Of a stretch of DNA of 64,000 bases, positions 1 to 64,000 are shown piece by piece; within the stretch, counting starts at the first letter, position 1, and every line of letters starts with the position of its first letter. The DNA comes from Tubulanus polymorphus (taxonomy: Eukaryota > Animalia > Nemertea), in NCBI RefSeq assembly GCF_964204645.1, contig NC_134036.1, positions 1,054,001 through 1,118,000 on the forward strand, in the 5' to 3' direction. Made by a program: the position numbers and the translations under genes. The notes under the pieces were generated by a model. The model worked only from the letters and a program-made list of their open reading frames with translations, was not told the origin of the DNA and did not search any database.

Positions 1-378
1 CTACTGTACGAGTCTTAGGATAGAACTGTACAGTTCACGGAAACCAACATCGGAGTCAAACTAAATGATAAAGCGACTTAATGAATGGGTATTCCACAAA
101 TCTGTAATTGTAATGGCGATTTTCAGGAAATGTATTTCAGTTCCTCTCTATAGATATTATGTTTTTGTAGATATTAGTTTAGAGTACCCTCCCCGCGGCA
201 GAGACGGAGGTTTATTTCCAATGAAGAAATATTTTTAAATTGATAAAAGACTTAGCATTTATGAATAAATGTAGCGGTATTTGGGCTGGTGTTTTTTGGG
301 GGTTTCACATATATCTGAGTTGAATTTTCTGAGGTCAGCTGAATACAGAACTGGGAGCTGACCGGTGAGGTCACTCAT

Positions 379-508
379 GGACCCAGTTTCACGAAAAAGT
401 TAAAGCCTATAACAGTTTTAAGTTTGAATTGTCCTCGTTGAAAACATGAAGTAACCAATAGAAATAACATCAAAAATTTGAGTTTACATTTTTTGTGAAA
501 CTGGGCCC
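379..508. mobile_element. Short MITE
   Basis: Inverted termini GGACCCAGTTTCACGAAAAAG / TTTTTTGTGAAACTGGGCCC. Confidence 0.65.
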
Positions 509-2808
509 AGGCAGTATCCACTGAGCCTGCCTATAGGTATGGTTGACGTGGGTGGTGCGAGCAGATTTCCACTCAATGGCATCTCCTTTGCATGTTGGAA
601 GCAATGCTGTTCTGAATATTGTATTTAGTGGTACCCTCCGCATGGGAGAGGCAAAAATTGATTTAAGAAGTTAATATTTTTATTGAGGTGACTGGGAGAC
701 ACTTGTGTAGTTATCATTTCAATGTAGTTGTATTTTGACTGGTGTTTACTGGAGGTCTCACATATAACTGACTTGAATTCATCGATATCAATTTCAAACA
801 TTTAAAGCATTCTCAAATTCCAGTTTAGTCGCCGATTTCAGAAGATGTTTCAAATTCTTTTTAGAAATTTTGCAGTTAACACCTACAAAGGATGATACAG
901 AGATTGCTATAGTTTTATTATTTGCAACCAGATGTCTCTGTGTGTCATTTCTTTTATGTTCGACAAACTGATTGTTGGGAGCTCCCAAAATGGAAGTCAA
1001 ATGAATAGAACAAATCATTTAATGTTAAACAGTTGTCTAGAATTTATAGCGAAAAAATTAGTCCTTTTTTAAGGCGATATTTTCTAAGGGGAATTCATCA
1101 GAATTTGCTAAAACAGTTGTGCTTGTGTCAAACCAAAAATTCATATGAATTTTTAGTCATACTCAAATCTAGAATCTTCTGCTCGTGACACCTACCTCAA
1201 GTCTATTGATTTAGAGAATAATGGTTTGTTTATTGTTGTAGATATTAATCACGTCTTGTTTTACCCTCCTCTCGGGATTGACAAAAATTATTTCATTTTC
1301 GATATGAAGAAAGAAATCTTTGTTACACAAATAGAGTTGAGAATTTTATGAATAAATATAGCTGTATTTTGGCCGGTGTTTTGTGAGCAGTTCACATATA
1401 TCTAACTAGAATTCATTGATATAAATTCGATACATTTGAAGTGATATCAACTTCGGTATGTTTTGATTTCTTCAAAATACTTTGCGATAAACACGTGTTC
1501 AGGATGTTTCAGCGATCGATTCGGTACCGTAATTGATCACCAGATGTCTCCGCGTGTCTTTCCCTAGTAAATATTCATATATTCGTATTTGTGATTATAT
1601 CAAGATAATACGATTGAACCAATATCGACCGATTTCCCCTTTGTATCTTGGAACTGTTTTGATCGAATTCGACAAACATGTGCTTTTAGGTGTCATTACT
1701 ATTCCCATAGAGCGATTACTGAAATTAAGTTGGAATTATTTACGTGTGCGCCGATCTCTGAGACAGCCCGAAAATAAATCCTACTTGCAAAAATGATCTT
1801 TTCGATCTTAAGATAGGGATTGTCCCCATTATTTATTTTATTCAATATAACAGTTGATACCTAGAAATAAATCAGGAGAGTCTATATATGACCACCAGAT
1901 GTCTCTGCCTGTATGACTAAATGAGGATTCAATTCTCCAGTGTGGGCTTATCTTGTTTGTATATTATGAACTCTCCATTTTGCGGAGAGCTCAAAAATTC
2001 AATCATAGAACATGTTTTGAGCTTCAAATTTAGCTGCTCAGAAAAGGGTCTTAAGAATTATTTATAAGCGGAAATAAACGTCTTTTTGAATGGTGTTTTA
2101 TTTTCGAGGTAATCAGTCGTTTCAACGCGAATTCGAACCATTTGTCAGTTGTGAAACACTTCACGAATTGCTACCCGTTTAGAAATGCCTGTCCGGGCCA
2201 TTCCTCGACCCCTCCGGAAACAAATGGAAACTTTTCTATCCCATTGTTCCAAAAATTTATTTAGTACTGTATTCTGTCAACAGGTGGCACTGATTTTCAG
2301 AATTATTTTGACACGAAAAAGCATAGAATTCAAATATGGAAAAAGCCAGCATCATATTTTGTTATGAAAAATCCATTGTTAGAAATATCCCTCAAAATTT
2401 GGTTAGAATTTTTAGTTAGAATTTAGAAAATTTGGTCTGGATTTCTTTTTTGTAGTAATCGTAATAGTTAATGTCTTGGATGATTCGAATCCCTACCGGG
2501 CGGGAGGTCAGGGTCTGGATATTTGGATAAGCTCATGAGCAGCAACTTTTTTTCTTATTCCAAATTTGAGTTATGACTTGCGTCCCAAAGCAGAATTCTC
2601 TTTAGTTCTATTGATTAGTTGACTAGTTGAAATACATTTAAACTTTCTTTCAAATATTCCACAATCGTTAGGTGTAGTAACTGAATTGGTCACCAGGTGG
2701 CAGTTCATCAACAGTATATCGCAAAGCTCAAGGGGGCAAGGTTACGGTAGGTGAATAGGCACCTAGATTGTTTCATACCATCGTGTGAGGTTGAGTTAGA
2801 AAGTGTTA

Positions 2809-3269
2809 AGCCTAGCGCACATCGACAAAGCGACTGGAGACAACTAGTTGCTAGTGAGCGAGTACCCCGCGCACATCGAAAATTTAGTAAAAACCAGCAA
2901 CTGCGTGGCTCATGCCGGTCGCTAGGTCCATAGCGCACACATCGACAGCAACTGAGATGTGGTTTAGCAAATATTCTTGAGGGCATCACAAGTCACGTGA
3001 CAAATAGCTTTGTTTTAGTCAGTTACAACCATGTGTTGTTGATTATGGAGCGCTCACATCGACGGATATGAGAGCAACTGAGTACAACTAGTTGCTCAAA
3101 AGTAGAACATGAGCAACTGGGTGGAACTGGAGATAGACGCTAACCAGTCGTAAGCTCGCTCACATCGACAAATTCGAGCAACTGATTGTATCCAGCCAGT
3201 TGCTCTCATGCGCCGAAAACTGCCTGGCAACTAGTTGTCTCCAATCGCAGTGTCGATGTGCGCTAGGCT
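2809..3269. mobile_element. PIF/Harbinger-like MITE in a DPP9 intron
   Basis: ~43-bp TIR AGCCTAGCGCACATCGAC.../...GTCGATGTGCGCTAGGCT, TTA on both flanks, and internal repeats of GCGC(T)CACATCGAC. Confidence 0.8.
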
Positions 3270-4489
3270 TTAGCGTTCATGATTTGGTTGTCTTATATTC
3301 GGTTAGCTGGTTCTCCTTTGCGGAGCTCAAAAAAAATACGTAAGATTGTACGTAACACAGGTGACGGTGGCTCGTTACGAGAATTCATATATAACATAAT
3401 ATATACTCCAGTTTGACTGGTGTTTCTACACGATAATTATCACGTAAATGTTAAGAATCCTACAGCATCTATTAAACAGTTTTAAAGCGACGAAAAACCG
3501 AGCGAAGTCAAATTTTTACGAAGATTTATCCATTGTTTTGAATATTCCACGATCGACACGTGTAAGACGTGTTGCTAGAATTTGTGTAGTGCCTTAATCG
3601 GTCGCTAGATGGAGCCAACAGGGTTGTAGCTAAATATATCAGAACAGATCTCTCTAGATGAAGGCTGTAAGCGCTGTTTATTTTGCTCCATATGAAGTGT
3701 AATATATACTCCGATTATAGGTCAGACAGGGTCGTAAATTTTATTAGTCTCATACCGTGAAGTGTCTATTAATATAGTTCAAGCAATTAGCCCCTATCAT
3801 AGTATGACATATCTGCCTCCGTCCCTTATTTACTACTATAGAGAGCTTGAAAAATGGTGAGGATAATTTCTGGAATTATTCCGAGATAGAGCAGACTGGT
3901 TATCTTACATCGTTATGATTTATTACGTAAAACCATATTCATCATTATCGGTGTTGTCACGACGATATCAACAATATCTGATCGACGTGTCGTTAGAAGT
4001 GAACCCCCGGGTGAAATTACCGGTCAAATTTAATCGTGTTTTAAACACCTTTTACACGGCACAGCTAAGCGCGGGACCAAGGGAAAGACTTCTTCAGGAA
4101 TGCAAAGAAATGAAAAGGGAATTTTTCACTGTGAAAAATGAAAAACGGAAGGTTTCCACGCAGAGAGCAAGCGCCGAGCCAAATCAGAAGTCGGAAAAAA
4201 ATTTTAGAAATTCCATTGTATTTTCATTCTAGACACCTGAGCGACCTTCATGAGCATAAGCAATTCTGTGCCGTGAACTGCAGTCTTATTAGTTGCGTGT
4301 GGAGAAAGCGCCCTGAAATCAACTGCCTTCATATTTTCAAATGTGCACGGCAGAATATATTGCGAGGGCAGGACCGCACGTGCTCCTAGTGCTCCTTTTC
4401 GAAACCGCCCCTAACAGCTGCAGAGCATTGCTTACCTAGAAATCATTCAGTACGTGTAGTCGTTGATAGATGGCGCTGTATATTTTCAG

Positions 4490-9991
<5,502 letters not shown>

Positions 9992-11299
9992 ACTGTGTTC
10001 CTTCCACGCTATACTACAGGGGGCAGCACGGTATATTCAGTAGTTTAGACGCTAATGCTCATTATGAGATATTTACAGAGACATCTTTTAGACTGTGTTC
10101 CACACCGCGTCGCGGTTCCAGGCCTAACTTAGAATTGCTATTCATCCAGTTCTGAGTCACCTACAGAATCTTAGAAATAATTTTTTTGTGAAAGAATCTT
10201 ATGTGAAATATCTTATGCGAAAAAATCTTATTAGGTTCTGAAATCTTAATTGGTTAAAAAGTATATATTTAGGGTTTGTTGAAATGGTTCCAACTCGAAT
10301 GAAATGGTTCTAAAACAAGTTTTGTGCTAATGCAAGTATTGATAGAATTTGTTGCACGGTAAAATTTTCTGTTCAATTTCTTCGTATATTTTTTCCTGAA
10401 CTTTTGAACAGAACGAAAAGATTCTATTCGTTCTTTTCTATGACTTAAGATGATATTTAAGAATGATATGTGCTTTAAATTGTTGTAAATTTCTAAATAG
10501 TGATTTTATTTACAAAATATCGGATTAAATGTAAATAAAAAAGTGGAAAGTGATGAAAAATGTTTTCGTTGTTGCTATTTTATTATGGATATGGATGATT
10601 TTTGGAGGAGTTTGTGGTCTTTTCGCCAGAAATACACAATAATATTTCCTCAAAATAGCGAGAATTGTTGGACAAGGACGTGCTGCCATCTGTTGGCCTT
10701 TCATGTAACTAATCACTTCAGGATTTACCGCCTAAGTTTAATTTTGTACATTTGATCCTTATTTTTAATTACAGTTCAAGCGATTTCAATCATGGACTTC
10801 ATTTATTTTCAAATATCATTTTGGCAAACAGGAGAAAAGAGGGAAGAAGGCCCCAGAATACTGTTGATCTGAAATATATACATTGATTCGGCGAGGAGGA
10901 CATTGACCGAAGTGGACCATACGGGTATAAAGTGACCTCTGACCCACTGGTCAGACTCGTGTGGGGTGGACTTTGATATTGAACCATGACCGTCAACCAA
11001 ACGGAAATTCTCAGCACTTTTGCTGAGTCCCTCGGCCTCTTAGAATAATTCAACTGGAAAAAAAAATTCAAGAGAATTTTGCTATTCGAATATCAGAAAG
11101 GGACTTAGGGGCTAAGTGCGGTGTAGTATAATGCAAGTCCATTCATTTCCGTGTCATATTTTATCTTAGTTGGATCAACACAGGACCAGGTCCAAACCCT
11201 ATCGAGTGAAAAGCGGGATTCGAACCGTCACGATGCAGAGATGCGGCACTGGGGGAGACTGACGGGGAAATTTACTATACATCCCACGCGTTCGCTGTT

Positions 11300-11422
11300 C
11301 ACGTGTTCATCGCCCAGCTAACGGGTCGACCAATCACCGGCTTCGCAGCGTGTCCATTCATGCCGGCTGTCAAATCAACGCGCGTCCTAGCAACCACGTG
11401 ACAGTATGTACCGGGTATAAAT
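11300..11422 (+). promoter_or_regulatory. Putative PSAT1 core promoter
   Basis: CACGTG E-boxes at 11300 and 11395, CCAAT at ~11330 and TATAAAT at 11416, about 120 bp upstream of the ATG. Two more CACGTG sites lie in intron 1 (~11857, ~11896). Confidence 0.55.
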
Positions 11423-11540
11423 ACGACTGTAAACAGTACATGGTTGTCTAAACTTGTTTGATCACCGATCTGGCTCACATTATAGCAGTATCGCTGTAAA
11501 CGCTTCACTTGTCAAAAAACAGCTGTTTCTCAAAGCGAAA

Positions 11541-14500
11541 ATGGAAACTCAACGTGTTATCAACTTCAGCGCCGGGCCTTCAAAACTACCAGAACCGGTG
11601 AGTAACAAGTTATAAAGATACGGTTGTGATTTGGCGGATGTTATTTTTCGATAATTCTGCCTCCTAATATTTTTTTGAAATCGTATAAAACCAGTCTTTT
11701 GGGGCATCCTGATATCCAATCTACGGGTGGGTATGATTTCCAATGGGTTGATTTGATTGGGTTTGATTCTTGCCGTAATAACTAAAATTTAACCTCGGCG
11801 AAAATTTCTTCCTAATTATCGACCTTCCTGGAGCGGGACTAGCCGGGAAATAGGGTCACGTGGTTTGTTTCCCAACAAAAAACCGTAAACACAAGCACGT
11901 GCGACCAGAGGGAAATAAAAGTCTCATTTTGTTCTGTCCTATTTTGAAGGTTTTGCAACAAGCCCAAAAGGAACTGTTGAACTATAAGGGAATCGGAATC
12001 AGTGTAATGGGTAAGTAATTCAACCAAGATGAAATTCAGCTGAGAATATAGAAAAAGGCTCAATAAACATATTTATTTTAGTTAAGAAATGTTGATTGAT
12101 GATGAAATGTTGTTTTGTTTTTGACAGAGATGAGCCATCGATCGGCCGAATTTGGTAAAATCCTCGCTGATACTGAACGAAGTCTACGAAATATTATGTG
12201 AGTAGAAAATCTTTCATTTTAAGCCACGGGTTGGAAATGATATTTCTGCACCCAGAATCATGAGTTAAAACATTGAAAATGATGGAATCTTATTCGGTTA
12301 AATCAGAACTATGGAACTGGATCGCGAAATTAAAGATTTCGTGGCTGTTATCAAATATGATTTCATGGGCCGAAGAATTTCATAATCAATTTTGAAACGA
12401 TCTACTTACCTAGACGCGCGGTACGGACTGGAGATCAAATTTCACTGATTGATGTCTAAGGAGGTCCTACTCTAGCGTTTATTGTTCGCTTATAAAAAAA
12501 ACCGAACTGACGAGATACAAAGTTCAATTCGTATCATTTCTTTCGATATTTCAAATAATAATTAATGAGGTCAAACCGATCTTCAATGTCATGGTTGTTT
12601 TTGTGTTTTATTGAGATATATCATTTGAACCGGTTTAGGGGTTATCTACTATTCCATTATTTTCAACATTTCAAAGTCCTTCACTTTGGAGTAGGTGGTA
12701 TAAGCACCTAGATCAACATGAAAGATATAAATCTAACATTCTATTTATAGTTTTAATTTTCTATTCTTAAGTCTTTTGACCGCAAGGGTTTTTAAACGCT
12801 ACCGATCTCGAGAATAGTTGCTCGAATAACCAATTTTGAATATTTGTTTCGTTAAAATGTTTGAAAATATATTTCGCGTGTTGTGTTGTAGGGATATTCC
12901 TGATAATTACAAGGTACTGTTCCTGCAAGGCGGAGGTAGCGGTCAGTTCGCCGCGATTCCGATGAATCTGATGAATCTACGTCCCGGTCGCCGTGCCGAC
13001 TACATCGTCACGGGAACCTGGTCGGCGAAGGCGGCTGTCGAGGCCGAGAAATTCGGAAAAGTTCACCACGTCTTGCCGAAAACGAAATCTTACAAAAGTA
13101 AGTCAATATTTCACCATTTAAGATATAGATGGCGCTAACTTGACATAGATGGCGCTAACTTCATAAAAATCCTATTATGCAGCGAAGATTTTAGATATAC
13201 GTTTATTTTATTGTGTTAGACTAAATGTATGGAGAAAAAAAATGAATAATTTTGATGATGTCATAGGGTGATAGGTTCTAAGGTCCTAATTGAACCAGTG
13301 GAAAAATACCAGTAACTGGTAGTAGTTCGGTATAGCGCCTGATTATTGATTGATCTCGAATTGAAGTGTCGTTGATTGATAAAACTCTTGAACAGTTTAA
13401 ACAACCCGATACCTGAAACCCGATACCCGGCAAGTATTCGATCAAAGTCCTATCGTTTAACGCGACATTATCTTATTACAAGCTGAAACAGGGGAAATTA
13501 TTCAATTTTACTTCCTTCGAATTTGGACCCAATGAAAAAAATCGTTTTTAGTTACATCTCTGTACTTATCGGAGTCAGAAAAAGCTTTCTTCGAAAATTG
13601 TTAAGTTATTATTCAACTATATGACCTGTATTTAATTGATTATCTCATCATTATTATTATTATTATCATTATTATATATTATTAACTGTTATTAATTCAA
13701 CTTATTTTTAACAACAATTCTTTCATGAGTTTTTTATCATAAAAAATATTCACTTCGAAAAAACTTCTTAATCGTCAAACGGTTTCATTTCTTCAAACTA
13801 AAAGGTTTTTAAAATATTTTTCTAAACAAGTTTTAAGCCGGCTTTTTGAGATTCATAATGATATCTCCCTGAGTGGGTATTCGGACACCAATCACACGCT
13901 GTTACTGGTAATTCTAACCCACTCCTCTCTCTCTCTCTGTTACAGGTATCCCAGACGAGTCAATGTGGGATCTAAGTTCCGATGCTTCGTTCGTTTATTT
14001 CTGTTCGAATGAAACTGTGAACGGTATCGAATTCCAGGATATTCCCGACATTCCTGAAGATATTCCGCTAGTATGCGACGCGTCGTCCAACTTCCTGTCC
14101 CGTCGTGTCGACGTTTCCAAGGTAACCGACCGATTCAATTGTCAACGACGACATTTGAATTAAAATAAGATCTGGGATATTTTTAAAAAATCGTGAAATT
14201 AATTTCTAAAATTTGTTCGTCTCTCGTAGTTCGGAGTCATTTTCGCCGGAGCGCAGAAGAACGTTGGTTGCGCTGGTGTTACCGTGGTGATAATCAGAGA
14301 GGATTTGATCGGCCACGCCGTACGCGAGTGTCCGTCTGTATTAGACTTTCAGAAACAGGCGGCAGCCGGCTCGATGTATAACACCCCTCCGACTTTCAGG
14401 TAAGATTGTGATTGAATATTCGTTTCAGCTTCAGTAGATTGAAAAATGCATGTTTTTTTGGGAATTGATTTTGGCAATTGCTGAAGAAAGATTCTTTTCT

Positions 14501-15478
14501 TTAAAAAAAGAAGAAAACTGAAGCTGCTGGTCGAAAGTTGGTTACAGTTAACCAGTGGATAGGTTGACATAGTGACAATTAAAAGTTCATTGTTAATATG
14601 GTATTTATCCACCGGTCATCTTTAACCAACTTTGCGCAACTGCAGCCCCTGCTGAGGTTTAACTTTCAAAAGCTCACAACTTTGGAACTGGATCCAGCAA
14701 CTTTCATAAAAATTGATGCCGATATTGATGTTGTTTTGTTGTATTTCAGTATTTATATGATGGGGTTGGTTTTAGAATGGATTAAATCCCAGGGCGGAAT
14801 CGACGTAATCGAACAGAGAAATATCGCGAAATCTCAAGCACTTTTCGATATTATCGATAATTCGAACGGATTTTACAAGTAAGTCGAACTCCTTCCGATA
14901 AACCCTATAACACACCGTGTAGTTGTTGAGAGTCCGAAACTCAGTCCGCGTTCTGACACTCCTTGTTTTAGTTCTGGTATCCTGCCGAAGCACCGCAGTC
15001 GTATGAACGTCGTGTTCCGTATCGGTAGCGTAGACGGAGTCGAAGAGCTGGAGAAACAGTTCGTAGATCAGGCCGGCAAGATGGGCTTGAAATCGCTGAA
15101 AGGCCACAGGTTAGTTCGTACACTTGTCACCAGGGGGTGTTGTTTAGTGAAAATTATAGACTTTGCATGGTACATAAATAAAGAATAAAGAAATGGTAGA
15201 CATAATTAGGGGTGGAATTGAAGACAAACAAAGTCACATTTAAGATTCTCATAGTTTCATAGTCATGCATCTCGTTCTATGCTAGTTATTAATAAAGTGG
15301 GAGGGGGGTGAGGGAGTATGAAATTTTTGACGGTTGAATTTGAATTTTGAATTCGATTGTTTTCTACAGATCGGTCGGCGGTATCCGAGCGTCGATATAT
15401 AACGCGATCACGATGGAAGAAGTCGCTCATCTCGTCGATTTCATGCAGGATTTCATGGAACGACATCAAGCGTTATAG
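11541..15478 (+). CDS. PSAT1: Phosphoserine aminotransferase, complete. Exons: 11541-11597, 11950-12010, 12128-12197, 12892-13097, 13946-14121, 14230-14399, 14750-14878, 14972-15109, 15370-15478
   Basis: Spliced product [17 protein letters not shown]...EMSHRS...[11 protein letters not shown]...GTWSAKA...CSNETVNG...DASSNFLSR...FAGAQKN (PLP Lys)...MYNTPPTF...RSRMNVVF...[17 protein letters not shown]...; all junctions are GT-AG and in phase. Confidence 0.97.
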
Positions 15479-15939
15479 TACGAATCCGTTACGCCACCTA
15501 TTATCACCATTATGAACTATATATATAGACGCGCTCTTGCGGTTTCTCCCGTAGTGAAGACTTTTTTCAGAAAATGAGAGAAATTGTTAAGAATTAATTA
15601 TTATTGTAATGTATGAAATTCAGATATATTTTTATTTGTTGTTGCATTTTGTTGTCCACTCAATATTAGAATTAGATCTCTCTCACAATACTATAAAGTT
15701 CTATCATTTACTAATTGAGTCTAGGATTTAAAACTGCATTGAAAATGAATTGTTTTGCGTCAAACTTGAATGAAGAACTGTAAAAATGGTTTTGAGTTCT
15801 GTGTGTCACTTGTTGATTCGATTTGAAAACGACAGTTAGGTTTTAATAGTTTAACCTATTGGGGCTCCTTAGAAAATGACTGTTATGTTCGCCGATAAAC
15901 TGGGACCAATTCAACTGTTGTAATTGAGATATGAAACTA

Positions 15940-16115
15940 CAGTCAACCCCCGACATACCGCCCACATCGGTGCAGAATGATTTTGGAGGTATAGATAGTG
16001 TGGCAGCATATCGGGTGTGTTTTACTATGTATTTGTATTGAGACATACATTAAGAAAACCTGGTGGTAGGCGGGGGTGGCAGTAAATGGGAGGGCGATAT
16101 ATCGGGGGTTGACTG
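15940..16115. mobile_element. Tc1/mariner (pogo-like) MITE downstream of the PSAT1 stop
   Basis: TA|CAGTCAACCCCCGA...TCGGGGGTTGACTG|TA. Confidence 0.8.
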
Positions 16116-18654
16116 TAGTTCATTTTCAACAGTGCGGTATCTTCACTCGCAACTGTGAAACTGGGTCCAGGGCCCAGAGGTTCTATTAGTATATACACTT
16201 AGTAATTTAAATCATATACATTGTTTAGAGTGGTTGTTATGTTCATTGTACGCGCTTTCATTTAACAAAACAGTTATATTGAAATTACTTTGTTGATACC
16301 TATATGTTATTATATGTTAAAAAAATCTAGGAGACACTAATAGGATATTGATAATTATGTAACAAGGGCTAAGAATATCTAAGAAGTATCCATGCAGGGC
16401 TGGATAAGGGCAAGGGCTAGAATATGGGCTAAGATTGTGTCAGTGCAGGGCTAGATAATTCAATGGTTAGGGCTAAGAGATTATGGGCTTAAACTAAAGG
16501 CTTATGTTGTCAAGTTTTCCGCACTTATTGAAGGAAAGTCGACTTTTAAATCAATTGTATATAAAACTGTATTAAAAACTGTAAATAAGAAGTTCTTGTT
16601 TTTTTATACTAAAGAAAAGATGTGTGAACCGCAAATAAAAGCAAAGCCTATTTTTAGTAGAAAAATAATTATGAAATTTTCTCCGTGTTAGTTTTTCTTT
16701 GGAGACTGTCGCTGTTGACCCAGTTGTCCGAGGGATTAAAGGATTATCTCGATATGGGGATGTTCACAAGTTAACAATTGTGATTGATTTGGTCAGCTAT
16801 ATTCTATAGAATGAGACGGTCGTCTTAGATGTCCCGTGTTAGCGGACATCTAGAGGATTGAAGTGAAGACATGTTCTCGTCGAAATCGAGAAATATGAAA
16901 GAAAATTGGTCTCAAATTCACCAGTAATCAATAGAGGTGAGATCTTCAGTAACGTCTTTCATATTTTTCAGTAACAAACAAAAAGAACTTTGCTAACATC
17001 TTCCACATTTCTGTTCAAACTAATAAAGATAAAGGGGACCCTCAATACCATTCATACTTCTTCAAAGGGGTGTAGGACCCTCGGTATTAACACCTTCCAA
17101 ATCTCTGGCAGATGTTATTCAGTTATCAACGGAGTTAGATCTTCAGTAACATAGTCTATATCTGTACAAGTTAATCAGTTTGAGAGTATAACATCTCCAG
17201 TAACAACACCTTTCATAAACAAATCAAATCTGTATTTCTGCGGGGTCAAAAATAGGTGACAAATTGAAAATCAGTGTAACAGTTGTTTGTGTTAACTGGT
17301 GCTCAGGCATTCATCTCTCTGGAACTGGTCAGATTTCTAACAGGTTTTCGTCACCTGCCGTGTGTGTGTGCGTGTGTCTTTATGAATTGGAACATGTGTC
17401 ACAGGTGTTTGTTGAATTTATGTAGAACATTTTTTAATGGTCATTTAAGACCAGTGACAATCTGTGCAGCGATGTATGGTTAACAAGGCGACTCTGAGAG
17501 ATGCGACAATTGTGGTCCTCCGGCAGGAGAAATGGACCCTGAGAAGGACCTCGATAAAACTCCATTATATCATTACATAAAATTCATAAGACAAGAAAAA
17601 TCAAATCGAACCCCGTTGATACGAGTCCGTTTTTAAAGATGTTACCCGTTTATTGTGGTCAGATTTACAGCATGTCCCAGCTAACAACATTCTTAACATC
17701 AATCCAGATTTGGAAACCGTTTATGACACGACAATTTCGGCACTATGGCCGGTTCCACTGTAATCCATATTTACCCTTGAAATAACTGTCTTATCCTGAA
17801 ACACACGACATACAAACAATTGCAAATTGCTCTATTAAGTCTATCATAATTAATACTAATAAGTTTGCAAATAATTTCATAATTTGAGCTTACAATAGTT
17901 TTCATGGTCCATTCGACTTTTCAGATCTGGAATATGTCTACAATTGAAACTAGGTCTACGTTGGATATTTCTTAGATAGTCAGGATGAATTCTAAGGTCA
18001 TCAGAAATGGAAAAAGGTACGTGATATTTGTCTTTTCAAGTTTATTAATGGCAAACTGGCGTTGAATAGATATTCCTTTTCCAATTGCAAACTTCTAAGT
18101 ATTGTTTACTCTGTAGAGACCAATCTTTTAGATTAACATTCATGGTCGTTTTGACGACTTAAAAATCTCTCAAATTGCGATGAACATGTTTTCGCTATAT
18201 TCCAAATAAGGCGCAAGCTGTTCACGCCAAATATGGGCGAACTTGACAGACGAACAAGACATAAAAAATGTCTCGACAATACGACATGTGCGCGCTCTTC
18301 CCATTTTATTCCAAATAAGCAGTGACGTACCAAATATGGCACATTCGTTGAAACAATTGTTTCTTACAAGAGTTGTCGTGGTAACAGGTTTCAAGGCAGT
18401 AAGAATTTACATATTTGTGTCTTCGGTAGCGAAAAAAATATCATTATCTTTCGAAACCGGCTATTACTTATTTGAAATTTCTGAACCGGTTTTTTACGAT
18501 AGCCTTACAGAAAATATGTAAAATTGGTATTCATGTTTTTTTTTTAAATCGAATATTCCTATCTTATCAAGCCTATATACGTTGCATGTGTCTGGTGGCA
18601 AAAAAATCATGAAACCCCTTACGACATCCATGAACCCTAATATAGCTGATTGCA

Positions 18655-18730
18655 AATCTATACCGGCCTCGAACACGCGACCTATCGCATGCCAGCCGAG
18701 AATGCTAACCACAAGACCAACGAACTGTTC
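18655..18730 (-). mobile_element. Possible tRNA-derived SINE head
   Basis: The minus strand reads TGGTCTTGTGGTTAGC (A-box-like) and GTTCGAGGCC (B-box-like) at tRNA spacing; no complete cloverleaf is evident. Confidence 0.4.
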
Positions 18731-18775
18731 CGACTGGAGGACTTTGTAAGTTTGTCTGGTCAGTGCGGTGACCAT

Positions 18776-18945
18776 TCAGCTCTGGGAATGACCAGTCAGT
18801 TCTAGGAATGACCGTCAGCTCTGAGAATGGCCATGTCAGCTCTGGGAATGGCCAGTCAGCTCTGGGAATGGCCAGTCAGCTCTGAGAATGGCCATGTCAG
18901 CTCTGAGAATGACCAGTCAGCTCCGTGGCGACCAGTCAATTCTGC
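18776..18945. repeat. ~20-bp tandem repeat, ~8 copies
   Basis: Unit TCAGCTCTGGGAATGGCCAG. Confidence 0.85.
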
Positions 18946-20899
18946 AGCTGTGGCGACTGATAATTGAGAAATGACTCTCTAGGTATCATTATATCATTCT
19001 CAGATTTTTAGCATAGTCTCTTTAGTATACACAAACTGAAGTTAAAAACCCGTCAATTTATTTCTATAACCCGCGGCATAACACTAACACCATGCATTTC
19101 GCTCACATTCAGAATAGCCTTTAAATCATAGATTCTATAGTCATAACTATTAGCATCAAAATATTTGTTTGATATCAGGATTCTATATAATTGGAATTAC
19201 TCAATATGTTACGCAAAACAATTTCGAGAACCCTGGAATTTCTAAACTAGAAATTAATATAGTTTGGGCTTTACACCAAATAAGGCATCTGTTCGTACCT
19301 ATAGATCAACCTGTCACCCAAATATGGCATAGTCTATAGGATTATTGATTAGTCTGTTCCAAATAAGGCTGATGCAATATCTGCTTGTAGAACAGCTGTC
19401 TCGCCAAATAAGGGGTATACATCATTATAACAGCTGGTCTTACAGAGCCATGTATTCCTAATATGGAGTAAAATACACTGTAACTCCCATTTCCCCAAAT
19501 ATGGCACAAACTAGTAGAAACACCCATTTTGCGCCAAATATGGTACATTTACCCTAATAAGGCACGTACTCACAATTTATAGTTATGTTGAGTTAAAATG
19601 TAGTTTTAATTCATCTCTGGCAAAAGCGTCTGACAAAATCTTCAAAACTGAATCGATGGCCAGCGATAAACTGTAGAACTGGTTGGAAGTGCTAGTCAAG
19701 AGTAACCGTGGTACTCCGGAGGGCCTGCCGTGGGTGGAGCTGGGTGGTATGCCTGGGTGATCCACAGTGGAATCGTTGAAGCTTCAGAGTAAATTGAATC
19801 TCGATAAAGAATCTATTTTTCCAAAAACGTCCAGTTTAACGGCACAATTTATCACTGAATGACCCAAAAAAGCCCCCATGAGGCGGACAATTAAAATGTA
19901 CTTAAAATCCCCAGCAGGAATCTGGCAACCACTAAAGGGTTTTGATTATAACAGTGCAGGGGTCTGATTACCCCCTGTATGGGAGTGAGAACCCCCTGTA
20001 GGGTACGTCAGTTCACACTGTGATTTTATAAGTGGCTGACACCAGTCACTCGCTGTATTAAATTTATCTGAAGCACGGCGGCTTGTGATAATTGGATTTA
20101 GTCTTAGAATTGGTTGATATTTTATGTCTCTGTATCTGAAATTATACAAACATTTTATTGTACAGTACGATCTATTTCAGAAACAAACAATTGTTTGATA
20201 TTTCATGTTTTGATTTTTGAGTGACTCCTAGTGTGGTGCCCCCGATAAACCACATTCAAACCAATCATGTATTTGTGAGGCTGCCAAAAATTGGGCCTTC
20301 TAGTAAAAATCCGACAATTAGACAAGGGGTTTGGAAGGAAAACAGTCACTGGCCAATAATTTTGTCAGGTGGCTGGAGACATTAGTTCGAAAATTAGTTT
20401 CTGTTTTGTCTTCCAGATGTCAGTACTTCCCAGAGGGAAAAAACTGCAAATACATGAGCTGTTGTTAGCGCGGGAACCTGTCGGATTTTGAACGAAAAGA
20501 GGTTTCATAATAACGGGCTAGGCTGTCGAATGCCCGATAGTAATCGGACTAGGTGCAGAGTATCCCGAAAGGGCCTCCAATCAAGGCTTTAGGAATCAAA
20601 ATTCAAATTTCGGTCCTTCTTTTATTTGATCTATTCGAGGTAATTTAAACCTGGGGAATTACAGGGGCTGAGGCTGGGTTCACTTCGGGCCCGAGTTAGG
20701 GCGGCCGCGGGTGCGGGGCAATGAATCAAGTAAAAGTGCCTTAATCACTTTATTGAAAGCAGATTATTCTCCAATGAAACCAAGCGATGATAGAACTATT
20801 CATTTGCAGCATAATAGAGCTTTTGACTCGATGTTTTGCCTCCGTTCACCGCGCCACAGCTGTGATCTCTAAATCCGGTTCGTCAGATCTCAACCGTCT

Positions 20900-21130
20900 A
20901 GTGCTGCCCCTATATATAACGTTGGCGGTAAATGCGAGAACTAATTTTGTACTCGCCTGCCAGACACTTTTGACTGGTGTTGCGGCGAACTATTTACCAC
21001 AAAGAAACTTTAATTTCCGGCGTCACAGGATGGCCGTCAGGTGCTGCCCCTATGTAAAACGTTGGCGGCAAAAGCGTAAACTAACTTTACGCTCGCGTGC
21101 CAGAGTCTTTGAACTGACAAACTATTTATC
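20900..21130. repeat. Diverged direct repeat pair (period ~141 bp), probably part of an unidentified transposon
   Basis: GTGCTGCCCCTAT..AACGTTGGCGG.AAA..CG..AACTAA..TT...CTCGC.TGCCAGA occurs twice. Confidence 0.6.
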
Positions 21131-22120
21131 GAGAGAAACATTTATGTGTATCGGTTCGAGCTGCGGGCCGGATTAAACGCCACTTCCTCAGATAATCCTT
21201 GAGGCGGCCCCGAAATGGCTCGTTTAACTAAAAATTGATTTCTATCTATGAAGAAGTTATGAATTTAAGGCACTCCGTTACTTTATCAAATATTGTTTTC
21301 TGTCAAAACCGCGACAATTTATTCGTCAAAAATAATTGATAGTCTATTTATCTAAATTTCCGATTCACTTATCTGATTATATTTCTAAAAATTGCTCTTT
21401 ATATTTTCTTCTAAATGGATACAACTAAATGATTTTTAACATAGCAATATCAGACTCCTTTGTATGATATAAAATCCATTGTTTTTTCGATATGCTCAGC
21501 AAGTTATATAATCTATAAGCTGTCTATGTCTCTCCATCGTATGAGTAGGTATCACAGGTTTTGTAAAACTTGGTAAAAATTATTTTGAGAAATTACACTA
21601 AGAATAAGTAAAGGTTATTTCTTTAAAGATAGATTGAATGATTAAATATCACACATTCTAAACTATATATAATGAAACACAATGAAATCGAGTTATATGT
21701 AGATTTCGACTTTGCTTTGAGAGGATGCCGGGTCGTGGCCTGGCTTAGTCAAATTTCTCAGTCAATCTGTACTCAATCTGTGCTGGTCCCAATGAATGGC
21801 CTGTACTACCAAAACCGACTGAACTAAGCCACGGACCGGCGGGGTTCCCTAACGAAAGCTGCGTTAATCATTATCTACAAGAAATCCGTTTATATTTTGA
21901 ATAAAACAAAATAAGAGCGAATGAACAGTTGCTCATATAATGAAATGAAATGAAATAACATCTACTTACACTGATCACCTCAACGAGAGCTATACAGAGA
22001 AAACATCAAGAAGTATTTACAATTGTAAAACATAAACATAAAATATAGAATAAGCAATACAATTTTCGCCGCTTCAGTGGCGCCAAATTCACTAAATGTT
22101 TTCCATTTCCAGTCATAATT

Positions 22121-25100
22121 CTAACTAAGGTTCACATAAGTGTCGTGTCCTTCTAAATACAATATCATCAAATCATGCAGTAACTTGTATTGTTCCTTTA
22201 AAAACGACAAAAAGAAAGTACATCAATAAAATTACTCGTGAAAATACACAGAAATCGATTAATTTCTTACCAAATTTGGAATGAATTGAGGTCGAGTCAT
22301 TCGTAATTTTTGTATACAGTGATAGATATCGATTTGTTCGCTAGATGGCGCTTTGGAGATCAGTTCAAATGCCGCACAAAATATCCCCGTTCTCGTTGTG
22401 CTGTCCCTGTAAAATTTGCATAATCGATAAATATATAGATGATTTTTTGAATAATATTGACTGACGTTGCTAAGATACGAACATGCAATGCACAACAATA
22501 GGACTTGTGACGTGTTCTCTTGTAACTAAATTCACAAATTCAAAAAGATCCTGTACATCAGGAACTGGTTCATCCTCAGGCCATCCTAAAAATTGGATCT
22601 GACGAATCTGATGCGATTCCTGTGAGATCAAAGAAATAAGATTGATTTGATCAAATTGATCTGATCACGTCAAACTAAATAACGATGCCAAAAATGCAGC
22701 CATATTTCTCTGAACAGTAGCTACCGAAACAACTCAACATACATTCTGTTTTTGGAGGATCAAATCCCGACGAACGATGGTCTTACAGGGCAATGATACC
22801 TCCTCCACAGTGACAGCAATAGGACCAAATTTAATACTTCCAACTCCAGGCCAATAGCTTGCATATGTCTAAAATCAAAAGATATATTTTAGAAGATACC
22901 TGCAAAGCAAACAGACCTATACAAGGAAGGCAGTGCTAGACTAGGAGTAAGCCTTACCGGATCTTGTGGATATTCTTGATGCATCATTACAATGAGTTCA
23001 CAGTTATAATCAAAGATCATTTGCCAGAAATCAATAATTGTATTTGCCAATGGACTTTGTGTAGCTATAAACACGTTGGTATCTGTGATCGTCTGTTAAA
23101 AGGAAAGTATTTCAATCAGATTCTTATAACTCATCGATATCTCAACTGAAGAATATCGAGGCTTAATGCCCCCCTCCACCGGATATTCTACGGATGGCTA
23201 TTAAATCAGAATCAAACTCACGTGCACAAATGTAGCATTGATGAACCCTTTATGTGAGAGTTGCGGTTGATACTGTGCCTCAGGAAGGATGTCTTTGTAT
23301 CGAGACTTGTAAACATTGTTGAGTAGTTTGGCCACTGCTAGTGATTCCTCGTCTTGAATCGGAGTAGATGCCTTCAATACCTGTATTAGAAAAAAACTCA
23401 TTGAGAAAATCGTTTCCTCAAAACCAACTCAAGGAAGAACGATTTAATTGCTGCCATCCTGTTTTTTGTTCCAGGATCGAACCCTTCATGTCATTTTGGC
23501 CGATCTTAATACGTACAAGAAATTGTTCCTCTATTTTATCAGACACGTTTTTAGATACTGGTCGCGTTGCCTTTCTTTCCTCGTATGATTCTCTGAAACT
23601 CGTGGTCGGATATGCCACCGGTCCCAGTACCAGTTCCTCCAGTAGAATCTGGTGCACGAGAATGTACTGTTTCTGCAGGGAATGGTAATAAAACATATTG
23701 AAGAAGTTCTGGATCTTGAAAACGTGAAATAAAAGACAGTAACTTTATTAAAATTTACCATATTTTGGATCATTTCTGGTCTTTGTGGTCGTAATTTCCT
23801 AAACATGTCGAATACGTTAACGAGTCCATCTTTCTTAGCTTTTTCAAGAAGCTGCTCCGTTGCGATATAACAACCTGTCCTTCCAGCACCAGCCCTGGGA
23901 ACACAAAACAAGCCATAACATTTCTACACGTCTCCTTAGCAGTAAAGGACTGGAAGATTTCGAATACATTTACCTGCCATGAATCAGCACAAGTCCTTGA
24001 TCCGGGTCGGTAAGACGCTGTTTGATGAACTGTTGCATACGAACAACAGATGAAGCCGGGAACGGTACACCATGATCCGGCCACCCTCGATAGTGAAACA
24101 CTATCAGATTATGTGCTTGTTTGTGGCCACGCTATAAAATAAATCCAACGTTACTCATCGATAGAGACTGGTTATAGATATTGCTTATGTGATACAATGT
24201 AACATCGAAACAAAACCTCATCATAAAATGTTGTCATATCGATGTCTACACGTACGAAGTCGTTTGAAATTACAGATAACAACACTTATAACTAATGGTA
24301 AAACAAGAGTATGATCATTACCTTTTTAATCGACAGGAAATTAACCTCTGCCGGAGGCTCAGTGTGTTTTTCCATTTTCTCTGCAACTGTCACTGTAATA
24401 TCTCCATATCGACCTATTGCATCCAGTTTTGTGGGCCAATATCGATGACACTTCACCTGCAATTGGAATATGAAAAGACACATTTTTATGATTCTTCTGT
24501 TTCCACAGCACTATTCGAAAGTGTTTTTGCAACCTTCTTATCTTTGCCTTGTCCTTCAGTCAGATCAGTAAGTACAATAATAGCCGGACATTTCTCTTGC
24601 CAAATCATCCGCCAATGGTCATTGATTGTAGATGGCAATGGAGCTGAAAGAGCAAGTTAGATGAGCGTCCAAGTAACATAAACATATAGAACATGGGATA
24701 GTTAACAAGACTTACCCTGGCAAGCAATGCATATCATATGACCAGTAAATCCCTGAAAATCAAATATCTATATCAACTACAACATTATGAGCACGTGAAA
24801 AAACCTCTCAAGAACAGAAGGATTGATTCCTTACCCGAATATAGTTGGCATTGATGTAATCTGATGTTGGATCTTCACCGATTTGTTCCAGAACAACTCT
24901 AGTCGAATCATCTAGAAAAACAACACAGCTAAGTCAATAGAACGACAAAAAGTTATAGAAATAATTCTTGTATGTTCTTTTAAATGCGATAGAACGTATT
25001 TGGACATGATGAACAGGTAATACTTACAGGCCAAAATGTTTGGAAACCTGTTTTTCTCAAGATTGTCCACTTTCTCAGCGCACTCGCTCAATTCTCGTCG

Positions 25101-28100
25101 CAACTTAAGAACACTCTAAAGACAAAATAGATCCAAAAAATAATCACATGTCTTACCGACGAGCAGTTTTAACCTCCCTGCAATTTTACCTGGAATTCTT
25201 CGCTCATATTCTTCCACTCATCAGAGGTCTTCATCAAAGTGTCTCCCAACAGGTCACAAATCATAGTAGCGCCTTTAGAAGCGATTTCGTAGTGATGATC
25301 CTCGCCATCTTGCGTTTCGGGATCATGATAGATATTGAAATACGCGGAGCTTTCTATATAGACAGGATAAGAATCTTTGGTGTTAAAACATTAGGCTTCA
25401 ACTTTCAAAATCTAAAAGCTTCATTAGACGAACCTCTTGAAAATGCAGAATTTACATCAGCTGAATTTTCTTGTCTTGGGATACCCTTCAATCTCACCAA
25501 AGGTTTACCAATAATGTTATCGGAAGGTGAAATATTCTCCATGGATACATCTGCATTGTTGGATGTTTCTCTAGTTTTGAACCCACCGCGTCTGAAAGAT
25601 GTGAAAAGCTTGAGGCGACCGCGTTGTGGGTAACTGAATTAGGGGTATTTCTGTGAATAGGGGGCATCGGATGATCGTCAAATGATAATGTTATAGAGGT
25701 CGCCACTATTCACTCGTACCTCCAAACTATTAATAGAACAACGGCCACCAATAACAGTATAAGAACAGCTGCAACAACGCCACCTATTATCCCTGCATTA
25801 CTAGACGATGCTTTAACAGTGATTCTCTCTTGTTGTTCTATTGGTGGATAATGCTTAAAAGTTTCCTGGAAAGTCAAGAAGAAATGGACAATTCCAAATT
25901 GGAAACGACAATTTGCATTGAAACACTAGATGAACTCACTCCGTTATAATTGACAACGATTCCTAAAATAAAACTGTAAGATTTCCCAGTTTCTAGAGGA
26001 GCATTAAAGTAACCATTATAGTTACGTGTATCACCAACTGTAAACTCAGAGGGCACTTCCGGTGGTAGAACTGCAGTAATATAAACTGATAATCCTCGCT
26101 GTTTAGCTTCTCCGTACGAGACGTACTGTGATTGGTTGACTGCTCGCTTCCGGCGACGGTTGATTGGTCCATCGTGTTTCTTCACGATCACCTCGTAATC
26201 GCTGAAAATCAGAGAATATCCAGTTTAAAAAAATCATGCGTTATTTATGGATAAATGTATGGAGGACACTTACGTAATGTTACCAGTGTTAACACGTGTT
26301 ATTTGAAGTGTAACAGTCGTGTCTGTTACCGCTGCGTTCTTGAAAACCAGTTGAGGAATTGTTATTTTACCTGAAATATTAGTTACTTCAACTGGTGACA
26401 CGTGACATCAATGGTTACTTGGGGTTGATGTTTTAACGACTCACCTGTCCAAAATCTAACACTGGCAGGCGAGCCTTCACCTTTACTATTCGAGGAAAAA
26501 ATCGAACATTTATATTGAGTAAAAGGTATCAGTGACGTCGTTATGTCTAAAGTTGTGATGGAGCCTTCGATTTTAGATTTGTTAACTGTTTTTATCTTTG
26601 GTAAAGGTGTTGTGGAAGTTGTACTGATGGGTTCACACGTGAGCTGAAAACAGAATATGTAAGAGTAGAATAGTCTGCGCGCGAGGTTACAGTTAGTGCC
26701 TCCTACAGGTCAATACAAGTTAATTCCTACCCGATAATTGATGACGTCACAATTTGGAATGTTTGCTGCTGTCCATGTCAATGTAGTTTTCATTGTGTCC
26801 CATGTGAATGAGAAGTCGAGAGAAGCGGGAGGTTCTGGTACTGAAATAAATACCACAGATAGATTTAGTTTATACGATTCATGAATTGACATATACTTGA
26901 TGACGACGGCAACCTATAACCATCTTTAGGAGTCTAATGTATCTACAGTAAAACAAACATGTTTAACACAATTCTGTGTTTAAATTGATGATTAAGAGTT
27001 TATTAGAATGAGGGGTTTTTACCTGCACACAAAGTCTGTATAGTTAGTATTGGACTAGTCAGACTCGCAGTTGATATAAATTGATTGTTCACTAATTTCT
27101 GTAGACTAACAGCTATCTTATACCCGGTATTAGGAGTTAAACCAGTAATTGTGTGATGTGTAAGGATTCCTGCAGATTCCTGATTAGTCCAAGTGTTTTC
27201 TGATATCTTACGATAAACGACTTGATACTGAACGCTGACAGTACCACGTCCTGAATCTACTACAGAACCCGAGTAAGCTTTCCAACTGACTAATACACTG
27301 TTATTTGTCAGCGCAAATTTTCTTAATTGAGAAAACGACTTAAATTCTGAAAAAGGAAATTGGTTTGTATTAGAGTTAAACCAATATTTTATTTTCGGTC
27401 ATTTCAGATTCATATTGGTACGATATTTAGGGAATAGGGAGTGAGATTCTTAGGAATCTCTGATTCAGTGTAATATACCTGACTCGCACCACTTTCCGAT
27501 GTAATTCTGCGAACAGCCAGATTGACAGATACCACTCAAATAGTCACAACTTTCACTGTTGTTGTAACATCTACATTCAATCATACATCCAAATGAGTTC
27601 GATCCCTTACTGCAATAGCCGGGCGCTAAACATAAATTTTAAACATTTTAAAGGCGATATAAAAAAGCTAATATTTTCATTAAAAAGTAACTGAATATTT
27701 TTTAATCACTAATCGTTAGTTAAACAATTCATAAAATTGATTTATAATCTATTTTCATTCTTTACAATTTTATAAAGTTATGCAAAACTCACCGATATAT
27801 TTGAACCCGAAAACTTCTATTTCTCTTAGGTTGAGATACTCTGCTTTACCAATGTTCTTGTGATGAACGGTGACGTATCGTCCAACTATAGGACCTGGGC
27901 TGCATGGTAATGTTTTATTTGTACCACAGAGAGGGGGGCCCTGGTAAGCACATTTCTGGTTAGATGTAAAAATACTCGGGCTTTTTCCGACTCGAATCTC
28001 CAGGTTGCGCGAACGTTTTTCTGAAAAGAAAATATACAGTTGAAGAAATAATAAACTCGATGCAAAAAATTCTTTTCAAGTTGTCTTCGAATCAAATTTT

Positions 28101-31100
28101 AACTCATAACTCGTGGACCTGGGTCCAGTGTTCCACAAACCTCGGTAGAAAATCAACTCAAGAGTTTTAATTTTAAACTCATCTCGAGTTAAACGTAACT
28201 GAAAACTGTGGGATTATTTATTGTTCGTAGAATCAATATTTGGTTGGTTATAAGAATATTCTTTTTAGTTGAGAGTAAATGAAGTCTATCTGAAGTACTA
28301 TCCAATCATATTTAACCAACATAGAATTTCTTGCCGTACGTTCAGTTCTAGTTGACTTTTAGTGAATAGTCTCATATCCTGTTCATATTTGTTGGTCTTA
28401 TTGTCATATAATACAATGTCGTAAATGTGACAGGTATATCAGCCTCGAATCCCGAACAACAAATAATTCTTATGTTTTATTTACAATTCTAGTTTGCAGA
28501 TATCTAGGCAGAAAACCCATTATCTATTATTGCTTTGCTTATTTAACAAACTTTTTGAGTTGGAAGTCGTTTCGTTTATCACATTTTATTTAACATAATC
28601 AATTATATATCAAACATTGATAATTAGTACTCACTCCATTCAGCGTAACAATCGGCTGCGTCTGTTCTATCCCATAGTGTAACTTCATGTACCACGTATT
28701 GAGTTCCGAGATCAATTCTAATCCAGGCGTCTTGATCCTCATTAGTGTGACATAGTTCAGCACCACCACTTGTTACCGTCTGACCATCTGTACATTTACT
28801 ACCGGGTGAGAGAGTGGATGACATGTTAACTGTTTTACCACGAGCCACGTTACCTACAAAACACATTTTGTGTAGAAGCGATTTAGACACAGCGGAAAAT
28901 TATCTTCAAAAAATTTCTTAAAAGCATTTTTCTTGAGACCTTGTTTTTCAAAACTTTTCACATCATTATTCCTGTTATGATTCATGTATGGGCAGTTCAA
29001 TAATAACCGATCACATGGCAGGTTTGAGTAGTTAATCCGTTAATCTAGGATAAATCTGAGGTTCAGTGATATTTGACCTGACTAACTGGAGCAGAAACAG
29101 AAACTTTACCGATTTGACAAGCTGGTCCGGTCCATCCTGGTGGTGTCCAGGGATATGGAGTTTTTATTGTAGACTCACATGCAGTGTTAGGATTTGGACA
29201 CGTTAAAGCGCCATTTATATTCTGACCCTTTGTTGGACAAACATTCATGGCTGTATTACTGCAATGACACTCCCAACCAGTACAACTCTTCCCAAAACAT
29301 TTTGCTGAAATGACGAAAACATGGTTTTGAAACCTTCAGGAATTTGTAGAATCGTCTCGTTCCATTTTTGAATTACCTGCAGTCGCCGTTTGGTAAGATA
29401 CAGTTTGGGTGTAGACTAACTTCTGAGTGACGTCATTCTTTACACCAACTCTAACTTCATAATCAGTATATGGTTCTAATCCTGTTAGTGTGTGGCCGGT
29501 AGGTTGCGCCACTGTTGTGGTCCATATTTGTCCGAGTTGTTTATATTCGACTTGATAAACAGCTTTAGTGACGTCACACTGTAACTCTGCAGCAGTTAAA
29601 GCCTGCAACATAATAATAATTCACTACACGTTTGTATCGTGTGTCAGTGAAAGAGAAGGTGCACATTTTCTTTGCTTCCAATGGAAATAAATGAACATCA
29701 GGTGAATTTATGTAATTCTGCTCGAGACACACTTACGGTCCATGCAAGTATCAGATAGGCTGTCTGGAGCCACGTGTTACTGTTCTCAACCGCTGTGGAC
29801 ACCACACGTACATCTTTAGGACCGTTTAATGGATCTACAGTAAAACAAACATGTTTAACACAATTCTGTGTTTGAATTGATGATTTAAGAGTTTATTAGA
29901 ATGAGGGGTTTTTACCTGCACACAAAGTCTGTACAGTTAGTATTGGACTAGTCAGACTCGCAGTTGATACAAGTTGACCGTTCTCTAATTTCTGTAGTCT
30001 AACATCTATCTTATACCCGGTATTAGGAGTTAAACCAGTAATTGTGTGATGTGTAAGGATTCCTGCAGATTCCTGAATAGTCCAAATGTTGTCTGATATC
30101 TTACGATAAACGACTTGATGCTGAACGCTGACAGTACCACGTCCTGAATCTACTACAGAACCCGAGTAAGCTGTCCAACTGACTTTTACACTGTTATCTG
30201 TCAGCGCAGATTTTGTTAATTGCGAAAACAACTTAAATCCTGAAAAAGGATATCAACTTATACTGACGTACGTTTCACGGTTATTTTACTTTCAGTCATG
30301 TTCACTTGGCATCATTTTCTATTCATATTGGTTACTATATTTAGGTAGTTGGAGTGAGATTCCCAGGAATCCATGATTCAGTGTAATATACCTGACTCGC
30401 ACCACTTTCCGATGTAATTCTGTGAACAGCCAGATTTACAGATACCACTCAAATAGTTACAATTACTTTCACTGTTGTTGTAACATGAATAACATTCAAT
30501 CATACATCCAAATGAGTTCGATCCCTTACTGCAATCACCGGGCGCTAAACAAACATTTAAAAGTAACAGTAACTTTCGTTTTCATTTCAAAAATTGTTCG
30601 ATTTTTCAGAGATTATGTTCTTAGTCTCCAGAAATTCAATCTAGTCTTAACATTTAGAAAATATCATTTGTTCGATATTTTGGGTAAATTCTTATTACAA
30701 ATATCACTGAATATTTTTGAGAAAGGGAAAATTTGTTTTCATACGTTCTCAATTTTACATATAAAGTTATGCAAAATTGTTTGACATTCTTCCACGAGTC
30801 AATGAATATTTTTCAATCGACCTAATTTTTGTAATCTGTATAATGTATGATCAAATAGATTTCACAGAGGTAGTTATGAAAAACTTACCGATATATTTGA
30901 ACCCGATAACTTCTATTTCTGCCAGGCTGAGATACTCTGCTTTACCAATGTCCTTGTGATGAACGGTGACGTATCGTCCAACTATAGGACCCGGGCTGCA
31001 TGATAATTTTTCATGTTCACCGCAAAGAGGAGATTCCTGGTAAGCACATTTCTGGTTAGATGTAGAAATACTCGGGCTATTCCCAACTCGAATCTCCAGG

Positions 31101-34098
31101 TTGCGCGCGCGTTTTTCTAAGAAAAGAAATTTCGAAATATCGAAGTTTCGAAATGTCGCAGTCAACTCCGTAAAAACAGAAAATAATGCATGGAATTTAG
31201 GGAAGTTGAGAATTTCATCGATTGCTGAACAATTCTATTCGAGTTCGTTTGAAAACGGATGGACTTATTTGCAAAGAAAATTTAAAAGCTGCGAAATATC
31301 TCGGATTATGTTCGTAAAAAACTGGAAGAACTTCGTCGATTGTTTTGGATGCAAAATAATTCTATTCAAATTCTATAGAAAAAGAAGTGGACAAGAATTA
31401 TAGAGAAAAAAAAAGAAGTAGGATAAATTCATTGTTTTCGATTCAAAATCTTCCAACAACGTATTTTGACTGTTTTCACGGATGATAATGACCCAAAGTT
31501 CCACAGTTATAATATACAATGAAATGGAAGAAAGAGTGAAAATTTTAGAAATTTTGTTCTTGAGTTAAAACTGTATCAATTTATCTCGAGCCAAACGTGG
31601 AACGGAATTCAGGATATTTGTGGTTCCTAAAGAATCCATCAATAATTGGTCGATTTTAAGAGTCTCTCGCTCGTCTAAACAGGATTCATATCTAATGAGG
31701 CTTTTCCAGGTGTATTTTCATTCTCATTTTCTATCAGATTTCATCAATCATATTAGCAATGATAATTTGTACTCACTCCACGCGTCTTCAGGGTTACCGG
31801 TGCAACCAGTCGCGTCTGTTCTATCCCAAAGTGTAACTTCATGTACGACGTATTGAGCACCGAGATCAATTCTCATCCAAGCGTCTTGATCCTCATCAGT
31901 GTGACATACTTCAGCACCACCCGTCCCAGTATCCGTCTGACCATCTGTGCATTTATCGCCAGTCCCATGCCGCTTCAAATGGGATGACATAGTAACTGTT
32001 TTACCACGAGCCACGTTTCCTACAAAACACATTTTGTGTAGAATCGATTGAGTGCCAGTTTTTCAAAACGAACCTTTCTTTAGTGTTAGAGATTCAATTC
32101 AAATGCATCGAACTTGATTTCTTTTTTTCTGAACAAACATTTCATTTTTTTCCTCAATTCAAACAATTTGTGTTGGTCTTAGACTCGAATCACAGCAGTT
32201 CCCGGATGTTTGACATTTTCATGAACATAATGCATTTCAGTTCCGTTTTCCCTCATATGGGATTTCAATAAAAGCCGCTTCGCACGATGGATTAGTAGAG
32301 TTAATCCGTTTAACTCAGATAAATCAAACGGTCAGTGATATTTGACCTGACCCCGGTTTACTGGAGCAGAAACAGTTGATACAGAAAACTTACCGATTTG
32401 ACAAGCTGGTCCGGTCCATCCTGGTGGTGTCCAGGGATACGGAGTTTTTATTGTAGACTCACATGCAGTGTTATGATTTGGACACGTTAAAGCGCCATCT
32501 ATATTCTGACCCTTTATTGGACATATGTTCACGGCTGTATTACTGCAATGACACTCCCAACCAGTACAACTCTTCCCAAAACATTTTGCTGAAATAACAT
32601 TAACGAGATATTTTGCTGAAACAATCCTGCCAGTGACAGAGTTTCTTTCTGTAGTTCTTCTCTGGCTCTCAACCCCTGACAATTGATAGTTTGAATCCTG
32701 ACAGTGACAGAAATTCTTTTTGTAGTTGTACTCTGAGCTCTCCACCCCCGACAATTGATAGTTTGAATCCTGACAGTGACACAGTTTCTTTCTGTAGTTC
32801 TTCTCTGAGCTCTCCATCCCCGACAATTGATAGTTTGAATCCTGACAGCGACAGAGTTTCTTTCTGTAGTTCTTCTCTGAGCTCTCCACCCCCGACAATT
32901 GATAGTTTGAATCCTGACAGTGACAGAGTTTCTTTCTGTAGTTCTTCTCTGAGCTTTCCACCCCGACAATTGATAGTTTGAATCCTGACAGTGACAGAGT
33001 TTCTTTCTGTAGTTCTTCTCTGAGCTCTCCACCCCCGACAATTGATGGTTTGAATCCTGACAGTGACAGAGTTTCTTTCTGTAGTTCTTCTCTGAGCTTT
33101 CCACCCCGACAATTGATAGTTTGAATCCTGACAGTGACAGAGTTTCTTTCTGTAGTTCTTCTCTGAGCTTTCCACCCCGACAATTGATAGTTTGAATCCT
33201 GACAGTGACAGAGTTTCTTTCTGTAGTTCTTCTCTGAGCTTTCCACCCCGACAATTGATAGTTTGAATCCTGACAGTGACAGAGTTTCTTTCTGTAGTTC
33301 TTCTCTGAGCTTTCCACCCCGACAATTGATAGTTTGAATCCTGACAGTGACAGAGTTTCTTTCTGTAGTTCTTCTCTGAGCTTTCCACCCCGACAATTGA
33401 TAGTTTGAATCCTGACAGTGACAGAGTTTCTTTCTGTAGTTCTTCTCTGAGCTTTCCACCCCGACAATTGATAGTTTGAATCCTGACAGTGACAGAGTTT
33501 CTTTCTGTAGTTCTTCTCTGAGCTTTCCACCCCGACAATTGATAGTTTGAATCCTGACAGTGACAGAGTTTCTTTCTGTAGTTCTTCTCTGAGCTTTCCA
33601 CCCCGACAATTGATAGTTTGAATCCTGACAGTGACAGAGTTTCTTTCTGTAGTTCTTCTCTGAGCTTTCCACCCCGACAATTGATAGTTTGAATCCTGAC
33701 AGTGACAGAGTTTCTTTCTGTAGTTCTTCTCTGAGCTTTCCACCCCGACAATTGATAGTTTGAATCCTGACAGTGACAGAGTTTCTTTCTGTAGTTCTTC
33801 TCTGAGCTTTCCACCCCGACAATTGATAGTTTGAATCCTGACAGTGACAGAGTTTCTTTCTGTTGTTCTTCTCCGAGCCCTCCACCCCCGACAATTGATG
33901 GTTTGAATCCTGACAGTGACAGAGTTTCTTTCTGTAGTTCTTCTCTGAGCTCTCCATCCCCGACAATTGATAGTTCTACGTGTTAACAACTCTGGAACCA
34001 ATAAATTTATATTGATTTAACTCACCTGATGTGTTTGTGATGAATAAACATAGAATCAACAACAGCAAAAAACGAAAGATGTTTCTTTCACGATACAT
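22121..34098 (-). CDS. Receptor-type PTP-like gene, copy A: SP-[EGF-like/F-type lectin/EGF/FN3/FN3]-[EGF-like/F-type lectin/EGF/FN3]-FN3-membrane-proximal domain-TM-PTP D1(C>G)-PTP D2
   Basis: SP exon 34026-34098 (MYRERNIFRFLLLLILCLFITNTS). Lectin exons ~31776-32018 + ~30889-31116 and 28635-28853 + 27793-28020. TM exon 25720-25865 (IIGGVVAAVLILLLVAVVLLIVW). D1 motifs KNRFPNIL, DYINAN, WRMIWQE, KCHRYWP, WPDHGVP, HGRAGAGRTG. D2 motifs KSRYKDILP, FINA, DFWQMIFD, WPED, HCMDSTTRTG. Last exon 22121-22195 ends ...DTYVNLS*. The exons I checked are open and phase-compatible. Confidence 0.85.
32626..33975. repeat. 71/72-bp minisatellite, ~19 copies, in the intron after the SP exon of copy A
   Basis: Unit GACAGTGACAGAGTTTCTTTCTGTAGTTCTTCTCTGAGCTTTCCACCCCGACAATTGATAGTTTGAATCCT; the central copies are identical. 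Confidence 0.97.
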
Positions 34099-36029
34099 TT
34101 TGTTCATCTGAAATGACGCAATCTAATATCACTTATTTATAGTCATGTGATTAACTCACTTTTATATATGAAAATTACGCAGTTGAGAATAACAAGAATA
34201 TTTTCAAGGGGGGGGGGGAGGTGGCCAGAACACAACATCGCGGGCCTCAGAGTTAGAAGTAGGTGTGTTATAAATGAAACAAGAAAAAACAAATCTTTGA
34301 AAAGTAAAAAGAAAATTTATCAAAAATGAAAAAAATAAACTTCAATTCATTGTGTTCTTGTTAAACACGATAGACTGGGCCCCCTTTCATGTAAAATAAG
34401 ACAAACCATAGGTTTTTCCCGCGTTAAAAAAAACAGGTCTCAGATGAATGAACGTAGATATTAAAGGAATGCGCATTATATGAGAAAGATTTATATACAC
34501 AATATTGAATACAGATATATCCAGGGGCAGAATATTTTAACCACGCGCAAAAAAAATCATCTAGACGTATCGGCCCCACTCCGCGCGGTTGCGCCATTGG
34601 CGGGATTTACGCGAAGCAGCAGAACACAAACACGGCCATTCTCTCAATTTTCAACGATAGAAATCGTGTGTACATTTCATTTATTTCGGCTGTTAGGGTT
34701 TTAAGGCACAATATAAGTTGATGATGTGATATGGCGATGTTAATTAATGATAATTCCGCAGTGAAGCTAGTCACGAACGGTGCCGATTGAGTGTACAGCT
34801 GCCAAAAACACTGAAATGTGCGTAGTTGCGTAACTATTTGCAGTGAATTGCAGACGAAACATGAAGCCTTAACGGCCGTTTAAAAAAAAATTATACCAAT
34901 CGCAATTGTAAAATAAAAATGAGATAGAACCTAAGTTAAATTTTGGCCATTTCTAAAATGTTATTACTAATTTTTAGTCAGTGCCGAACGTTTAGTTTTC
35001 CAACAATAATGAGGGGTGGTAGGTAGTCATGCAATTCAAGTCATCATTTATTACACGTTACCTCCGTGTTGTTGAAAATCTCGCGAGTCCTGGACTAAAC
35101 CCCAATGAACAATGTGATCTGTGTGCTGGCCACAAATGCACACAGATGACACTACACTACCCATTACACACTCCAGTACCCACAGTTTTCATATATCCAT
35201 CCAAATATTTAGAGTGTCTTTCTTCCTGGATATTAGTATCCGTAATATCTATATTTCCCATTTTTCAGTAGTTTAAGAACGTTAACAATAATATGGCTTG
35301 CGCGGGTTGAATTTTCTTGACAGTTTTCACGACCACTGATCTTTGATATGAGATAAGCGGTATTTTTCTGAAAAACTGTAACAAAACATATAAAATCATT
35401 TATGAAATACATGACCACTTGAGTTTGAGATAACGCAGCCCCCCACTGCGCGCCGCAACATGTCACTGAACATGGAACTTTGCTGGTGAAATTTTTTTGA
35501 ATGATCGATTTCACTTTCGTGAAAAATCTTCATTTCATTTCCTTTATAAAGGTGTATGTATAAAATAATTTATGTTGATCTGTTTAAGTGATGGTTCCAG
35601 GATGTTTGACATTTATCTCAATGATGAATTTCATTTCAGTTTTCCCCTTATAAGGACATTAAAATGAGACAAGCCATCGGGTTTTCCCCCATCGCACAAA
35701 ATAGGTCTCAGATAAATGTGGGTACTCATCGTCAGATGATAACGCCACCTATTGCTGCAGAATTAAAACCGAGATCACAGTGAGTTGTATTGCAGCAGTG
35801 AGGCTGCAACACGACGTTCAGCCATCTATATTTTCATGACAGATAATAAGATATAAAATCTAAAGGATATGAATAACAGAACAGTCTTGATCAAAGTTGT
35901 TTGAAAGTGTGGTTTATCGTAACCATTATTTGATATCACGATAGTTAGAGTGTGATTCTTTTTTGAAAACTAGGTCTCTGGGTTTTGAAACCATTCGTAA
36001 TTCATGGTAAGATCGAAAATCCATAAAAG

Positions 36030-36490
36030 CAAAAACAGTACATATCTCATTTTCTAATGAGTGTATATATTTATTATAGCGAACGTTTTCGGGAGTTACA
36101 TTATCCCCTCTTCAGGCATAGCGCAAGTGATTAAATTTACATATCATATTGGTATTTATATAGAATAAGACGAAGCTAATTACAAACAATTTCAAACCAT
36201 TCAGTGACAGTTAGTTATAATAAGAATAAAAGGTAATTAATGACATACGATCCAAATTACTGAATGACTCAACTTGACTAATAGTTAGTTATCTAAAAAC
36301 CCGTGTTCAAATAGTTGTTGATTGAGGGAGGGCTGTTGAGTTTTCATAAAACGTGCTTCTCTAATTTTGCAATCTAAATCAGAAAATGCTTAATCAAAAA
36401 TTTTGAAATTCACTAAACGAGACCTGATAATCACGGAAATTTGACAGATGTTGGCGAATTGCTGAAGTCTTTAGTTTATGCTCCTGTACC
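36030..36490 (-). mobile_element. Penelope-like retroelement 3' remnant (end of GIY-YIG region plus hammerhead-like motif)
   Basis: Broken frames give TSAIRQHL... and DLDCKIREARFMKTQQPSLNQQ. These are followed by CTGAAGA-GGGGA..CTCCC-GAAA-ACGTTC (~36079-36118) and AATAAA. Confidence 0.65.
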
Positions 36491-36662
36491 CGGTTTTATA
36501 GACAAATCATTGGTTTTTCCCCGTGTTACAAAAACAGGTCTTCGATGAATGAACGTAGATATTAAAGGAATGCGCATTTATATTAGAAAGATCAATATGC
36601 ATAATAATATTGAATATAGAAGTTTCCAGGGGCCGAATATTTTATTCGTTTCGTTTCGTTTT

Positions 36663-39600
36663 TTAATTATCTGCAGTCGCCGTTTTGTGGTTAACAGTTT
36701 GGGTGTAGACAAACTTCTGAGTGACGTAATTCTTAACACCAACTCTAACTTCATAATCAGTATATGGTTTTAATCCTGTAAGTGTGTGGCCGGTAGGTTG
36801 CGCCACTGTTGTGGTCCATGTTTGCCCGTTCAGTTGTTTATACTCGACTTGATAAACAGCTTTAGTGACGTCACACAGTAACTCTGCAGCAGTTAAAGCC
36901 TGCAATAGAAGAGATAATTCACCACATATTTTCATCGTGTGTCAGTGAAAGAGAAGGTGCATAAATGAGCATCAGGTGAATACATGTAATTGTGGTTGAA
37001 GCACACTTACGGTCCACGCAAGTATCAGATTGGTTGTCTGGAGCCGCGTGTTGCTGCTGTTCTCAACCGCTTTGGACACCACACGAACATCTTTAGGACC
37101 GTTTAATGGATCTACAGTAAAACAAACATTTTTAACACAATTCTGTGTTTGAATTGATGATTAAGAGTTTATTAGAATGAGAGGTTTTTACCTGCACACA
37201 AAGTCTGTACAGTTAGTACTGGACTAGTCAGACTCGCAGTTGATACAAGTTGACTGTTCACTAATTTCTGTAGTCTAACAGCTATCTTATACCCGGTATT
37301 AGGAGTTAAACCAGTAATTGTGTGATGTGTAAGGATTCCTGCAGTTTCCTGATTAGTCCAAGTGTTTTCTGATATCTTACGATAAACGACTTGATACTGA
37401 ACGCTGACAGTACCACGACCTGAATCTACTACAGAACCCGAGTAAGCTGTCCATCTGACTTTAACACTGTTATCTGTCAGTGCAGATTTTCTTAATTGAG
37501 AAAACAACTTCAATTCTGAAATTAGAAAATTCGATGTTAGTTTTAGATGGATCTTTCTTTAGTTCTTACTTTTGTCATTTCCATTCGGGATCAGATTTGA
37601 TTCATATCAATCATACTTAAGGAACAGCTAGGAATGAGATTCCCAGGAATCTATGAATCAGTGTAATATACCTGACTCGCACCACTTTCCGATGTAATTC
37701 TGTGAACAGCCAGATTCACAGATACCACTCAAATAGTCACAACTTTCACTGTTGTAACATGGATAACATTCGATCATACATCCAAATGAGTTCGATCCCT
37801 TACTGCAATCGCCGGGTGCTAAACAAAAAACCAAGAAATCCAAAGGTGATACGAAAAACTATTATTTTCATCTTTTCATCTTATAAATGTCCTTATTAGT
37901 CTCTCAATATTTCTGAATCAATGTCTTTATATAAAGATAAAGATCTTTTTCATACGCTCTCAATTTTTTATAGTTATGTAAAACTTACCGATATATTTGA
38001 ACCCGATAACTTCTATTTCTGCCAGGCCGAGAAACTCTCGCCTACCAATGTTCTTGTGTTGAACGGTGACGTATCGTCCAACTATAGGACGTGGGCTGCA
38101 TGATAATGTTTTATGTGTTCCACAGAGAGGGGGGCCCTGGTAAGCACATTTCTGGTTAGATGTAGAACTACTTGTTAAATCGCCATATTCATTTCCAACT
38201 CGAATCTCCAGGTTGCGTGCGCGTTTTTCTGAGTGAGAGAATAAAGATGCTTTGAATCATGAAAACAAAAAATAATGCACAAAATCCGGGAAGCTGAAAA
38301 TTGCTTTGGGTGCAAAACGATTCTGTTCAAGTTCTTTTGAAAAATAAGTAAGGGGCCGTGCATATAGAACGTTCGCTTGACTTCCGGTTATATTAACCCA
38401 TCCACTTCCCCTTTTTATACCCCCCCCCCACCTTGCGTACATACTTTTATGAGAGCCCCTTGTGAAACTGAATTAGTCAGGATCCATGCTCTAAACAAGG
38501 AAAAAGTCACCAGATTCCCACGACGAAGTGAAAGCAGAGAGTGGGAAATTCCCAGGAAATACCACGAAATATAGACATTTGTAAAAATCACATTTTGTTT
38601 GTCCAAAAGTATGTACACTTTGAGCTCCTCTCCTCCCCCCCCCCCCCCGCTAAGATGTTGAAACGTTGGAAAAATTGATTCAAGATTTTCCAATGACGCA
38701 TTTTCTACGAAGTTGTCATCCATGGATACCACAGACACATTGTTGTCGAACTGACTTTATTTACAGATTATTGATGACTGAGGGTTCAATATTTCAACTC
38801 ATCTCATAGAATCCATCAATGATTGGTTAGTTTTGAAGATATTTCATCTACTAGACGGAATTTATATCTAACGAGACTTTTCCAGTTAAAAGTTATATTT
38901 TTTTCAGATTTGACCGAAATAATCAATGAAATAATCAACATTAATAATTCGTACTCACTCCACGCGTATCTAGGGTGACCGGTGCAACCAGCCGCGTCTG
39001 TTCTATCCCAAAGTGTAACTTCATTTACCACGTATTGAGTTCCGAGATCAATTCTAATCCAGGCGTCTTGATCCGCTAAAGTGTGACACATTCCACTTAC
39101 CGTCTGACCATCTGTACATTCACTACCGGGATACAACGCAAAAGGGGATGACGTTGTAACTGTTTTACCACGAGCCACGTTTCCTACAAAACACATTTTG
39201 TGAATAAAAGATTTGAATTATTTCACGAATTTTCAAAACGAACAAAAACAAATTGATTCAAAGTTATTTCACAATTTCAACTAGAATTAAACAAAACTAA
39301 CATTTTTTTTTCTTTACGCGATGAAATAATTAAGAGTTGATCTCAGTTCGTCGACAGTTCCCTGGTGTTTCATAAATCTATGATATCTTTACTAATAGAT
39401 TTTTTCCAGCTTATGGATTAGTGACGTTAATCCGTATATGGATTAGTGTTAGTGTTATTCCGTTAATCTGAGATAAATCTAATGAAATTTACAACATTCA
39501 TTTGTATATTTTTTAGATTTATTTTTGTAAAGGCTTTTACGGAGTTAATCCGTAAATCTGATATAAATCCGAGGTTCAGTGATATTTGACCTGACCCCGG

Positions 39601-40139
39601 TTTACTGGAGCAAAAACAGAAAACTGACCGATTTGACAAGCTGGTCCGGTCCATCCTGGTGGTGTCCAGGGATACGGAGTTCTTATTGTAGACTCACATG
39701 CAGTGTTAGGATTTGGACACGTTAAAGCGCCATCTATATTCTGACCCTTTATTGGACATTGGTCCACGGCTGTATTACTGCAATGACACTCCCAACCAGT
39801 ACAACTCTTGCCAAAACATTTTGCTGAAATAACAAAAACTAGATTATCTAAAAAAATGTCCACTCACCAAACAATCCTGACAGTAATAGAGTTTCTTTCT
39901 GTAGTTCTCTGAGCTGTCCATCCCCGACAATTGATAGTTTGAATCCGGACAGTGACAGAGTTTTCTGGTCACATCTTACTGAGGTCTACTTTAAGGTGTG
40001 AAATGTCAAATCTATAATTTCTACGTTTTCAACAGCTCTGGAACCAATGAGTATTGATTAACTCACCTGATGTGTTTGTGATGAATAGACATAGAATCAA
40101 CAACAGCAGAAAACGAAAGATGTTTCTTTCACGATACAT
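36663..40139 (-). CDS. Ectodomain-only paralog (copy S), predicted secreted, ~513 aa: SP-EGF-like-F-type lectin-EGF-FN3-FN3. Exons: 40067-40139, 39629-39823, 38959-39183, 37989-38228, 37672-37818, 37192-37515, 37011-37111, 36663-36899
   Basis: Eight open, phase-compatible exons totalling 1542 nt. The donor after the last FN3 exon is GCAG|ataatt instead of the paralogs' GCAG|gtaat, so the frame reads through to ...TATADN*. AATAAA on - at 36641-36646. No TM or PTP exons lie between it and copy A. Confidence 0.7.
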
Positions 40140-42188
40140 TTTGTTTATCTGAATGACGCAATATGATATCGCTCACATAAATATGTGATTAACTTCCTTT
40201 GAATTTTCAAATAAATCATTTTAAAGGAAGTTTAAACTTTCAAAGTTCACAATTGCTAGTTTATTCTGTTCTGAAGGGGGGATAGAGGTAGGGAAGGAGG
40301 CCAGAACAGAACTTGAAGGGTCACCGTTTAACACGATGAGTCTTACAACCGAGAAAACAAATCTTTGGAAAGTAAAAAAGAAATTGTATCATCAAAAGAA
40401 AAATACACAGTTTAATTGATGGTGTTCTCACTGAACACGATAGACTGGGCCCCCTTTCATGTAAAATGAGACAAACTATAGGTTTTTCCCCCATATCAAA
40501 CAAAATGATTATAAATATAGAAATATAGTCTTAGATAAGTAGATACTACAAAAGAAGTGTAAATAAAAAACTATAGATTATTTCTAAACATGATATTGTG
40601 TGATCATTTAAAATCATGAATCATTACTTCCTAAATAACCCAGGACCCCACCTCTACATACTCTCCGCAAATAATATTTTCAGAAACAAATGTTGTAACA
40701 TAAAACTAGGGTTTGAGAAAAAAAGGTAAAGCGGGTATATGAATTGAAACCCAGAAAAGGAATTTGTGATATAAAATGTAGTATTTCTTTTTTCAGTTTT
40801 ATGAATTTCTGAATACAACCCAGTTCTTCGTGAAAATGAACTGGATCAATAACGGAGGAAATCGATTGATTAAGTAAGTTGGCCCATATGTAGTGTAGAT
40901 TAGAATAGTTTCATAGAATAGTAGTATCCGTAATATCTATATTCCCATTTTTTTCAGTGGTTAAAGATCATTATTAGTAATTATGGCTTGCGGTTGAATC
41001 TTTCGAATAGCTTTCACAACTGATGTTTGATATAAGATGAGCTTTATTTTTCTGGAAAACTGTAACAAAATATCATTTATATTTACAAGATACATGATAC
41101 ACTTGACCGCTTGAGACTGAGAAAACGCGTGTAGGGATTCCCCACTGCGCGTCGCCATGTCGCTGAACATGGAATTTTGCTTGCGATATCTTTCGGAATG
41201 ATAGATTGATAGATGATAGATAATAATCTATATTTCACTTCCTTTATAAATGGTGTATGGGACTGTAGAGCTAATTGATACACAATCAAAACTTGTGTTT
41301 CTAAAAAGAGTAGAAATTATCGTAACAAGGAAGGAACCTCGAGGGACCGCATAAAATGGCGCCTAGAAACTGGAACCGTCTTTATTATCAATCACTTATT
41401 TTTAATGACAGAGTTACCCCAAATGAACCTATCGTCTGCCATCATCAGTTGAGACATCATATTGCTGCGTGAGTCTTATTACAGCAGCCAGGCTGCATCA
41501 CGACGTTCAGCCATCTTTATTTCCATGACAAATAAGATACAAAACCTGAAGGAGCCCTGTATACTCGCCGACTGTAATTCCATAAATGAGTTCGTGCACG
41601 ACTTTCCTTTTGTAAAACAAATCAAGACAAAACTAAATATTAAACGCAAAAACAAACATCAAATTCAAATCAGTAAAAATCTACATATTTTATTCTAGAT
41701 TATGTAAAATATTCGAGTTCCTCATGAAAGTAGAATAAATCAGTTATATCTTGGAGTATCAGTCTGGTTACTCCAAGCTGTCAATTAGAATTTACGAGTT
41801 TTCGCTACTAGTGTAACACACGTATAGTAGTAACTTCATCAATAAACAGTGACCAACAGTACAATAATATTGATAACAAAGAACAATAAAATAACGAATA
41901 AAACCAGAATATTTTATAGAATATCATGTATTGCTTACATTATAATTGATACGATGAAAATAAAATTCATTCATTTATTAAAATCTATATCGAGGAGATA
42001 AATCAGAATTACTATAATACAAGTCTTCTTTATATTTCATAAGCTGTCAATCAATCTCTATAAGCTGTCACTCTATTTTATAAGCAGTCACGATGAAACC
42101 GCAGTAATCGTGGAGTAGGGCTATAGGTCTATATACGAAAGCTACGTTAATCGTTATGTACAAGAAATACGTGTATATTTTATATAAA

Positions 42189-42409
42189 ATAAGTAACGAG
42201 ACGAGTAGCTCTGTATAGGTTAACTTTTTATTTGACGCACGAGGATTTCGCTACTAATGAATAGAAGTTTCATCAGGTGAATGGGTCCTGATGAAGTTTC
42301 TATTCATTAGAAGCGAAAGCTCGTGCGTCAAATAAATAGTTAACCTATACAGCACTACTCGTCTCGTTACTTATTTTAAACCTGGTTAACACGGCTACTC
42401 TACGAATAC
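42189..42409. mobile_element. Inverted-repeat insertion with two hammerhead-like motifs (Penelope pLTR-type remnant)
   Basis: ~92-bp inverted arms (42185-42277 and 42287-42378), each containing CTGATGA-stem-GAAA. Flanked by TTTATATAAA direct repeats. The paralogous site at ~54730-54739 is empty. Confidence 0.7.
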
Positions 42410-42567
42410 TTTATATAAAGCAAAGGAAATGCGATTTAGTTGCAAACCGATGCACCAAGTTAGTTCACACTTTTATTCCTTCAGTTCCAAAACTCAAGTC
42501 TTATTTTAGTTGTTGTTTTTAGATCTATCAAAATGATTTCTTCATTTCTTCTCTTCAAGTTGTAGTT

Positions 42568-45500
42568 CTAATTGAGGGTCATATAAGTGTCGAATCCGTG
42601 GAAGTTGAATATCACAAGGTCATGCAGCAACTTGTATTGTTCCTAAAAATGAAAAAAAGTTATATCAATAACTGACACTATCAATTCTTTCTAAGAGCAT
42701 TTTGAAGTTAATTTCTTACCAAATTTGGAATGAATTGAGGTCGTGTCATTCGTAGTTTTTGTACAGAGTGATAGATATCGATTTGCTCGCTAGATGGCAC
42801 CTTGGTGATCAGTTCAAATGCCGCACAAAATAGCCCCGTTCTCGTGGTGCTGTTCCTGTAAAATTTGCATAATCGATAAATATGTGATGGAGTTTTGAAT
42901 AAATGATTGATGTTACTAAGATACGAACATGCAATGTACAACAATAGGACTGGTCACGTGTTCTCTTGTAACTAACTTCACAAACTCGAATAGATATTGT
43001 AAATCAGGAACTGACTTATCCTCAGGCCATCCTAAAAACTGGATCTGACGAATCCGACGCGATTCCTGTAGTGAAATATAGGCTAACATGCATTGTTATG
43101 TTAAATAATGTTAATGGTAATGTTAAATAGCAATGTCAATGAAGGATAATTTCGTAAAATGCGGCCATCTTTCTCTGAACATATGGCTATCGAAAATAAA
43201 TCAACCTACATTCTGTTTTTGGAGGATCAAATCCCGACGAACGATGGTCTTACAGGGCAATTGAACTTCCTTAACGGTGATCGTAAAAGGACCGAATTTG
43301 ATACTTCCAACTGCAGGATAATAGCTTGCATATGTCTGAAATCAAAAGAAATCTTAAATCTTAGAAAAAGACATCTGCAAAGCAGTGCTAGACATTGGAG
43401 TAAGCCTTACCGGATCTTGTGGATATTCTTGATGCATCATTACGATAAGTTCACAGTTATAGTCAAAGATCATTTGCCAGAAGTCAGTAATTGTCTTTTG
43501 TAGAGGACTTTGTGTTGCTATAAACACGTTGTCATTTGTGATCGTCTGTAAAAAAGAAAGTATTTACATCAGTCAGGTTCTTACATCTTATCGATATCTC
43601 AACTAAAGAATTTCTAGGCCTTTTCTATCTCAGCCCAGATATTCCATGGATGGCTATGAAATCATAATCAAACTCACGTGCACAAATGAAGCATTGATGA
43701 ACCCTTTATGTGAGAGTTGCGGTTGATACTGTGCCTCAGGAAGGATGTCTTTGTATCGAGACTTGTTAACATTGTTGAGTAGTTTGGCCACTGCTAGTGA
43801 TTCCTCGTCTTGAATTGGAGTCGATGCCTTGAACACCTGTATTAATTAATAGAAGCTCAGTGAAAAAATTGTTTCCTCAAAACCAAACCAAGATGAAACA
43901 ATTTGGACCCCGAAGGAGGAACGATTTGGTCTCTAGTTTAACTTGGTCCGTGGATTAATTGCTGCCATCTTAATGTATGTTCTCAGGCTTCGAAACCTTC
44001 ATCTCATTTTGGCCGATCTTAATACGTACAAGAAATTGTTCCTCTATTTTATCAGACACGTTTTTAGATACTGGTCGCGTTGCCTTTCTTTCCTCGTATG
44101 ATTCTCTGAAACTCGTGGTCGTGTATGCCACTGGTCCCAGTATCAGTTCCTCCAGTAGAATCTGGTGCACGAGAATGTACTGTTTCTGAAGTAGATAGTA
44201 ATAAAGGAACACGTTGAAGTTATCCATTTTGGAAGCGTGAAATGAGAGGCAGTAACTTTGTTAAGATTTACCATATTTTGGATCATTTCTGGTCTTTGTT
44301 GTCGTAATTTCCTAAACATGTCGAATACGTTAACGAGTCCATCTTTCTTAGCTTTTTCAAGAAGCTGCTCCGTTGCGATATAACAACCTGTCCTTCCAGC
44401 ACCAGCACTGAGAACACAACACAAACAATAACATTTCTACACGTCTCCTTAACGGTAAAGGACTGGAAGATTTTCGAATTAATTTACCTGCCATGAATCA
44501 GCACAAGTCCCTGATCCGGGTCGGTAAGACGCTGTTTGATGAACTGTTGCATACGAACAACAGATGAAGCCGGGAACGGTACACCATGATCCGGCCATCC
44601 TCGATAGTGACAAACTAACAGATTATGTGCTTGTTTGTGGCCACGCTATAAAATACATCTAACGTTACTCATCGAGAGAGAGACTGGTTATAGATACTGC
44701 TTATGTGATACAATGTAACATCGAAACAAAACCTCATCATAAAATGTTGTCATATTGATGTTTACACGTATGAAGTCGTTTGAAATTACAGATAACAGCA
44801 CTTATATAGGTCACTAGGTGCCATGGTGAAACAAGAGTATGATCATTACCTTTGTAATCGATAGGAAATGAACCACTGCCGGAGGCTCAGTGTGTTTTTC
44901 CATTTTCTCTGCAACTGTCACTGTAATATCTCCATATCGACCTATTGCATCCAGTTTTGTTGGCCAATATCGATGACATTTCACCTGCAATTGGAATATG
45001 AAGAGACACATTTTTCCTAATTCTCTTGTTTACACAGAAGCATCTGAAAGCAATTTTTGCCGCCACCTTCTTATCTTTGCCTTGTCCTTCAGTAAGATCA
45101 GTAAGTACAATAATAGCCGGACATTTCTCTTGCCAAATCATCCGCCAATGGTCATTGATTGTAGATAGCAATGGAGCTGAAAGAGCAAGTTAGATGAGCG
45201 CATAAGTAACATAAACATATAAAATATGGGAAAGATAACAAGACTTACCCTGGCAAGCAATGCATATCAAATGACCAGTTAATCCCTGAAAATGAGATAT
45301 CCATATCATCTACAACATCATCATATGCACATGACAAAAACTTCTCAAGAACAGAAGGATTGATTCCTTACCCGAATATAATTGGCATTGATGTAATCTG
45401 ATGTTGGTTCTTCACCGGTTTGTTCCAGAACAACTCTAGTCGAATCATCTAGAAAAACAACACAAAATTAAGTCAATAGAACGACAAAAACCTGGAGAGA

Positions 45501-48500
45501 TGTTGTATGCGATAGAACGTATTTGGACATGATCACCAGGTAATACTTACAGGCCAATATGTTTGGAAACCTGTTTTTCTCAAGATTTTCCACTTTCTCA
45601 GCGCACTCGCTCAATCCTCGTCTCAACCTGAGAACACTCTACAGACAAAATAGATCCAAAAAATAATCCCATGTCTTACCGACGAGCAGTCCCAACTTCC
45701 CAGCAATTCTACCTGAAATTCTTCATCCATATTCTTCCACTCATCAGAGGTCTTCATTAAGGTCTCTCCCAACAGGTCACAAATCATAGTAGCGCCTTTA
45801 GAAGCGATTTCGTAGTGATGATCCTCGCCATCTTGCTTACCGTTTACTGGTCTCGGATCGTCATAGATATTGAAATACGCGGAGCTTTCTGTATAGAGAG
45901 GAACCATTAGTGTTCAAACATTGGGCTTCAACTTTTCAAAATCAAAAAGCTTTATTAGACAAACCTCTTGAAAATGTAGAATTTACAAAAGCAGTATTTT
46001 CCTGTCTTGGGATACCCTTCAATCTTGCCAATGGTTTACCAATTATTTTATCGGAAGGTGAAATATTCACTATGGATATTTCTGCATTGTGCGATGTTTC
46101 TTTAGTTTTGAATCCACCGCGTCTGGAAGATGTAAAAACGTTAAGGCATCTAATTGAGGGGTAACTCAATGAGATATTTTTGGTGAATAGAGGGGAATCG
46201 GGCCATTTTCAAATGATGAAATATATGCATTGTATTATAGAGGTCGCCACTATTCACTCGTACCTCCAAACTATAACCAGAACAACAGCCACCAATAAAA
46301 GTATTAAAACTGCTGCAACAACGCCACCTATTATCCCTGCATTATTAGACGGTGCTTTAACAGTGATTCTCTCTTGCTGTTCTATTGGTGGATAATGCCG
46401 AAATATTTCCTGAACAATGGAAAAGAATTGATTGAAGTCATCTTCGAATTGTAAACTAGAATTTATATTTAAAGACAATATGAACTCACTCCGTAATAAT
46501 TCTCAACGATTCCTAAAATAAAACTGTAAGATTTCCCAGTTTCTAGAGGAGCATTAAAGTAACCACTATAGTTACGTGTATCACCAACTATAAACTCAGA
46601 AGGCTCTTTCGGTGGTAGAAATGCTGCAGTAATATAAACTGATAATCCTCGCTGTTTAGCTTTTTCGTACGAGACGTACTGTGATTGGTTGACTGTACGA
46701 TTATGGCGACGGTTGATTGGTCCATCGTGTTTCTTCACGATCACCTCGTAACCGCTGCAAATCATCAGATAAAAATTGTTTTCTTAAATCATGCATTATT
46801 TATAGATGAAAATAAGAGGACACTTACGTAATGTTACCAGTGTTATTAACGCGTGGTATTTGAAGTGTAACAGTCGTGTCTGTTACCGCTGTCTTCTTGA
46901 TAACCAGTTTAGGAATTGTTATTTTACCTGAAATTGAAGAATAAAGCTGTTGACACGTGACTTCAATGGAAACTTGAGGTTGCTGTTTTAACAACTTACC
47001 CGTTGTCCAGAAGCTTACACTGGCAGGCAAACTTTCGCCTTTACTAGTTGAGGCAAAAATTGAACAGTTGTATTGAGTAAAAGGTATCAGTGATGTCGTT
47101 ATGTTTATAGTCGTGGTGGAGCCTTCGATTTCAGGTTTGTTGAATGTTTTTCTTTCTGATAAAGGTGTTGTGGAAGTTGAACTGATGGGTTCACACGTGA
47201 GCTGAAAACAGAAAGGAGACATGTTTAAGTATAGAGCAGGTGGTGCCCTCTACTGGTCAGGACAAGAGAATTCCTACACGATAATTAGTGATATCACCAT
47301 TGGGACGGTTTGGTGGTGTCCATGTCAATGTAGTGTTCAATGTATCCCTTGTGAATGAGAAGTCGAGAGAAGCGGGAGGTCCTGGTACTGAAATAAATAC
47401 CACAGACACATTTAACGTATACAATACAATTCTGCGATTCTCCAACATGTCGTTTTACTTACTTCCAACCTGCGTCAAAAAGTGAACTTTTTTACTCCAT
47501 GGTCCCCAACCCTTTTTGCCTTGTGCCATTACCTATGATGTATCACATTGCTTTAATTTCAATGCATTGTTGAGAAAAGCGAGATTTATAAATTCGCACC
47601 TACCTGGCAACCATACCATTTGTTTTGTGTGAGTCCAGTCACTGTTTTTGTAAGCACAGTTGGTTCAACATCCTCCCTTATAAATTCCTGAATTTGATCA
47701 GAATTATTTTTAGTGGCGTTGCCACACATGAAATTATATTTGATAATTCTTGCTAACGGAGGAACAGGAGAACTCCACGCGAATATGATACTGTTTGGAG
47801 CAGCTGATCGAGCTTCAGGGATCGGTACACCTGGAACTGAAATGTATAAACACATCAAGTTTCTCAAGGTTCATTTATGGATTCATTCCTCAGATTTGAG
47901 GACAGATGAGTTGAATTTCGAAAACTCACCAGCTTCGTCAGTTGTGAATATTTTGCTTGGAGATTCTTCACTGGAACCTTTACTGTTCACCCAGTTATAC
48001 GTCAATTCATACTCTGTAAACGGAATCAGTTTATCTATTCTGAACTGTTTATTCGATGTCGTTCCATCTTTAACAAGTTTCATCGTATCTTTCTCCAGTA
48101 ACTTGTATCTGTAATGTTTGAGAGGTCCGTGTTGGTTTTCACACGCCAAATCCTTGAAAGTGGCATCAATATAAGTGTCTGGCTTGGATACGCTATTTGG
48201 AATAGTCTCAACAGTGACATCAGCCAAGTCAGGTTTACCAGTTGGTTCTGTAACATTGAGGGAAATATTTATTGGTTACAACCGCATTTTTATATCAATC
48301 GAATTTATTTCATAAATCTACAACTAACCAGACTGAAGAGTTATCCCGGTAACAGTCCTCTTGTTTAGATCTAAGCCACCAGCCGAGGTTTCGGCCGAGA
48401 CCGTGATTTCATATTCCGCATAAGGCTTTAACCCAGTGAATACATGTTCTACAGCAGTATTTGATGAAAGTGAAATCTCTTTAGGTTCACCGCCCTGTGC

Positions 48501-51500
48501 TGGAGTCGGACAAGTTTTATATCTGAGAAGTTTGTACCACAATCTGTATTGAATGATAATTCCATTTGGTTTATCAGGTGTAGAACATGTGACTCTGAAG
48601 CCGCTGTTTGTTTGCCGGGACACAGTGAGTGACGTCACAGGTCCAGGAGCTGAAGTAAATGGAAAAATGGCAAATGCGATCAAAATATCTGTGACCAAGA
48701 GTGACGGACGGTTAACTAACCAGTGCTGGAACAGTGTAGTGGGTGTCTGGGATCCTAAGTAAGATCTTTCTTTTAAATTACCTGAGTCTCTATGATAAAA
48801 ATTTGGAAGATCTGTCTCTAATTTCAGATTACCTGCAGTCGGCGTTTGGTAATTTATAGTTTGGTTGTAGATAAACTTCTGAGTGACGTCATTCTTTACA
48901 CCAACTCTAACTTCATAATCAGTGTATGGTTCTAGTCCTGTTAGTGTGTGGCCGGTAGGTTGCGCCACAGTTGTGGTCCATGTTTGTCCGTTCAGTTGTT
49001 TATATTTGACTTGATAAACAGTTTTAGTGACGTCACACTGTAACTGCGCAGCAGTTAAAGCCTGCAACATAATGATAATTCACTACGTAGTAGTCAAATG
49101 AAACACTCTAATCGGTGTACGCTATTCGAAGAAGTCCCACAATGCGAATTGTATATGAAACAACTCATTAAAACAAAACCACAACGGCTATGGACTATAA
49201 CAGCGCACATCAGGTGAAATGACCAGAAAACCTCTTAATTATCAACGTATTAATGAACATAGATTAGATATCAGTTATCAAATGCATGACAGTGGGATTG
49301 CAAACCTTGCTTTTACAACCGACCACCAATTTGACTTTCAGAATTCGAAACTCATTTATCCTTGCAAAGACATCCATAAGAGACACATAGTTGAATCAGC
49401 CCTTTTTTGTAAACTTTCGAAATCCAACATAACTTCCATCATCCGGCCACATAATCAATTATTATCTTGAGATATCAACTCTCTACTAGATTTTGGTTAA
49501 TGTCACTTTGTGTCACACTGCCTTCTCCGTCATCTTCTACTCCTCCGGGGCCGGTTCCATAGTCAAGGCTTAAAATAAGTCTAGTCTTAAGTAATTTTTT
49601 TTCTTAAATCCTCTAAGATCGACTTAACTAAGTTAGTCTTAATTTTGCGTTCCAAAGAGTGGTCTTAGTCTAAGACCAGACTTAAGATTTAAGACCACTT
49701 TTTGGGCATAATTCTCGGAACCGGCCCCTGGTCTACTTCATTTAGTTACATAATTGTATTCATCCTTAGAATTAAATTGTGGTTTCTACGGTAACCCTGG
49801 TTGTTTTCATTTGTCATCTATTCTGTTTACATTTATTCTGACACATCGCTTTTGTTAATGTCCTGTAAGTTTATATGCCAGATGCAACGTTACTTCTGTT
49901 TTCTGGTCATTCCACCTGATAATGGCTGTTAGTCAACAGCCGAAACGTTGAGGTTCCGTTTTGATAAATTGATACATTGCATAAAAATTCGAATTTTGTG
50001 GGACTTCTTCGGTTAATTTACAATATGTCTGTATCGTGTCTCAGTGAAAGAGAAGGTTCACATGCAATTGGATTTATGTAATTCTGGTTGAGGCACACTT
50101 ACGGTCCACGCAAGTATGAGATTGGTTGTCTGGGGCCACGTGTTACTGTTCTCAACCGCTGTGGACACCACACGAACATCTTTAGGACCGTTTAATGGAT
50201 CTACAGTAAAACAAACATGTTAAACACAATTCTGTGTTTGAATTGATGATTAAGAGTTTATTAGAATGAGGGGTTTTTACCTGCACACAAAGTCTGTACA
50301 TTTAGTACTGGACTAGTCAGACTCGCAGTTGATACAAGTTGACTGTTCCCTAATTTCTGTAGTCTAACAGCTATCTTATACCCAGTATCAGGAGTTAAAC
50401 CAGTAATTGTGTGATGTGTAAGGACTCCTGCAGATTCCTGATTAGTCCAAGTGTTTTCTGATATCTTACGATAATCGACTTGATAATGGACGCTGACAGT
50501 ACCACGTCCTGAATCTACTACAGAACCCGAGTAAGCTGTCCAACTGACTTTTACACTGTAATCTGTCAGCGCATATTTTGTCAATGGAGAAAACAATTTA
50601 AATTCTGAAAAAGAAAATTGATTTGTATTGAAGTTTCATGTATATATTACTTTCGGTCATTTCTGATTCATATTGGTTACTATATTTCGGGAAAAGGAAG
50701 TGAGTTTAATTCTGAAAAACAAATCGATGTTAAATTTAGGTGAATCAAATAAAATGAAGTGTAAGGATCTTTTACTTCCGGTCATTTCTGATTCATATTG
50801 TTTAATATATTCAGGGAATAGGGAGTGAGATTCCAGGAATCTATGATTCAGTGTAATATACCTGACTCGCACCACTTTCCGATGTAATTCTGTGAACAGC
50901 CGGATTGACAGGTACCATTCAAATAGTTACAACTTTCACTGTTGTAACATGGATAACATTCAATCATACATCCAAATGAGTTCGATCCCTTACTGCAATC
51001 ACCGGGTGCTAAACAGACATTTTAAACGTGATACGTAAATATGAATTGTTTGACATTCTTCCACGAGTCAATGAATATTTCTCAATCGACCTAATTTTTG
51101 TAATCTGTATAATGTATGATCAAATAGATTTCACAGAGGTAGTTATGAAAAACTTACCGATATATTTGAACCCGATAACTTCTATTTCTGCCAGTGCGAG
51201 ATACTCTGCTTTACCAATGTTCTTGTGTTGAACGGTGACGTATTGTCCAACTATAGGACCTGTGCTGCATGCTGATGTTTTATTTTTACCACAGAGAGGG
51301 GGCCCCTGGTAAGCACATATCGGGTTAGATGTAGAAATACTTGTATTGGTGCCATATTCATTTCCAACTCGAATCTCCATGTTGCGCGCGCGTTTTTCTG
51401 AGAAAAAATTAAGAAGCTTTGAAATATCGCAGTTTACTCCGTGAAAACAAAATTAATGCGCAAAATCAGAGAAGTTTAAAATTGCTTTGAGTGCAAAACA

Positions 51501-53645
51501 ATTCTGTTCAAGTTCTTTTGAAAAATAAGTAAAGAGGCCGTGCATAAAGTACGTACGCTTGACTTGCGGTTATTTTTAACCCTCCATCCCATGTATGTTT
51601 TTGATATCTCTCCGAGTACATATGAGAGAGAACCCTGTGAAACTGAATTTGTCAGGATTCATGCCCTAAACAAGAGTGGGAAATTACCAGGAAACCCCAC
51701 GAAATATAGGAGGCATTTGTAAAAATCACATTGTGTTTCGTGCAACTGTAAATATTAACCCCTAAGGAAAAGTATGTACACTTTGAGCTTCCCTTCTACC
51801 CCCCCCCCCCCACTACAGGCGCACGGCCCATAACACAAATTTATTGTTATCGACTGAAAATTTTCGGAAAAGTTGATTCAAAATTTTCCAATGACGTATT
51901 TTTTCAGACACATTGTTGTCGAACTGACTTCATTTACAGATTATTGATTATTGATGACTCAGAGTTCGATATTTCGGTAGAGTTCAATATTTCAACTCAT
52001 CTTGTTTAAACGTAGGGTAACTGAAAACTGTATGGAACTGAGTCCGGGATATTTATTTGTGATTCCTAGAATCGATCATTAATTGTTTGATTTTGAAGAT
52101 ATTTCATCTTTTAAAGGGAGTTTATATTCAAAGAGGCTTTTCGAGTTTAAAGTTGTATTTTTTTTCTATCAGATTTGACCGAATGAAATAATCAATGAAA
52201 TAATCAACAATAATAATTTATACTCACTCCACTCACTCCACTCAGCGGTGCAACCAGCCGCGTCTGTTCTATCCCAAAGTGTAACATTATGTACCACGTA
52301 TTGAGTTCCGAGATCAATTCTAATCCAGGCGTCTTGATCCGCTTCAGTGTGACAAATCTCTTTACCACCAATCCAAGTATTCGTAGCACTTACCGTCCGA
52401 CCATCTACACATTTACTACCGGAATGGGCATAGTAAGTGGATGACATTGTAACTGTTTTACCACGAGCCACGTTTCCTACAAAACACATTTTGTGTAGAA
52501 TCAATTTAGATTCAGCAGAAAATTATTTCATGATTTTTTTCGAAACATACATTTTATTTTTGTGATACACTTTTTCTTCACGCGATGAACCAATTAGAGT
52601 CTCAGTTTATTGAGTCGCAGCAGTTCCCCGGATGTTTCATGTCTGACATTTTTATCAACGAAAATCTGAATTATTTCAATAATTTATCACGCGAGGTATT
52701 AGAGTTAATCCGTTAATCTAAAAAAACTGGGGTTCAGTAATATAAAACCTGTGATCCCTATTAACTGGAGCAGAAACCTGACCCCGGTTTACTGGAGCAG
52801 AAACAGTTGATACAGAAAACTTACCGATTTGACAAGCTGGTCCGGTCCATCCTGGCGGTGTCCAGGGATACGGAATTTTTATTGTAGACTCACATGCAGT
52901 GTTAGGATTTGGACACGTTAAAGCGCCATCTATATTCTGACCCTTTATTGGACAAACGTCCAAGGCTGTATTACTGCAATGACACTCCCAACCAGTACAA
53001 CTCTTCCCAAAACATTTTGCTGAAATTACAAGACGAAATTATTTTACCAGAACAATTCTGACAGTGACTGTTTCTTTCTGTAGTTCTTCTCTGAACTCTC
53101 CACTCCCGACAATTGATAGTTGGAATCCTGACAGTGACAGAGTTTCTTTCTGTAGTTCTTCTCTGAGCTCTCCACCCCCGACAATTGATAGTTTGAATCC
53201 TGACAGTGACAGAGTTTCTTTCTGTAGTTCTTCTCTGAGCTCTCCACCCCCGACAATTGATAGTTTGAATTCTGACAGTGACAGAGTTTCTTTCTGTAGT
53301 TCTTCTCTGAGCTCTCCACCCCCGACAATTGATAGTTTGAATCCTGACAGTGACAGAGTTTCTTTCTGTAGTTCTTCTCCGAGCTCTCCACCCCCGACAA
53401 TTGATAGTTTGAACCCTGACAGTGACAGAGTTTCTATCTGTAGTTCTTCTCCGAACTCAACATCGCCGACAATTGCCTTGAAACCGATGGCACCTCTTAG
53501 GGCCGGGTCTGTTATAATAGCAGATTTATCATTTCTACGTTTCAACTAATGAATTATTATTGATTAACTCACCTGATGTGTTTGTGATGAATAAACACAG
53601 AATGAACAACAGCAGAAAACGAAAGATGTTTCTTTCACGGTACAT
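42568..53645 (-). CDS. Receptor-type PTP-like gene, copy B: SP-EGF-like-F-type lectin-EGF-about 6 FN3-membrane-proximal domain-TM-PTP D1(C>G)-PTP D2
   Basis: SP exon 53573-53645. Lectin exons ~52226-52476 and ~51158-51397. FN3 exons span ~47000-50603. TM ~46264-46409. D1 has WPDHGVP and HGSAGAGRTG (GGC codon at 44490-44492). D2 has HCMNSTTRTG. Last exon 42568-42642 ends ...DTYMTLN*. Confidence 0.87.
49200..49960 (+). mobile_element. Penelope-like retroelement 3' remnant in an intron of copy B
   Basis: ORF 49219-49470 QRINEHR...SGIA...DHQFDFQNSKLI...RHIVESAL resembles a PLE GIY-YIG C-terminus. A degenerate hammerhead CTGATAA-TGGCTGTT..AACAGCC-GAAACGTT lies at ~49916-49950. The segment is absent from the homologous introns of copies A and S. 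Confidence 0.7.
49547..49728. mobile_element. MITE nested in a Penelope-like remnant
   Basis: TIR GGGGCCGGTTCC / GGAACCGGCCCC with internal GTCTTAAG-type repeats. Confidence 0.7.
53056..53475. repeat. Same minisatellite, ~6 copies, in the homologous intron of copy B (about 1.3 copies at 39873-39965 in copy S)
   Basis: Same 72-bp unit at the same intron position. Confidence 0.95.
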
Positions 53646-56600
53646 TTTGTTTTGCGGAATGACGAGTTATGATATCATTTTTCTATGTGATTAACTTCCT
53701 TTGAATTTTCAAATAAATCATCTTAAAGGAAGTTTAAACTTTCAAAGTTCACAATTGCTAGTTTATTCTGTTCTGAGGGGGGGGGGGGGTAGAGGTAGGG
53801 AAGGAGGCCAGAACAGAACATCAAGGGTCACCGTTTAACACGATGAGTCTTACAACCGAGAAAACAAATCTTTGAAAAGTAAAACAGAAATTGTATCATC
53901 AAAAGAAAACTACACAGTTTAATTGATGGTGTTCTCAGTGAACACGATAGACTGGGCCCCCTTTCATGTAAAATGAGACAAACTATAGGTTTTTCCCCCA
54001 TATCAAACAAAATGATTATAAATATAGAAATATAGTCTTGGATAAGTAGATACTACAAAAGAAGTGTAAATAAAAAACTATAGATTATTTCTAAACATGA
54101 TATTGTGTGATCATTTAAAATCATGAATCATTACTTCCTAAATAACCCAGGACCCCACCTCTACATACTCTCCGCAAATAATATTTTCAGAAATAACTGA
54201 ACAAATTGATGCATAATATTTAGAGATAAACCGATTATTCGCACGGAGAGCAGGTGTGACAGACAGTTGTGTATATAGTAGTAACTTCATCAATAAACAG
54301 TGACCAACAGTGAAATGATATTGATAACAAAGAACAAGAAAATAACGAATAAAACCAGGATATTTTATAGAATATCATGTATTGCTTATTTACATTATAA
54401 TTGATACGATGAAAATAAAATTCATTCATTTATTAAAATTTATATCGAGGAGATAAATCAGAATTACTATAATACAAGTCTTCTTTATATTGAAAGTTCT
54501 TTACATATCATAAGCTGTCAATCATTCAATCATTATAAGCTGTCTCTATTTTATAAGCTGTCTCTTTTTTTAAGCTGCCTCTATTGTATAAGCTGTCTGT
54601 GCGCCTGTTTTAAAGTATCTCGTATCTTAAAACATATACACACGATGAAACCGCAGTAATCGTGGAATAGGGCTATAGGTCTATATACGAGAGCTACGTT
54701 AATCTTTAGGTACAAGAAATACGTGTATATTTTATATAAAGCAAAATAATGGCGAATTAGTTGCAAACAGAACCAAGTTAGTTTACACTTTTACTCCTTC
54801 AGTTCCAAAACTCAAGTCTTATTTAGTTGTTGTTTTTAGATCTATCAAAATGATTTCTTCATTTCTTCTCTTCAAGTAGTAATTCTAATTGAGGGTCATA
54901 TAAGTGTCGAATCCGTGGAAGTTGAATATCACAAGGTCATGCAGCAACTTGTATTGTTCCTAAAAATGAAAAAAAGTAATATCAATAACTGACACTATCA
55001 ATTCTTTCTTAGAATATTTAGAATTTAATTTCGTACCAAATTTGGAATGAATTGAGGGCGTGTCATTCGTAGTTTTTGTATACACTGGTAGATATCGATT
55101 TGCTCGCTAGATGGCACCTTGGTAATCAGTTCAAACGCCGCACAAAATAGCCCCGTTCTCGTTGTGCTGTTCCTGTAAAATTTGCATAATCGATAAATAT
55201 GTGATGGTGTTTTGAATAATTGACTGACGTTGCTAAAATACGAACATGCAATGTACAACAATAGGACTGGTGACGTGTTCTCTTGTAACTAGATTCACAA
55301 ACTCGAATAGATATTGTAAATCAGGAACCGACTCATCCTCAGGCCATCCTAAAAACTGGATCTGACGAATACGACGCGATTCCTGTGAAATCAAAGAAAT
55401 AAAATTAATCTGGCCAGGCAATGTTAAATAATGTTAATGGTAATGTTAAATAGCAATGTCAAAGAAGGGTAATTCCGTAAAATGCGGCCATATTTCTCTG
55501 AACTTGGCTACCGAAAATAAATCAACATACATTCTGTTTTTGGAGGATCAAATCCCGACGAACGATGGTCTTACAGGGCAATGAAACTTCCTCCACAGTG
55601 ATCGTAAAAGGACCGAATTTAATACTTCCAGCTCCAGGCCAATAGCTTGCATATGTCTGAAATCAGAAGATGTATTCTAGCAAAGGATCCCCGACCAAAC
55701 TTTCATACTTTTAGGAGATATATTATAGATAAGGCAATGGTAGAATAGGAGTAAGCCTTACCGGATCTTGTGGATATTCTTGATGCATCATTACGATAAG
55801 TTCACAGTTATAGTCAAAGATCATTTGCCAGAAGTCAGTAATTGTCTTTTGTAGAGGACTTTGTGTAGCTATAAACACGTTTTCATTTGTGATCGTCTGT
55901 AAAAAGGAAAGTAATTTCAATCAATCAGATTCTTACAACTCATGGATATCTCAACTGAAGAATTTCTAGGCCTAATGCCCCCTTTTCTCAGCCCAGATAT
56001 TCCATGGATGGCTATGAAATCATAATCAAACTCACGTGCACAAAAGAGGCATTAATGAACCCTTTATGTGAGAGTTGCGGTTGATACTGTGCCTCGGGAA
56101 GGATGTCTTTGTATCGAGACTTGTAAACATTGTTGAGTAGTTTGGCCACTGCTAGTGATTCCTCGTCTTGAATCGGAGTCGATGCCTTCAACACCTGCAT
56201 TAGAAAACAACTCATCGAGAAAATGTTTTCCTTAAAAAAAAACTAAGGAAGAACGATTTGGTCTCTAGTTTAATAAGGTCAGTGGATTCATTGCTGCCAT
56301 CTTAATGTATGTTCTCAGGCTTCGGGCCCTTCATCTCATTTTGGCCGATCTTAATACGTACAAGAAATTGTTCCTCTATTTTATCAGACACGTTTTTAGA
56401 TACAGGACGCGTTGCCTTTCTTTCCTCGTATGATTCTCTGAAACTCGTGGTCGGGTATGCCACCGGTCCCAGTATCAGTTCCTCCAGTAGAATCTGGTGC
56501 ACGAGAATGTACTGTTTCTGTGGTAAATGGTAATAAAACATATTGAAGAAGTTCTGGATCTTGAAAACGTGAAATGAGAGGCAGTAACTTTATTAAGATT

Positions 56601-57553
56601 TACCATGTTTTGGATCATTTCTGGTCTTTGTTGACGGAGTTTCCTAAACATGTCGAATACGTTAACGAGTCCATCTTTCTTAGCTTTTTCAAGAAGCTGC
56701 TCCGTTGCGATATAACAACCTGTCCTTCCAGCACCAGCACTGAGAACACAACACAAGCCGTAACATTCCTTAACGTCCCCTTAACGGTAAAGGACTGGAA
56801 GATTTCGAATTAATTTACCTGCCATGAATCAGCACAAGTCCCTGATCCGGGTCGGTAAGACGCTGTTTGATGAACTGTTGCATACGAACAACAGATGAAG
56901 CCGGGAACGGTACACCATGATCCGGCCATCCTCGATAGTGACAAACTAACAGATTATGTGCTTGTTTGTGGCCACGCTATAAAATAAATGAAACGTTACT
57001 CATCGAGAGAGACTGGTTATAGACAATACTGATGTCAAACAATCTAACATCAAAACCCATCAGAACTCATTAACTATGTCGGAATACTGTAGTGAAACAA
57101 TGTAACAGCGAAACGAAACCTCATCATAAAATGTTGTTATAATTATCATATCGATGTATACACGTATGAAGTCGTTTGAAATTACAGATAACAGCACTTA
57201 TATAGGTCACTAGATGCCATGGTAAAACAAGAGTATGATCATACCTTTGTAATCGACAGGAAATGAACCACTGCCGGAGGCTCAGTGTGTTTTTCCATTT
57301 TCTCTGCAACTGTCACTGTAATATCTCCATATCGACCTTTTGTATTCAGTTTTGTGGGCCAATATCGATGACACTTCACCTGCAATTGGAATATGAAAAG
57401 ACACATTTTTATGATTCTTCTGTTTCCACAGCACTATTCGAAAGTGTTTTTGCAACCTTCATTTCTTTGCCATGTCCTTCAGTCAGATCGGTGAGTACAA
57501 TAATAGCCGGACATTTCTCTTGCCAAATCATCCGCCAATGGTCGTTGATCGTA

Positions 57554-60215
57554 CGGTTCCTGAACTTCGCTGAAAAAGCTGAAACACTGAAACGCTGAAT
57601 CGCTGAAATAAAAACGCTGAAATTTCAGGGAATTTCCGAAAAACGCCGAAATTTCAGGGAATTCCCGAAAAACGCTGAAATCGTGCTAGGTACCGACAAT
57701 ACACGTTTTGAAATAATATCCGGGCCGGTATCCGCTGCCGAGTCCTGAACCGTCTTTTAGTCTCCACCTTCGGTTACAGAGACATGCATGGGCAGTATGT
57801 GTGGAGTATACTTCTAGAGGGCCACTTGTTGAACAAATTAATTCGCTTGAAATCCGGATTTTTAATGCATACAGGCAGCATGATGAGGAAAACCCTTTCA
57901 CAAACCGTGCAAGCCAACTTAAACACTATGCTCAATATTCCAAGAATATGGTTTACTTCTATCGTTCATGTATAAAACAGGATTATAAGCAACTTTTCTT
58001 TTGTCAACACGTTGATGGGCGACGGACTATGGTATTCTCTGAAGGAGGTAAATTAAATTTGACAGCTAGTTATATAAATGATGCAGCTTTTGGACAAAAG
58101 GGATCTAACTAAATGTCTTTTTAATTCACCGTGGAATGGAATGGATTGACGCCAATGACATGCAGTAGGCCCCTACTTATAGGTCATACTAATTAGCGTC
58201 AACCAATTAATCTAAATCGGGCAAACCATTCAACAACTGTAATTTATTTGCTGTGTTGTGATAATAATAGGTTTTTTTTTTTTTAATGACATACCAACTG
58301 TTAGAAAAATGTACCGATTCTTATTTTTAGACTACTACGGTATCTATAAAAGGAGGAGTCATAGATAAAGTTGATTTGCTCAGCTGGACACACTTCTTGT
58401 CAAGTACATCATCTCAAGTATTGGGTGTTTTGTAAGTTTGATTTCAGTATTTATTTACTAAGTGCTGTTCCCTCGGGCCTCAGTGCTTTCAAACTAGGCC
58501 CACCCCATAGGCTATATCTCCAGAGTGTGTTAGCCACTATTCTTTTATTTCCTACTTTAAATGCACTTTTTTTCTATTTTTAGACTCGGGCTAAGAATGT
58601 GCAAATTTGAGATACTGAGAAATCAGATGGCACTAGTTAACTTGAACTGCGAAATTTGCAGCAGGATAGCTGAACGACACAATTTTTAAAAACAAAATGG
58701 CTATTCGAATGCTATTTCAGTGATAACTTGATTCAACCAGAGAGAAATAAGTCAATTGGGGATGTACAGTACACCCACTTTACTTCCCCGTTTTCCTGGT
58801 ACCAAATATTTTATCTTAAGCTAAGCAATATTCTAAGGTATGCTAGTGAATTTCATTAGAATATAAAGCAATGGAACCAGAATTCAAGCCCGAGTTAAGC
58901 GAACTATTGATTCTGATATAATGTAAGAACTGATTTCTTTTGTGTATTCTTATAATGTGTTAAGTATTATTTTAAGCTGTTAAATAATATAATTAGACAA
59001 ACGTCAAATTATTGGATCTTTCTTGTTGACTCGTTTAATTTTGTGAGTTTAGAGTTCCAGTCAATCCACAATGTGCAGTGCCTAGCCTTCATCTAGTACT
59101 AAAGCCAAGCCTGTGTATGGGAAAACGTTGTTCGACTCTCATAAGCCAGACAAATAAAAACTTGCAATACATTGCAGATAGAAGTCTCCAGCAAGTAGAC
59201 AGAGAAAGTAAACCAGGTTTTACCCCGTACCCTACCCGGCATCTTCACCTGTCAAGGGATTCGAACCCACTACACTAAAGCTGTTCTCCGAACCGCTTGA
59301 CCTCGAGTCGTTACTAGCCGACCAGAATCAGGTCGGGCCAATCACAGCGCTTGTTACAAACGACATTTGGCATCTATGGAATTTCCCGGTAAATGGACCA
59401 ATCAGCGAACACGTAGCGAAAACGGAAGTATTGTCGCGTGTTGATATATGACGTCATTCGCAAAAACGCCGGTAATGAAATCGCGCGTCGTGAGGCCAGG
59501 GGGCAGGTGGAAGCGAGTTTGGGAGCGATACTGGTCTCCTGGCAAGCGAGGATGCCTACCCGGGAACGAAAGACACTCCAAGACTCCTTCCTTGAAGAGA
59601 TTGTAGAAATATGGCACCCAATCGTAGTAATGCTAAGTACAGTATACTATGACGGTTGAACCTTTATTCACACCAAAATAGAATCAAAGTAGTCATAAGT
59701 TCCATGATAGCACTTAATTTGGGTTATCAGGTTCAGCCTTACTAGCTGTACTTTCATTCAGCTACTACTTTTGTATGAGACTTGGCAATGATAAGTTGGA
59801 AGAAATCACCAAATATAAGAAAAAATATTGAGAATTAATATTACTGTAATTAAGAATTTATTCAAATGAAGTGATAATTTCATTGTTAGATCGTACCGGT
59901 ATATGCGCATAAAACAAAAAACACATCTAACAATCCACGCAATCCGCAATCGATCAAGTCGAACATGACGACGACCTCAAGGCATGTCTCTGTAACCGAA
60001 GGTAGAGTCTAAAAGACGGTTCAGGACTCGGCAGCGGACACCGGCCCGGAAAGAATTTCAAAACGTGTATTGTCGGTACCTAGCACGATTTCAGCGTTTT
60101 TCGGGAATTCCCTGAAATTTCGGCGTTTTTCGGAAATTCCCTGAAATTTCAGCGTTTTTATTTCAGCGTTTCAGCTTTTCAGTGTTTCAGCTTTTTCAGC
60201 GAAGTTCAGGAACCG
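57554..60215. mobile_element. Non-autonomous Mutator/MULE-like DNA transposon, 2.66 kb
   Basis: Near-identical ~234-bp TIRs (57554-57787 and 59982-60215, starting CGGTTCCTGAACTTCGCTGAAAAAGC). Perfect 9-bp TSD TTGATCGTA at 57545-57553 and 60216-60224. No transposase ORF recognised. Superfamily is inferred from the 9-bp TSD plus long TIRs. Confidence 0.85.
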
Positions 60216-62230
60216 TTGATCGTAGATGGCAATGGAGCTGAAAGAGCAACCTACATGAGCGTAACATAAAAGAAATCAATTATGAGAAAGGTAACGAGAC
60301 TTACCCTGGCAAGCAATGCATATCACATGACCAGTTAATCCCTGAAAATGAAATATCCACATCATCTACAACAACATTAAAGCACGTGACAAACTTCTTA
60401 AGAACAGAAGGATTGATTTCTTACCCGAATGTAATTGGCATTAATGTAATCTGACGTTGGATCTTCGCCGATTTGTTCCAGAACAACTCTAGTCGAATCA
60501 TCTAGAAAAACAACACAAAATTATCTCAATAGAATGACATAAACTAATACAATAGAAAATATTAAAAAAGCAAAATCAATGGAAGTCAATAGACCTAATA
60601 GAGATGTTGCACTTGTACAAGGCAAGTCTTGTAAATACGACAGAACTTATGTAAACATGATGAACAGGTAATACCTACAGGCCAATATGTTTTGAAACCT
60701 GTTTTTCTTAACATTTTCCACTTTCTCAGCGCAGGCGCTCAATCCACGTCTCAACTTGAGAACACTCTACAGACAAAATAGATCCAAAAGATTGACGTAC
60801 ATGCTACCAGCAAGCCCCAAAGTGCCTTAAAACAAAATAGATCCTGAACATAATCACATGTCTTGCCAATGCGCAGTCCCAACTTCCCAGCAATCCTACC
60901 TGAAATTCTTCATTCATATTCTTCCACTCATCAGAGGTCTTCATTAAGGTCTCTCCCAACAGGTCACAAATCATAATAGCGCCTTTAGAAGCGATGTCGT
61001 AATGATGATCCACGCCATCTTGCTTACCGTGTACTGCTCTCGGATTATCATAGATATTGTAATACGCGGAGCTTTCTATATGGAGAGGAGTCACGAGTCA
61101 TTATAGTGTTAAAACATTGGGCTCCAAATACAAAAGCTTCATTAGACAAACCTATTGATAATGTAGAATTTACATAAGCAGTATTTCCTTTCCTTAGGAC
61201 ACCTCTCACTTTCAATCTTGCCAAAAATTTACCAATACTTTTATCAGAAATATACTCCATGGATACTTCTGCATTGTTCGATGTTTCTTTAGTTTTGAAT
61301 CCACCGCGTCTGGAAGATGTGAAATAGTAAAGGCGTCGAAATTGTGGGAACCTGAATGAGGGGGTCTCGGGGAATCGGACGATCGCTGAATGATGAAATA
61401 TTTGCATTGAATTAAAGAGGTCGCCACTATTCACTCGTACCTCCAAACTATAAATAGAACCACAGACACCAATAACAGTATTAGAACAGCTGCAACAACG
61501 CCACCTATTATTCCTGTAATACCCCACGGTGCCTTAACAATGATTCTCTCTTGCTGTTCTATTGGTGGATAATGCCGAAACGTTTCCTGAACAATGAACA
61601 AGAAAAGGCTTGAGGCTTTCAAATTGTAAATTACAATGTGTATGAAAGACGCATTTAAACTTTGTTTTTTTTTCGTGGAATTATCGAATCCAGATTCTGT
61701 TATTATCATTATTGTTCTTATTATTATTATAATCATTAATCATTATTATCAATTATCAAACACAAGATGAACTCACTCCGTTACAATTCTCAACGACTCC
61801 TAAAATAAAACTGTAAGATTTCCCAGTTTCTAGAGGAGCATTGAAGTAACCACTATAGTTTCGTGTATCACCAACTGTAAACTCAGAGGGCACTTCCGGT
61901 GGTAGAACTGCAGTAATATAAACTGATAATCCTCGCTGTTTAGCTTCTCCGTACGAGACGTACTGTGATTGGTTGACTGCACGCTTCCGGCGACGGTTGA
62001 TTAGTCCATCGTGTTTCTTCACGATCACCTCGTAACCGCTGCAATTCACAGAAAATATTTTTCTTTTAAATCACGCGTTATTTGTGGATAAAGGTTTTTA
62101 GGACACTTACGTAATGTTACCAGTGTTAACACGTGTTATTCGAAGTGTAACAGTCGTGTTTGTTATCGCTGTCTTCTTGACAACCAGTTGAGGAATTGTA
62201 ATTTTACCTGAAATATCAGCAATAGAACTA

Positions 62231-62726
62231 CTGTCTGTCACACCTGCTCTTCGTGCGACGTTTTGATCCGTAATTTCGTTAATAATCGGTTGATCTGTAA
62301 ATATTATGCATCAATATGTTCAGTAGGGAATTTGCATTCAGAAATAAAACATTAACTGGCATAAATTTGTTTGTGTTTTCATCCATCAGCGATAGTTTAC
62401 CCAGCATACGCTCGCGTAATGCTGAAAAACGGCTTTTATGGCCCGTCACGTGGCGCCACCTACTGTATTTTGATATGCTAATGAGCAGGTGATGACGTCA
62501 CTGTAACGTTTCCGAGCGTCGAGCGGGTTTTTCAGCATTACGCGAGCGTATGCTGAGTAAACTATCGCTGATAAATGAAAACAAAAACAACTTTAGTGAA
62601 AATTGTTGTTTATTTCTGAATGCAAATTCCTCACTGAACGAATTGATGCTTAATAAAGGTAGATAAACCGATTATTAACGAAATTAAGGACCAAAACGTC
62701 GCACGGAGAGTAGGTGTGACAGACAG
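62231..62726. mobile_element. Fold-back MITE with TA target duplication (Tc1/mariner-like)
   Basis: TA|CTGTCTGTCACACC...GGTGTGACAGACAG|TA with ~200-bp imperfect inverted arms. A partial copy of one end lies at ~54197-54267. Confidence 0.8.
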
Positions 62727-64000
62727 TAGTAACACGTGTCAATACATACTTGAGTTTGCTGTGTTCTGATTTGTTATAACTACGAGCAATTATCTATAAC
62801 CATTAGATAATTGCTCGTAGGTTAAAACGACTTACCCTTTGTGCAAAAGCTTACACTGTTGGGGCAAAGATTGAACAATTTACTGGTTGTAGGTCAGTTT
62901 AATTGATTGTAAGGAAATACTTTTGTTGGAAGCGTCCGAACATAATGGACTGCTCAATTTCTATCGACATAAATTCGGTTTCAAAATTACTGAGCAGCGG
63001 ACGGATTTGAGCATAGAATTCATTGAGGGTTTACCGACTTAATCTACTGTAGTTTTCTTAATTCAAAGTTTTCGGAGGTTTATTCCGAATTTGTAACACG
63101 GAATTAACAGGTTATTCAATTAAAGGTGATTTTGGGAGGTTTATCCTCGAAATTGTCTTCAAATAATAGGTATGTCCCTAGGGCCCTTCCATACATCTTG
63201 TGTTTGAATTGATGATTAAGAATTTATTAGCTCGAGGGGTTTTACCTGCACATATAGTTAGTATTGGACTAGTCAGACTCGTAGTTGATATAAGTTGACC
63301 GTTCCCTATTTTCTGTAGTCTAACAGCTATCTTATACCCGGTATAAGGAGTTAAACCAGTAATTGTGTGATGTGTAAGGCCTCCTGCAGAGACCTGATTA
63401 GTCCAAGTGTTTTCTGATATCTTACGATAAACGACTTGATACTGAAAGCTGACAGTACCACGTCCTGAATCTACCACAGAACCCGAGTAAGCTGTCCAAC
63501 TGACTCTTACACTGTTATCTGTCAGTGCAGATTTTCGTAATTGAGAAAACAACTTCAATTCTGAAAAAGGAAATTGGTTTGTATTGAAGAATATTTTACT
63601 TTCGGTCATTTTCGATTCATATTGGTTACTCTATTTAGGTAGTTGGAGTGAGATTCCTAGGAATCTATGATTCAGTGTAATATACCTGACTCGCACCACT
63701 TTCCGATGTAATTCTGTGAACAGCCAGATTCACAGATACCACTCAAATAGTTACACCTTTCATTGTTGTAACATCTACATTCAATCATACATCCAAATGA
63801 GTTCGATCCCTTACTGCAACCATCGGGCGCTAAAAAAAAAGAACAAGGAAATCTAAAAGTGATACGGAAAACTATTATTTTCGTGTCCATTTTTCTAATT
63901 TTCGATCTTTGGGAGGTTAATTCTTATTAGTCTCTCAATATTTTTGAATCAATCTCTTTATACCGATAACAGAAAAAAGGAAAAGCAGATACGAAAGACT

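What the first reader, a model, noticed from the sequence alone, without database searches (positions are those of the whole stretch)
22121..63829. Tandem locus of lectin-headed receptor pseudophosphatases with a secreted sibling: candidate diversifying glycan-recognition system
Seen: four paralogous units within ~42 kb (A, S, B, C) share an F-type lectin/EGF/FN3 ectodomain design; C's lectin exons would lie beyond the window. They show variable lectin loops, a fixed catalytic Cys>Gly in D1, conserved juxtamembrane Tyr motifs, different stalk lengths, one TM-less copy and one disrupted copy. Known: F-type lectins recognise fucosylated glycans in innate immunity and gamete recognition, and birth-and-death arrays with soluble decoys are typical of immune and allorecognition loci. 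Inference: these are glycan sensors that signal by scaffolding or pTyr binding rather than catalysis. Lectin-bearing RPTP expansions do occur in lophotrochozoans, so the novelty lies in this combination.
Basis: partly seen in the sequence, partly recalled or inferred. Interest (0 to 1): 0.9.

Follow-up and report, generated by a model that had tools for sequence, protein, structure and literature searches.

The report
Lectin-headed receptor pseudophosphatase gene array
A ribbon worm (Tubulanus polymorphus) carries a young, transcribed tandem family of cell-surface receptors that join a sugar-binding F-type lectin head to a tyrosine-phosphatase tail whose catalytic cysteine is replaced by glycine, so they probably bind rather than remove phosphotyrosine; what they recognise is unknown.

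Summary
The window is Tubulanus polymorphus (nemertean) chromosome DNA. My spliced models reproduce three RefSeq proteins exactly. A is 1820 aa with two lectin modules. B is 1789 aa with one lectin module and extra FN3 repeats. S is 513 aa, secreted, with no TM segment. C is a fourth copy that runs off the window; it is intact apart from a 2.66-kb terminal-inverted-repeat transposon inside a D1 exon.

The D1 catalytic Cys is Gly (GGC) in A, B and C. Genome-wide it is Gly in 17 of 21 copies. The change arose once, and the only nested Cys copy is a pseudogene. The WPD loop, the P-loop Arg and the Q-loop are kept. D1 and D2 are under purifying selection (omega 0.2-0.35). Spliced contigs from two studies confirm the introns, including the junction that forms the Gly motif.

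The lectin domain matches solved F-type lectins (E=5e-19). It has a conserved core and five indel-rich hypervariable loops. Family-wide omega is 0.85 overall and 1.07 in the loops, so positive selection is not shown.

The immune or allorecognition reading is untested. The genes carry automatic RefSeq names only, and I found no published description or non-Tubulanus counterpart. Other first-stage notes flag sister clusters in this genome.

The parts
22121..34107 (-). Gene A: receptor with two F-type lectin modules, FN3 stalk, TM segment, D1 (Gly) and D2. 34 exons, 1820 aa. Equals RefSeq 'receptor-type tyrosine-protein phosphatase T-like' (P0153).
   Evidence: The exon model reproduces P0153 at 1820/1820 residues with all introns GT-AG. 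Pfam domains. Spliced contigs match 10 of its introns.
23974..24131 (-). A, D1 exon carrying the WPD loop and ending ...I-H-G. The GGC (Gly) codon at 23976-23978 replaces the catalytic Cys. The next exon (23759-23894) begins the P-loop remainder (R-A-G-A-G-R-T-G).
   Evidence: Read directly from the DNA. The joint 23894|23974 is seen in contigs of runs X3 and X4, with no difference reported at the codon.
30889..32019 (-). A, first F-type lectin domain (exons 31777-32019 and 30889-31116).
   Evidence: Pfam PF22633. phmmer against PDB: 3CQO at E=5e-19, and 1K12.
27793..28853 (-). A, second F-type lectin domain (exons 28635-28853 and 27793-28020), produced by an internal module duplication.
   Evidence: Internal DNA repeat 26921-28024 ~ 29811-31129. 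Pfam.
25720..25865 (-). A, transmembrane exon.
   Evidence: A 25-residue hydrophobic run in P0153. Exon map.
32623..33975 (.). 71-72-bp minisatellite, 19 copies, inside intron 1 of A. Not coding and not a stalk.
   Evidence: TRF. It lies between exon 1 (34026-34107) and exon 2 (32394-32588).
36663..40139 (-). Gene S: secreted paralog with no TM segment (signal peptide, Cys-rich module, lectin, Cys-rich module, two FN3). 8 exons, 513 aa. Equals RefSeq LOC141913971 (P0169).
   Evidence: 513/513 identity. No hydrophobic run beyond the signal peptide in the printed sequence. RNA-type runs hold 0.28-0.54 of the region's words, against an exon share of about 0.41.
36641..36671 (-). 3' end of S: the former donor GT is now AT (36669-36670), the stop TAA is at 36663-36665, and an AATAAA follows at 36641-36646. 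Homology with A ends here.
   Evidence: Side-by-side sequence of A and S. End of the self-BLAST block at 36646.
42568..53645 (-). Gene B: receptor with one lectin module and a long FN3 stalk. 33 exons, 1789 aa. Equals RefSeq 'kappa-like' (P0155). Its D1 Gly exon is 44488-44645.
   Evidence: 1789/1789 identity. Motif I-H-G-S-A-G-A-G-R-T-G.
53054..53475 (.). The same minisatellite, 6 copies, in intron 1 of B.
54885..64000 (-). Gene C, which continues to window-equivalent 65980. All exons and splice sites are intact. It lacks B exons 7-14 (544 aa shorter). Its D1 Gly exon is 56819-56976.
   Evidence: Projection of B exons onto the window plus L023. No matching RefSeq protein was retrieved.
57554..60215 (.). 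2.66-kb non-autonomous DNA transposon with 235-bp terminal inverted repeats and a 9-10-bp target duplication. It splits a D1 coding exon of C.
   Evidence: Inverted repeat 57553-57787 / 59982-60216 at 96.6%. The split exon and the duplicated target are shown. At least 430 candidate copies in the genome, several 100% identical.

Best explanation
This is part of a lineage-specific multigene family in Tubulanus polymorphus. Genome-wide there are about 21 receptor genes and at least 5 secreted ectodomain-only paralogs.

The receptors have an R2B-like cytoplasmic region. In place of the MAM-Ig head they carry one or two modules of Cys-rich segment, F-type lectin, Cys-rich segment and FN3.

Shown:
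- The genes are real, tandemly duplicated, transcribed and correctly spliced.
- D1 lost its nucleophile (Cys to Gly) once, before an 18-member clade expanded.
- Every other active-site element is kept: the WPD Asp, the P-loop Arg and the Q-loop Gln.
- D1 and D2 evolve under purifying selection, while the ectodomain evolves 2-5 times faster at non-synonymous sites.
- The lectin core and its His/Arg/Arg residues are conserved, while five surrounding loops vary in sequence and length.

Inferred:
- The lectin heads bind carbohydrate or other surface ligands with paralog-specific specificity.
- The Gly-D1 works as a non-catalytic phosphotyrosine-binding or scaffold domain, as in STYX or PTPRU.
- Tyr motifs in the juxtamembrane segment, including YxN, are found only in the Gly clade and may help this role.
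- D2 has an atypical P-loop containing an Asp and has WPE, so it is probably inactive too.
- S-type paralogs would act as soluble competitors or opsonin-like partners.
- C was knocked out very recently by an active transposon, which illustrates birth-and-death turnover.
For: Identity and models: exact match to RefSeq proteins.

Domains.

Cys>Gly. Census of 17 Gly and 4 Cys among 21 D1 exons. The tree gives one origin, and the nested Cys copy is a pseudogene with a stop and a frameshift.

Retained pocket motifs.

Selection: D1 omega 0.26-0.35 and D2 omega 0.20-0.28. The non-synonymous deficit has p=0.01 to 4.5e-10. The ectodomain-versus-PTP N/S contrast has p=0.001-0.02.

Transcription: spliced contigs in runs X1, X3 and X4 from two studies match ten predicted introns.

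Lectin: conserved core with hypervariable loops in 18 to 24 domains.

Juxtamembrane motifs.

Precedents: in STYX, Gly replaces the catalytic Cys, and the cited work describes it as a phosphotyrosine-binding domain (PMC8622459). The R2B receptor PTPRU is described as a pseudophosphatase (PMC7320164, title and abstract).
Against: No binding or activity data exist.

The canonical F-type spacing RXDX4(R/K) is interrupted by a 4-12-residue insert, so fucose binding is not assured.

Lectin-domain omega is 0.85 overall and 1.07 in the loops. That is compatible with relaxed constraint and not only with adaptive diversification.

D2 keeps the Cys-X5-Arg signature, so residual catalysis by D2 is not excluded.

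The contigs laid on D1 exons can come from near-identical paralogs; for example, position 24084 reads T in all runs. Expression is therefore shown for the Gly clade and for several A-specific junctions, not quantified per gene.

Tissue and condition of expression are unknown.
Confidence: 0.6

Rival explanations
1. These are adhesion or wiring receptors. Like vertebrate R2B RPTPs, they mediate protein-protein (homophilic or heterophilic) cell contacts. The lectin-fold head serves as a protein-binding module, and the expansion encodes cell identity rather than glycan or non-self recognition.
For: The cytoplasmic region is closest to PTPRK/M/T/U at about 34% identity, with an Fn3_PTPRU membrane-proximal domain. 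The fucose-motif spacing is not canonical. Substitution rates are high in the FN3 exon as well as in the lectin loops.
Against: The His and the two Arg residues of the sugar-binding triad, and the core, are conserved in nearly all copies. Secreted ectodomain-only siblings are less expected for homophilic adhesion molecules. There is no MAM or Ig domain.
Confidence: 0.2
2. They are still phosphatases. D2, which keeps Cys-X5-Arg, has taken over catalysis, so the receptors signal by dephosphorylation and D1 is only regulatory.
For: D2 retains the Cys and Arg of the signature in all copies and shows the strongest purifying selection, with omega 0.20-0.28.
Against: The D2 P-loop has lost its glycines and carries Asp or Asn two residues after the Cys. 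The general-acid loop reads WPE, not WPD. From general knowledge of RPTP D2 domains and IA-2, features of this kind accompany inactivity.
Confidence: 0.12
3. It is a redundant, decaying array. The copies are young duplicates drifting towards pseudogenes, and the fast ectodomain evolution is relaxed constraint without function.
For: Lectin-domain omega is 0.85, with no significant positively selected class. One copy is hit by a transposon. Dispersed copies on C7 and C10 are pseudogenes.
Against: 24 of the 26 lectin domains for which both exons were recovered (30 loci examined), and all exons of A, B, C and S, keep frames and GT-AG sites. D1 and D2 show a significant non-synonymous deficit. Transcripts are spliced. 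Gly is kept in all intact copies of the clade.
Confidence: 0.06
4. It is an assembly artefact: the copies are haplotypes or collapsed or expanded repeats.
For: Marine invertebrates are highly heterozygous. The copies are adjacent and similar.
Against: The copies differ by 10-16% in DNA. They also differ in exon content, in a whole lectin module and in a transposon. Contigs of a DNA-type run (X2) match A-specific introns with no differences. RefSeq models each copy as a separate gene.
Confidence: 0.02

Closest known systems
Vertebrate R2B receptor tyrosine phosphatases (PTPRK, PTPRM, PTPRT, PTPRU)
   Same: Type I membrane protein with an FN3 stalk, an Fn3_PTPRU-type membrane-proximal domain, a long juxtamembrane segment and tandem D1-D2. 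These are the best non-Tubulanus matches, at about 34% identity over D1-D2.
   Different: There are no MAM or Ig domains; the head is a Cys-rich module plus an F-type lectin. The D1 nucleophile is Gly. The family has about 21 members in tandem clusters.
PTPRU, an R2B receptor pseudophosphatase (PMC7320164)
   Same: A receptor PTP whose D1 and D2 are both catalytically inactive. From my recollection of the paper, not read here, it is proposed to act as a scaffold.
   Different: From my recollection of the paper, not read here, PTPRU keeps the catalytic Cys and is inactive for structural reasons. Here the Cys itself is replaced while WPD, the P-loop Arg and the Q-loop stay.
STYX, the prototype Cys-to-Gly pseudophosphatase (PMC8622459)
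   Same: The same single substitution of the nucleophile by Gly in an otherwise intact signature. STYX works by binding rather than catalysis, and Gly-to-Cys restores its activity.
   Different: STYX is a small cytosolic dual-specificity-type protein. Here the change sits in D1 of a classical tandem-domain receptor and has been propagated through 17 paralogs.
F-type lectins (eel agglutinin 1K12, striped bass FBP32 3CQO, oyster bindin; review PMC5712786)
   Same: The domain aligns over its whole length with solved F-type lectins. It keeps the His and the two basic residues of the binding triad, and variability concentrates in the loops around the pocket. Multigene or isoform diversification is known for eel lectins and oyster bindin.
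   Different: The loop between RXD and the last basic residue is 4-12 residues longer and varies in length. The adjacent Cys pair is reduced to one Cys. The domain is fused to a receptor phosphatase, an architecture not mentioned in the review ('phosphatase' occurs 0 times).
Glycan-regulated RPTPs (LAR/RPTP-sigma binding heparan and chondroitin sulfate) - from general knowledge, not tested here
   Same: The idea that an RPTP ectodomain reads carbohydrate ligands.
   Different: Those receptors use Ig domains and an active D1. Here a dedicated lectin fold is paired with an inactive D1.

Membership tests
Classical receptor-type PTP (tandem-domain) | Signal peptide, single TM segment and two Y_phosphatase domains | tested here: met
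   Pfam PF00102 found twice. Hydrophobic TM run and N-terminal signal-like segment.
Classical receptor-type PTP (tandem-domain) | D1 signature (I/V)HCXXGXXR(S/T)G with a nucleophilic Cys | tested here: not met
   The Cys position is Gly (GGC) in A, B and C and in 17 of 21 genomic copies. The family is therefore filed as a pseudophosphatase in D1.
Classical receptor-type PTP (tandem-domain) | WPD general-acid loop and Q-loop in D1 | tested here: met
   WPD and Q..QY are present in all members. The KNRY motif reads KNRF.
R2B subfamily (PTPRK/M/T/U) | MAM domain plus Ig domain at the N-terminus | tested here: not met
   No PF00629 or Ig hit in P0153, P0155 or P0065, whereas the vertebrate hits carry PF00629.
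R2B subfamily (PTPRK/M/T/U) | Closest cytoplasmic similarity and an Fn3_PTPRU membrane-proximal domain | tested here: met
   PF23144 hit at E=3e-13. The best foreign hits are PTPRK at 33-36% identity.
F-type lectin domain | Sequence and fold homology to solved F-type lectins | tested here: met
   phmmer against PDB: 3CQO E=5e-19, 1K12 E=7e-8, and Streptococcus F-type domains. Pfam PF22633.
F-type lectin domain | His ... Arg-X-Asp with the same His-Arg spacing as FBP32 | tested here: met
   Ungapped alignment from His to RXD against 3CQO. His is conserved in 17 of 18 domains and Arg in 18 of 18; the acidic residue varies in a few.
F-type lectin domain | RXD-X4-(R/K) spacing of the third basic residue (motif as given in PMC5712786) | tested here: not met
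   A basic K-K-R stretch is conserved and aligns with the FBP32 Arg, but only after an insert of 4-12 residues that varies in length.
F-type lectin domain | Fucose or other carbohydrate binding | not testable with these tools
   Needs glycan arrays or calorimetry with recombinant domains.
Pseudophosphatase of STYX type | Nucleophile replaced by Gly in an otherwise intact signature that is kept by selection | tested here: met
   Omega 0.26-0.35 with a significant non-synonymous deficit.
Pseudophosphatase of STYX type | Binds phosphorylated ligands without hydrolysing them | not testable with these tools
   Needs biochemical assays.
Diversifying (positively selected) recognition family | omega significantly above 1 at ligand-contact sites | tested here: inconclusive
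   Parsimony counts on 21 unique lectin domains give omega 1.07 in the indel loops (p=0.32) and 0.66 in the scaffold. Two single sites reach p<0.05 uncorrected. Some young pairs exceed 1.
Birth-and-death tandem multigene family | Tandem duplicates of different ages, module gain and loss, and pseudogenes | tested here: met

The most novel reading that the evidence does not exclude
A nemertean-specific, non-enzymatic recognition-receptor system built from a receptor phosphatase. Hypervariable F-type lectin heads, in one or two per receptor and also as soluble forms, would recognise diverse glycans on microbes, prey, gametes or conspecific cells. Signalling would run through a D1 converted into a phosphotyrosine reader and through YxN-type docking tyrosines acquired only in the Gly clade. 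That would be an independent invention of a diversified innate or allorecognition receptor family.
Probability: 0.2. Interest if true: 0.85.

Novelty: new variant of a known kind. Interest (0 to 1): 0.6.

Why it matters
Receptor tyrosine phosphatases whose membrane-proximal domain has lost the nucleophile are rare, and an F-type lectin head on such a receptor was not found in the literature or databases searched here. This family offers about 17 natural Cys-to-Gly receptors next to three close Cys-bearing relatives in one genome. That is a ready-made comparison for how a phosphatase becomes a phosphotyrosine-binding or scaffold receptor. If the variable lectin heads do bind different glycans, the family would be a new kind of diversified surface-recognition system in a little-studied phylum. 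It would also add an architecture to the F-type lectin repertoire.

Tried and rejected
1. The minisatellites as a coding 'stalk'. Rejected: they lie in intron 1 of A and B.

2. EGF assignment. Pfam gives no match for either Cys-rich module, so 'EGF-like' rests on Cys spacing only.

3. My first reading of the D2 signature across the splice site was wrong. The RefSeq-identical model corrected it.

4. A functional Gly-to-Cys reversion. The single Cys copy nested in the Gly clade (C10) carries a stop and a frameshift, so it is a pseudogene.

5. Search for the architecture outside Tubulanus.
- The exhaustive search with a lectin exon was dominated by bacterial multi-lectin proteins and showed one family member only.
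- Three word-index searches returned only Tubulanus proteins with lectin plus PTP.
- These searches cannot prove absence; other nemertean proteomes may be missing from the databases.

6. Site-wise positive selection: not significant.

7. Haplotig artefact: rejected.

8. Handling of spliced models.
- Exons were searched by reference, and whole proteins only as database ids that proved identical to the models.
- Joining was done only inside scripts, for codon statistics.

10. Structure prediction, complex prediction and the atlas searches were not used, because sequence matches to solved structures were already decisive.
Full report
**What the window is**

The window is animal DNA at G000:C12:1054001-1118000, in a genome of 268 Mb in 77 contigs. 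A lectin-exon search retrieved a 1740-aa protein named 'receptor-type tyrosine-protein phosphatase kappa-like [Tubulanus polymorphus]', which lies on an 11,548,486-bp contig. The organism is therefore the palaeonemertean Tubulanus polymorphus, in its RefSeq assembly.

**The observation**

A DNA self-comparison shows four units on the minus strand. They share 84-90% identity, introns included.

I used RefSeq family members as guides and required GT-AG introns. The resulting exon models translate to database proteins without a single difference:
- A: 34107-22121, 34 exons, P0153, 1820 aa.
- B: 53645-42568, 33 exons, P0155, 1789 aa.
- S: 40139-36663, 8 exons, P0169, 513 aa.

Exons were searched by reference, and full-length work used the database ids.

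Pfam on single exons and on the proteins gives:
- two Y_phosphatase domains;
- an Fn3_PTPRU/PTP_tm membrane-proximal domain;
- four to five fn3 domains;
- F5_F8_type_C_2, twice in A and once in B and S.

The lectin domain aligns over its whole length with solved F-type lectins: FBP32 (3CQO) at E=5e-19, eel agglutinin (1K12), and streptococcal domains. The two Cys-rich modules have no Pfam match, so 'EGF' is not confirmed.

The 71-72-bp minisatellites (19 and 6 copies) sit in intron 1 of A and B and are not coding.

**The four units**

- A contains an internal duplication of the whole module of Cys-rich segment, lectin, Cys-rich segment and FN3.
- B has eight extra exons (7-14), mostly FN3.
- C lacks those exons in frame. 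It continues beyond the window, where its signal, Cys-rich and lectin exons lie at window-equivalent 65980-64155.
- Every exon of C keeps its frame and its AG/GT sites. The exception is the equivalent of B exon 23, inside D1, which is split by 2.66 kb (57554-60215).
- The insert has 235-bp terminal inverted repeats and a 9-10-bp target duplication. It belongs to a family with at least 430 candidate copies, several 100% identical.
- C is therefore a very recently disrupted gene.
- S is a partial duplicate of the first module. At the position of A's exon-8 donor, GT has become AT. A TAA follows two codons later and an AATAAA 16 nt further on, and homology to A stops there.
- RefSeq holds four further siblings without a TM segment.

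**The catalytic site**

In A, the D1 exon ends ATT CAT GGC AG|gtaaat, and the next exon starts after cccag. The signature therefore reads I-H-G-R-A-G-A-G-R-T-G, and the Gly codon lies wholly inside the exon. B and C read I-H-G-S-A-G-A-G-R-T-G.

A genome-wide search with this exon finds 21 copies. Seventeen carry GGC and four carry TGC.

A tree of the 3.2-kb loci gives this picture:
- The three Cys copies at C12:278-307 kb are sister to an 18-member clade.
- That clade contains all the Gly copies plus one Cys copy on C10.
- The C10 copy has an in-exon stop and a frameshift, so it is a decaying pseudogene and not a functional reversion.

The substitution thus arose once and has been kept in every intact descendant.

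All other D1 elements are unchanged between the Cys and Gly members: WPD, the P-loop Arg, and Q..QY. D2 keeps Cys-X5-Arg, but with an Asp or Asn and no glycines in the loop, and with WPE.

**Selection**

Pairwise Nei-Gojobori estimates among A, B and C:

| Region | omega |
|---|---|
| D1 | 0.26-0.35 |
| D2 | 0.20-0.28 |
| First lectin exon | 0.4-2.2 |
| FN3 exon | about 1-1.8, one pair 6.2 |

- The non-synonymous deficit is significant: p=0.01 to 0.0006 for D1, and 3e-5 to 4.5e-10 for D2.
- The N/S ratio of lectin or FN3 is significantly higher than that of the PTP domains (Fisher p=0.001-0.02).
- I extracted both lectin exons from 30 family loci. Both exons were recovered at 26 of them, and 24 of these were intact. 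Twenty-one were unique.
- Parsimony counts on their tree give omega 0.85 overall, 1.07 in the indel-bearing loops (p=0.32 against neutrality) and 0.66 in the scaffold.

The ectodomain therefore evolves fast and the tail is constrained, but positive selection is not demonstrated.

**Lectin anatomy**

Across 18 RefSeq domains the core is almost invariant. This includes the Cys residues, the His, the Arg of RXD and a K-K-R stretch. Five loops vary in sequence and length.

By alignment with FBP32, and by the review of the family (PMC5712786), these are the loops that ring the sugar pocket. The published motif ends RXDX4(R/K). Here 4-12 extra residues separate the Asp from the basic residue. The triad is present, but the canonical spacing is not, and sugar specificity cannot be assumed.

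**Transcription**

Four runs hold the S region. When laid on 22101-28100:
- Runs X1 (2024) and X3/X4 (2014, a second study) give contigs that skip exactly the predicted introns with CT..AC ends.
- The matched joints are 22618|22742, 23672|23759, 23894|23974, 24911|25028 and 26840|27023.
- Others carry a few intervening letters or the 37-nt micro-exon in between.
- X2 covers introns and behaves as DNA.

The joint 23894|23974 is the one that assembles the Gly signature, and no difference is reported at the Gly codon. Because D1 exons are about 95% alike among paralogs, some contigs may come from sister genes (position 24084 reads T in all runs).

The RNA-type runs hold 0.28-0.54 of the words of the S region, whose exons make up about 0.41 of it. 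This fits expression of S.

**Wider family and comparison**

- The cytoplasmic part is closest to vertebrate PTPRK, at about 34% identity.
- The only proteins combining PF22633 with PF00102 in the three word-index searches are from Tubulanus. One is a distant member on another chromosome with a canonical D1 (P0177).
- The F-type lectin review never mentions a phosphatase.
- A review of RPTP ectodomains lists no lectin-domain receptor.
- STYX is the known precedent for Cys-to-Gly with retained binding (PMC8622459).
- PTPRU is the precedent for an R2B receptor pseudophosphatase (PMC7320164).
- Juxtamembrane tyrosines of the form S-A-Y-(F/Y)-N-I-Y and H-H-Y-(E/D)-I occur only in the Gly clade.
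- One member outside the window carries 17 YxN motifs in 25-residue repeats.
- That YxN is a Grb2-type SH2 docking consensus is my own knowledge, not tested here.

**Verdict**

The locus is one segment of a larger family in this genome. Other first-stage notes already flag a cluster about 309 kb downstream and a copy on another contig.

The mechanism is well motivated but inferred: lectin-guided recognition with non-catalytic signalling through phosphotyrosine binding or scaffolding. Adaptive diversification and an immune or allorecognition role remain open.

The genes have automatic RefSeq names but no description that I could find. I class the finding as a new variant of a known kind.

Noticed in passing
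window 57554-60215: Non-autonomous DNA transposon with 235-bp terminal inverted repeats, a 9-10-bp target duplication and no long ORF. There are at least 430 candidate copies in the genome, several 100% identical, so the family looks recently active. Mutator-like is my guess from the repeat and duplication lengths.
   Followed up: partly
window 32623-33975 and 53054-53475: The same 71-72-bp minisatellite sits in intron 1 of A (19 copies) and of B (6 copies). It is open in all three minus-strand frames, which mimics long ORFs of up to 547 aa.
   Followed up: yes
G000:C12 about 1.325 Mb (protein P0162, outside the window): A Gly-clade member has a 475-aa juxtamembrane segment made of 25-residue repeats. 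It carries 17 YxN tyrosine motifs. The Cys-bearing relatives have none.
   Followed up: partly
G000:C10:9377401-9380576 (L018) and G000:C7:6503962-6511615 (L015, L039, L050): Dispersed family copies on other chromosomes are pseudogenes with stops, frameshifts or truncation. The C10 copy is the only one in the Gly clade that reads Cys at the catalytic position.
   Followed up: yes
protein P0177 (31.9-Mb chromosome, outside the window): A distant Tubulanus receptor has an F-type lectin domain and a fully canonical D1 signature and Q-loop, at 38% identity to A in the PTP part. The lectin-RPTP fusion therefore predates the Cys-to-Gly clade.
   Followed up: partly
window 5009-5410 (+) and 12830-13135 (+): Upstream neighbours on the plus strand: an exon with a DPPIV_N match (dipeptidyl-peptidase-like) and an exon with an Aminotran_5 match (phosphoserine-aminotransferase-like by eye).
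   Followed up: partly
window 5975-6173, 7367-7685, 9099-9301, 18769-18923: Four further unrelated minisatellites (units of 47, 71, 50 and 20 bp) in the gene-poor first third of the window.
   Followed up: no
window 24084: All four runs, including the DNA-type run, read T where the assembly has C in A's D1 exon. The likely cause is contigs collapsed from near-identical paralogs, which have T there, rather than editing.
   Followed up: no

What the first reader, a model, noticed from the sequence alone, without database searches (positions are those of the whole stretch)
23880..24131. PTP D1 catalytic cysteine is replaced by glycine in all three receptor copies
The spliced P-loop reads VLIHG-R-AGAGRTG in A and VLIHG-S-AGAGRTG in B and C, against the canonical VHCSAGxGRTG. 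The GGC codon is at 23976-23978, 44490-44492 and 56821-56823. WPDHGVP, the P-loop Arg and the Q-loop (MIQNMKQY) are retained, and KNRY is KNRF. Cys>Gly is the substitution found in the pseudophosphatase STYX, and Cys-less PTP pockets can act as substrate traps. Sharing across diverged copies argues against sequencing error and places the change before duplication. D1 is normally the active domain of RPTPs, so this is unusual.
Basis: partly seen in the sequence, partly recalled or inferred. Interest (0 to 1): 0.85.

Follow-up and report, generated by a model that had tools for sequence, protein, structure and literature searches.

The report
Cysteine-less receptor tyrosine phosphatase gene family
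A ribbon worm carries at least 18 copies (three in this window) of a cell-surface tyrosine-phosphatase receptor whose main catalytic domain has glycine in place of the essential cysteine yet is still spliced, intact and under purifying selection, so it most likely works as a non-enzymatic signalling receptor.

Summary
On the minus strand, all three tandem genes end the D1 WPD exon with ...(L)IHG, using GGC at 23976-78, 44490-92 and 56821-23. Across a 79-80 nt GT-AG intron they continue with (R/S)AGAGRTG. The Gly aligns with the catalytic Cys of the PTPRE, PTPRS, PTPRA and LAR D1 domains.

The organism is the nemertean Tubulanus polymorphus. RefSeq models give the same junction: P0013 is copy A and P0020 is copy B. 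Spliced contigs of one RNA-like public run join the same junction in paralogs.

Genome-wide, 18 paralogs carry GGC. Sixteen of them have all 14 cytoplasmic exons open. Basal paralogs keep the canonical HCSAGAGRTG.

D1 of the Gly copies is constrained. ω is 0.33 over 8 independent pairs (p = 4e-20 against neutrality), the same as D2 and the Cys-bearing paralogs. The P-loop Arg, the WPD Asp, the His and the Q-loop Gln residues are invariant. D2 was already degenerate (WPE, HCMDSTTRTG). Ectodomain exons evolve faster (ω 0.6-1.0).

Best reading: this is a lineage-specific family of receptor pseudophosphatases whose D1 binds substrate but cannot hydrolyse it. Binding itself is untested.

The scan has already flagged the same family at other loci of this genome. 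I rate it a new variant of a known kind, of moderate interest.

The parts
22124..34107 (-). Copy A: complete receptor gene. It matches RefSeq P0013 (1820 aa, named 'PTPRT-like'). Order: signal peptide, two units of Cys-rich + galactose-binding-like lectin + EGF-like + FN3, TM, D1, D2.
   Evidence: Exact 33-exon match of P0013 to the window. Pfam architecture.
23974..24131 (-). Copy A D1 exon, from RGHKQ...WPDHGVP to ...VLIHG plus AG of a split codon. GGC (Gly in place of the catalytic Cys) is at 23976-23978.
   Evidence: Pfam profile positions 130-175 in the equivalent exon of copy C. G aligns to the catalytic C of solved D1 domains.
23895..23973 (-). 79-nt GT-AG intron that splits the P-loop between HG and (R)AGAGRTG in copy A.
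   Evidence: Sequence and the RefSeq model. The same junction is seen joined in X3 contigs that derive from S-type paralogs, as loose ends at 23974 and 23897.
23759..23894 (-). Copy A D1 exon: (R)AGAGRTGCYIATEQ...RPEMIQNM. It holds the P-loop Arg and the first half of the Q-loop.
   Evidence: X3 joint 23672/23759 with CT..AC ends.
23517..25115 (-). Whole D1 of copy A (8 exons, KNRF to EEQFL), including a 37-nt microexon at about 24716-24752.
   Evidence: X3 joints 24911/25028 and 24644/24834 (35 letters between = microexon).
22124..23380 (-). D2 of copy A (6 exons): WPE instead of WPD, VHC-MDSTTRTG (Cys codon 22485-22487), Q-loop FIPNLEQY, stop codon at the end.
   Evidence: X3 joints 22405/22482 and 22618/22742 with CT..AC ends.
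42571..53645 (-). Copy B: complete receptor gene. It matches RefSeq P0020 (1789 aa).
   Evidence: 33 exons, 1786 of 1789 aa matched exactly.
44488..44645 (-). Copy B WPD-to-HG exon. GGC is at 44490-44492. An intron at 44408-44487 and the P-loop exon at 44272-44407 (SAGAGRTG) follow.
56819..56976 (-). Copy C WPD-to-HG exon. GGC is at 56821-56823. An intron at 56740-56818 and the P-loop exon at 56604-56739 follow.
54900..64000 (-). Copy C (approximate lower bound). The gene runs off the window's right end. D2 lies at about 55.0-56.25 kb and D1 at 56.5-60.8 kb. A roughly 2.8 kb insertion sits in the D1 intron between 57.6 and 60.4 kb.

Best explanation
The three genes are members of a young family of at least 18 type-I receptor tyrosine 'phosphatases'. 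So far the family is known only from Tubulanus polymorphus. The membrane-proximal PTP domain (D1) lost its nucleophile through a single TGC>GGC change.

Shown: the change is in the DNA of all copies, in the gene models and in spliced transcript-like contigs. The genes are intact, and D1 evolves at about a third of the neutral rate. Every other pocket element is fixed: the KNRF pTyr loop, the WPD Asp, the His, the AGAGRTG backbone with its Arg, and both Q-loop Gln. D2 was already a degenerate pseudo-domain in the Cys-bearing relatives.

Follows from established PTP chemistry: without the Cys thiolate no cysteinyl-phosphate intermediate can form, so D1 cannot hydrolyse phosphotyrosine, and the whole receptor is catalytically dead.

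Inferred: the preserved pocket still docks phosphotyrosine substrates. The receptor would then act as a non-hydrolysing pTyr binder. It could be a natural substrate trap, scaffold or competitor of the Cys-bearing sister receptors. It is coupled to a faster-evolving lectin/FN3 ectodomain.
For: Sequence and junction. RefSeq models carry HG(S/R)AGAGRTG in 10 annotated proteins, and P0013 and P0020 map exactly to copies A and B. Run X3 shows GT..AG-type joints at predicted exon borders, and spliced contigs read ...IHG|SAGAGRT and ...VHG|S. Census: 18 GGC copies against TGC in L039, L041-L045 and L025. Sixteen GGC copies have 14 of 14 cytoplasmic exons with no stops. Constraint: D1 ω = 0.33 over 8 independent pairs (binomial p = 4e-20), D2 ω = 0.31, Cys-bearing pair ω = 0.35. 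Intron p-distance is 0.114, against pS 0.091 and pN 0.030. The P-loop and following helix are invariant in 17 copies. Pan-PTP conserved columns are invariant in 49 of 62 cases against 128 of 210 elsewhere (Fisher p = 0.006). The fold is intact: AF2 pLDDT 88, pTM 0.86, and 1.9 Å rmsd to PTPRK, PTPRT and PTPRM D1. Precedent: STYX has Gly for Cys, and Gly>Cys restores its activity (PMC9464862, PMC8269279). PTPRU is an RPTP with two dead domains that still binds substrates of related phosphatases (PMC7320164).
Against: There is no biochemical test of activity or of pTyr binding. ω of 0.33 is only moderate constraint and equals that of the whole young family, so it does not single out the pocket. 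Invariance of pocket residues could reflect fold stability rather than ligand binding. The P-loop-preceding Pro is Leu (GLVLIHG), and copy A has Arg instead of Ser next to the Gly, which may alter the pocket. RNA support comes from contigs of a run whose library type is not on record, and the joined contigs derive from S-type paralogs rather than provably from copy A. No orthologs from other species were found, so long-term retention cannot be shown.
Confidence: 0.6

Rival explanations
1. D1 is kept only as a structural or docking module, for example to hold D2, a wedge/dimer interface or a non-phospho partner. It no longer binds phosphotyrosine, and the receptor signals by clustering or sequestration that does not depend on the pocket.
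For: Constraint is spread over the whole cytoplasmic part (D1 0.33, D2 0.31). There are changes close to the pocket: Pro>Leu before the HG, YIA>CIA in motif 4, and Ser>Arg in copy A. In PTPRK, D2 pseudo-domains recruit substrates by surfaces outside the pocket (PMC9640194, title and abstract).
Against: Arg, WPD-Asp, His, the Q-loop Gln residues and the AGAG backbone stretch are all invariant in 17 copies. Pan-PTP conserved positions are held more tightly than the rest of D1. The old D2 of the same proteins shows what a pocket looks like once it is released: WPE, MDSTTR, and loss of the Q-loop Gln.
Confidence: 0.25
2. The Gly copies are non-functional duplicates on their way to becoming pseudogenes, so the substitution is simply the first lesion.
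For: The array is young and tandem, with gene-conversion-like mosaic dS. One copy is partial (L035).
Against: Sixteen of 18 copies keep all 14 cytoplasmic exons open with conserved GT-AG sites. dN/dS is 0.33 with p = 4e-20 against neutrality, while introns diverge at the synonymous rate. Spliced transcripts and RefSeq models exist. The summed branch length of the Gly clade, about 0.6 substitutions per site by my own sum of the tree, left time for a neutral pocket to decay.
Confidence: 0.04
3. Catalysis has moved to D2, which keeps Cys and Arg (HC-MDSTT-R), so the receptor is still an active phosphatase.
For: The CX5R spacing is intact in D2 of all copies. From general knowledge, some D2 domains such as PTPα and LAR have weak or restorable activity.
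Against: D2 has Glu for the general-acid Asp (WPE), has no Q-loop Gln (FIPNLEQY), and has Asp/Ser/Thr/Thr in place of the AGxG backbone cradle. The identical D2 is present in the Cys-bearing paralogs P0003, P0010 and P0011, so it did not change when D1 lost its Cys.
Confidence: 0.06
4. Artefact: an assembly or annotation error, or an alternative exon or RNA change that restores Cys in the mRNA.
For: None was found. Only contigs, not raw reads, could be laid.
Against: The same GGC is present in 18 separate loci on four contigs. There is no alternative WPD exon in the genes. No differing letter is reported at 23976-23978 in the runs that cover it (table 3). No known RNA editing turns G into U (general knowledge).
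Confidence: 0.01

Closest known systems
STYX (phospho-Ser/Thr/Tyr-interacting protein), the prototype pseudophosphatase
   Same: It has the same lesion: the catalytic Cys is replaced by Gly while the P-loop Arg is kept (HGX5R). In STYX, Gly>Cys restores activity, which shows that the pocket stays competent for binding (PMC9464862, PMC8269279).
   Different: STYX is a small cytosolic dual-specificity-phosphatase-fold protein. Here the lesion sits in the D1 of a classical, two-domain transmembrane receptor PTP. The two are not homologous beyond the superfamily level.
Human PTPRU (R2B receptor PTP with two pseudophosphatase domains)
   Same: It is a receptor with FN3-containing ectodomain and tandem D1-D2 in which both domains are inactive. 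It is proposed to compete with active paralogs (PTPRK) for substrates (PMC7320164). D1 of copy A is structurally closest to R2B D1 domains (PTPRK, PTPRT, PTPRM), and the membrane-proximal FN3 hits Pfam Fn3_PTPRU.
   Different: PTPRU keeps its catalytic Cys and is inactivated by loop rearrangements. The worm proteins keep the motifs and lose the Cys. Pfam finds no MAM or Ig domains here; instead there are galactose-binding-like lectin and EGF-like modules. The worm family is also amplified to at least 18 genes.
Cys-bearing sister receptors in the same genome (P0003, P0010, P0011; contig C12 at 0.28-0.31 Mb)
   Same: They have the same architecture, the same degenerate D2 and 70-76% identity in D1. 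They also share KNRF, WPDHGVP and the Q-loop.
   Different: They keep the canonical ILIHCSAGAGRTG and so are presumably active. They differ from the Gly clade at Pro>Leu before the HC/HG and in motif 4.
Engineered substrate-trapping PTP mutants (Cys>Ser/Ala, Asp>Ala)
   Same: A nucleophile-less pocket with the binding residues intact holds substrates without turnover (cited via PMC8269279, ref. 24, Flint et al. 1997).
   Different: Those are laboratory mutants. Here the state is natural, inherited and under selection. Gly rather than Ser or Ala also removes the side chain completely.

Membership tests
Classical receptor-type PTP (tandem D1-D2) | Two Y_phosphatase (PF00102) domains C-terminal to a TM segment | tested here: met
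   Pfam finds 2 stretches with E = 4e-119 in P0013. A hydrophobic segment lies in the exon coding aa 1111-1159.
Classical receptor-type PTP (tandem D1-D2) | Ectodomain with FN3 repeats | tested here: met
   fn3 gives 4-5 stretches. Fn3_PTPRU and F5_F8_type_C_2 lectin-like modules are also hit.
Classical receptor-type PTP (tandem D1-D2) | Catalytic signature (I/V)HCxAGxGR(S/T)G with the nucleophilic Cys in D1 | tested here: not met
   HG(S/R)AGAGRTG is present in A, B, C and 15 further paralogs. The G aligns to the catalytic C.
Classical receptor-type PTP (tandem D1-D2) | WPD general-acid loop, Q-loop and KNRY pTyr loop in D1 | tested here: met
   WPDHGVP, MIQNMKQY and KNRF (Tyr>Phe, also present in the Cys-bearing paralogs and an amphioxus RPTP).
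Pseudophosphatase of the STYX type (HGX5R) | PTP-superfamily fold with Cys>Gly at the nucleophile and Arg retained | tested here: met
   AF2 model pLDDT 88 and Foldseek 1.9 Å to PTPRK D1. HG-x5-R is present.
Pseudophosphatase of the STYX type (HGX5R) | Homology to the STYX/DUSP subfamily | tested here: not met
   The best sequence and fold matches are classical RPTP D1 domains. The only DSPc Pfam hit in P0013 and P0020 is a weak one over D2.
Pseudophosphatase of the STYX type (HGX5R) | No phosphatase activity but binding of phosphorylated ligands | not testable with these tools
   This needs recombinant protein assays.
PTPRU-like double-pseudophosphatase RPTP (R2B) | MAM-Ig-FN3 ectodomain | tested here: not met
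   There are no MAM or Ig Pfam hits in P0013 or P0020.
PTPRU-like double-pseudophosphatase RPTP (R2B) | Both D1 and D2 catalytically incompetent | tested here: inconclusive
   The sequence predicts it: D1 has no Cys, and D2 has WPE, MDSTTR and no Q-loop Gln. Activity was not measured.

The most novel reading that the evidence does not exclude
The Gly-type and Cys-type receptors could form a paired system. They have the same lectin/FN3 ectodomain architecture and lie on the same chromosome. On ligand (glycan?) engagement, the Cys-type would erase phosphotyrosine while the amplified Gly-type would protect or trap it. Together with the fast-evolving, module-swapping ectodomains, this would be a diversified recognition-receptor repertoire (immune or self/non-self) built on a phosphotyrosine 'reader' derived from a dead phosphatase. 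That would be analogous in logic to paired activating and inhibitory immune receptors.
Probability: 0.15. Interest if true: 0.75.

Novelty: new variant of a known kind. Interest (0 to 1): 0.5.

Why it matters
In the textbook picture, D1 carries the activity of receptor tyrosine phosphatases. The only well-studied receptor with a dead D1, human PTPRU, keeps its cysteine. Here nature has made the classic Cys-less 'substrate trap' in a receptor D1, kept everything else of the pocket, and amplified the gene at least 18-fold under purifying selection, next to Cys-bearing sisters. That gives a natural active/dead receptor pair with which to test whether RPTP signalling can run on phosphotyrosine binding alone. 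It also supplies ready-made trap domains for finding RPTP substrates in a spiralian. Finally, a third subgroup of the same family has lost the P-loop Arg instead, so D1 has been inactivated in more than one way in this family.

Tried and rejected
(1) I asked whether L006 was an intronless retrocopy that could serve as a natural cDNA. It is not: it is an ordinary intron-containing HG copy whose intron happens to stay open in frame.

I did not reconstruct ancestors by other means. I used 8 phylogenetically independent pairs instead.

(3) I searched for orthologs or transcript fragments in other species. The exhaustive exon search, the D1-region search with P0003 and the short-fragment search with P0002 found nothing closer than about 30-42% identity outside T. 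polymorphus.

(4) Only four runs were offered for RNA evidence, all kept as contigs and with the library type unrecorded. X4, the run guessed to be RNA, laid nothing.

(5) A global A-versus-B ectodomain dN/dS failed in the middle, because A aa 517-887 and the corresponding part of B are not homologous modules.

Exons were searched by reference, and for whole-protein work I used database proteins (P0013, P0020, P0003) that match the window.

Full report
**What is there.** The finding lies on the minus strand. In each of three tandem genes the exon coding RGHKQ...WPDHGVP... ends with GTG CTG ATT CAT GGC AG followed by gtaa. After a 79-80 nt intron the next exon supplies the last base of a split codon and then GCT GGT GCT GGA AGG ACA GGT. 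Pfam's Y_phosphatase model matches the two exons at profile positions 130-175 and 175-224, so the splice falls at the catalytic Cys position. phmmer against PDB chains aligns the Gly with the Cys of VHCSAGVGRTG in PTPRE and PTPRS D1. Motif scanning found no second WPD-type exon inside the genes, so an alternative HC exon is excluded.

**Whose genes.** An exhaustive protein search with the WPD exon, followed by a cluster look-up, identified the organism as the nemertean Tubulanus polymorphus, which has RefSeq gene models. RefSeq protein P0013 (1820 aa, automatically named 'PTPRT-like') matches copy A residue for residue over 33 exons at window 22124-34107. P0020 (1789 aa) is copy B at 42571-53645. 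Copy C runs off the right end of the window.
- Architecture by Pfam: galactose-binding-like lectin module(s) (F5_F8_type_C_2), FN3 repeats including an Fn3_PTPRU-type membrane-proximal one, and two Y_phosphatase domains. Cys-rich EGF-like stretches and a hydrophobic TM segment are read directly from the translated exons.
- Ten annotated proteins of this species carry HG(S/R)AGAGRTG in D1.

**RNA support.** Four public runs were offered, all stored as contigs and with no library type on record. Run X3 behaves like RNA. It carries joints with CT..AC ends (GT..AG on the gene strand) at my predicted exon borders: 22405/22482, 22618/22742, 23672/23759 and 24911/25028. It also skips 24644-24834 with 35 letters between, which correspond to the 37-nt microexon. 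Two X3 contigs that start at 23974 are preceded by ...CCAGCACCAGCA. That is the P-loop exon of the Ser-type paralogs joined directly to the HG exon, which reads LIHG|SAGAGRT. Another contig gives the VHG|S variant seen in other paralogs. So the junction is confirmed in transcripts of the family. For copy A's own Arg-type junction I have only the RefSeq model. No differing letter is reported at the GGC codon (table 3).

**Family census.** Searching the whole 268 Mb assembly with the exon gave 25 loci, and all 29 first-look candidates were scored.
- Eighteen loci end in (I/V/L)HG with GGC: the three in this window, twelve at C12:1.32-1.47 Mb, and single copies at C12:2.51 Mb, C7 and C9.
- TGC is kept in three full-length paralogs at C12:0.28-0.31 Mb (P0003, P0010, P0011; canonical ILIHCSAGAGRTG) and in a dispersed, truncated copy on C10 (L039/P0002, with an in-frame stop in the DYINA exon).
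- TGC is also kept in more distant genes. Among those, the P0024 group reads HCSSGCGWTG, which means it has lost the P-loop Arg instead.
- Sixteen of the Gly copies have all 14 cytoplasmic exons open, with no stop codons.

**When the change happened.** A codon-alignment tree with the Cys/Gly codon left out puts all Gly copies plus L039 in one clade (95/98 support). The three Cys paralogs are its sister group, and L036 is basal within the clade. L039 nests inside with weak support, so the best tree needs two changes, for example one loss and one reversion. Holding all Gly copies together costs 8.5 lnL units and is not rejected (AU p = 0.105). Every Gly copy uses GGC, one transversion from TGC.

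**Is D1 still constrained?** Yes.
- Pairwise dN/dS among Gly copies is 0.27 in D1, against 0.29-0.34 among the Cys paralogs.
- Over eight pairs that share no branch, D1 has 156 nonsynonymous and 137 synonymous differences. This gives ω = 0.33, with binomial p = 4e-20 against neutrality. D2 gives 0.31, and a Cys-bearing pair gives 0.35.
- Introns of the same pairs differ at p = 0.114. This is close to the synonymous rates (0.091 in D1, 0.120 in D2) and nearly four times the nonsynonymous rate of 0.030.
- Across 17 copies, the stretch G..GAGRTGCYIATEQLLEKAKKDG, the preceding His, WPD and the Q-loop (RPEMIQN.KQY) are invariant.
- Columns that are at least 90% conserved in 17 non-Tubulanus PTPs are invariant in the Gly copies in 49 of 62 cases, against 128 of 210 for other columns (Fisher p = 0.006).
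- An AlphaFold2 model of copy A's D1 is confident (pLDDT 88.4, pTM 0.86). It superposes on PTPRK, PTPRT and PTPRM D1 at 1.9 Å.

**D2 and the ectodomain.** D2 reads WPE, VHC-MDSTTRTG and FIPNLEQY in both Gly-type and Cys-type paralogs. It was therefore already a typical degenerate D2 and did not change when D1 lost its Cys. Between A and B, the homologous ectodomain exons run at ω of about 0.6-1.0 and the cytoplasmic exons at 0.15-0.45. The middle of the ectodomain is built from different modules in the two copies. dS varies several-fold between exons, which suggests gene conversion.

**Mechanism.** The classical PTP mechanism needs the Cys thiolate to form a cysteinyl-phosphate intermediate, so a Gly at that position abolishes catalysis (established knowledge). 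What remains is a pocket with all its binding elements held by selection. The closest chemical precedent is STYX, which has HGX5R and regains activity on Gly>Cys (PMC9464862, PMC8269279). The closest architectural precedent is human PTPRU, described as unique among human RPTPs in having two pseudophosphatase domains and as binding substrates of related phosphatases. PTPRU keeps its Cys (PMC7320164). I therefore read these genes as receptor pseudophosphatases whose D1 binds phosphotyrosine ligands but does not turn them over, and which possibly compete with the Cys-bearing sisters. Catalytic death is near-certain. Binding is an inference (about 0.6). A pocket-independent scaffold role is the main rival (about 0.25).

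**Novelty and context.** I found no paper describing a receptor PTP with a Cys-less D1, and none on this family. The library is limited, though, and large phosphatome surveys may list similar cases. No close relatives exist outside T. polymorphus in the protein collections searched. The scan itself has already flagged the same family at other loci of this genome: the arrays 0.25 and 0.31 Mb downstream, the Cys-type cluster 0.74 Mb upstream, and a dispersed copy. Those notes agree with my reading. I used them only as leads. This is a new variant of a known kind (pseudophosphatase) and is of moderate interest.

**Limits.** I did not search with a self-joined spliced model. Exons were searched by reference, and database proteins were used for whole-protein steps. 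Ancestral reconstruction was not available and was not attempted by other means. Only contigs, not raw reads, could be laid.

Noticed in passing
L044 and L045 (G000:C12:10.63 Mb and 4.02 Mb), L023 (C12:9.25 Mb); protein P0024: A more distant subgroup of the same receptor family keeps the D1 Cys but reads HCSSGCGWTG, so the P-loop Arg is replaced by Trp. This is a second, independent way of inactivating D1.
   Followed up: partly
L039 (G000:C10:9375414-9382572); proteins P0002 and P0009: This is the only Cys-bearing copy inside the Gly clade. It is dispersed to another contig, has an in-frame stop in the DYINA exon, and is annotated only as a 353-359 aa fragment. It is either a relic that split off before the Cys>Gly change or a Gly>Cys reversion. 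The AU test cannot decide (p = 0.105).
   Followed up: partly
window 23894-23896 (copy A): Copy A alone has Arg instead of Ser right after the Gly (split codon AG|G against AG|T in the other copies). This is a further change inside the P-loop.
   Followed up: partly
window about 57630-60400 (copy C): A roughly 2.8 kb insertion, absent from A and B, sits in a D1 intron of copy C between the microexon/DYINA exons and the TINDHW exon. It is probably a mobile element.
   Followed up: no
window 32522-34032 and 52952-53610: Arrays of 71-72 nt tandem repeats (up to 14 copies, some 100% identical) lie in the 5' part of copies A and B, between the first coding exons. The B array is open in all three minus-strand frames for more than 120 codons.
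   Followed up: no
window 27024-29305 (copy A aa 517-887) versus copy B: A carries a second Cys-rich + lectin + EGF + FN3 unit where B has different FN3 modules (17-27% identity in a forced alignment). This points to module turnover in the ectodomain.
   Followed up: partly
P0013 residue 1373 (KCxxYWP motif), all Gly copies: The pan-PTP conserved Cys of the KC..YWP motif is Tyr in 5 of 17 Gly copies.
   Followed up: no
window 22124-25115 (A) versus 42571-45600 (B): Synonymous divergence differs up to ten-fold between neighbouring exons (dS 0.04-0.48). This suggests a mosaic of gene-conversion tracts between tandem copies.
   Followed up: no
window 36641-40139: A truncated ectodomain-only relative lies between copies A and B. 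It was noted by another first-stage finding and I did not examine it.
   Followed up: no

Follow-up and report, generated by a model that had tools for sequence, protein, structure and literature searches.

Hypervariable pocket loops in F-type lectin domains of a receptor-phosphatase-like gene family in Tubulanus polymorphus

This locus raises the question of why F-type lectin domains (FTLDs) with a nearly unchanged framework differ so strongly in a few loops. The window, the whole 64,000-nucleotide stretch of Tubulanus polymorphus DNA analysed here, carries four FTLDs on its minus strand, each encoded by two exons, and the positions given for them in the earlier note were correct: the N of NVARGK lies at 52474 (A), 39181 (B), 32017 (C) and 28851 (D). 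The framework is conserved as claimed, at 86–92% identity among the four copies, and the loop strings quoted there were exact in all of them. In the order A, B, C, D, loop 1 reads TYYAHSGSK, PFALYPGSE, HLKRHGTGDK and TLSPGSK; loop 2 reads VSATNTWIGGKEI, VSGM, DTGTGGAEV and VTSGGAEL; and loop 3 reads AAGCTAEWSEW, AAGCTGHPRYAW, ATGCTGNPEDAW and AADCYAEW.

Gene layout and exon structure

The four domains belong to three genes and not to four: the FTLDs are distributed over receptor-tyrosine-phosphatase-like genes A, B and C+D, with C and D lying within one gene. The RefSeq models P0158 and P0152 both map onto the window, the former being gene A and the latter gene C+D, a single gene with two lectin heads, while gene B is short and has a signal exon of its own. 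All coordinates below are on the minus strand.

Gene A extends from 53645 to about 42571 and matches the 1789-aa model P0158. Its signal-peptide exon (MYRERNIFRF...) at 53573..53645 is followed by an EGF-like exon at 52825..53019, which shows almost no differences between copies. Lectin exon 1 (52228..52476) contains CDR1 at 52412-52438, CDR2 at 52355-52393 and CDR4 at 52229-52261, together with the pocket His codon (52349-52351), the post-His triplet (52337-52345) and the Arg codon of WDR (52268-52270). A 9-bp duplication gives this exon two candidate donors, of which the RefSeq model takes the distal one. Lectin exon 2 (51158..51397) begins with KRARNMEIRVGN, in which the first Arg corresponds by alignment to Arg86 of eel agglutinin, and holds a fourth length-variable loop after VGN.

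In gene B, the signal-peptide exon (40067-40139) and the EGF-like exon (39629..39823) precede lectin exon 1 at 38959..39183, with CDR1 at 39119-39145, a CDR2 of only four residues at 39089-39100 and CDR4 at 38960-38995; lectin exon 2 (37989..38228) has an open frame. Gene C+D starts with a signal-peptide exon at 34026-34107 and a first EGF-like exon at 32394..32588. Head C follows with lectin exon 1 at 31777..32019 (CDR1 31952-31981, CDR2 31907-31933, CDR4 31778-31813) and lectin exon 2 at 30889..31116. The second EGF-like exon (29110..29304) has no separate signal exon, and model P0152 links it to the FN3 exon of module C. Head D comprises lectin exon 1 at 28635..28853 (CDR1 28795-28815, CDR2 28753-28776, CDR4 28636-28659) and lectin exon 2 at 27793..28020.

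Concerning the end of exon 1, the loop 3 strings stand, but the conserved WSEY that had been read as their end is non-coding. It is the splice donor TGG A/GTGAGTA (the slash marks the exon boundary), so exon 1 stops at W plus one phase base; this end is backed by a spliced contig of a paralog from a public run and by the RefSeq models. Splicing of exon 1 to exon 2 was thus seen in at least one paralog, the only clean joint in the public runs coming from L007, and the head C acceptor, ttag/AAAAACGC at 31116, matches the joint in that contig. Neither the joint of the window's own copies nor any allele information was recovered from the four public runs, which are stored as short contigs branching at paralog differences. 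Coverage in runs X2 and X3 was confined to exons, which suggests an RNA origin.

Predicted fold, pocket and receptor tail

The window exons were searched one by one, while analyses of the complete domain relied on P0070, a public RefSeq paralog, and on models P0152 and P0158. Single window exons matched the solved structure 3cqo at 1.3e-9 and 2.8e-7, and the whole domain of P0070 matched 3cqo at 7.9e-12 and 1k12 at 7.8e-8. For each exon as well as for the P0070 domain, the best structural matches were FBP32 (3cqo), lectinolysin (4gwi/3le0), SpX-1 (2j1r) and eel agglutinin (1k12). Pfam PF22633 scored 35.6 bits for the whole domain against a cut-off of 27.8, and 27.7–32 for single exons. An AlphaFold2 model of P0070:88-240 (pLDDT 85.3, pTM 0.84) agrees with the F-type lectin identity proposed earlier, since its ten best Foldseek PDB matches were all F-type lectins, including 3lei, 1k12 (TM 0.78), 3cqo (0.79) and 2j1r.

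The loops were mapped by alignment to 1k12, with residue roles taken from a review (PMC5712786), and they do fall on the CDR loops around the fucose site of eel agglutinin: loop 1 on residues 23–34, CDR1 (Glu26, His27); loop 2 on residues 41–50, CDR2 (Phe45, Tyr46); and loop 3 on residues 79–86, CDR4 (Arg79, Asp81, Cys82-83). The His/Arg/Arg triad (His52/Arg79/Arg86) is likewise found by alignment, with the His of CHT in 26 of the 27 copies (Leu in L011), the Arg of WDR in all 27 and the third Arg, that of the KR opening exon 2, in each of the 21 exon 2 sequences recovered. The cation-site motif h2DGx occurs as C[TVA]DG in 27/27 copies and aligns to Asp38-Gly39 of 1k12, and Glu147 is retained (AEIEV).

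The canonical FTLD motif is HX24RXDX4(R/K) (PMC5712786). By alignment, its His and Arg are spaced as in eel agglutinin. The lengthening of RxDx4R noted earlier was confirmed: the family has RxD-x10 to x14-R, with a CDR4 insert of 6–10 residues, and even the shortest form is 6 residues longer than in all 39 aligned relatives (NRTDCCxxR). The Asp of RxD is substituted in L016 (RSG) and L024 (RAQ). The vicinal disulfide Cys82-Cys83 is missing, with A-x-x-C and a single Cys in place of the CC that is at least 90% conserved in relatives. CDR2 ranges from 4 to 13 residues, whereas its length is described as conserved in the FTLD review (PMC5712786). Because the canonical spacing and Cys82-Cys83 are absent and CDR2 can be as short as 4 residues, the sequences suggest that some heads may bind no fucose at all. 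The loop changes are predicted to alter sugar specificity or ligand choice.

The receptor tail was identified by Pfam PF00102, which matched P0070 at 7e-126 in two stretches (tandem PTP); P0152 and P0158 carry precomputed assignments to that family as well. One transmembrane helix thus precedes the paired PTP domains, as in a receptor-type PTP. RefSeq names these genes after the vertebrate type IIB receptors PTPRK/PTPRT, with which they share FN3 repeats, one transmembrane helix and two cytoplasmic PTP domains. However, the Tubulanus head consists of EGF plus F-type lectin (F5_F8_type_C_2), and the Pfam scan of P0070 found no MAM or Ig domain. A further difference is the Gly that replaces the catalytic Cys of D1 in most copies: IHGSAGAGRTG was present in 9 of the 11 retrieved models in which the motif was found, including gene A (P0158), and IHCSAGAGRTG, with the Cys kept, only in P0070 and P0155, from another cluster.

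Divergence, selection and segment exchange

Lectin exon 1 has at least 27 close copies genome-wide, 24 of them unique, and since the pattern recurs in these 27 genomic copies, the loop variation is not due to chance. The framework is near-fixed across the family (dN 0.058, dS 0.126), and the neighbouring EGF exon is nearly identical between copies, as had been stated (family pN 0.062). The hypervariable positions are the three loops plus the post-His triplet of the pocket. Loop dN is 0.55–0.72, about 10 times the framework dN and 4–5 times the dS of the framework, the EGF exon (0.12) and lectin exon 2 (0.15); alignable intron, the other neutral yardstick, gave 0.10–0.12 by BLAST. The length changes keep the frame as described, with ten exon lengths, all in phase, and zero stop codons in 27 copies.

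The possibility raised in the earlier note, that loop divergence is no greater than that of flanking intron, was not borne out, as the loops exceeded alignable intron in 92 of 99 and 67 of 71 pairs. In L019/L026, exon 1 differs by 19.4% and the introns by 1.7% (p 8e-16). Such a sharp exon-versus-intron contrast was seen in two pairs but not in seven others, in which the whole of exon 1 diverged about as much as the introns. Windowed global alignment of exon-adjacent introns gave p of about 0.22 versus 0.26 for loops, values at which this alignment saturates (near p 0.2–0.25, with half of the columns unaligned), so raw nucleotide distance is unable to rank loops against distant introns, and codon-based tests were used. 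A special synonymous constraint on the framework had appeared from a multiple alignment of fixed 100-nt intron windows (p 0.33–0.51), which was misaligned across indels; in view of the BLAST value for alignable intron and the framework-like dS of the other exons, this idea was abandoned.

Selection was tested with the codon models M1a versus M2a in our own GY94 code, whose M0 likelihood equalled that of IQ-TREE. The LRT was 178.7, with 24.6% of sites at ω 5.55, and all 14 sites with a posterior above 0.95 lay in loops, none of them among the 46 framework codons. The LRT was 109.8 for ungapped columns only and 163, 30 and 15 for three segments with separate trees, and only 7.2 and 10.1 for control exons. 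In a stricter test giving the loops a rate of their own, loop ω was 2.0 (p 4e-4) and framework ω 0.50.

Could the loops simply be tolerant surface segments that drift neutrally after duplication, over a buried scaffold under purifying selection, so that their diversity would have no adaptive value? We regard this as improbable, since a loop dN 4–5 times above every neutral yardstick of the family, the ω of 2.0 obtained with a separate loop rate, the ω of 2.28 in the ungapped and unambiguous post-His triplet, the ten in-frame length classes without a stop and the retained pocket triad all speak against relaxed constraint. It draws support from the general tolerance of F-type lectins to CDR indels (PMC5712786), from a within-loop ω near 1 by pair counting (NG86, 1.17–1.32) and from the rise of loop dS along with dN (NG86 0.42 versus 0.126). 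The raised dS and the modest within-loop ω indicate that part of the loop divergence is a matter of rate, through segment swaps, indels, local mutability or loop misalignment.

The exchange of segments between paralogs left clear traces in exon 1. The PHI test gave p < 0.0005 and Rm was at least 17; a single nearest relative was retained across the three exon segments in only 2 of 24 copies; and L005/L023, L018/L020 and L012/L027 share identical segments while differing elsewhere. Recombination is known to inflate site-model LRTs, and even the control exons stand at an LRT of 7–10.

A still less probable explanation is that loop DNA prone to slippage, indels and short conversion is a mutational hot spot whose divergence is fast without any functional selection. 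The loop partition does evolve 5–6.6 times faster overall, synonymous sites included, loop 3 of copy A contains a plain 9-bp tandem duplication, and the recombination signals are strong. Mutability alone, however, leaves unexplained the excess of replacement over silent changes, the lack of frameshifts and stops in 27 copies and the coincidence of the selected sites with the CDRs that line the pocket in solved F-type lectins, and the splicing of exon 1 to exon 2 in at least one paralog and the long, open RefSeq models also argue against it.

A predicted repertoire and its known counterparts

Based on the observed fold, motif state, variation pattern, selection and recombination statistics and gene models, we consider it probable that the lectin domains are the sugar-binding heads of receptor-tyrosine-phosphatase-like membrane proteins from a young family that grew by tandem duplication, and that selection, indels and segment exchange have diversified these heads. 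Its members begin with a signal peptide, followed by an EGF domain, the F-type lectin, a second EGF, FN3 repeats, a transmembrane helix and finally two PTP domains; some genes have two heads. Each head retains the jelly-roll scaffold, the DG motif of the calcium site and the pocket triad His/Arg/Arg, and the pocket-ringing parts, namely CDR1, CDR2, the enlarged CDR4 and the three post-His residues, differ in nearly all copies. Three germline processes would act together: diversifying selection, as a surplus of amino-acid-changing substitutions in the loops; insertions and deletions in frame; and gene conversion or recombination of short exon segments among paralogs, in which the invariant framework would provide homology and loop cassettes would be re-assorted. 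The outcome would be an inherited repertoire of at least 24 different predicted binding sites, through which the receptors would read different glycans, and the signal would travel via a phosphatase tail that, judged by motif, is catalytically dead in most copies. Such a repertoire has the appearance of a heritable collection of diverse glycan sensors, comparable with those known from eels, oysters and snails.

Among possible targets, foreign glycans of microbes, parasites or prey are tentatively the most likely, and the glycans of the worm itself or its own species, used in gamete or tissue recognition, are less so. A combinatorial recognition system is a rather doubtful extension; in it, three pooled CDR cassettes re-assorted by gene conversion among more than 20 genes, unlike double heads and few active but mostly dead tails would be combined, and the locus would be hyperpolymorphic and decide pathogen resistance or self/non-self compatibility. 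The few active versus many dead tails in that reading resemble the paired activating/inhibitory receptors of vertebrate immunity.

Receptor phosphatases are classic adhesion and guidance receptors, and the same diversification could serve own ligands in gamete, tissue or neuronal recognition. A precedent is the Pacific oyster sperm protein bindin, which acts in fertilisation and in which positive selection centred on the fucose pocket, together with recombination, has produced many F-lectin variants (PMC5712786). Pocket-clustered positively selected sites and recombination are also found in Tubulanus. However, bindin is a secreted acrosomal protein of few genes whose diversity is allelic and arises by alternative splicing of 1–5 repeats, whereas the diversity here is spread across at least 24 germline paralog heads in an array of more than 20 genes for receptor phosphatases of the membrane. 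Recognition of own ligands appears fairly unlikely, also because the snail SudRes1 RPTP cluster, whose architecture is the nearest among those of known phenotype, is linked to parasite resistance.

SudRes1 of Biomphalaria sudanica consists of 17 clustered paralogs of single-pass receptors with MEGF, a galactose-binding-like domain and tandem PTP, with structurally variable haplotypes at a locus associated with schistosome resistance (PMC12297450). The likeness to the Tubulanus family lies in architecture (EGF-type repeats, jelly-roll domain, tandem PTP) and clustering; the report does not term the domain an F-type lectin and mentions neither loop-focused hypervariability nor FN3 repeats (PMC12297450). 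A word-seeded search with P0070 residues 30-300, among proteins of 957–3045 aa sharing exact 5-mers, yielded nothing but T. polymorphus proteins at E <= 1e-50, and a mollusc match was absent at E <= 1e-10.

The eel fucolectins (Anguilla anguilla agglutinin 1K12 and Anguilla japonica isoforms) share the fold (TM 0.78) and, by alignment, the triad, and variation among eel isoforms is also concentrated in the CDR loops around the pocket (PMC5712786). They differ in being small secreted serum lectins of one domain with canonical RxDx4R and Cys82-Cys83, whereas the Tubulanus domain heads a membrane receptor and has the CDR4 insert of 6–10 residues and a single Cys.

In the literature searched, neither nemertean F-type lectins nor lectin-headed RPTPs of Tubulanus polymorphus were the subject of any paper found, and no varied recognition repertoire was described for Nemertea. 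Invertebrates, to our knowledge, lack antibodies. Their recognition repertoires include snail FREPs, amphioxus VCBPs, sea-urchin 185/333 and oyster bindin. The Tubulanus family would be a clear case of such a repertoire in Nemertea, with antibody-like hypervariable loops on a lectin scaffold that is wired straight to a signalling tail and not secreted. As a natural series of at least 24 predicted binding sites on one scaffold, among them an enlarged CDR4 in place of the usual Cys-Cys contact to fucose, it could show how the length and sequence of CDR1, CDR2 and CDR4 set F-lectin specificity. Lectin-headed RPTP arrays may be a recognition system of wider occurrence among spiralians, as suggested by the parallel with the snail SudRes1 receptor phosphatases and their link to schistosome resistance.

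Lectin heads and receptor genes in the window

The window is G000:C12:1054001-1118000 of the ribbon worm Tubulanus polymorphus. A six-frame motif search recovered the lectin framework described in the earlier note, with four matches on the minus strand in which the Asn of NVARGK lies at 52474 (head A), 39181 (head B), 32017 (head C) and 28851 (head D). An EGF-like exon is present upstream of each of the four lectin exons. In all four copies, the acceptor ttgtag|G(A/T) opens lectin exon 1 and the donor TGG A|GTGAGTA closes it. Because exon 1 ends there, the WSEY that had been read as the conserved coding end of loop 3 is the splice donor and is non-coding. A separate lectin exon 2, starting ...ag|AA AAA CGC (KRARNLEIRVGN), encodes the rest of the domain; its minus-strand positions are 51397-51158 (A), 38228-37989 (B), 31116-30889 (C) and 28020-27793 (D). 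Independent support for the junction of exons 1 and 2 comes from a contig of a 2014 public run, which passes from the final 23 bases of exon 1 of the paralogous locus L007 straight into exon 2, at its first base. Copy A has a tandem duplication at 52228-52245 of the 9 bases that end lectin exon 1, the donor included (TGGAGTGAG twice). This duplication provides two in-frame candidate donors, and the distal one is used by the RefSeq model P0158, adding Ser-Glu-Trp to CDR4.

Signal-peptide exons were found in the window only at 53645, 40139 and 34107/34098, and the public RefSeq models are consistent with these three sites. Gene A corresponds to P0158 (1789 aa). P0152 (1820 aa) includes head C at residue 94 as well as head D at residue 583, and therefore C and D are two heads of one receptor; this model links the second FN3 exon of module C to the EGF exon of module D (...SYQTATA|AKCFGK...), and the resulting receptor carries two lectin heads that differ from each other. 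These two exons are only ~60-70 bases apart (29304-29372). Gene B has its own signal exon, and no long model for it was present among the retrieved public models.

At positions 54400-64000 lies part of another receptor copy, its 3' two-thirds, with protein tyrosine phosphatase (PTP) and FN3 exons 82-96% identical to those of gene A; its lectin exon 1 (locus L022) lies just past the window end, at the window-equivalent of 64644-64868. A satellite of ~72 bp occupies the first intron, between the signal-peptide and EGF exons, with ~19 units in gene C+D (32623-33975), ~6 units in gene A (53054-53475) and a remnant in gene B (39873-39963); on both strands it creates long open frames that are spurious. 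Among the receptor-type protein tyrosine phosphatase (RPTP) models, the active-site loop of D1 is IHCSAGAGRTG in P0070 and P0155, both of the 0.27-0.30 Mb cluster, and (I/V/L)HGSAGAGRTG in nine other models, among them window gene A (P0158) and P0153, P0154, P0156 and P0159-P0162. In P0162, the cytoplasmic linker near the membrane (residues ~600-720) contains repeats of a ~25-residue unit (…NSSREVEETYLNRSQSSTEGNTTHA…), and every unit includes a Tyr-Leu-Asn motif.

Divergence and selection in the loops

The genome contains at least 27 close copies of lectin exon 1, 24 of them unique, and most are clustered on the contig that carries the window. Delimiting the variable regions by anchoring on invariant blocks showed four hypervariable stretches: loop 1, with 7-14 residues; loop 2, with 4-13; loop 3, with 8-12; and the residue triplet that follows CHT. 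The 46 framework codons are nearly fixed across copies. The dN and dS values were 0.058 and 0.126 in the framework (Nei-Gojobori) and 0.55 and 0.42 in the loops and post-His triplet; dS was 0.12 in the EGF exon and 0.15 in lectin exon 2. Length changes are in frame, as had been claimed, since the frame is kept in all ten exon lengths, and stop codons occur in no copy.

The codon-model test was run as M1a versus M2a, using our own implementation of GY94 site models, which gave an M0 likelihood of -2676.06 compared with -2676.05 by IQ-TREE. The selected-site model was favored with all columns (LRT 178.7; 24.6% of sites at ω 5.55), with ungapped columns only (LRT 109.8), and when three exon segments were each given their own tree, which blunts recombination (LRT 163, 30 and 15); the same procedure gave 7.2 for the EGF exon and 10.1 for lectin exon 2 as control exons. 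Of the 14 sites with a posterior above 0.95, loop 1 holds 7, loop 2 holds 3, and loop 3 and the post-His triplet hold 2 each; the framework holds none. Because site models work with a single synonymous rate and dS is elevated in the loops, the loop columns were also fitted with their own rate, which resulted in ω 2.0 for ungapped columns (LRT 12.5, p 4e-4) and 1.63 for all loop columns (p 0.0017), and 0.50 for the framework with its own rate. Replacement changes exceed silent ones in the loops, though the loops are also faster overall, by 5-6.6 times.

Flanking introns provided a second comparison. The earlier note had held that loop divergence no greater than that of introns would speak against its claim; the loops diverged more than alignable intron in 92 of 99 downstream pairs and 67 of 71 upstream pairs, and more than both introns in five of the six window pairs. 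The contrast is clearest between loci L019 and L026, with 1.7% divergence over 480 intron bases versus 19.4% in exon 1, where the change begins and ends within the exon, and L017/L020 show the same contrast. In seven other pairs, the whole of exon 1 is about as diverged as the introns, and windowed global alignment gave ~0.22 for adjacent introns versus 0.26 for the loops, both near saturation. The intron comparison thus supports loop hypervariability, but more weakly than the codon evidence.

The putative fucose-binding pocket

The window exons were searched one at a time, and whole-domain work was performed on the public paralog P0070. The best solved-structure matches per exon, by sequence, were FBP32 (3cqo), lectinolysin (4gwi/3le0), SpX-1 (2j1r) and eel agglutinin (1k12); the whole P0070 domain gave the same best F-type lectin structures, and the Pfam assignment is PF22633/PF00754. 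An AlphaFold2 model of P0070:88-240 from 40 aligned relatives (pLDDT 85, pTM 0.84) lost confidence exactly at loops 2 and 3, and F-type lectins were all ten of its best Foldseek matches.

Aligning P0070 to 1k12, with residue roles taken from the review by Vasta et al. (PMC5712786), identified the pocket triad as the CHT His (His52), the WDR Arg (Arg79) and the first Arg of exon 2 (Arg86). The alignment agrees with the suggestion that the loops are CDR-like loops at the fucose site, placing loop 1 on CDR1 (1k12 residues 23-34, with Glu26 and His27), loop 2 on CDR2 (41-50, with Phe45 and Tyr46) and loop 3 on CDR4 (79-86, with Asp81 and Cys82-Cys83). The reported lengthening of RxDx4R was likewise confirmed: the spacing here is RxDx10-14R, a six-residue insert even in its shortest form versus all 39 aligned relatives, every one of which has NRTDCCxxR, and the family has a single Cys where canonical F-type lectins have the Cys-Cys pair. 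CDR2, described as conserved in length among F-type lectins (PMC5712786), ranges from 4 to 13 residues in this family. The long CDR4 is already present in older T. polymorphus paralogs of 47-52% identity, namely L028 (G000:C4:27.37 Mb), L029 (C12:10.65 Mb) and L030 (C12:9.21 Mb). These paralogs have the exon break of the young family and a long single-Cys CDR4 (DATNCDNNPDNSW), and their loops are far more alike among themselves.

Exchange between copies and the proposed receptor repertoire

Exon 1 gave a PHI p < 0.0005 (0/2000 permutations), the four-gamete rule put the number of recombination events at 17 or more, and only 2 of the 24 unique copies kept the same nearest neighbor across the three exon segments. 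Several pairs have one segment identical and another unrelated: L005/L023 and L018/L020 each share an identical segment 3, and L012/L027 match in segments 1-2 and differ in segment 3. Exon relatedness was not predicted by flanking-intron relatedness. L013 (G000:C12:1371572) and L017 (1375232), the two heads of P0153, are identical in exon 1 bar one loop residue, and their introns differ by 0.9%. Their EGF exons differ (pS 0.12), a pattern that points to recent conversion between the two modules of this gene.

Two F-lectin reviews do not mention a phosphatase, FN3 or nemertean architecture, and our literature search found no paper on the lectin-headed RPTP family of T. polymorphus. Among architectures with a phenotype, the closest is that of the SudRes1 cluster of Biomphalaria sudanica, whose RPTPs have EGF repeats and a galactose-binding-like domain and are linked to schistosome resistance (PMC12297450). 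One large search returned no snail protein for the nemertean head at E <= 1e-10, and all 13 close relatives in that search were from T. polymorphus. The data are consistent with an inherited repertoire of putative glycan-binding heads, probably diversified by selection on the pocket-lining loops, by in-frame indels and by exchange of loop-coding segments among paralogs, on a scaffold that keeps the fucose-pocket triad. Eel fucolectin isoforms and oyster bindin are reported to follow this pattern (PMC5712786), which in T. polymorphus is found on a multigene family of receptor phosphatases.
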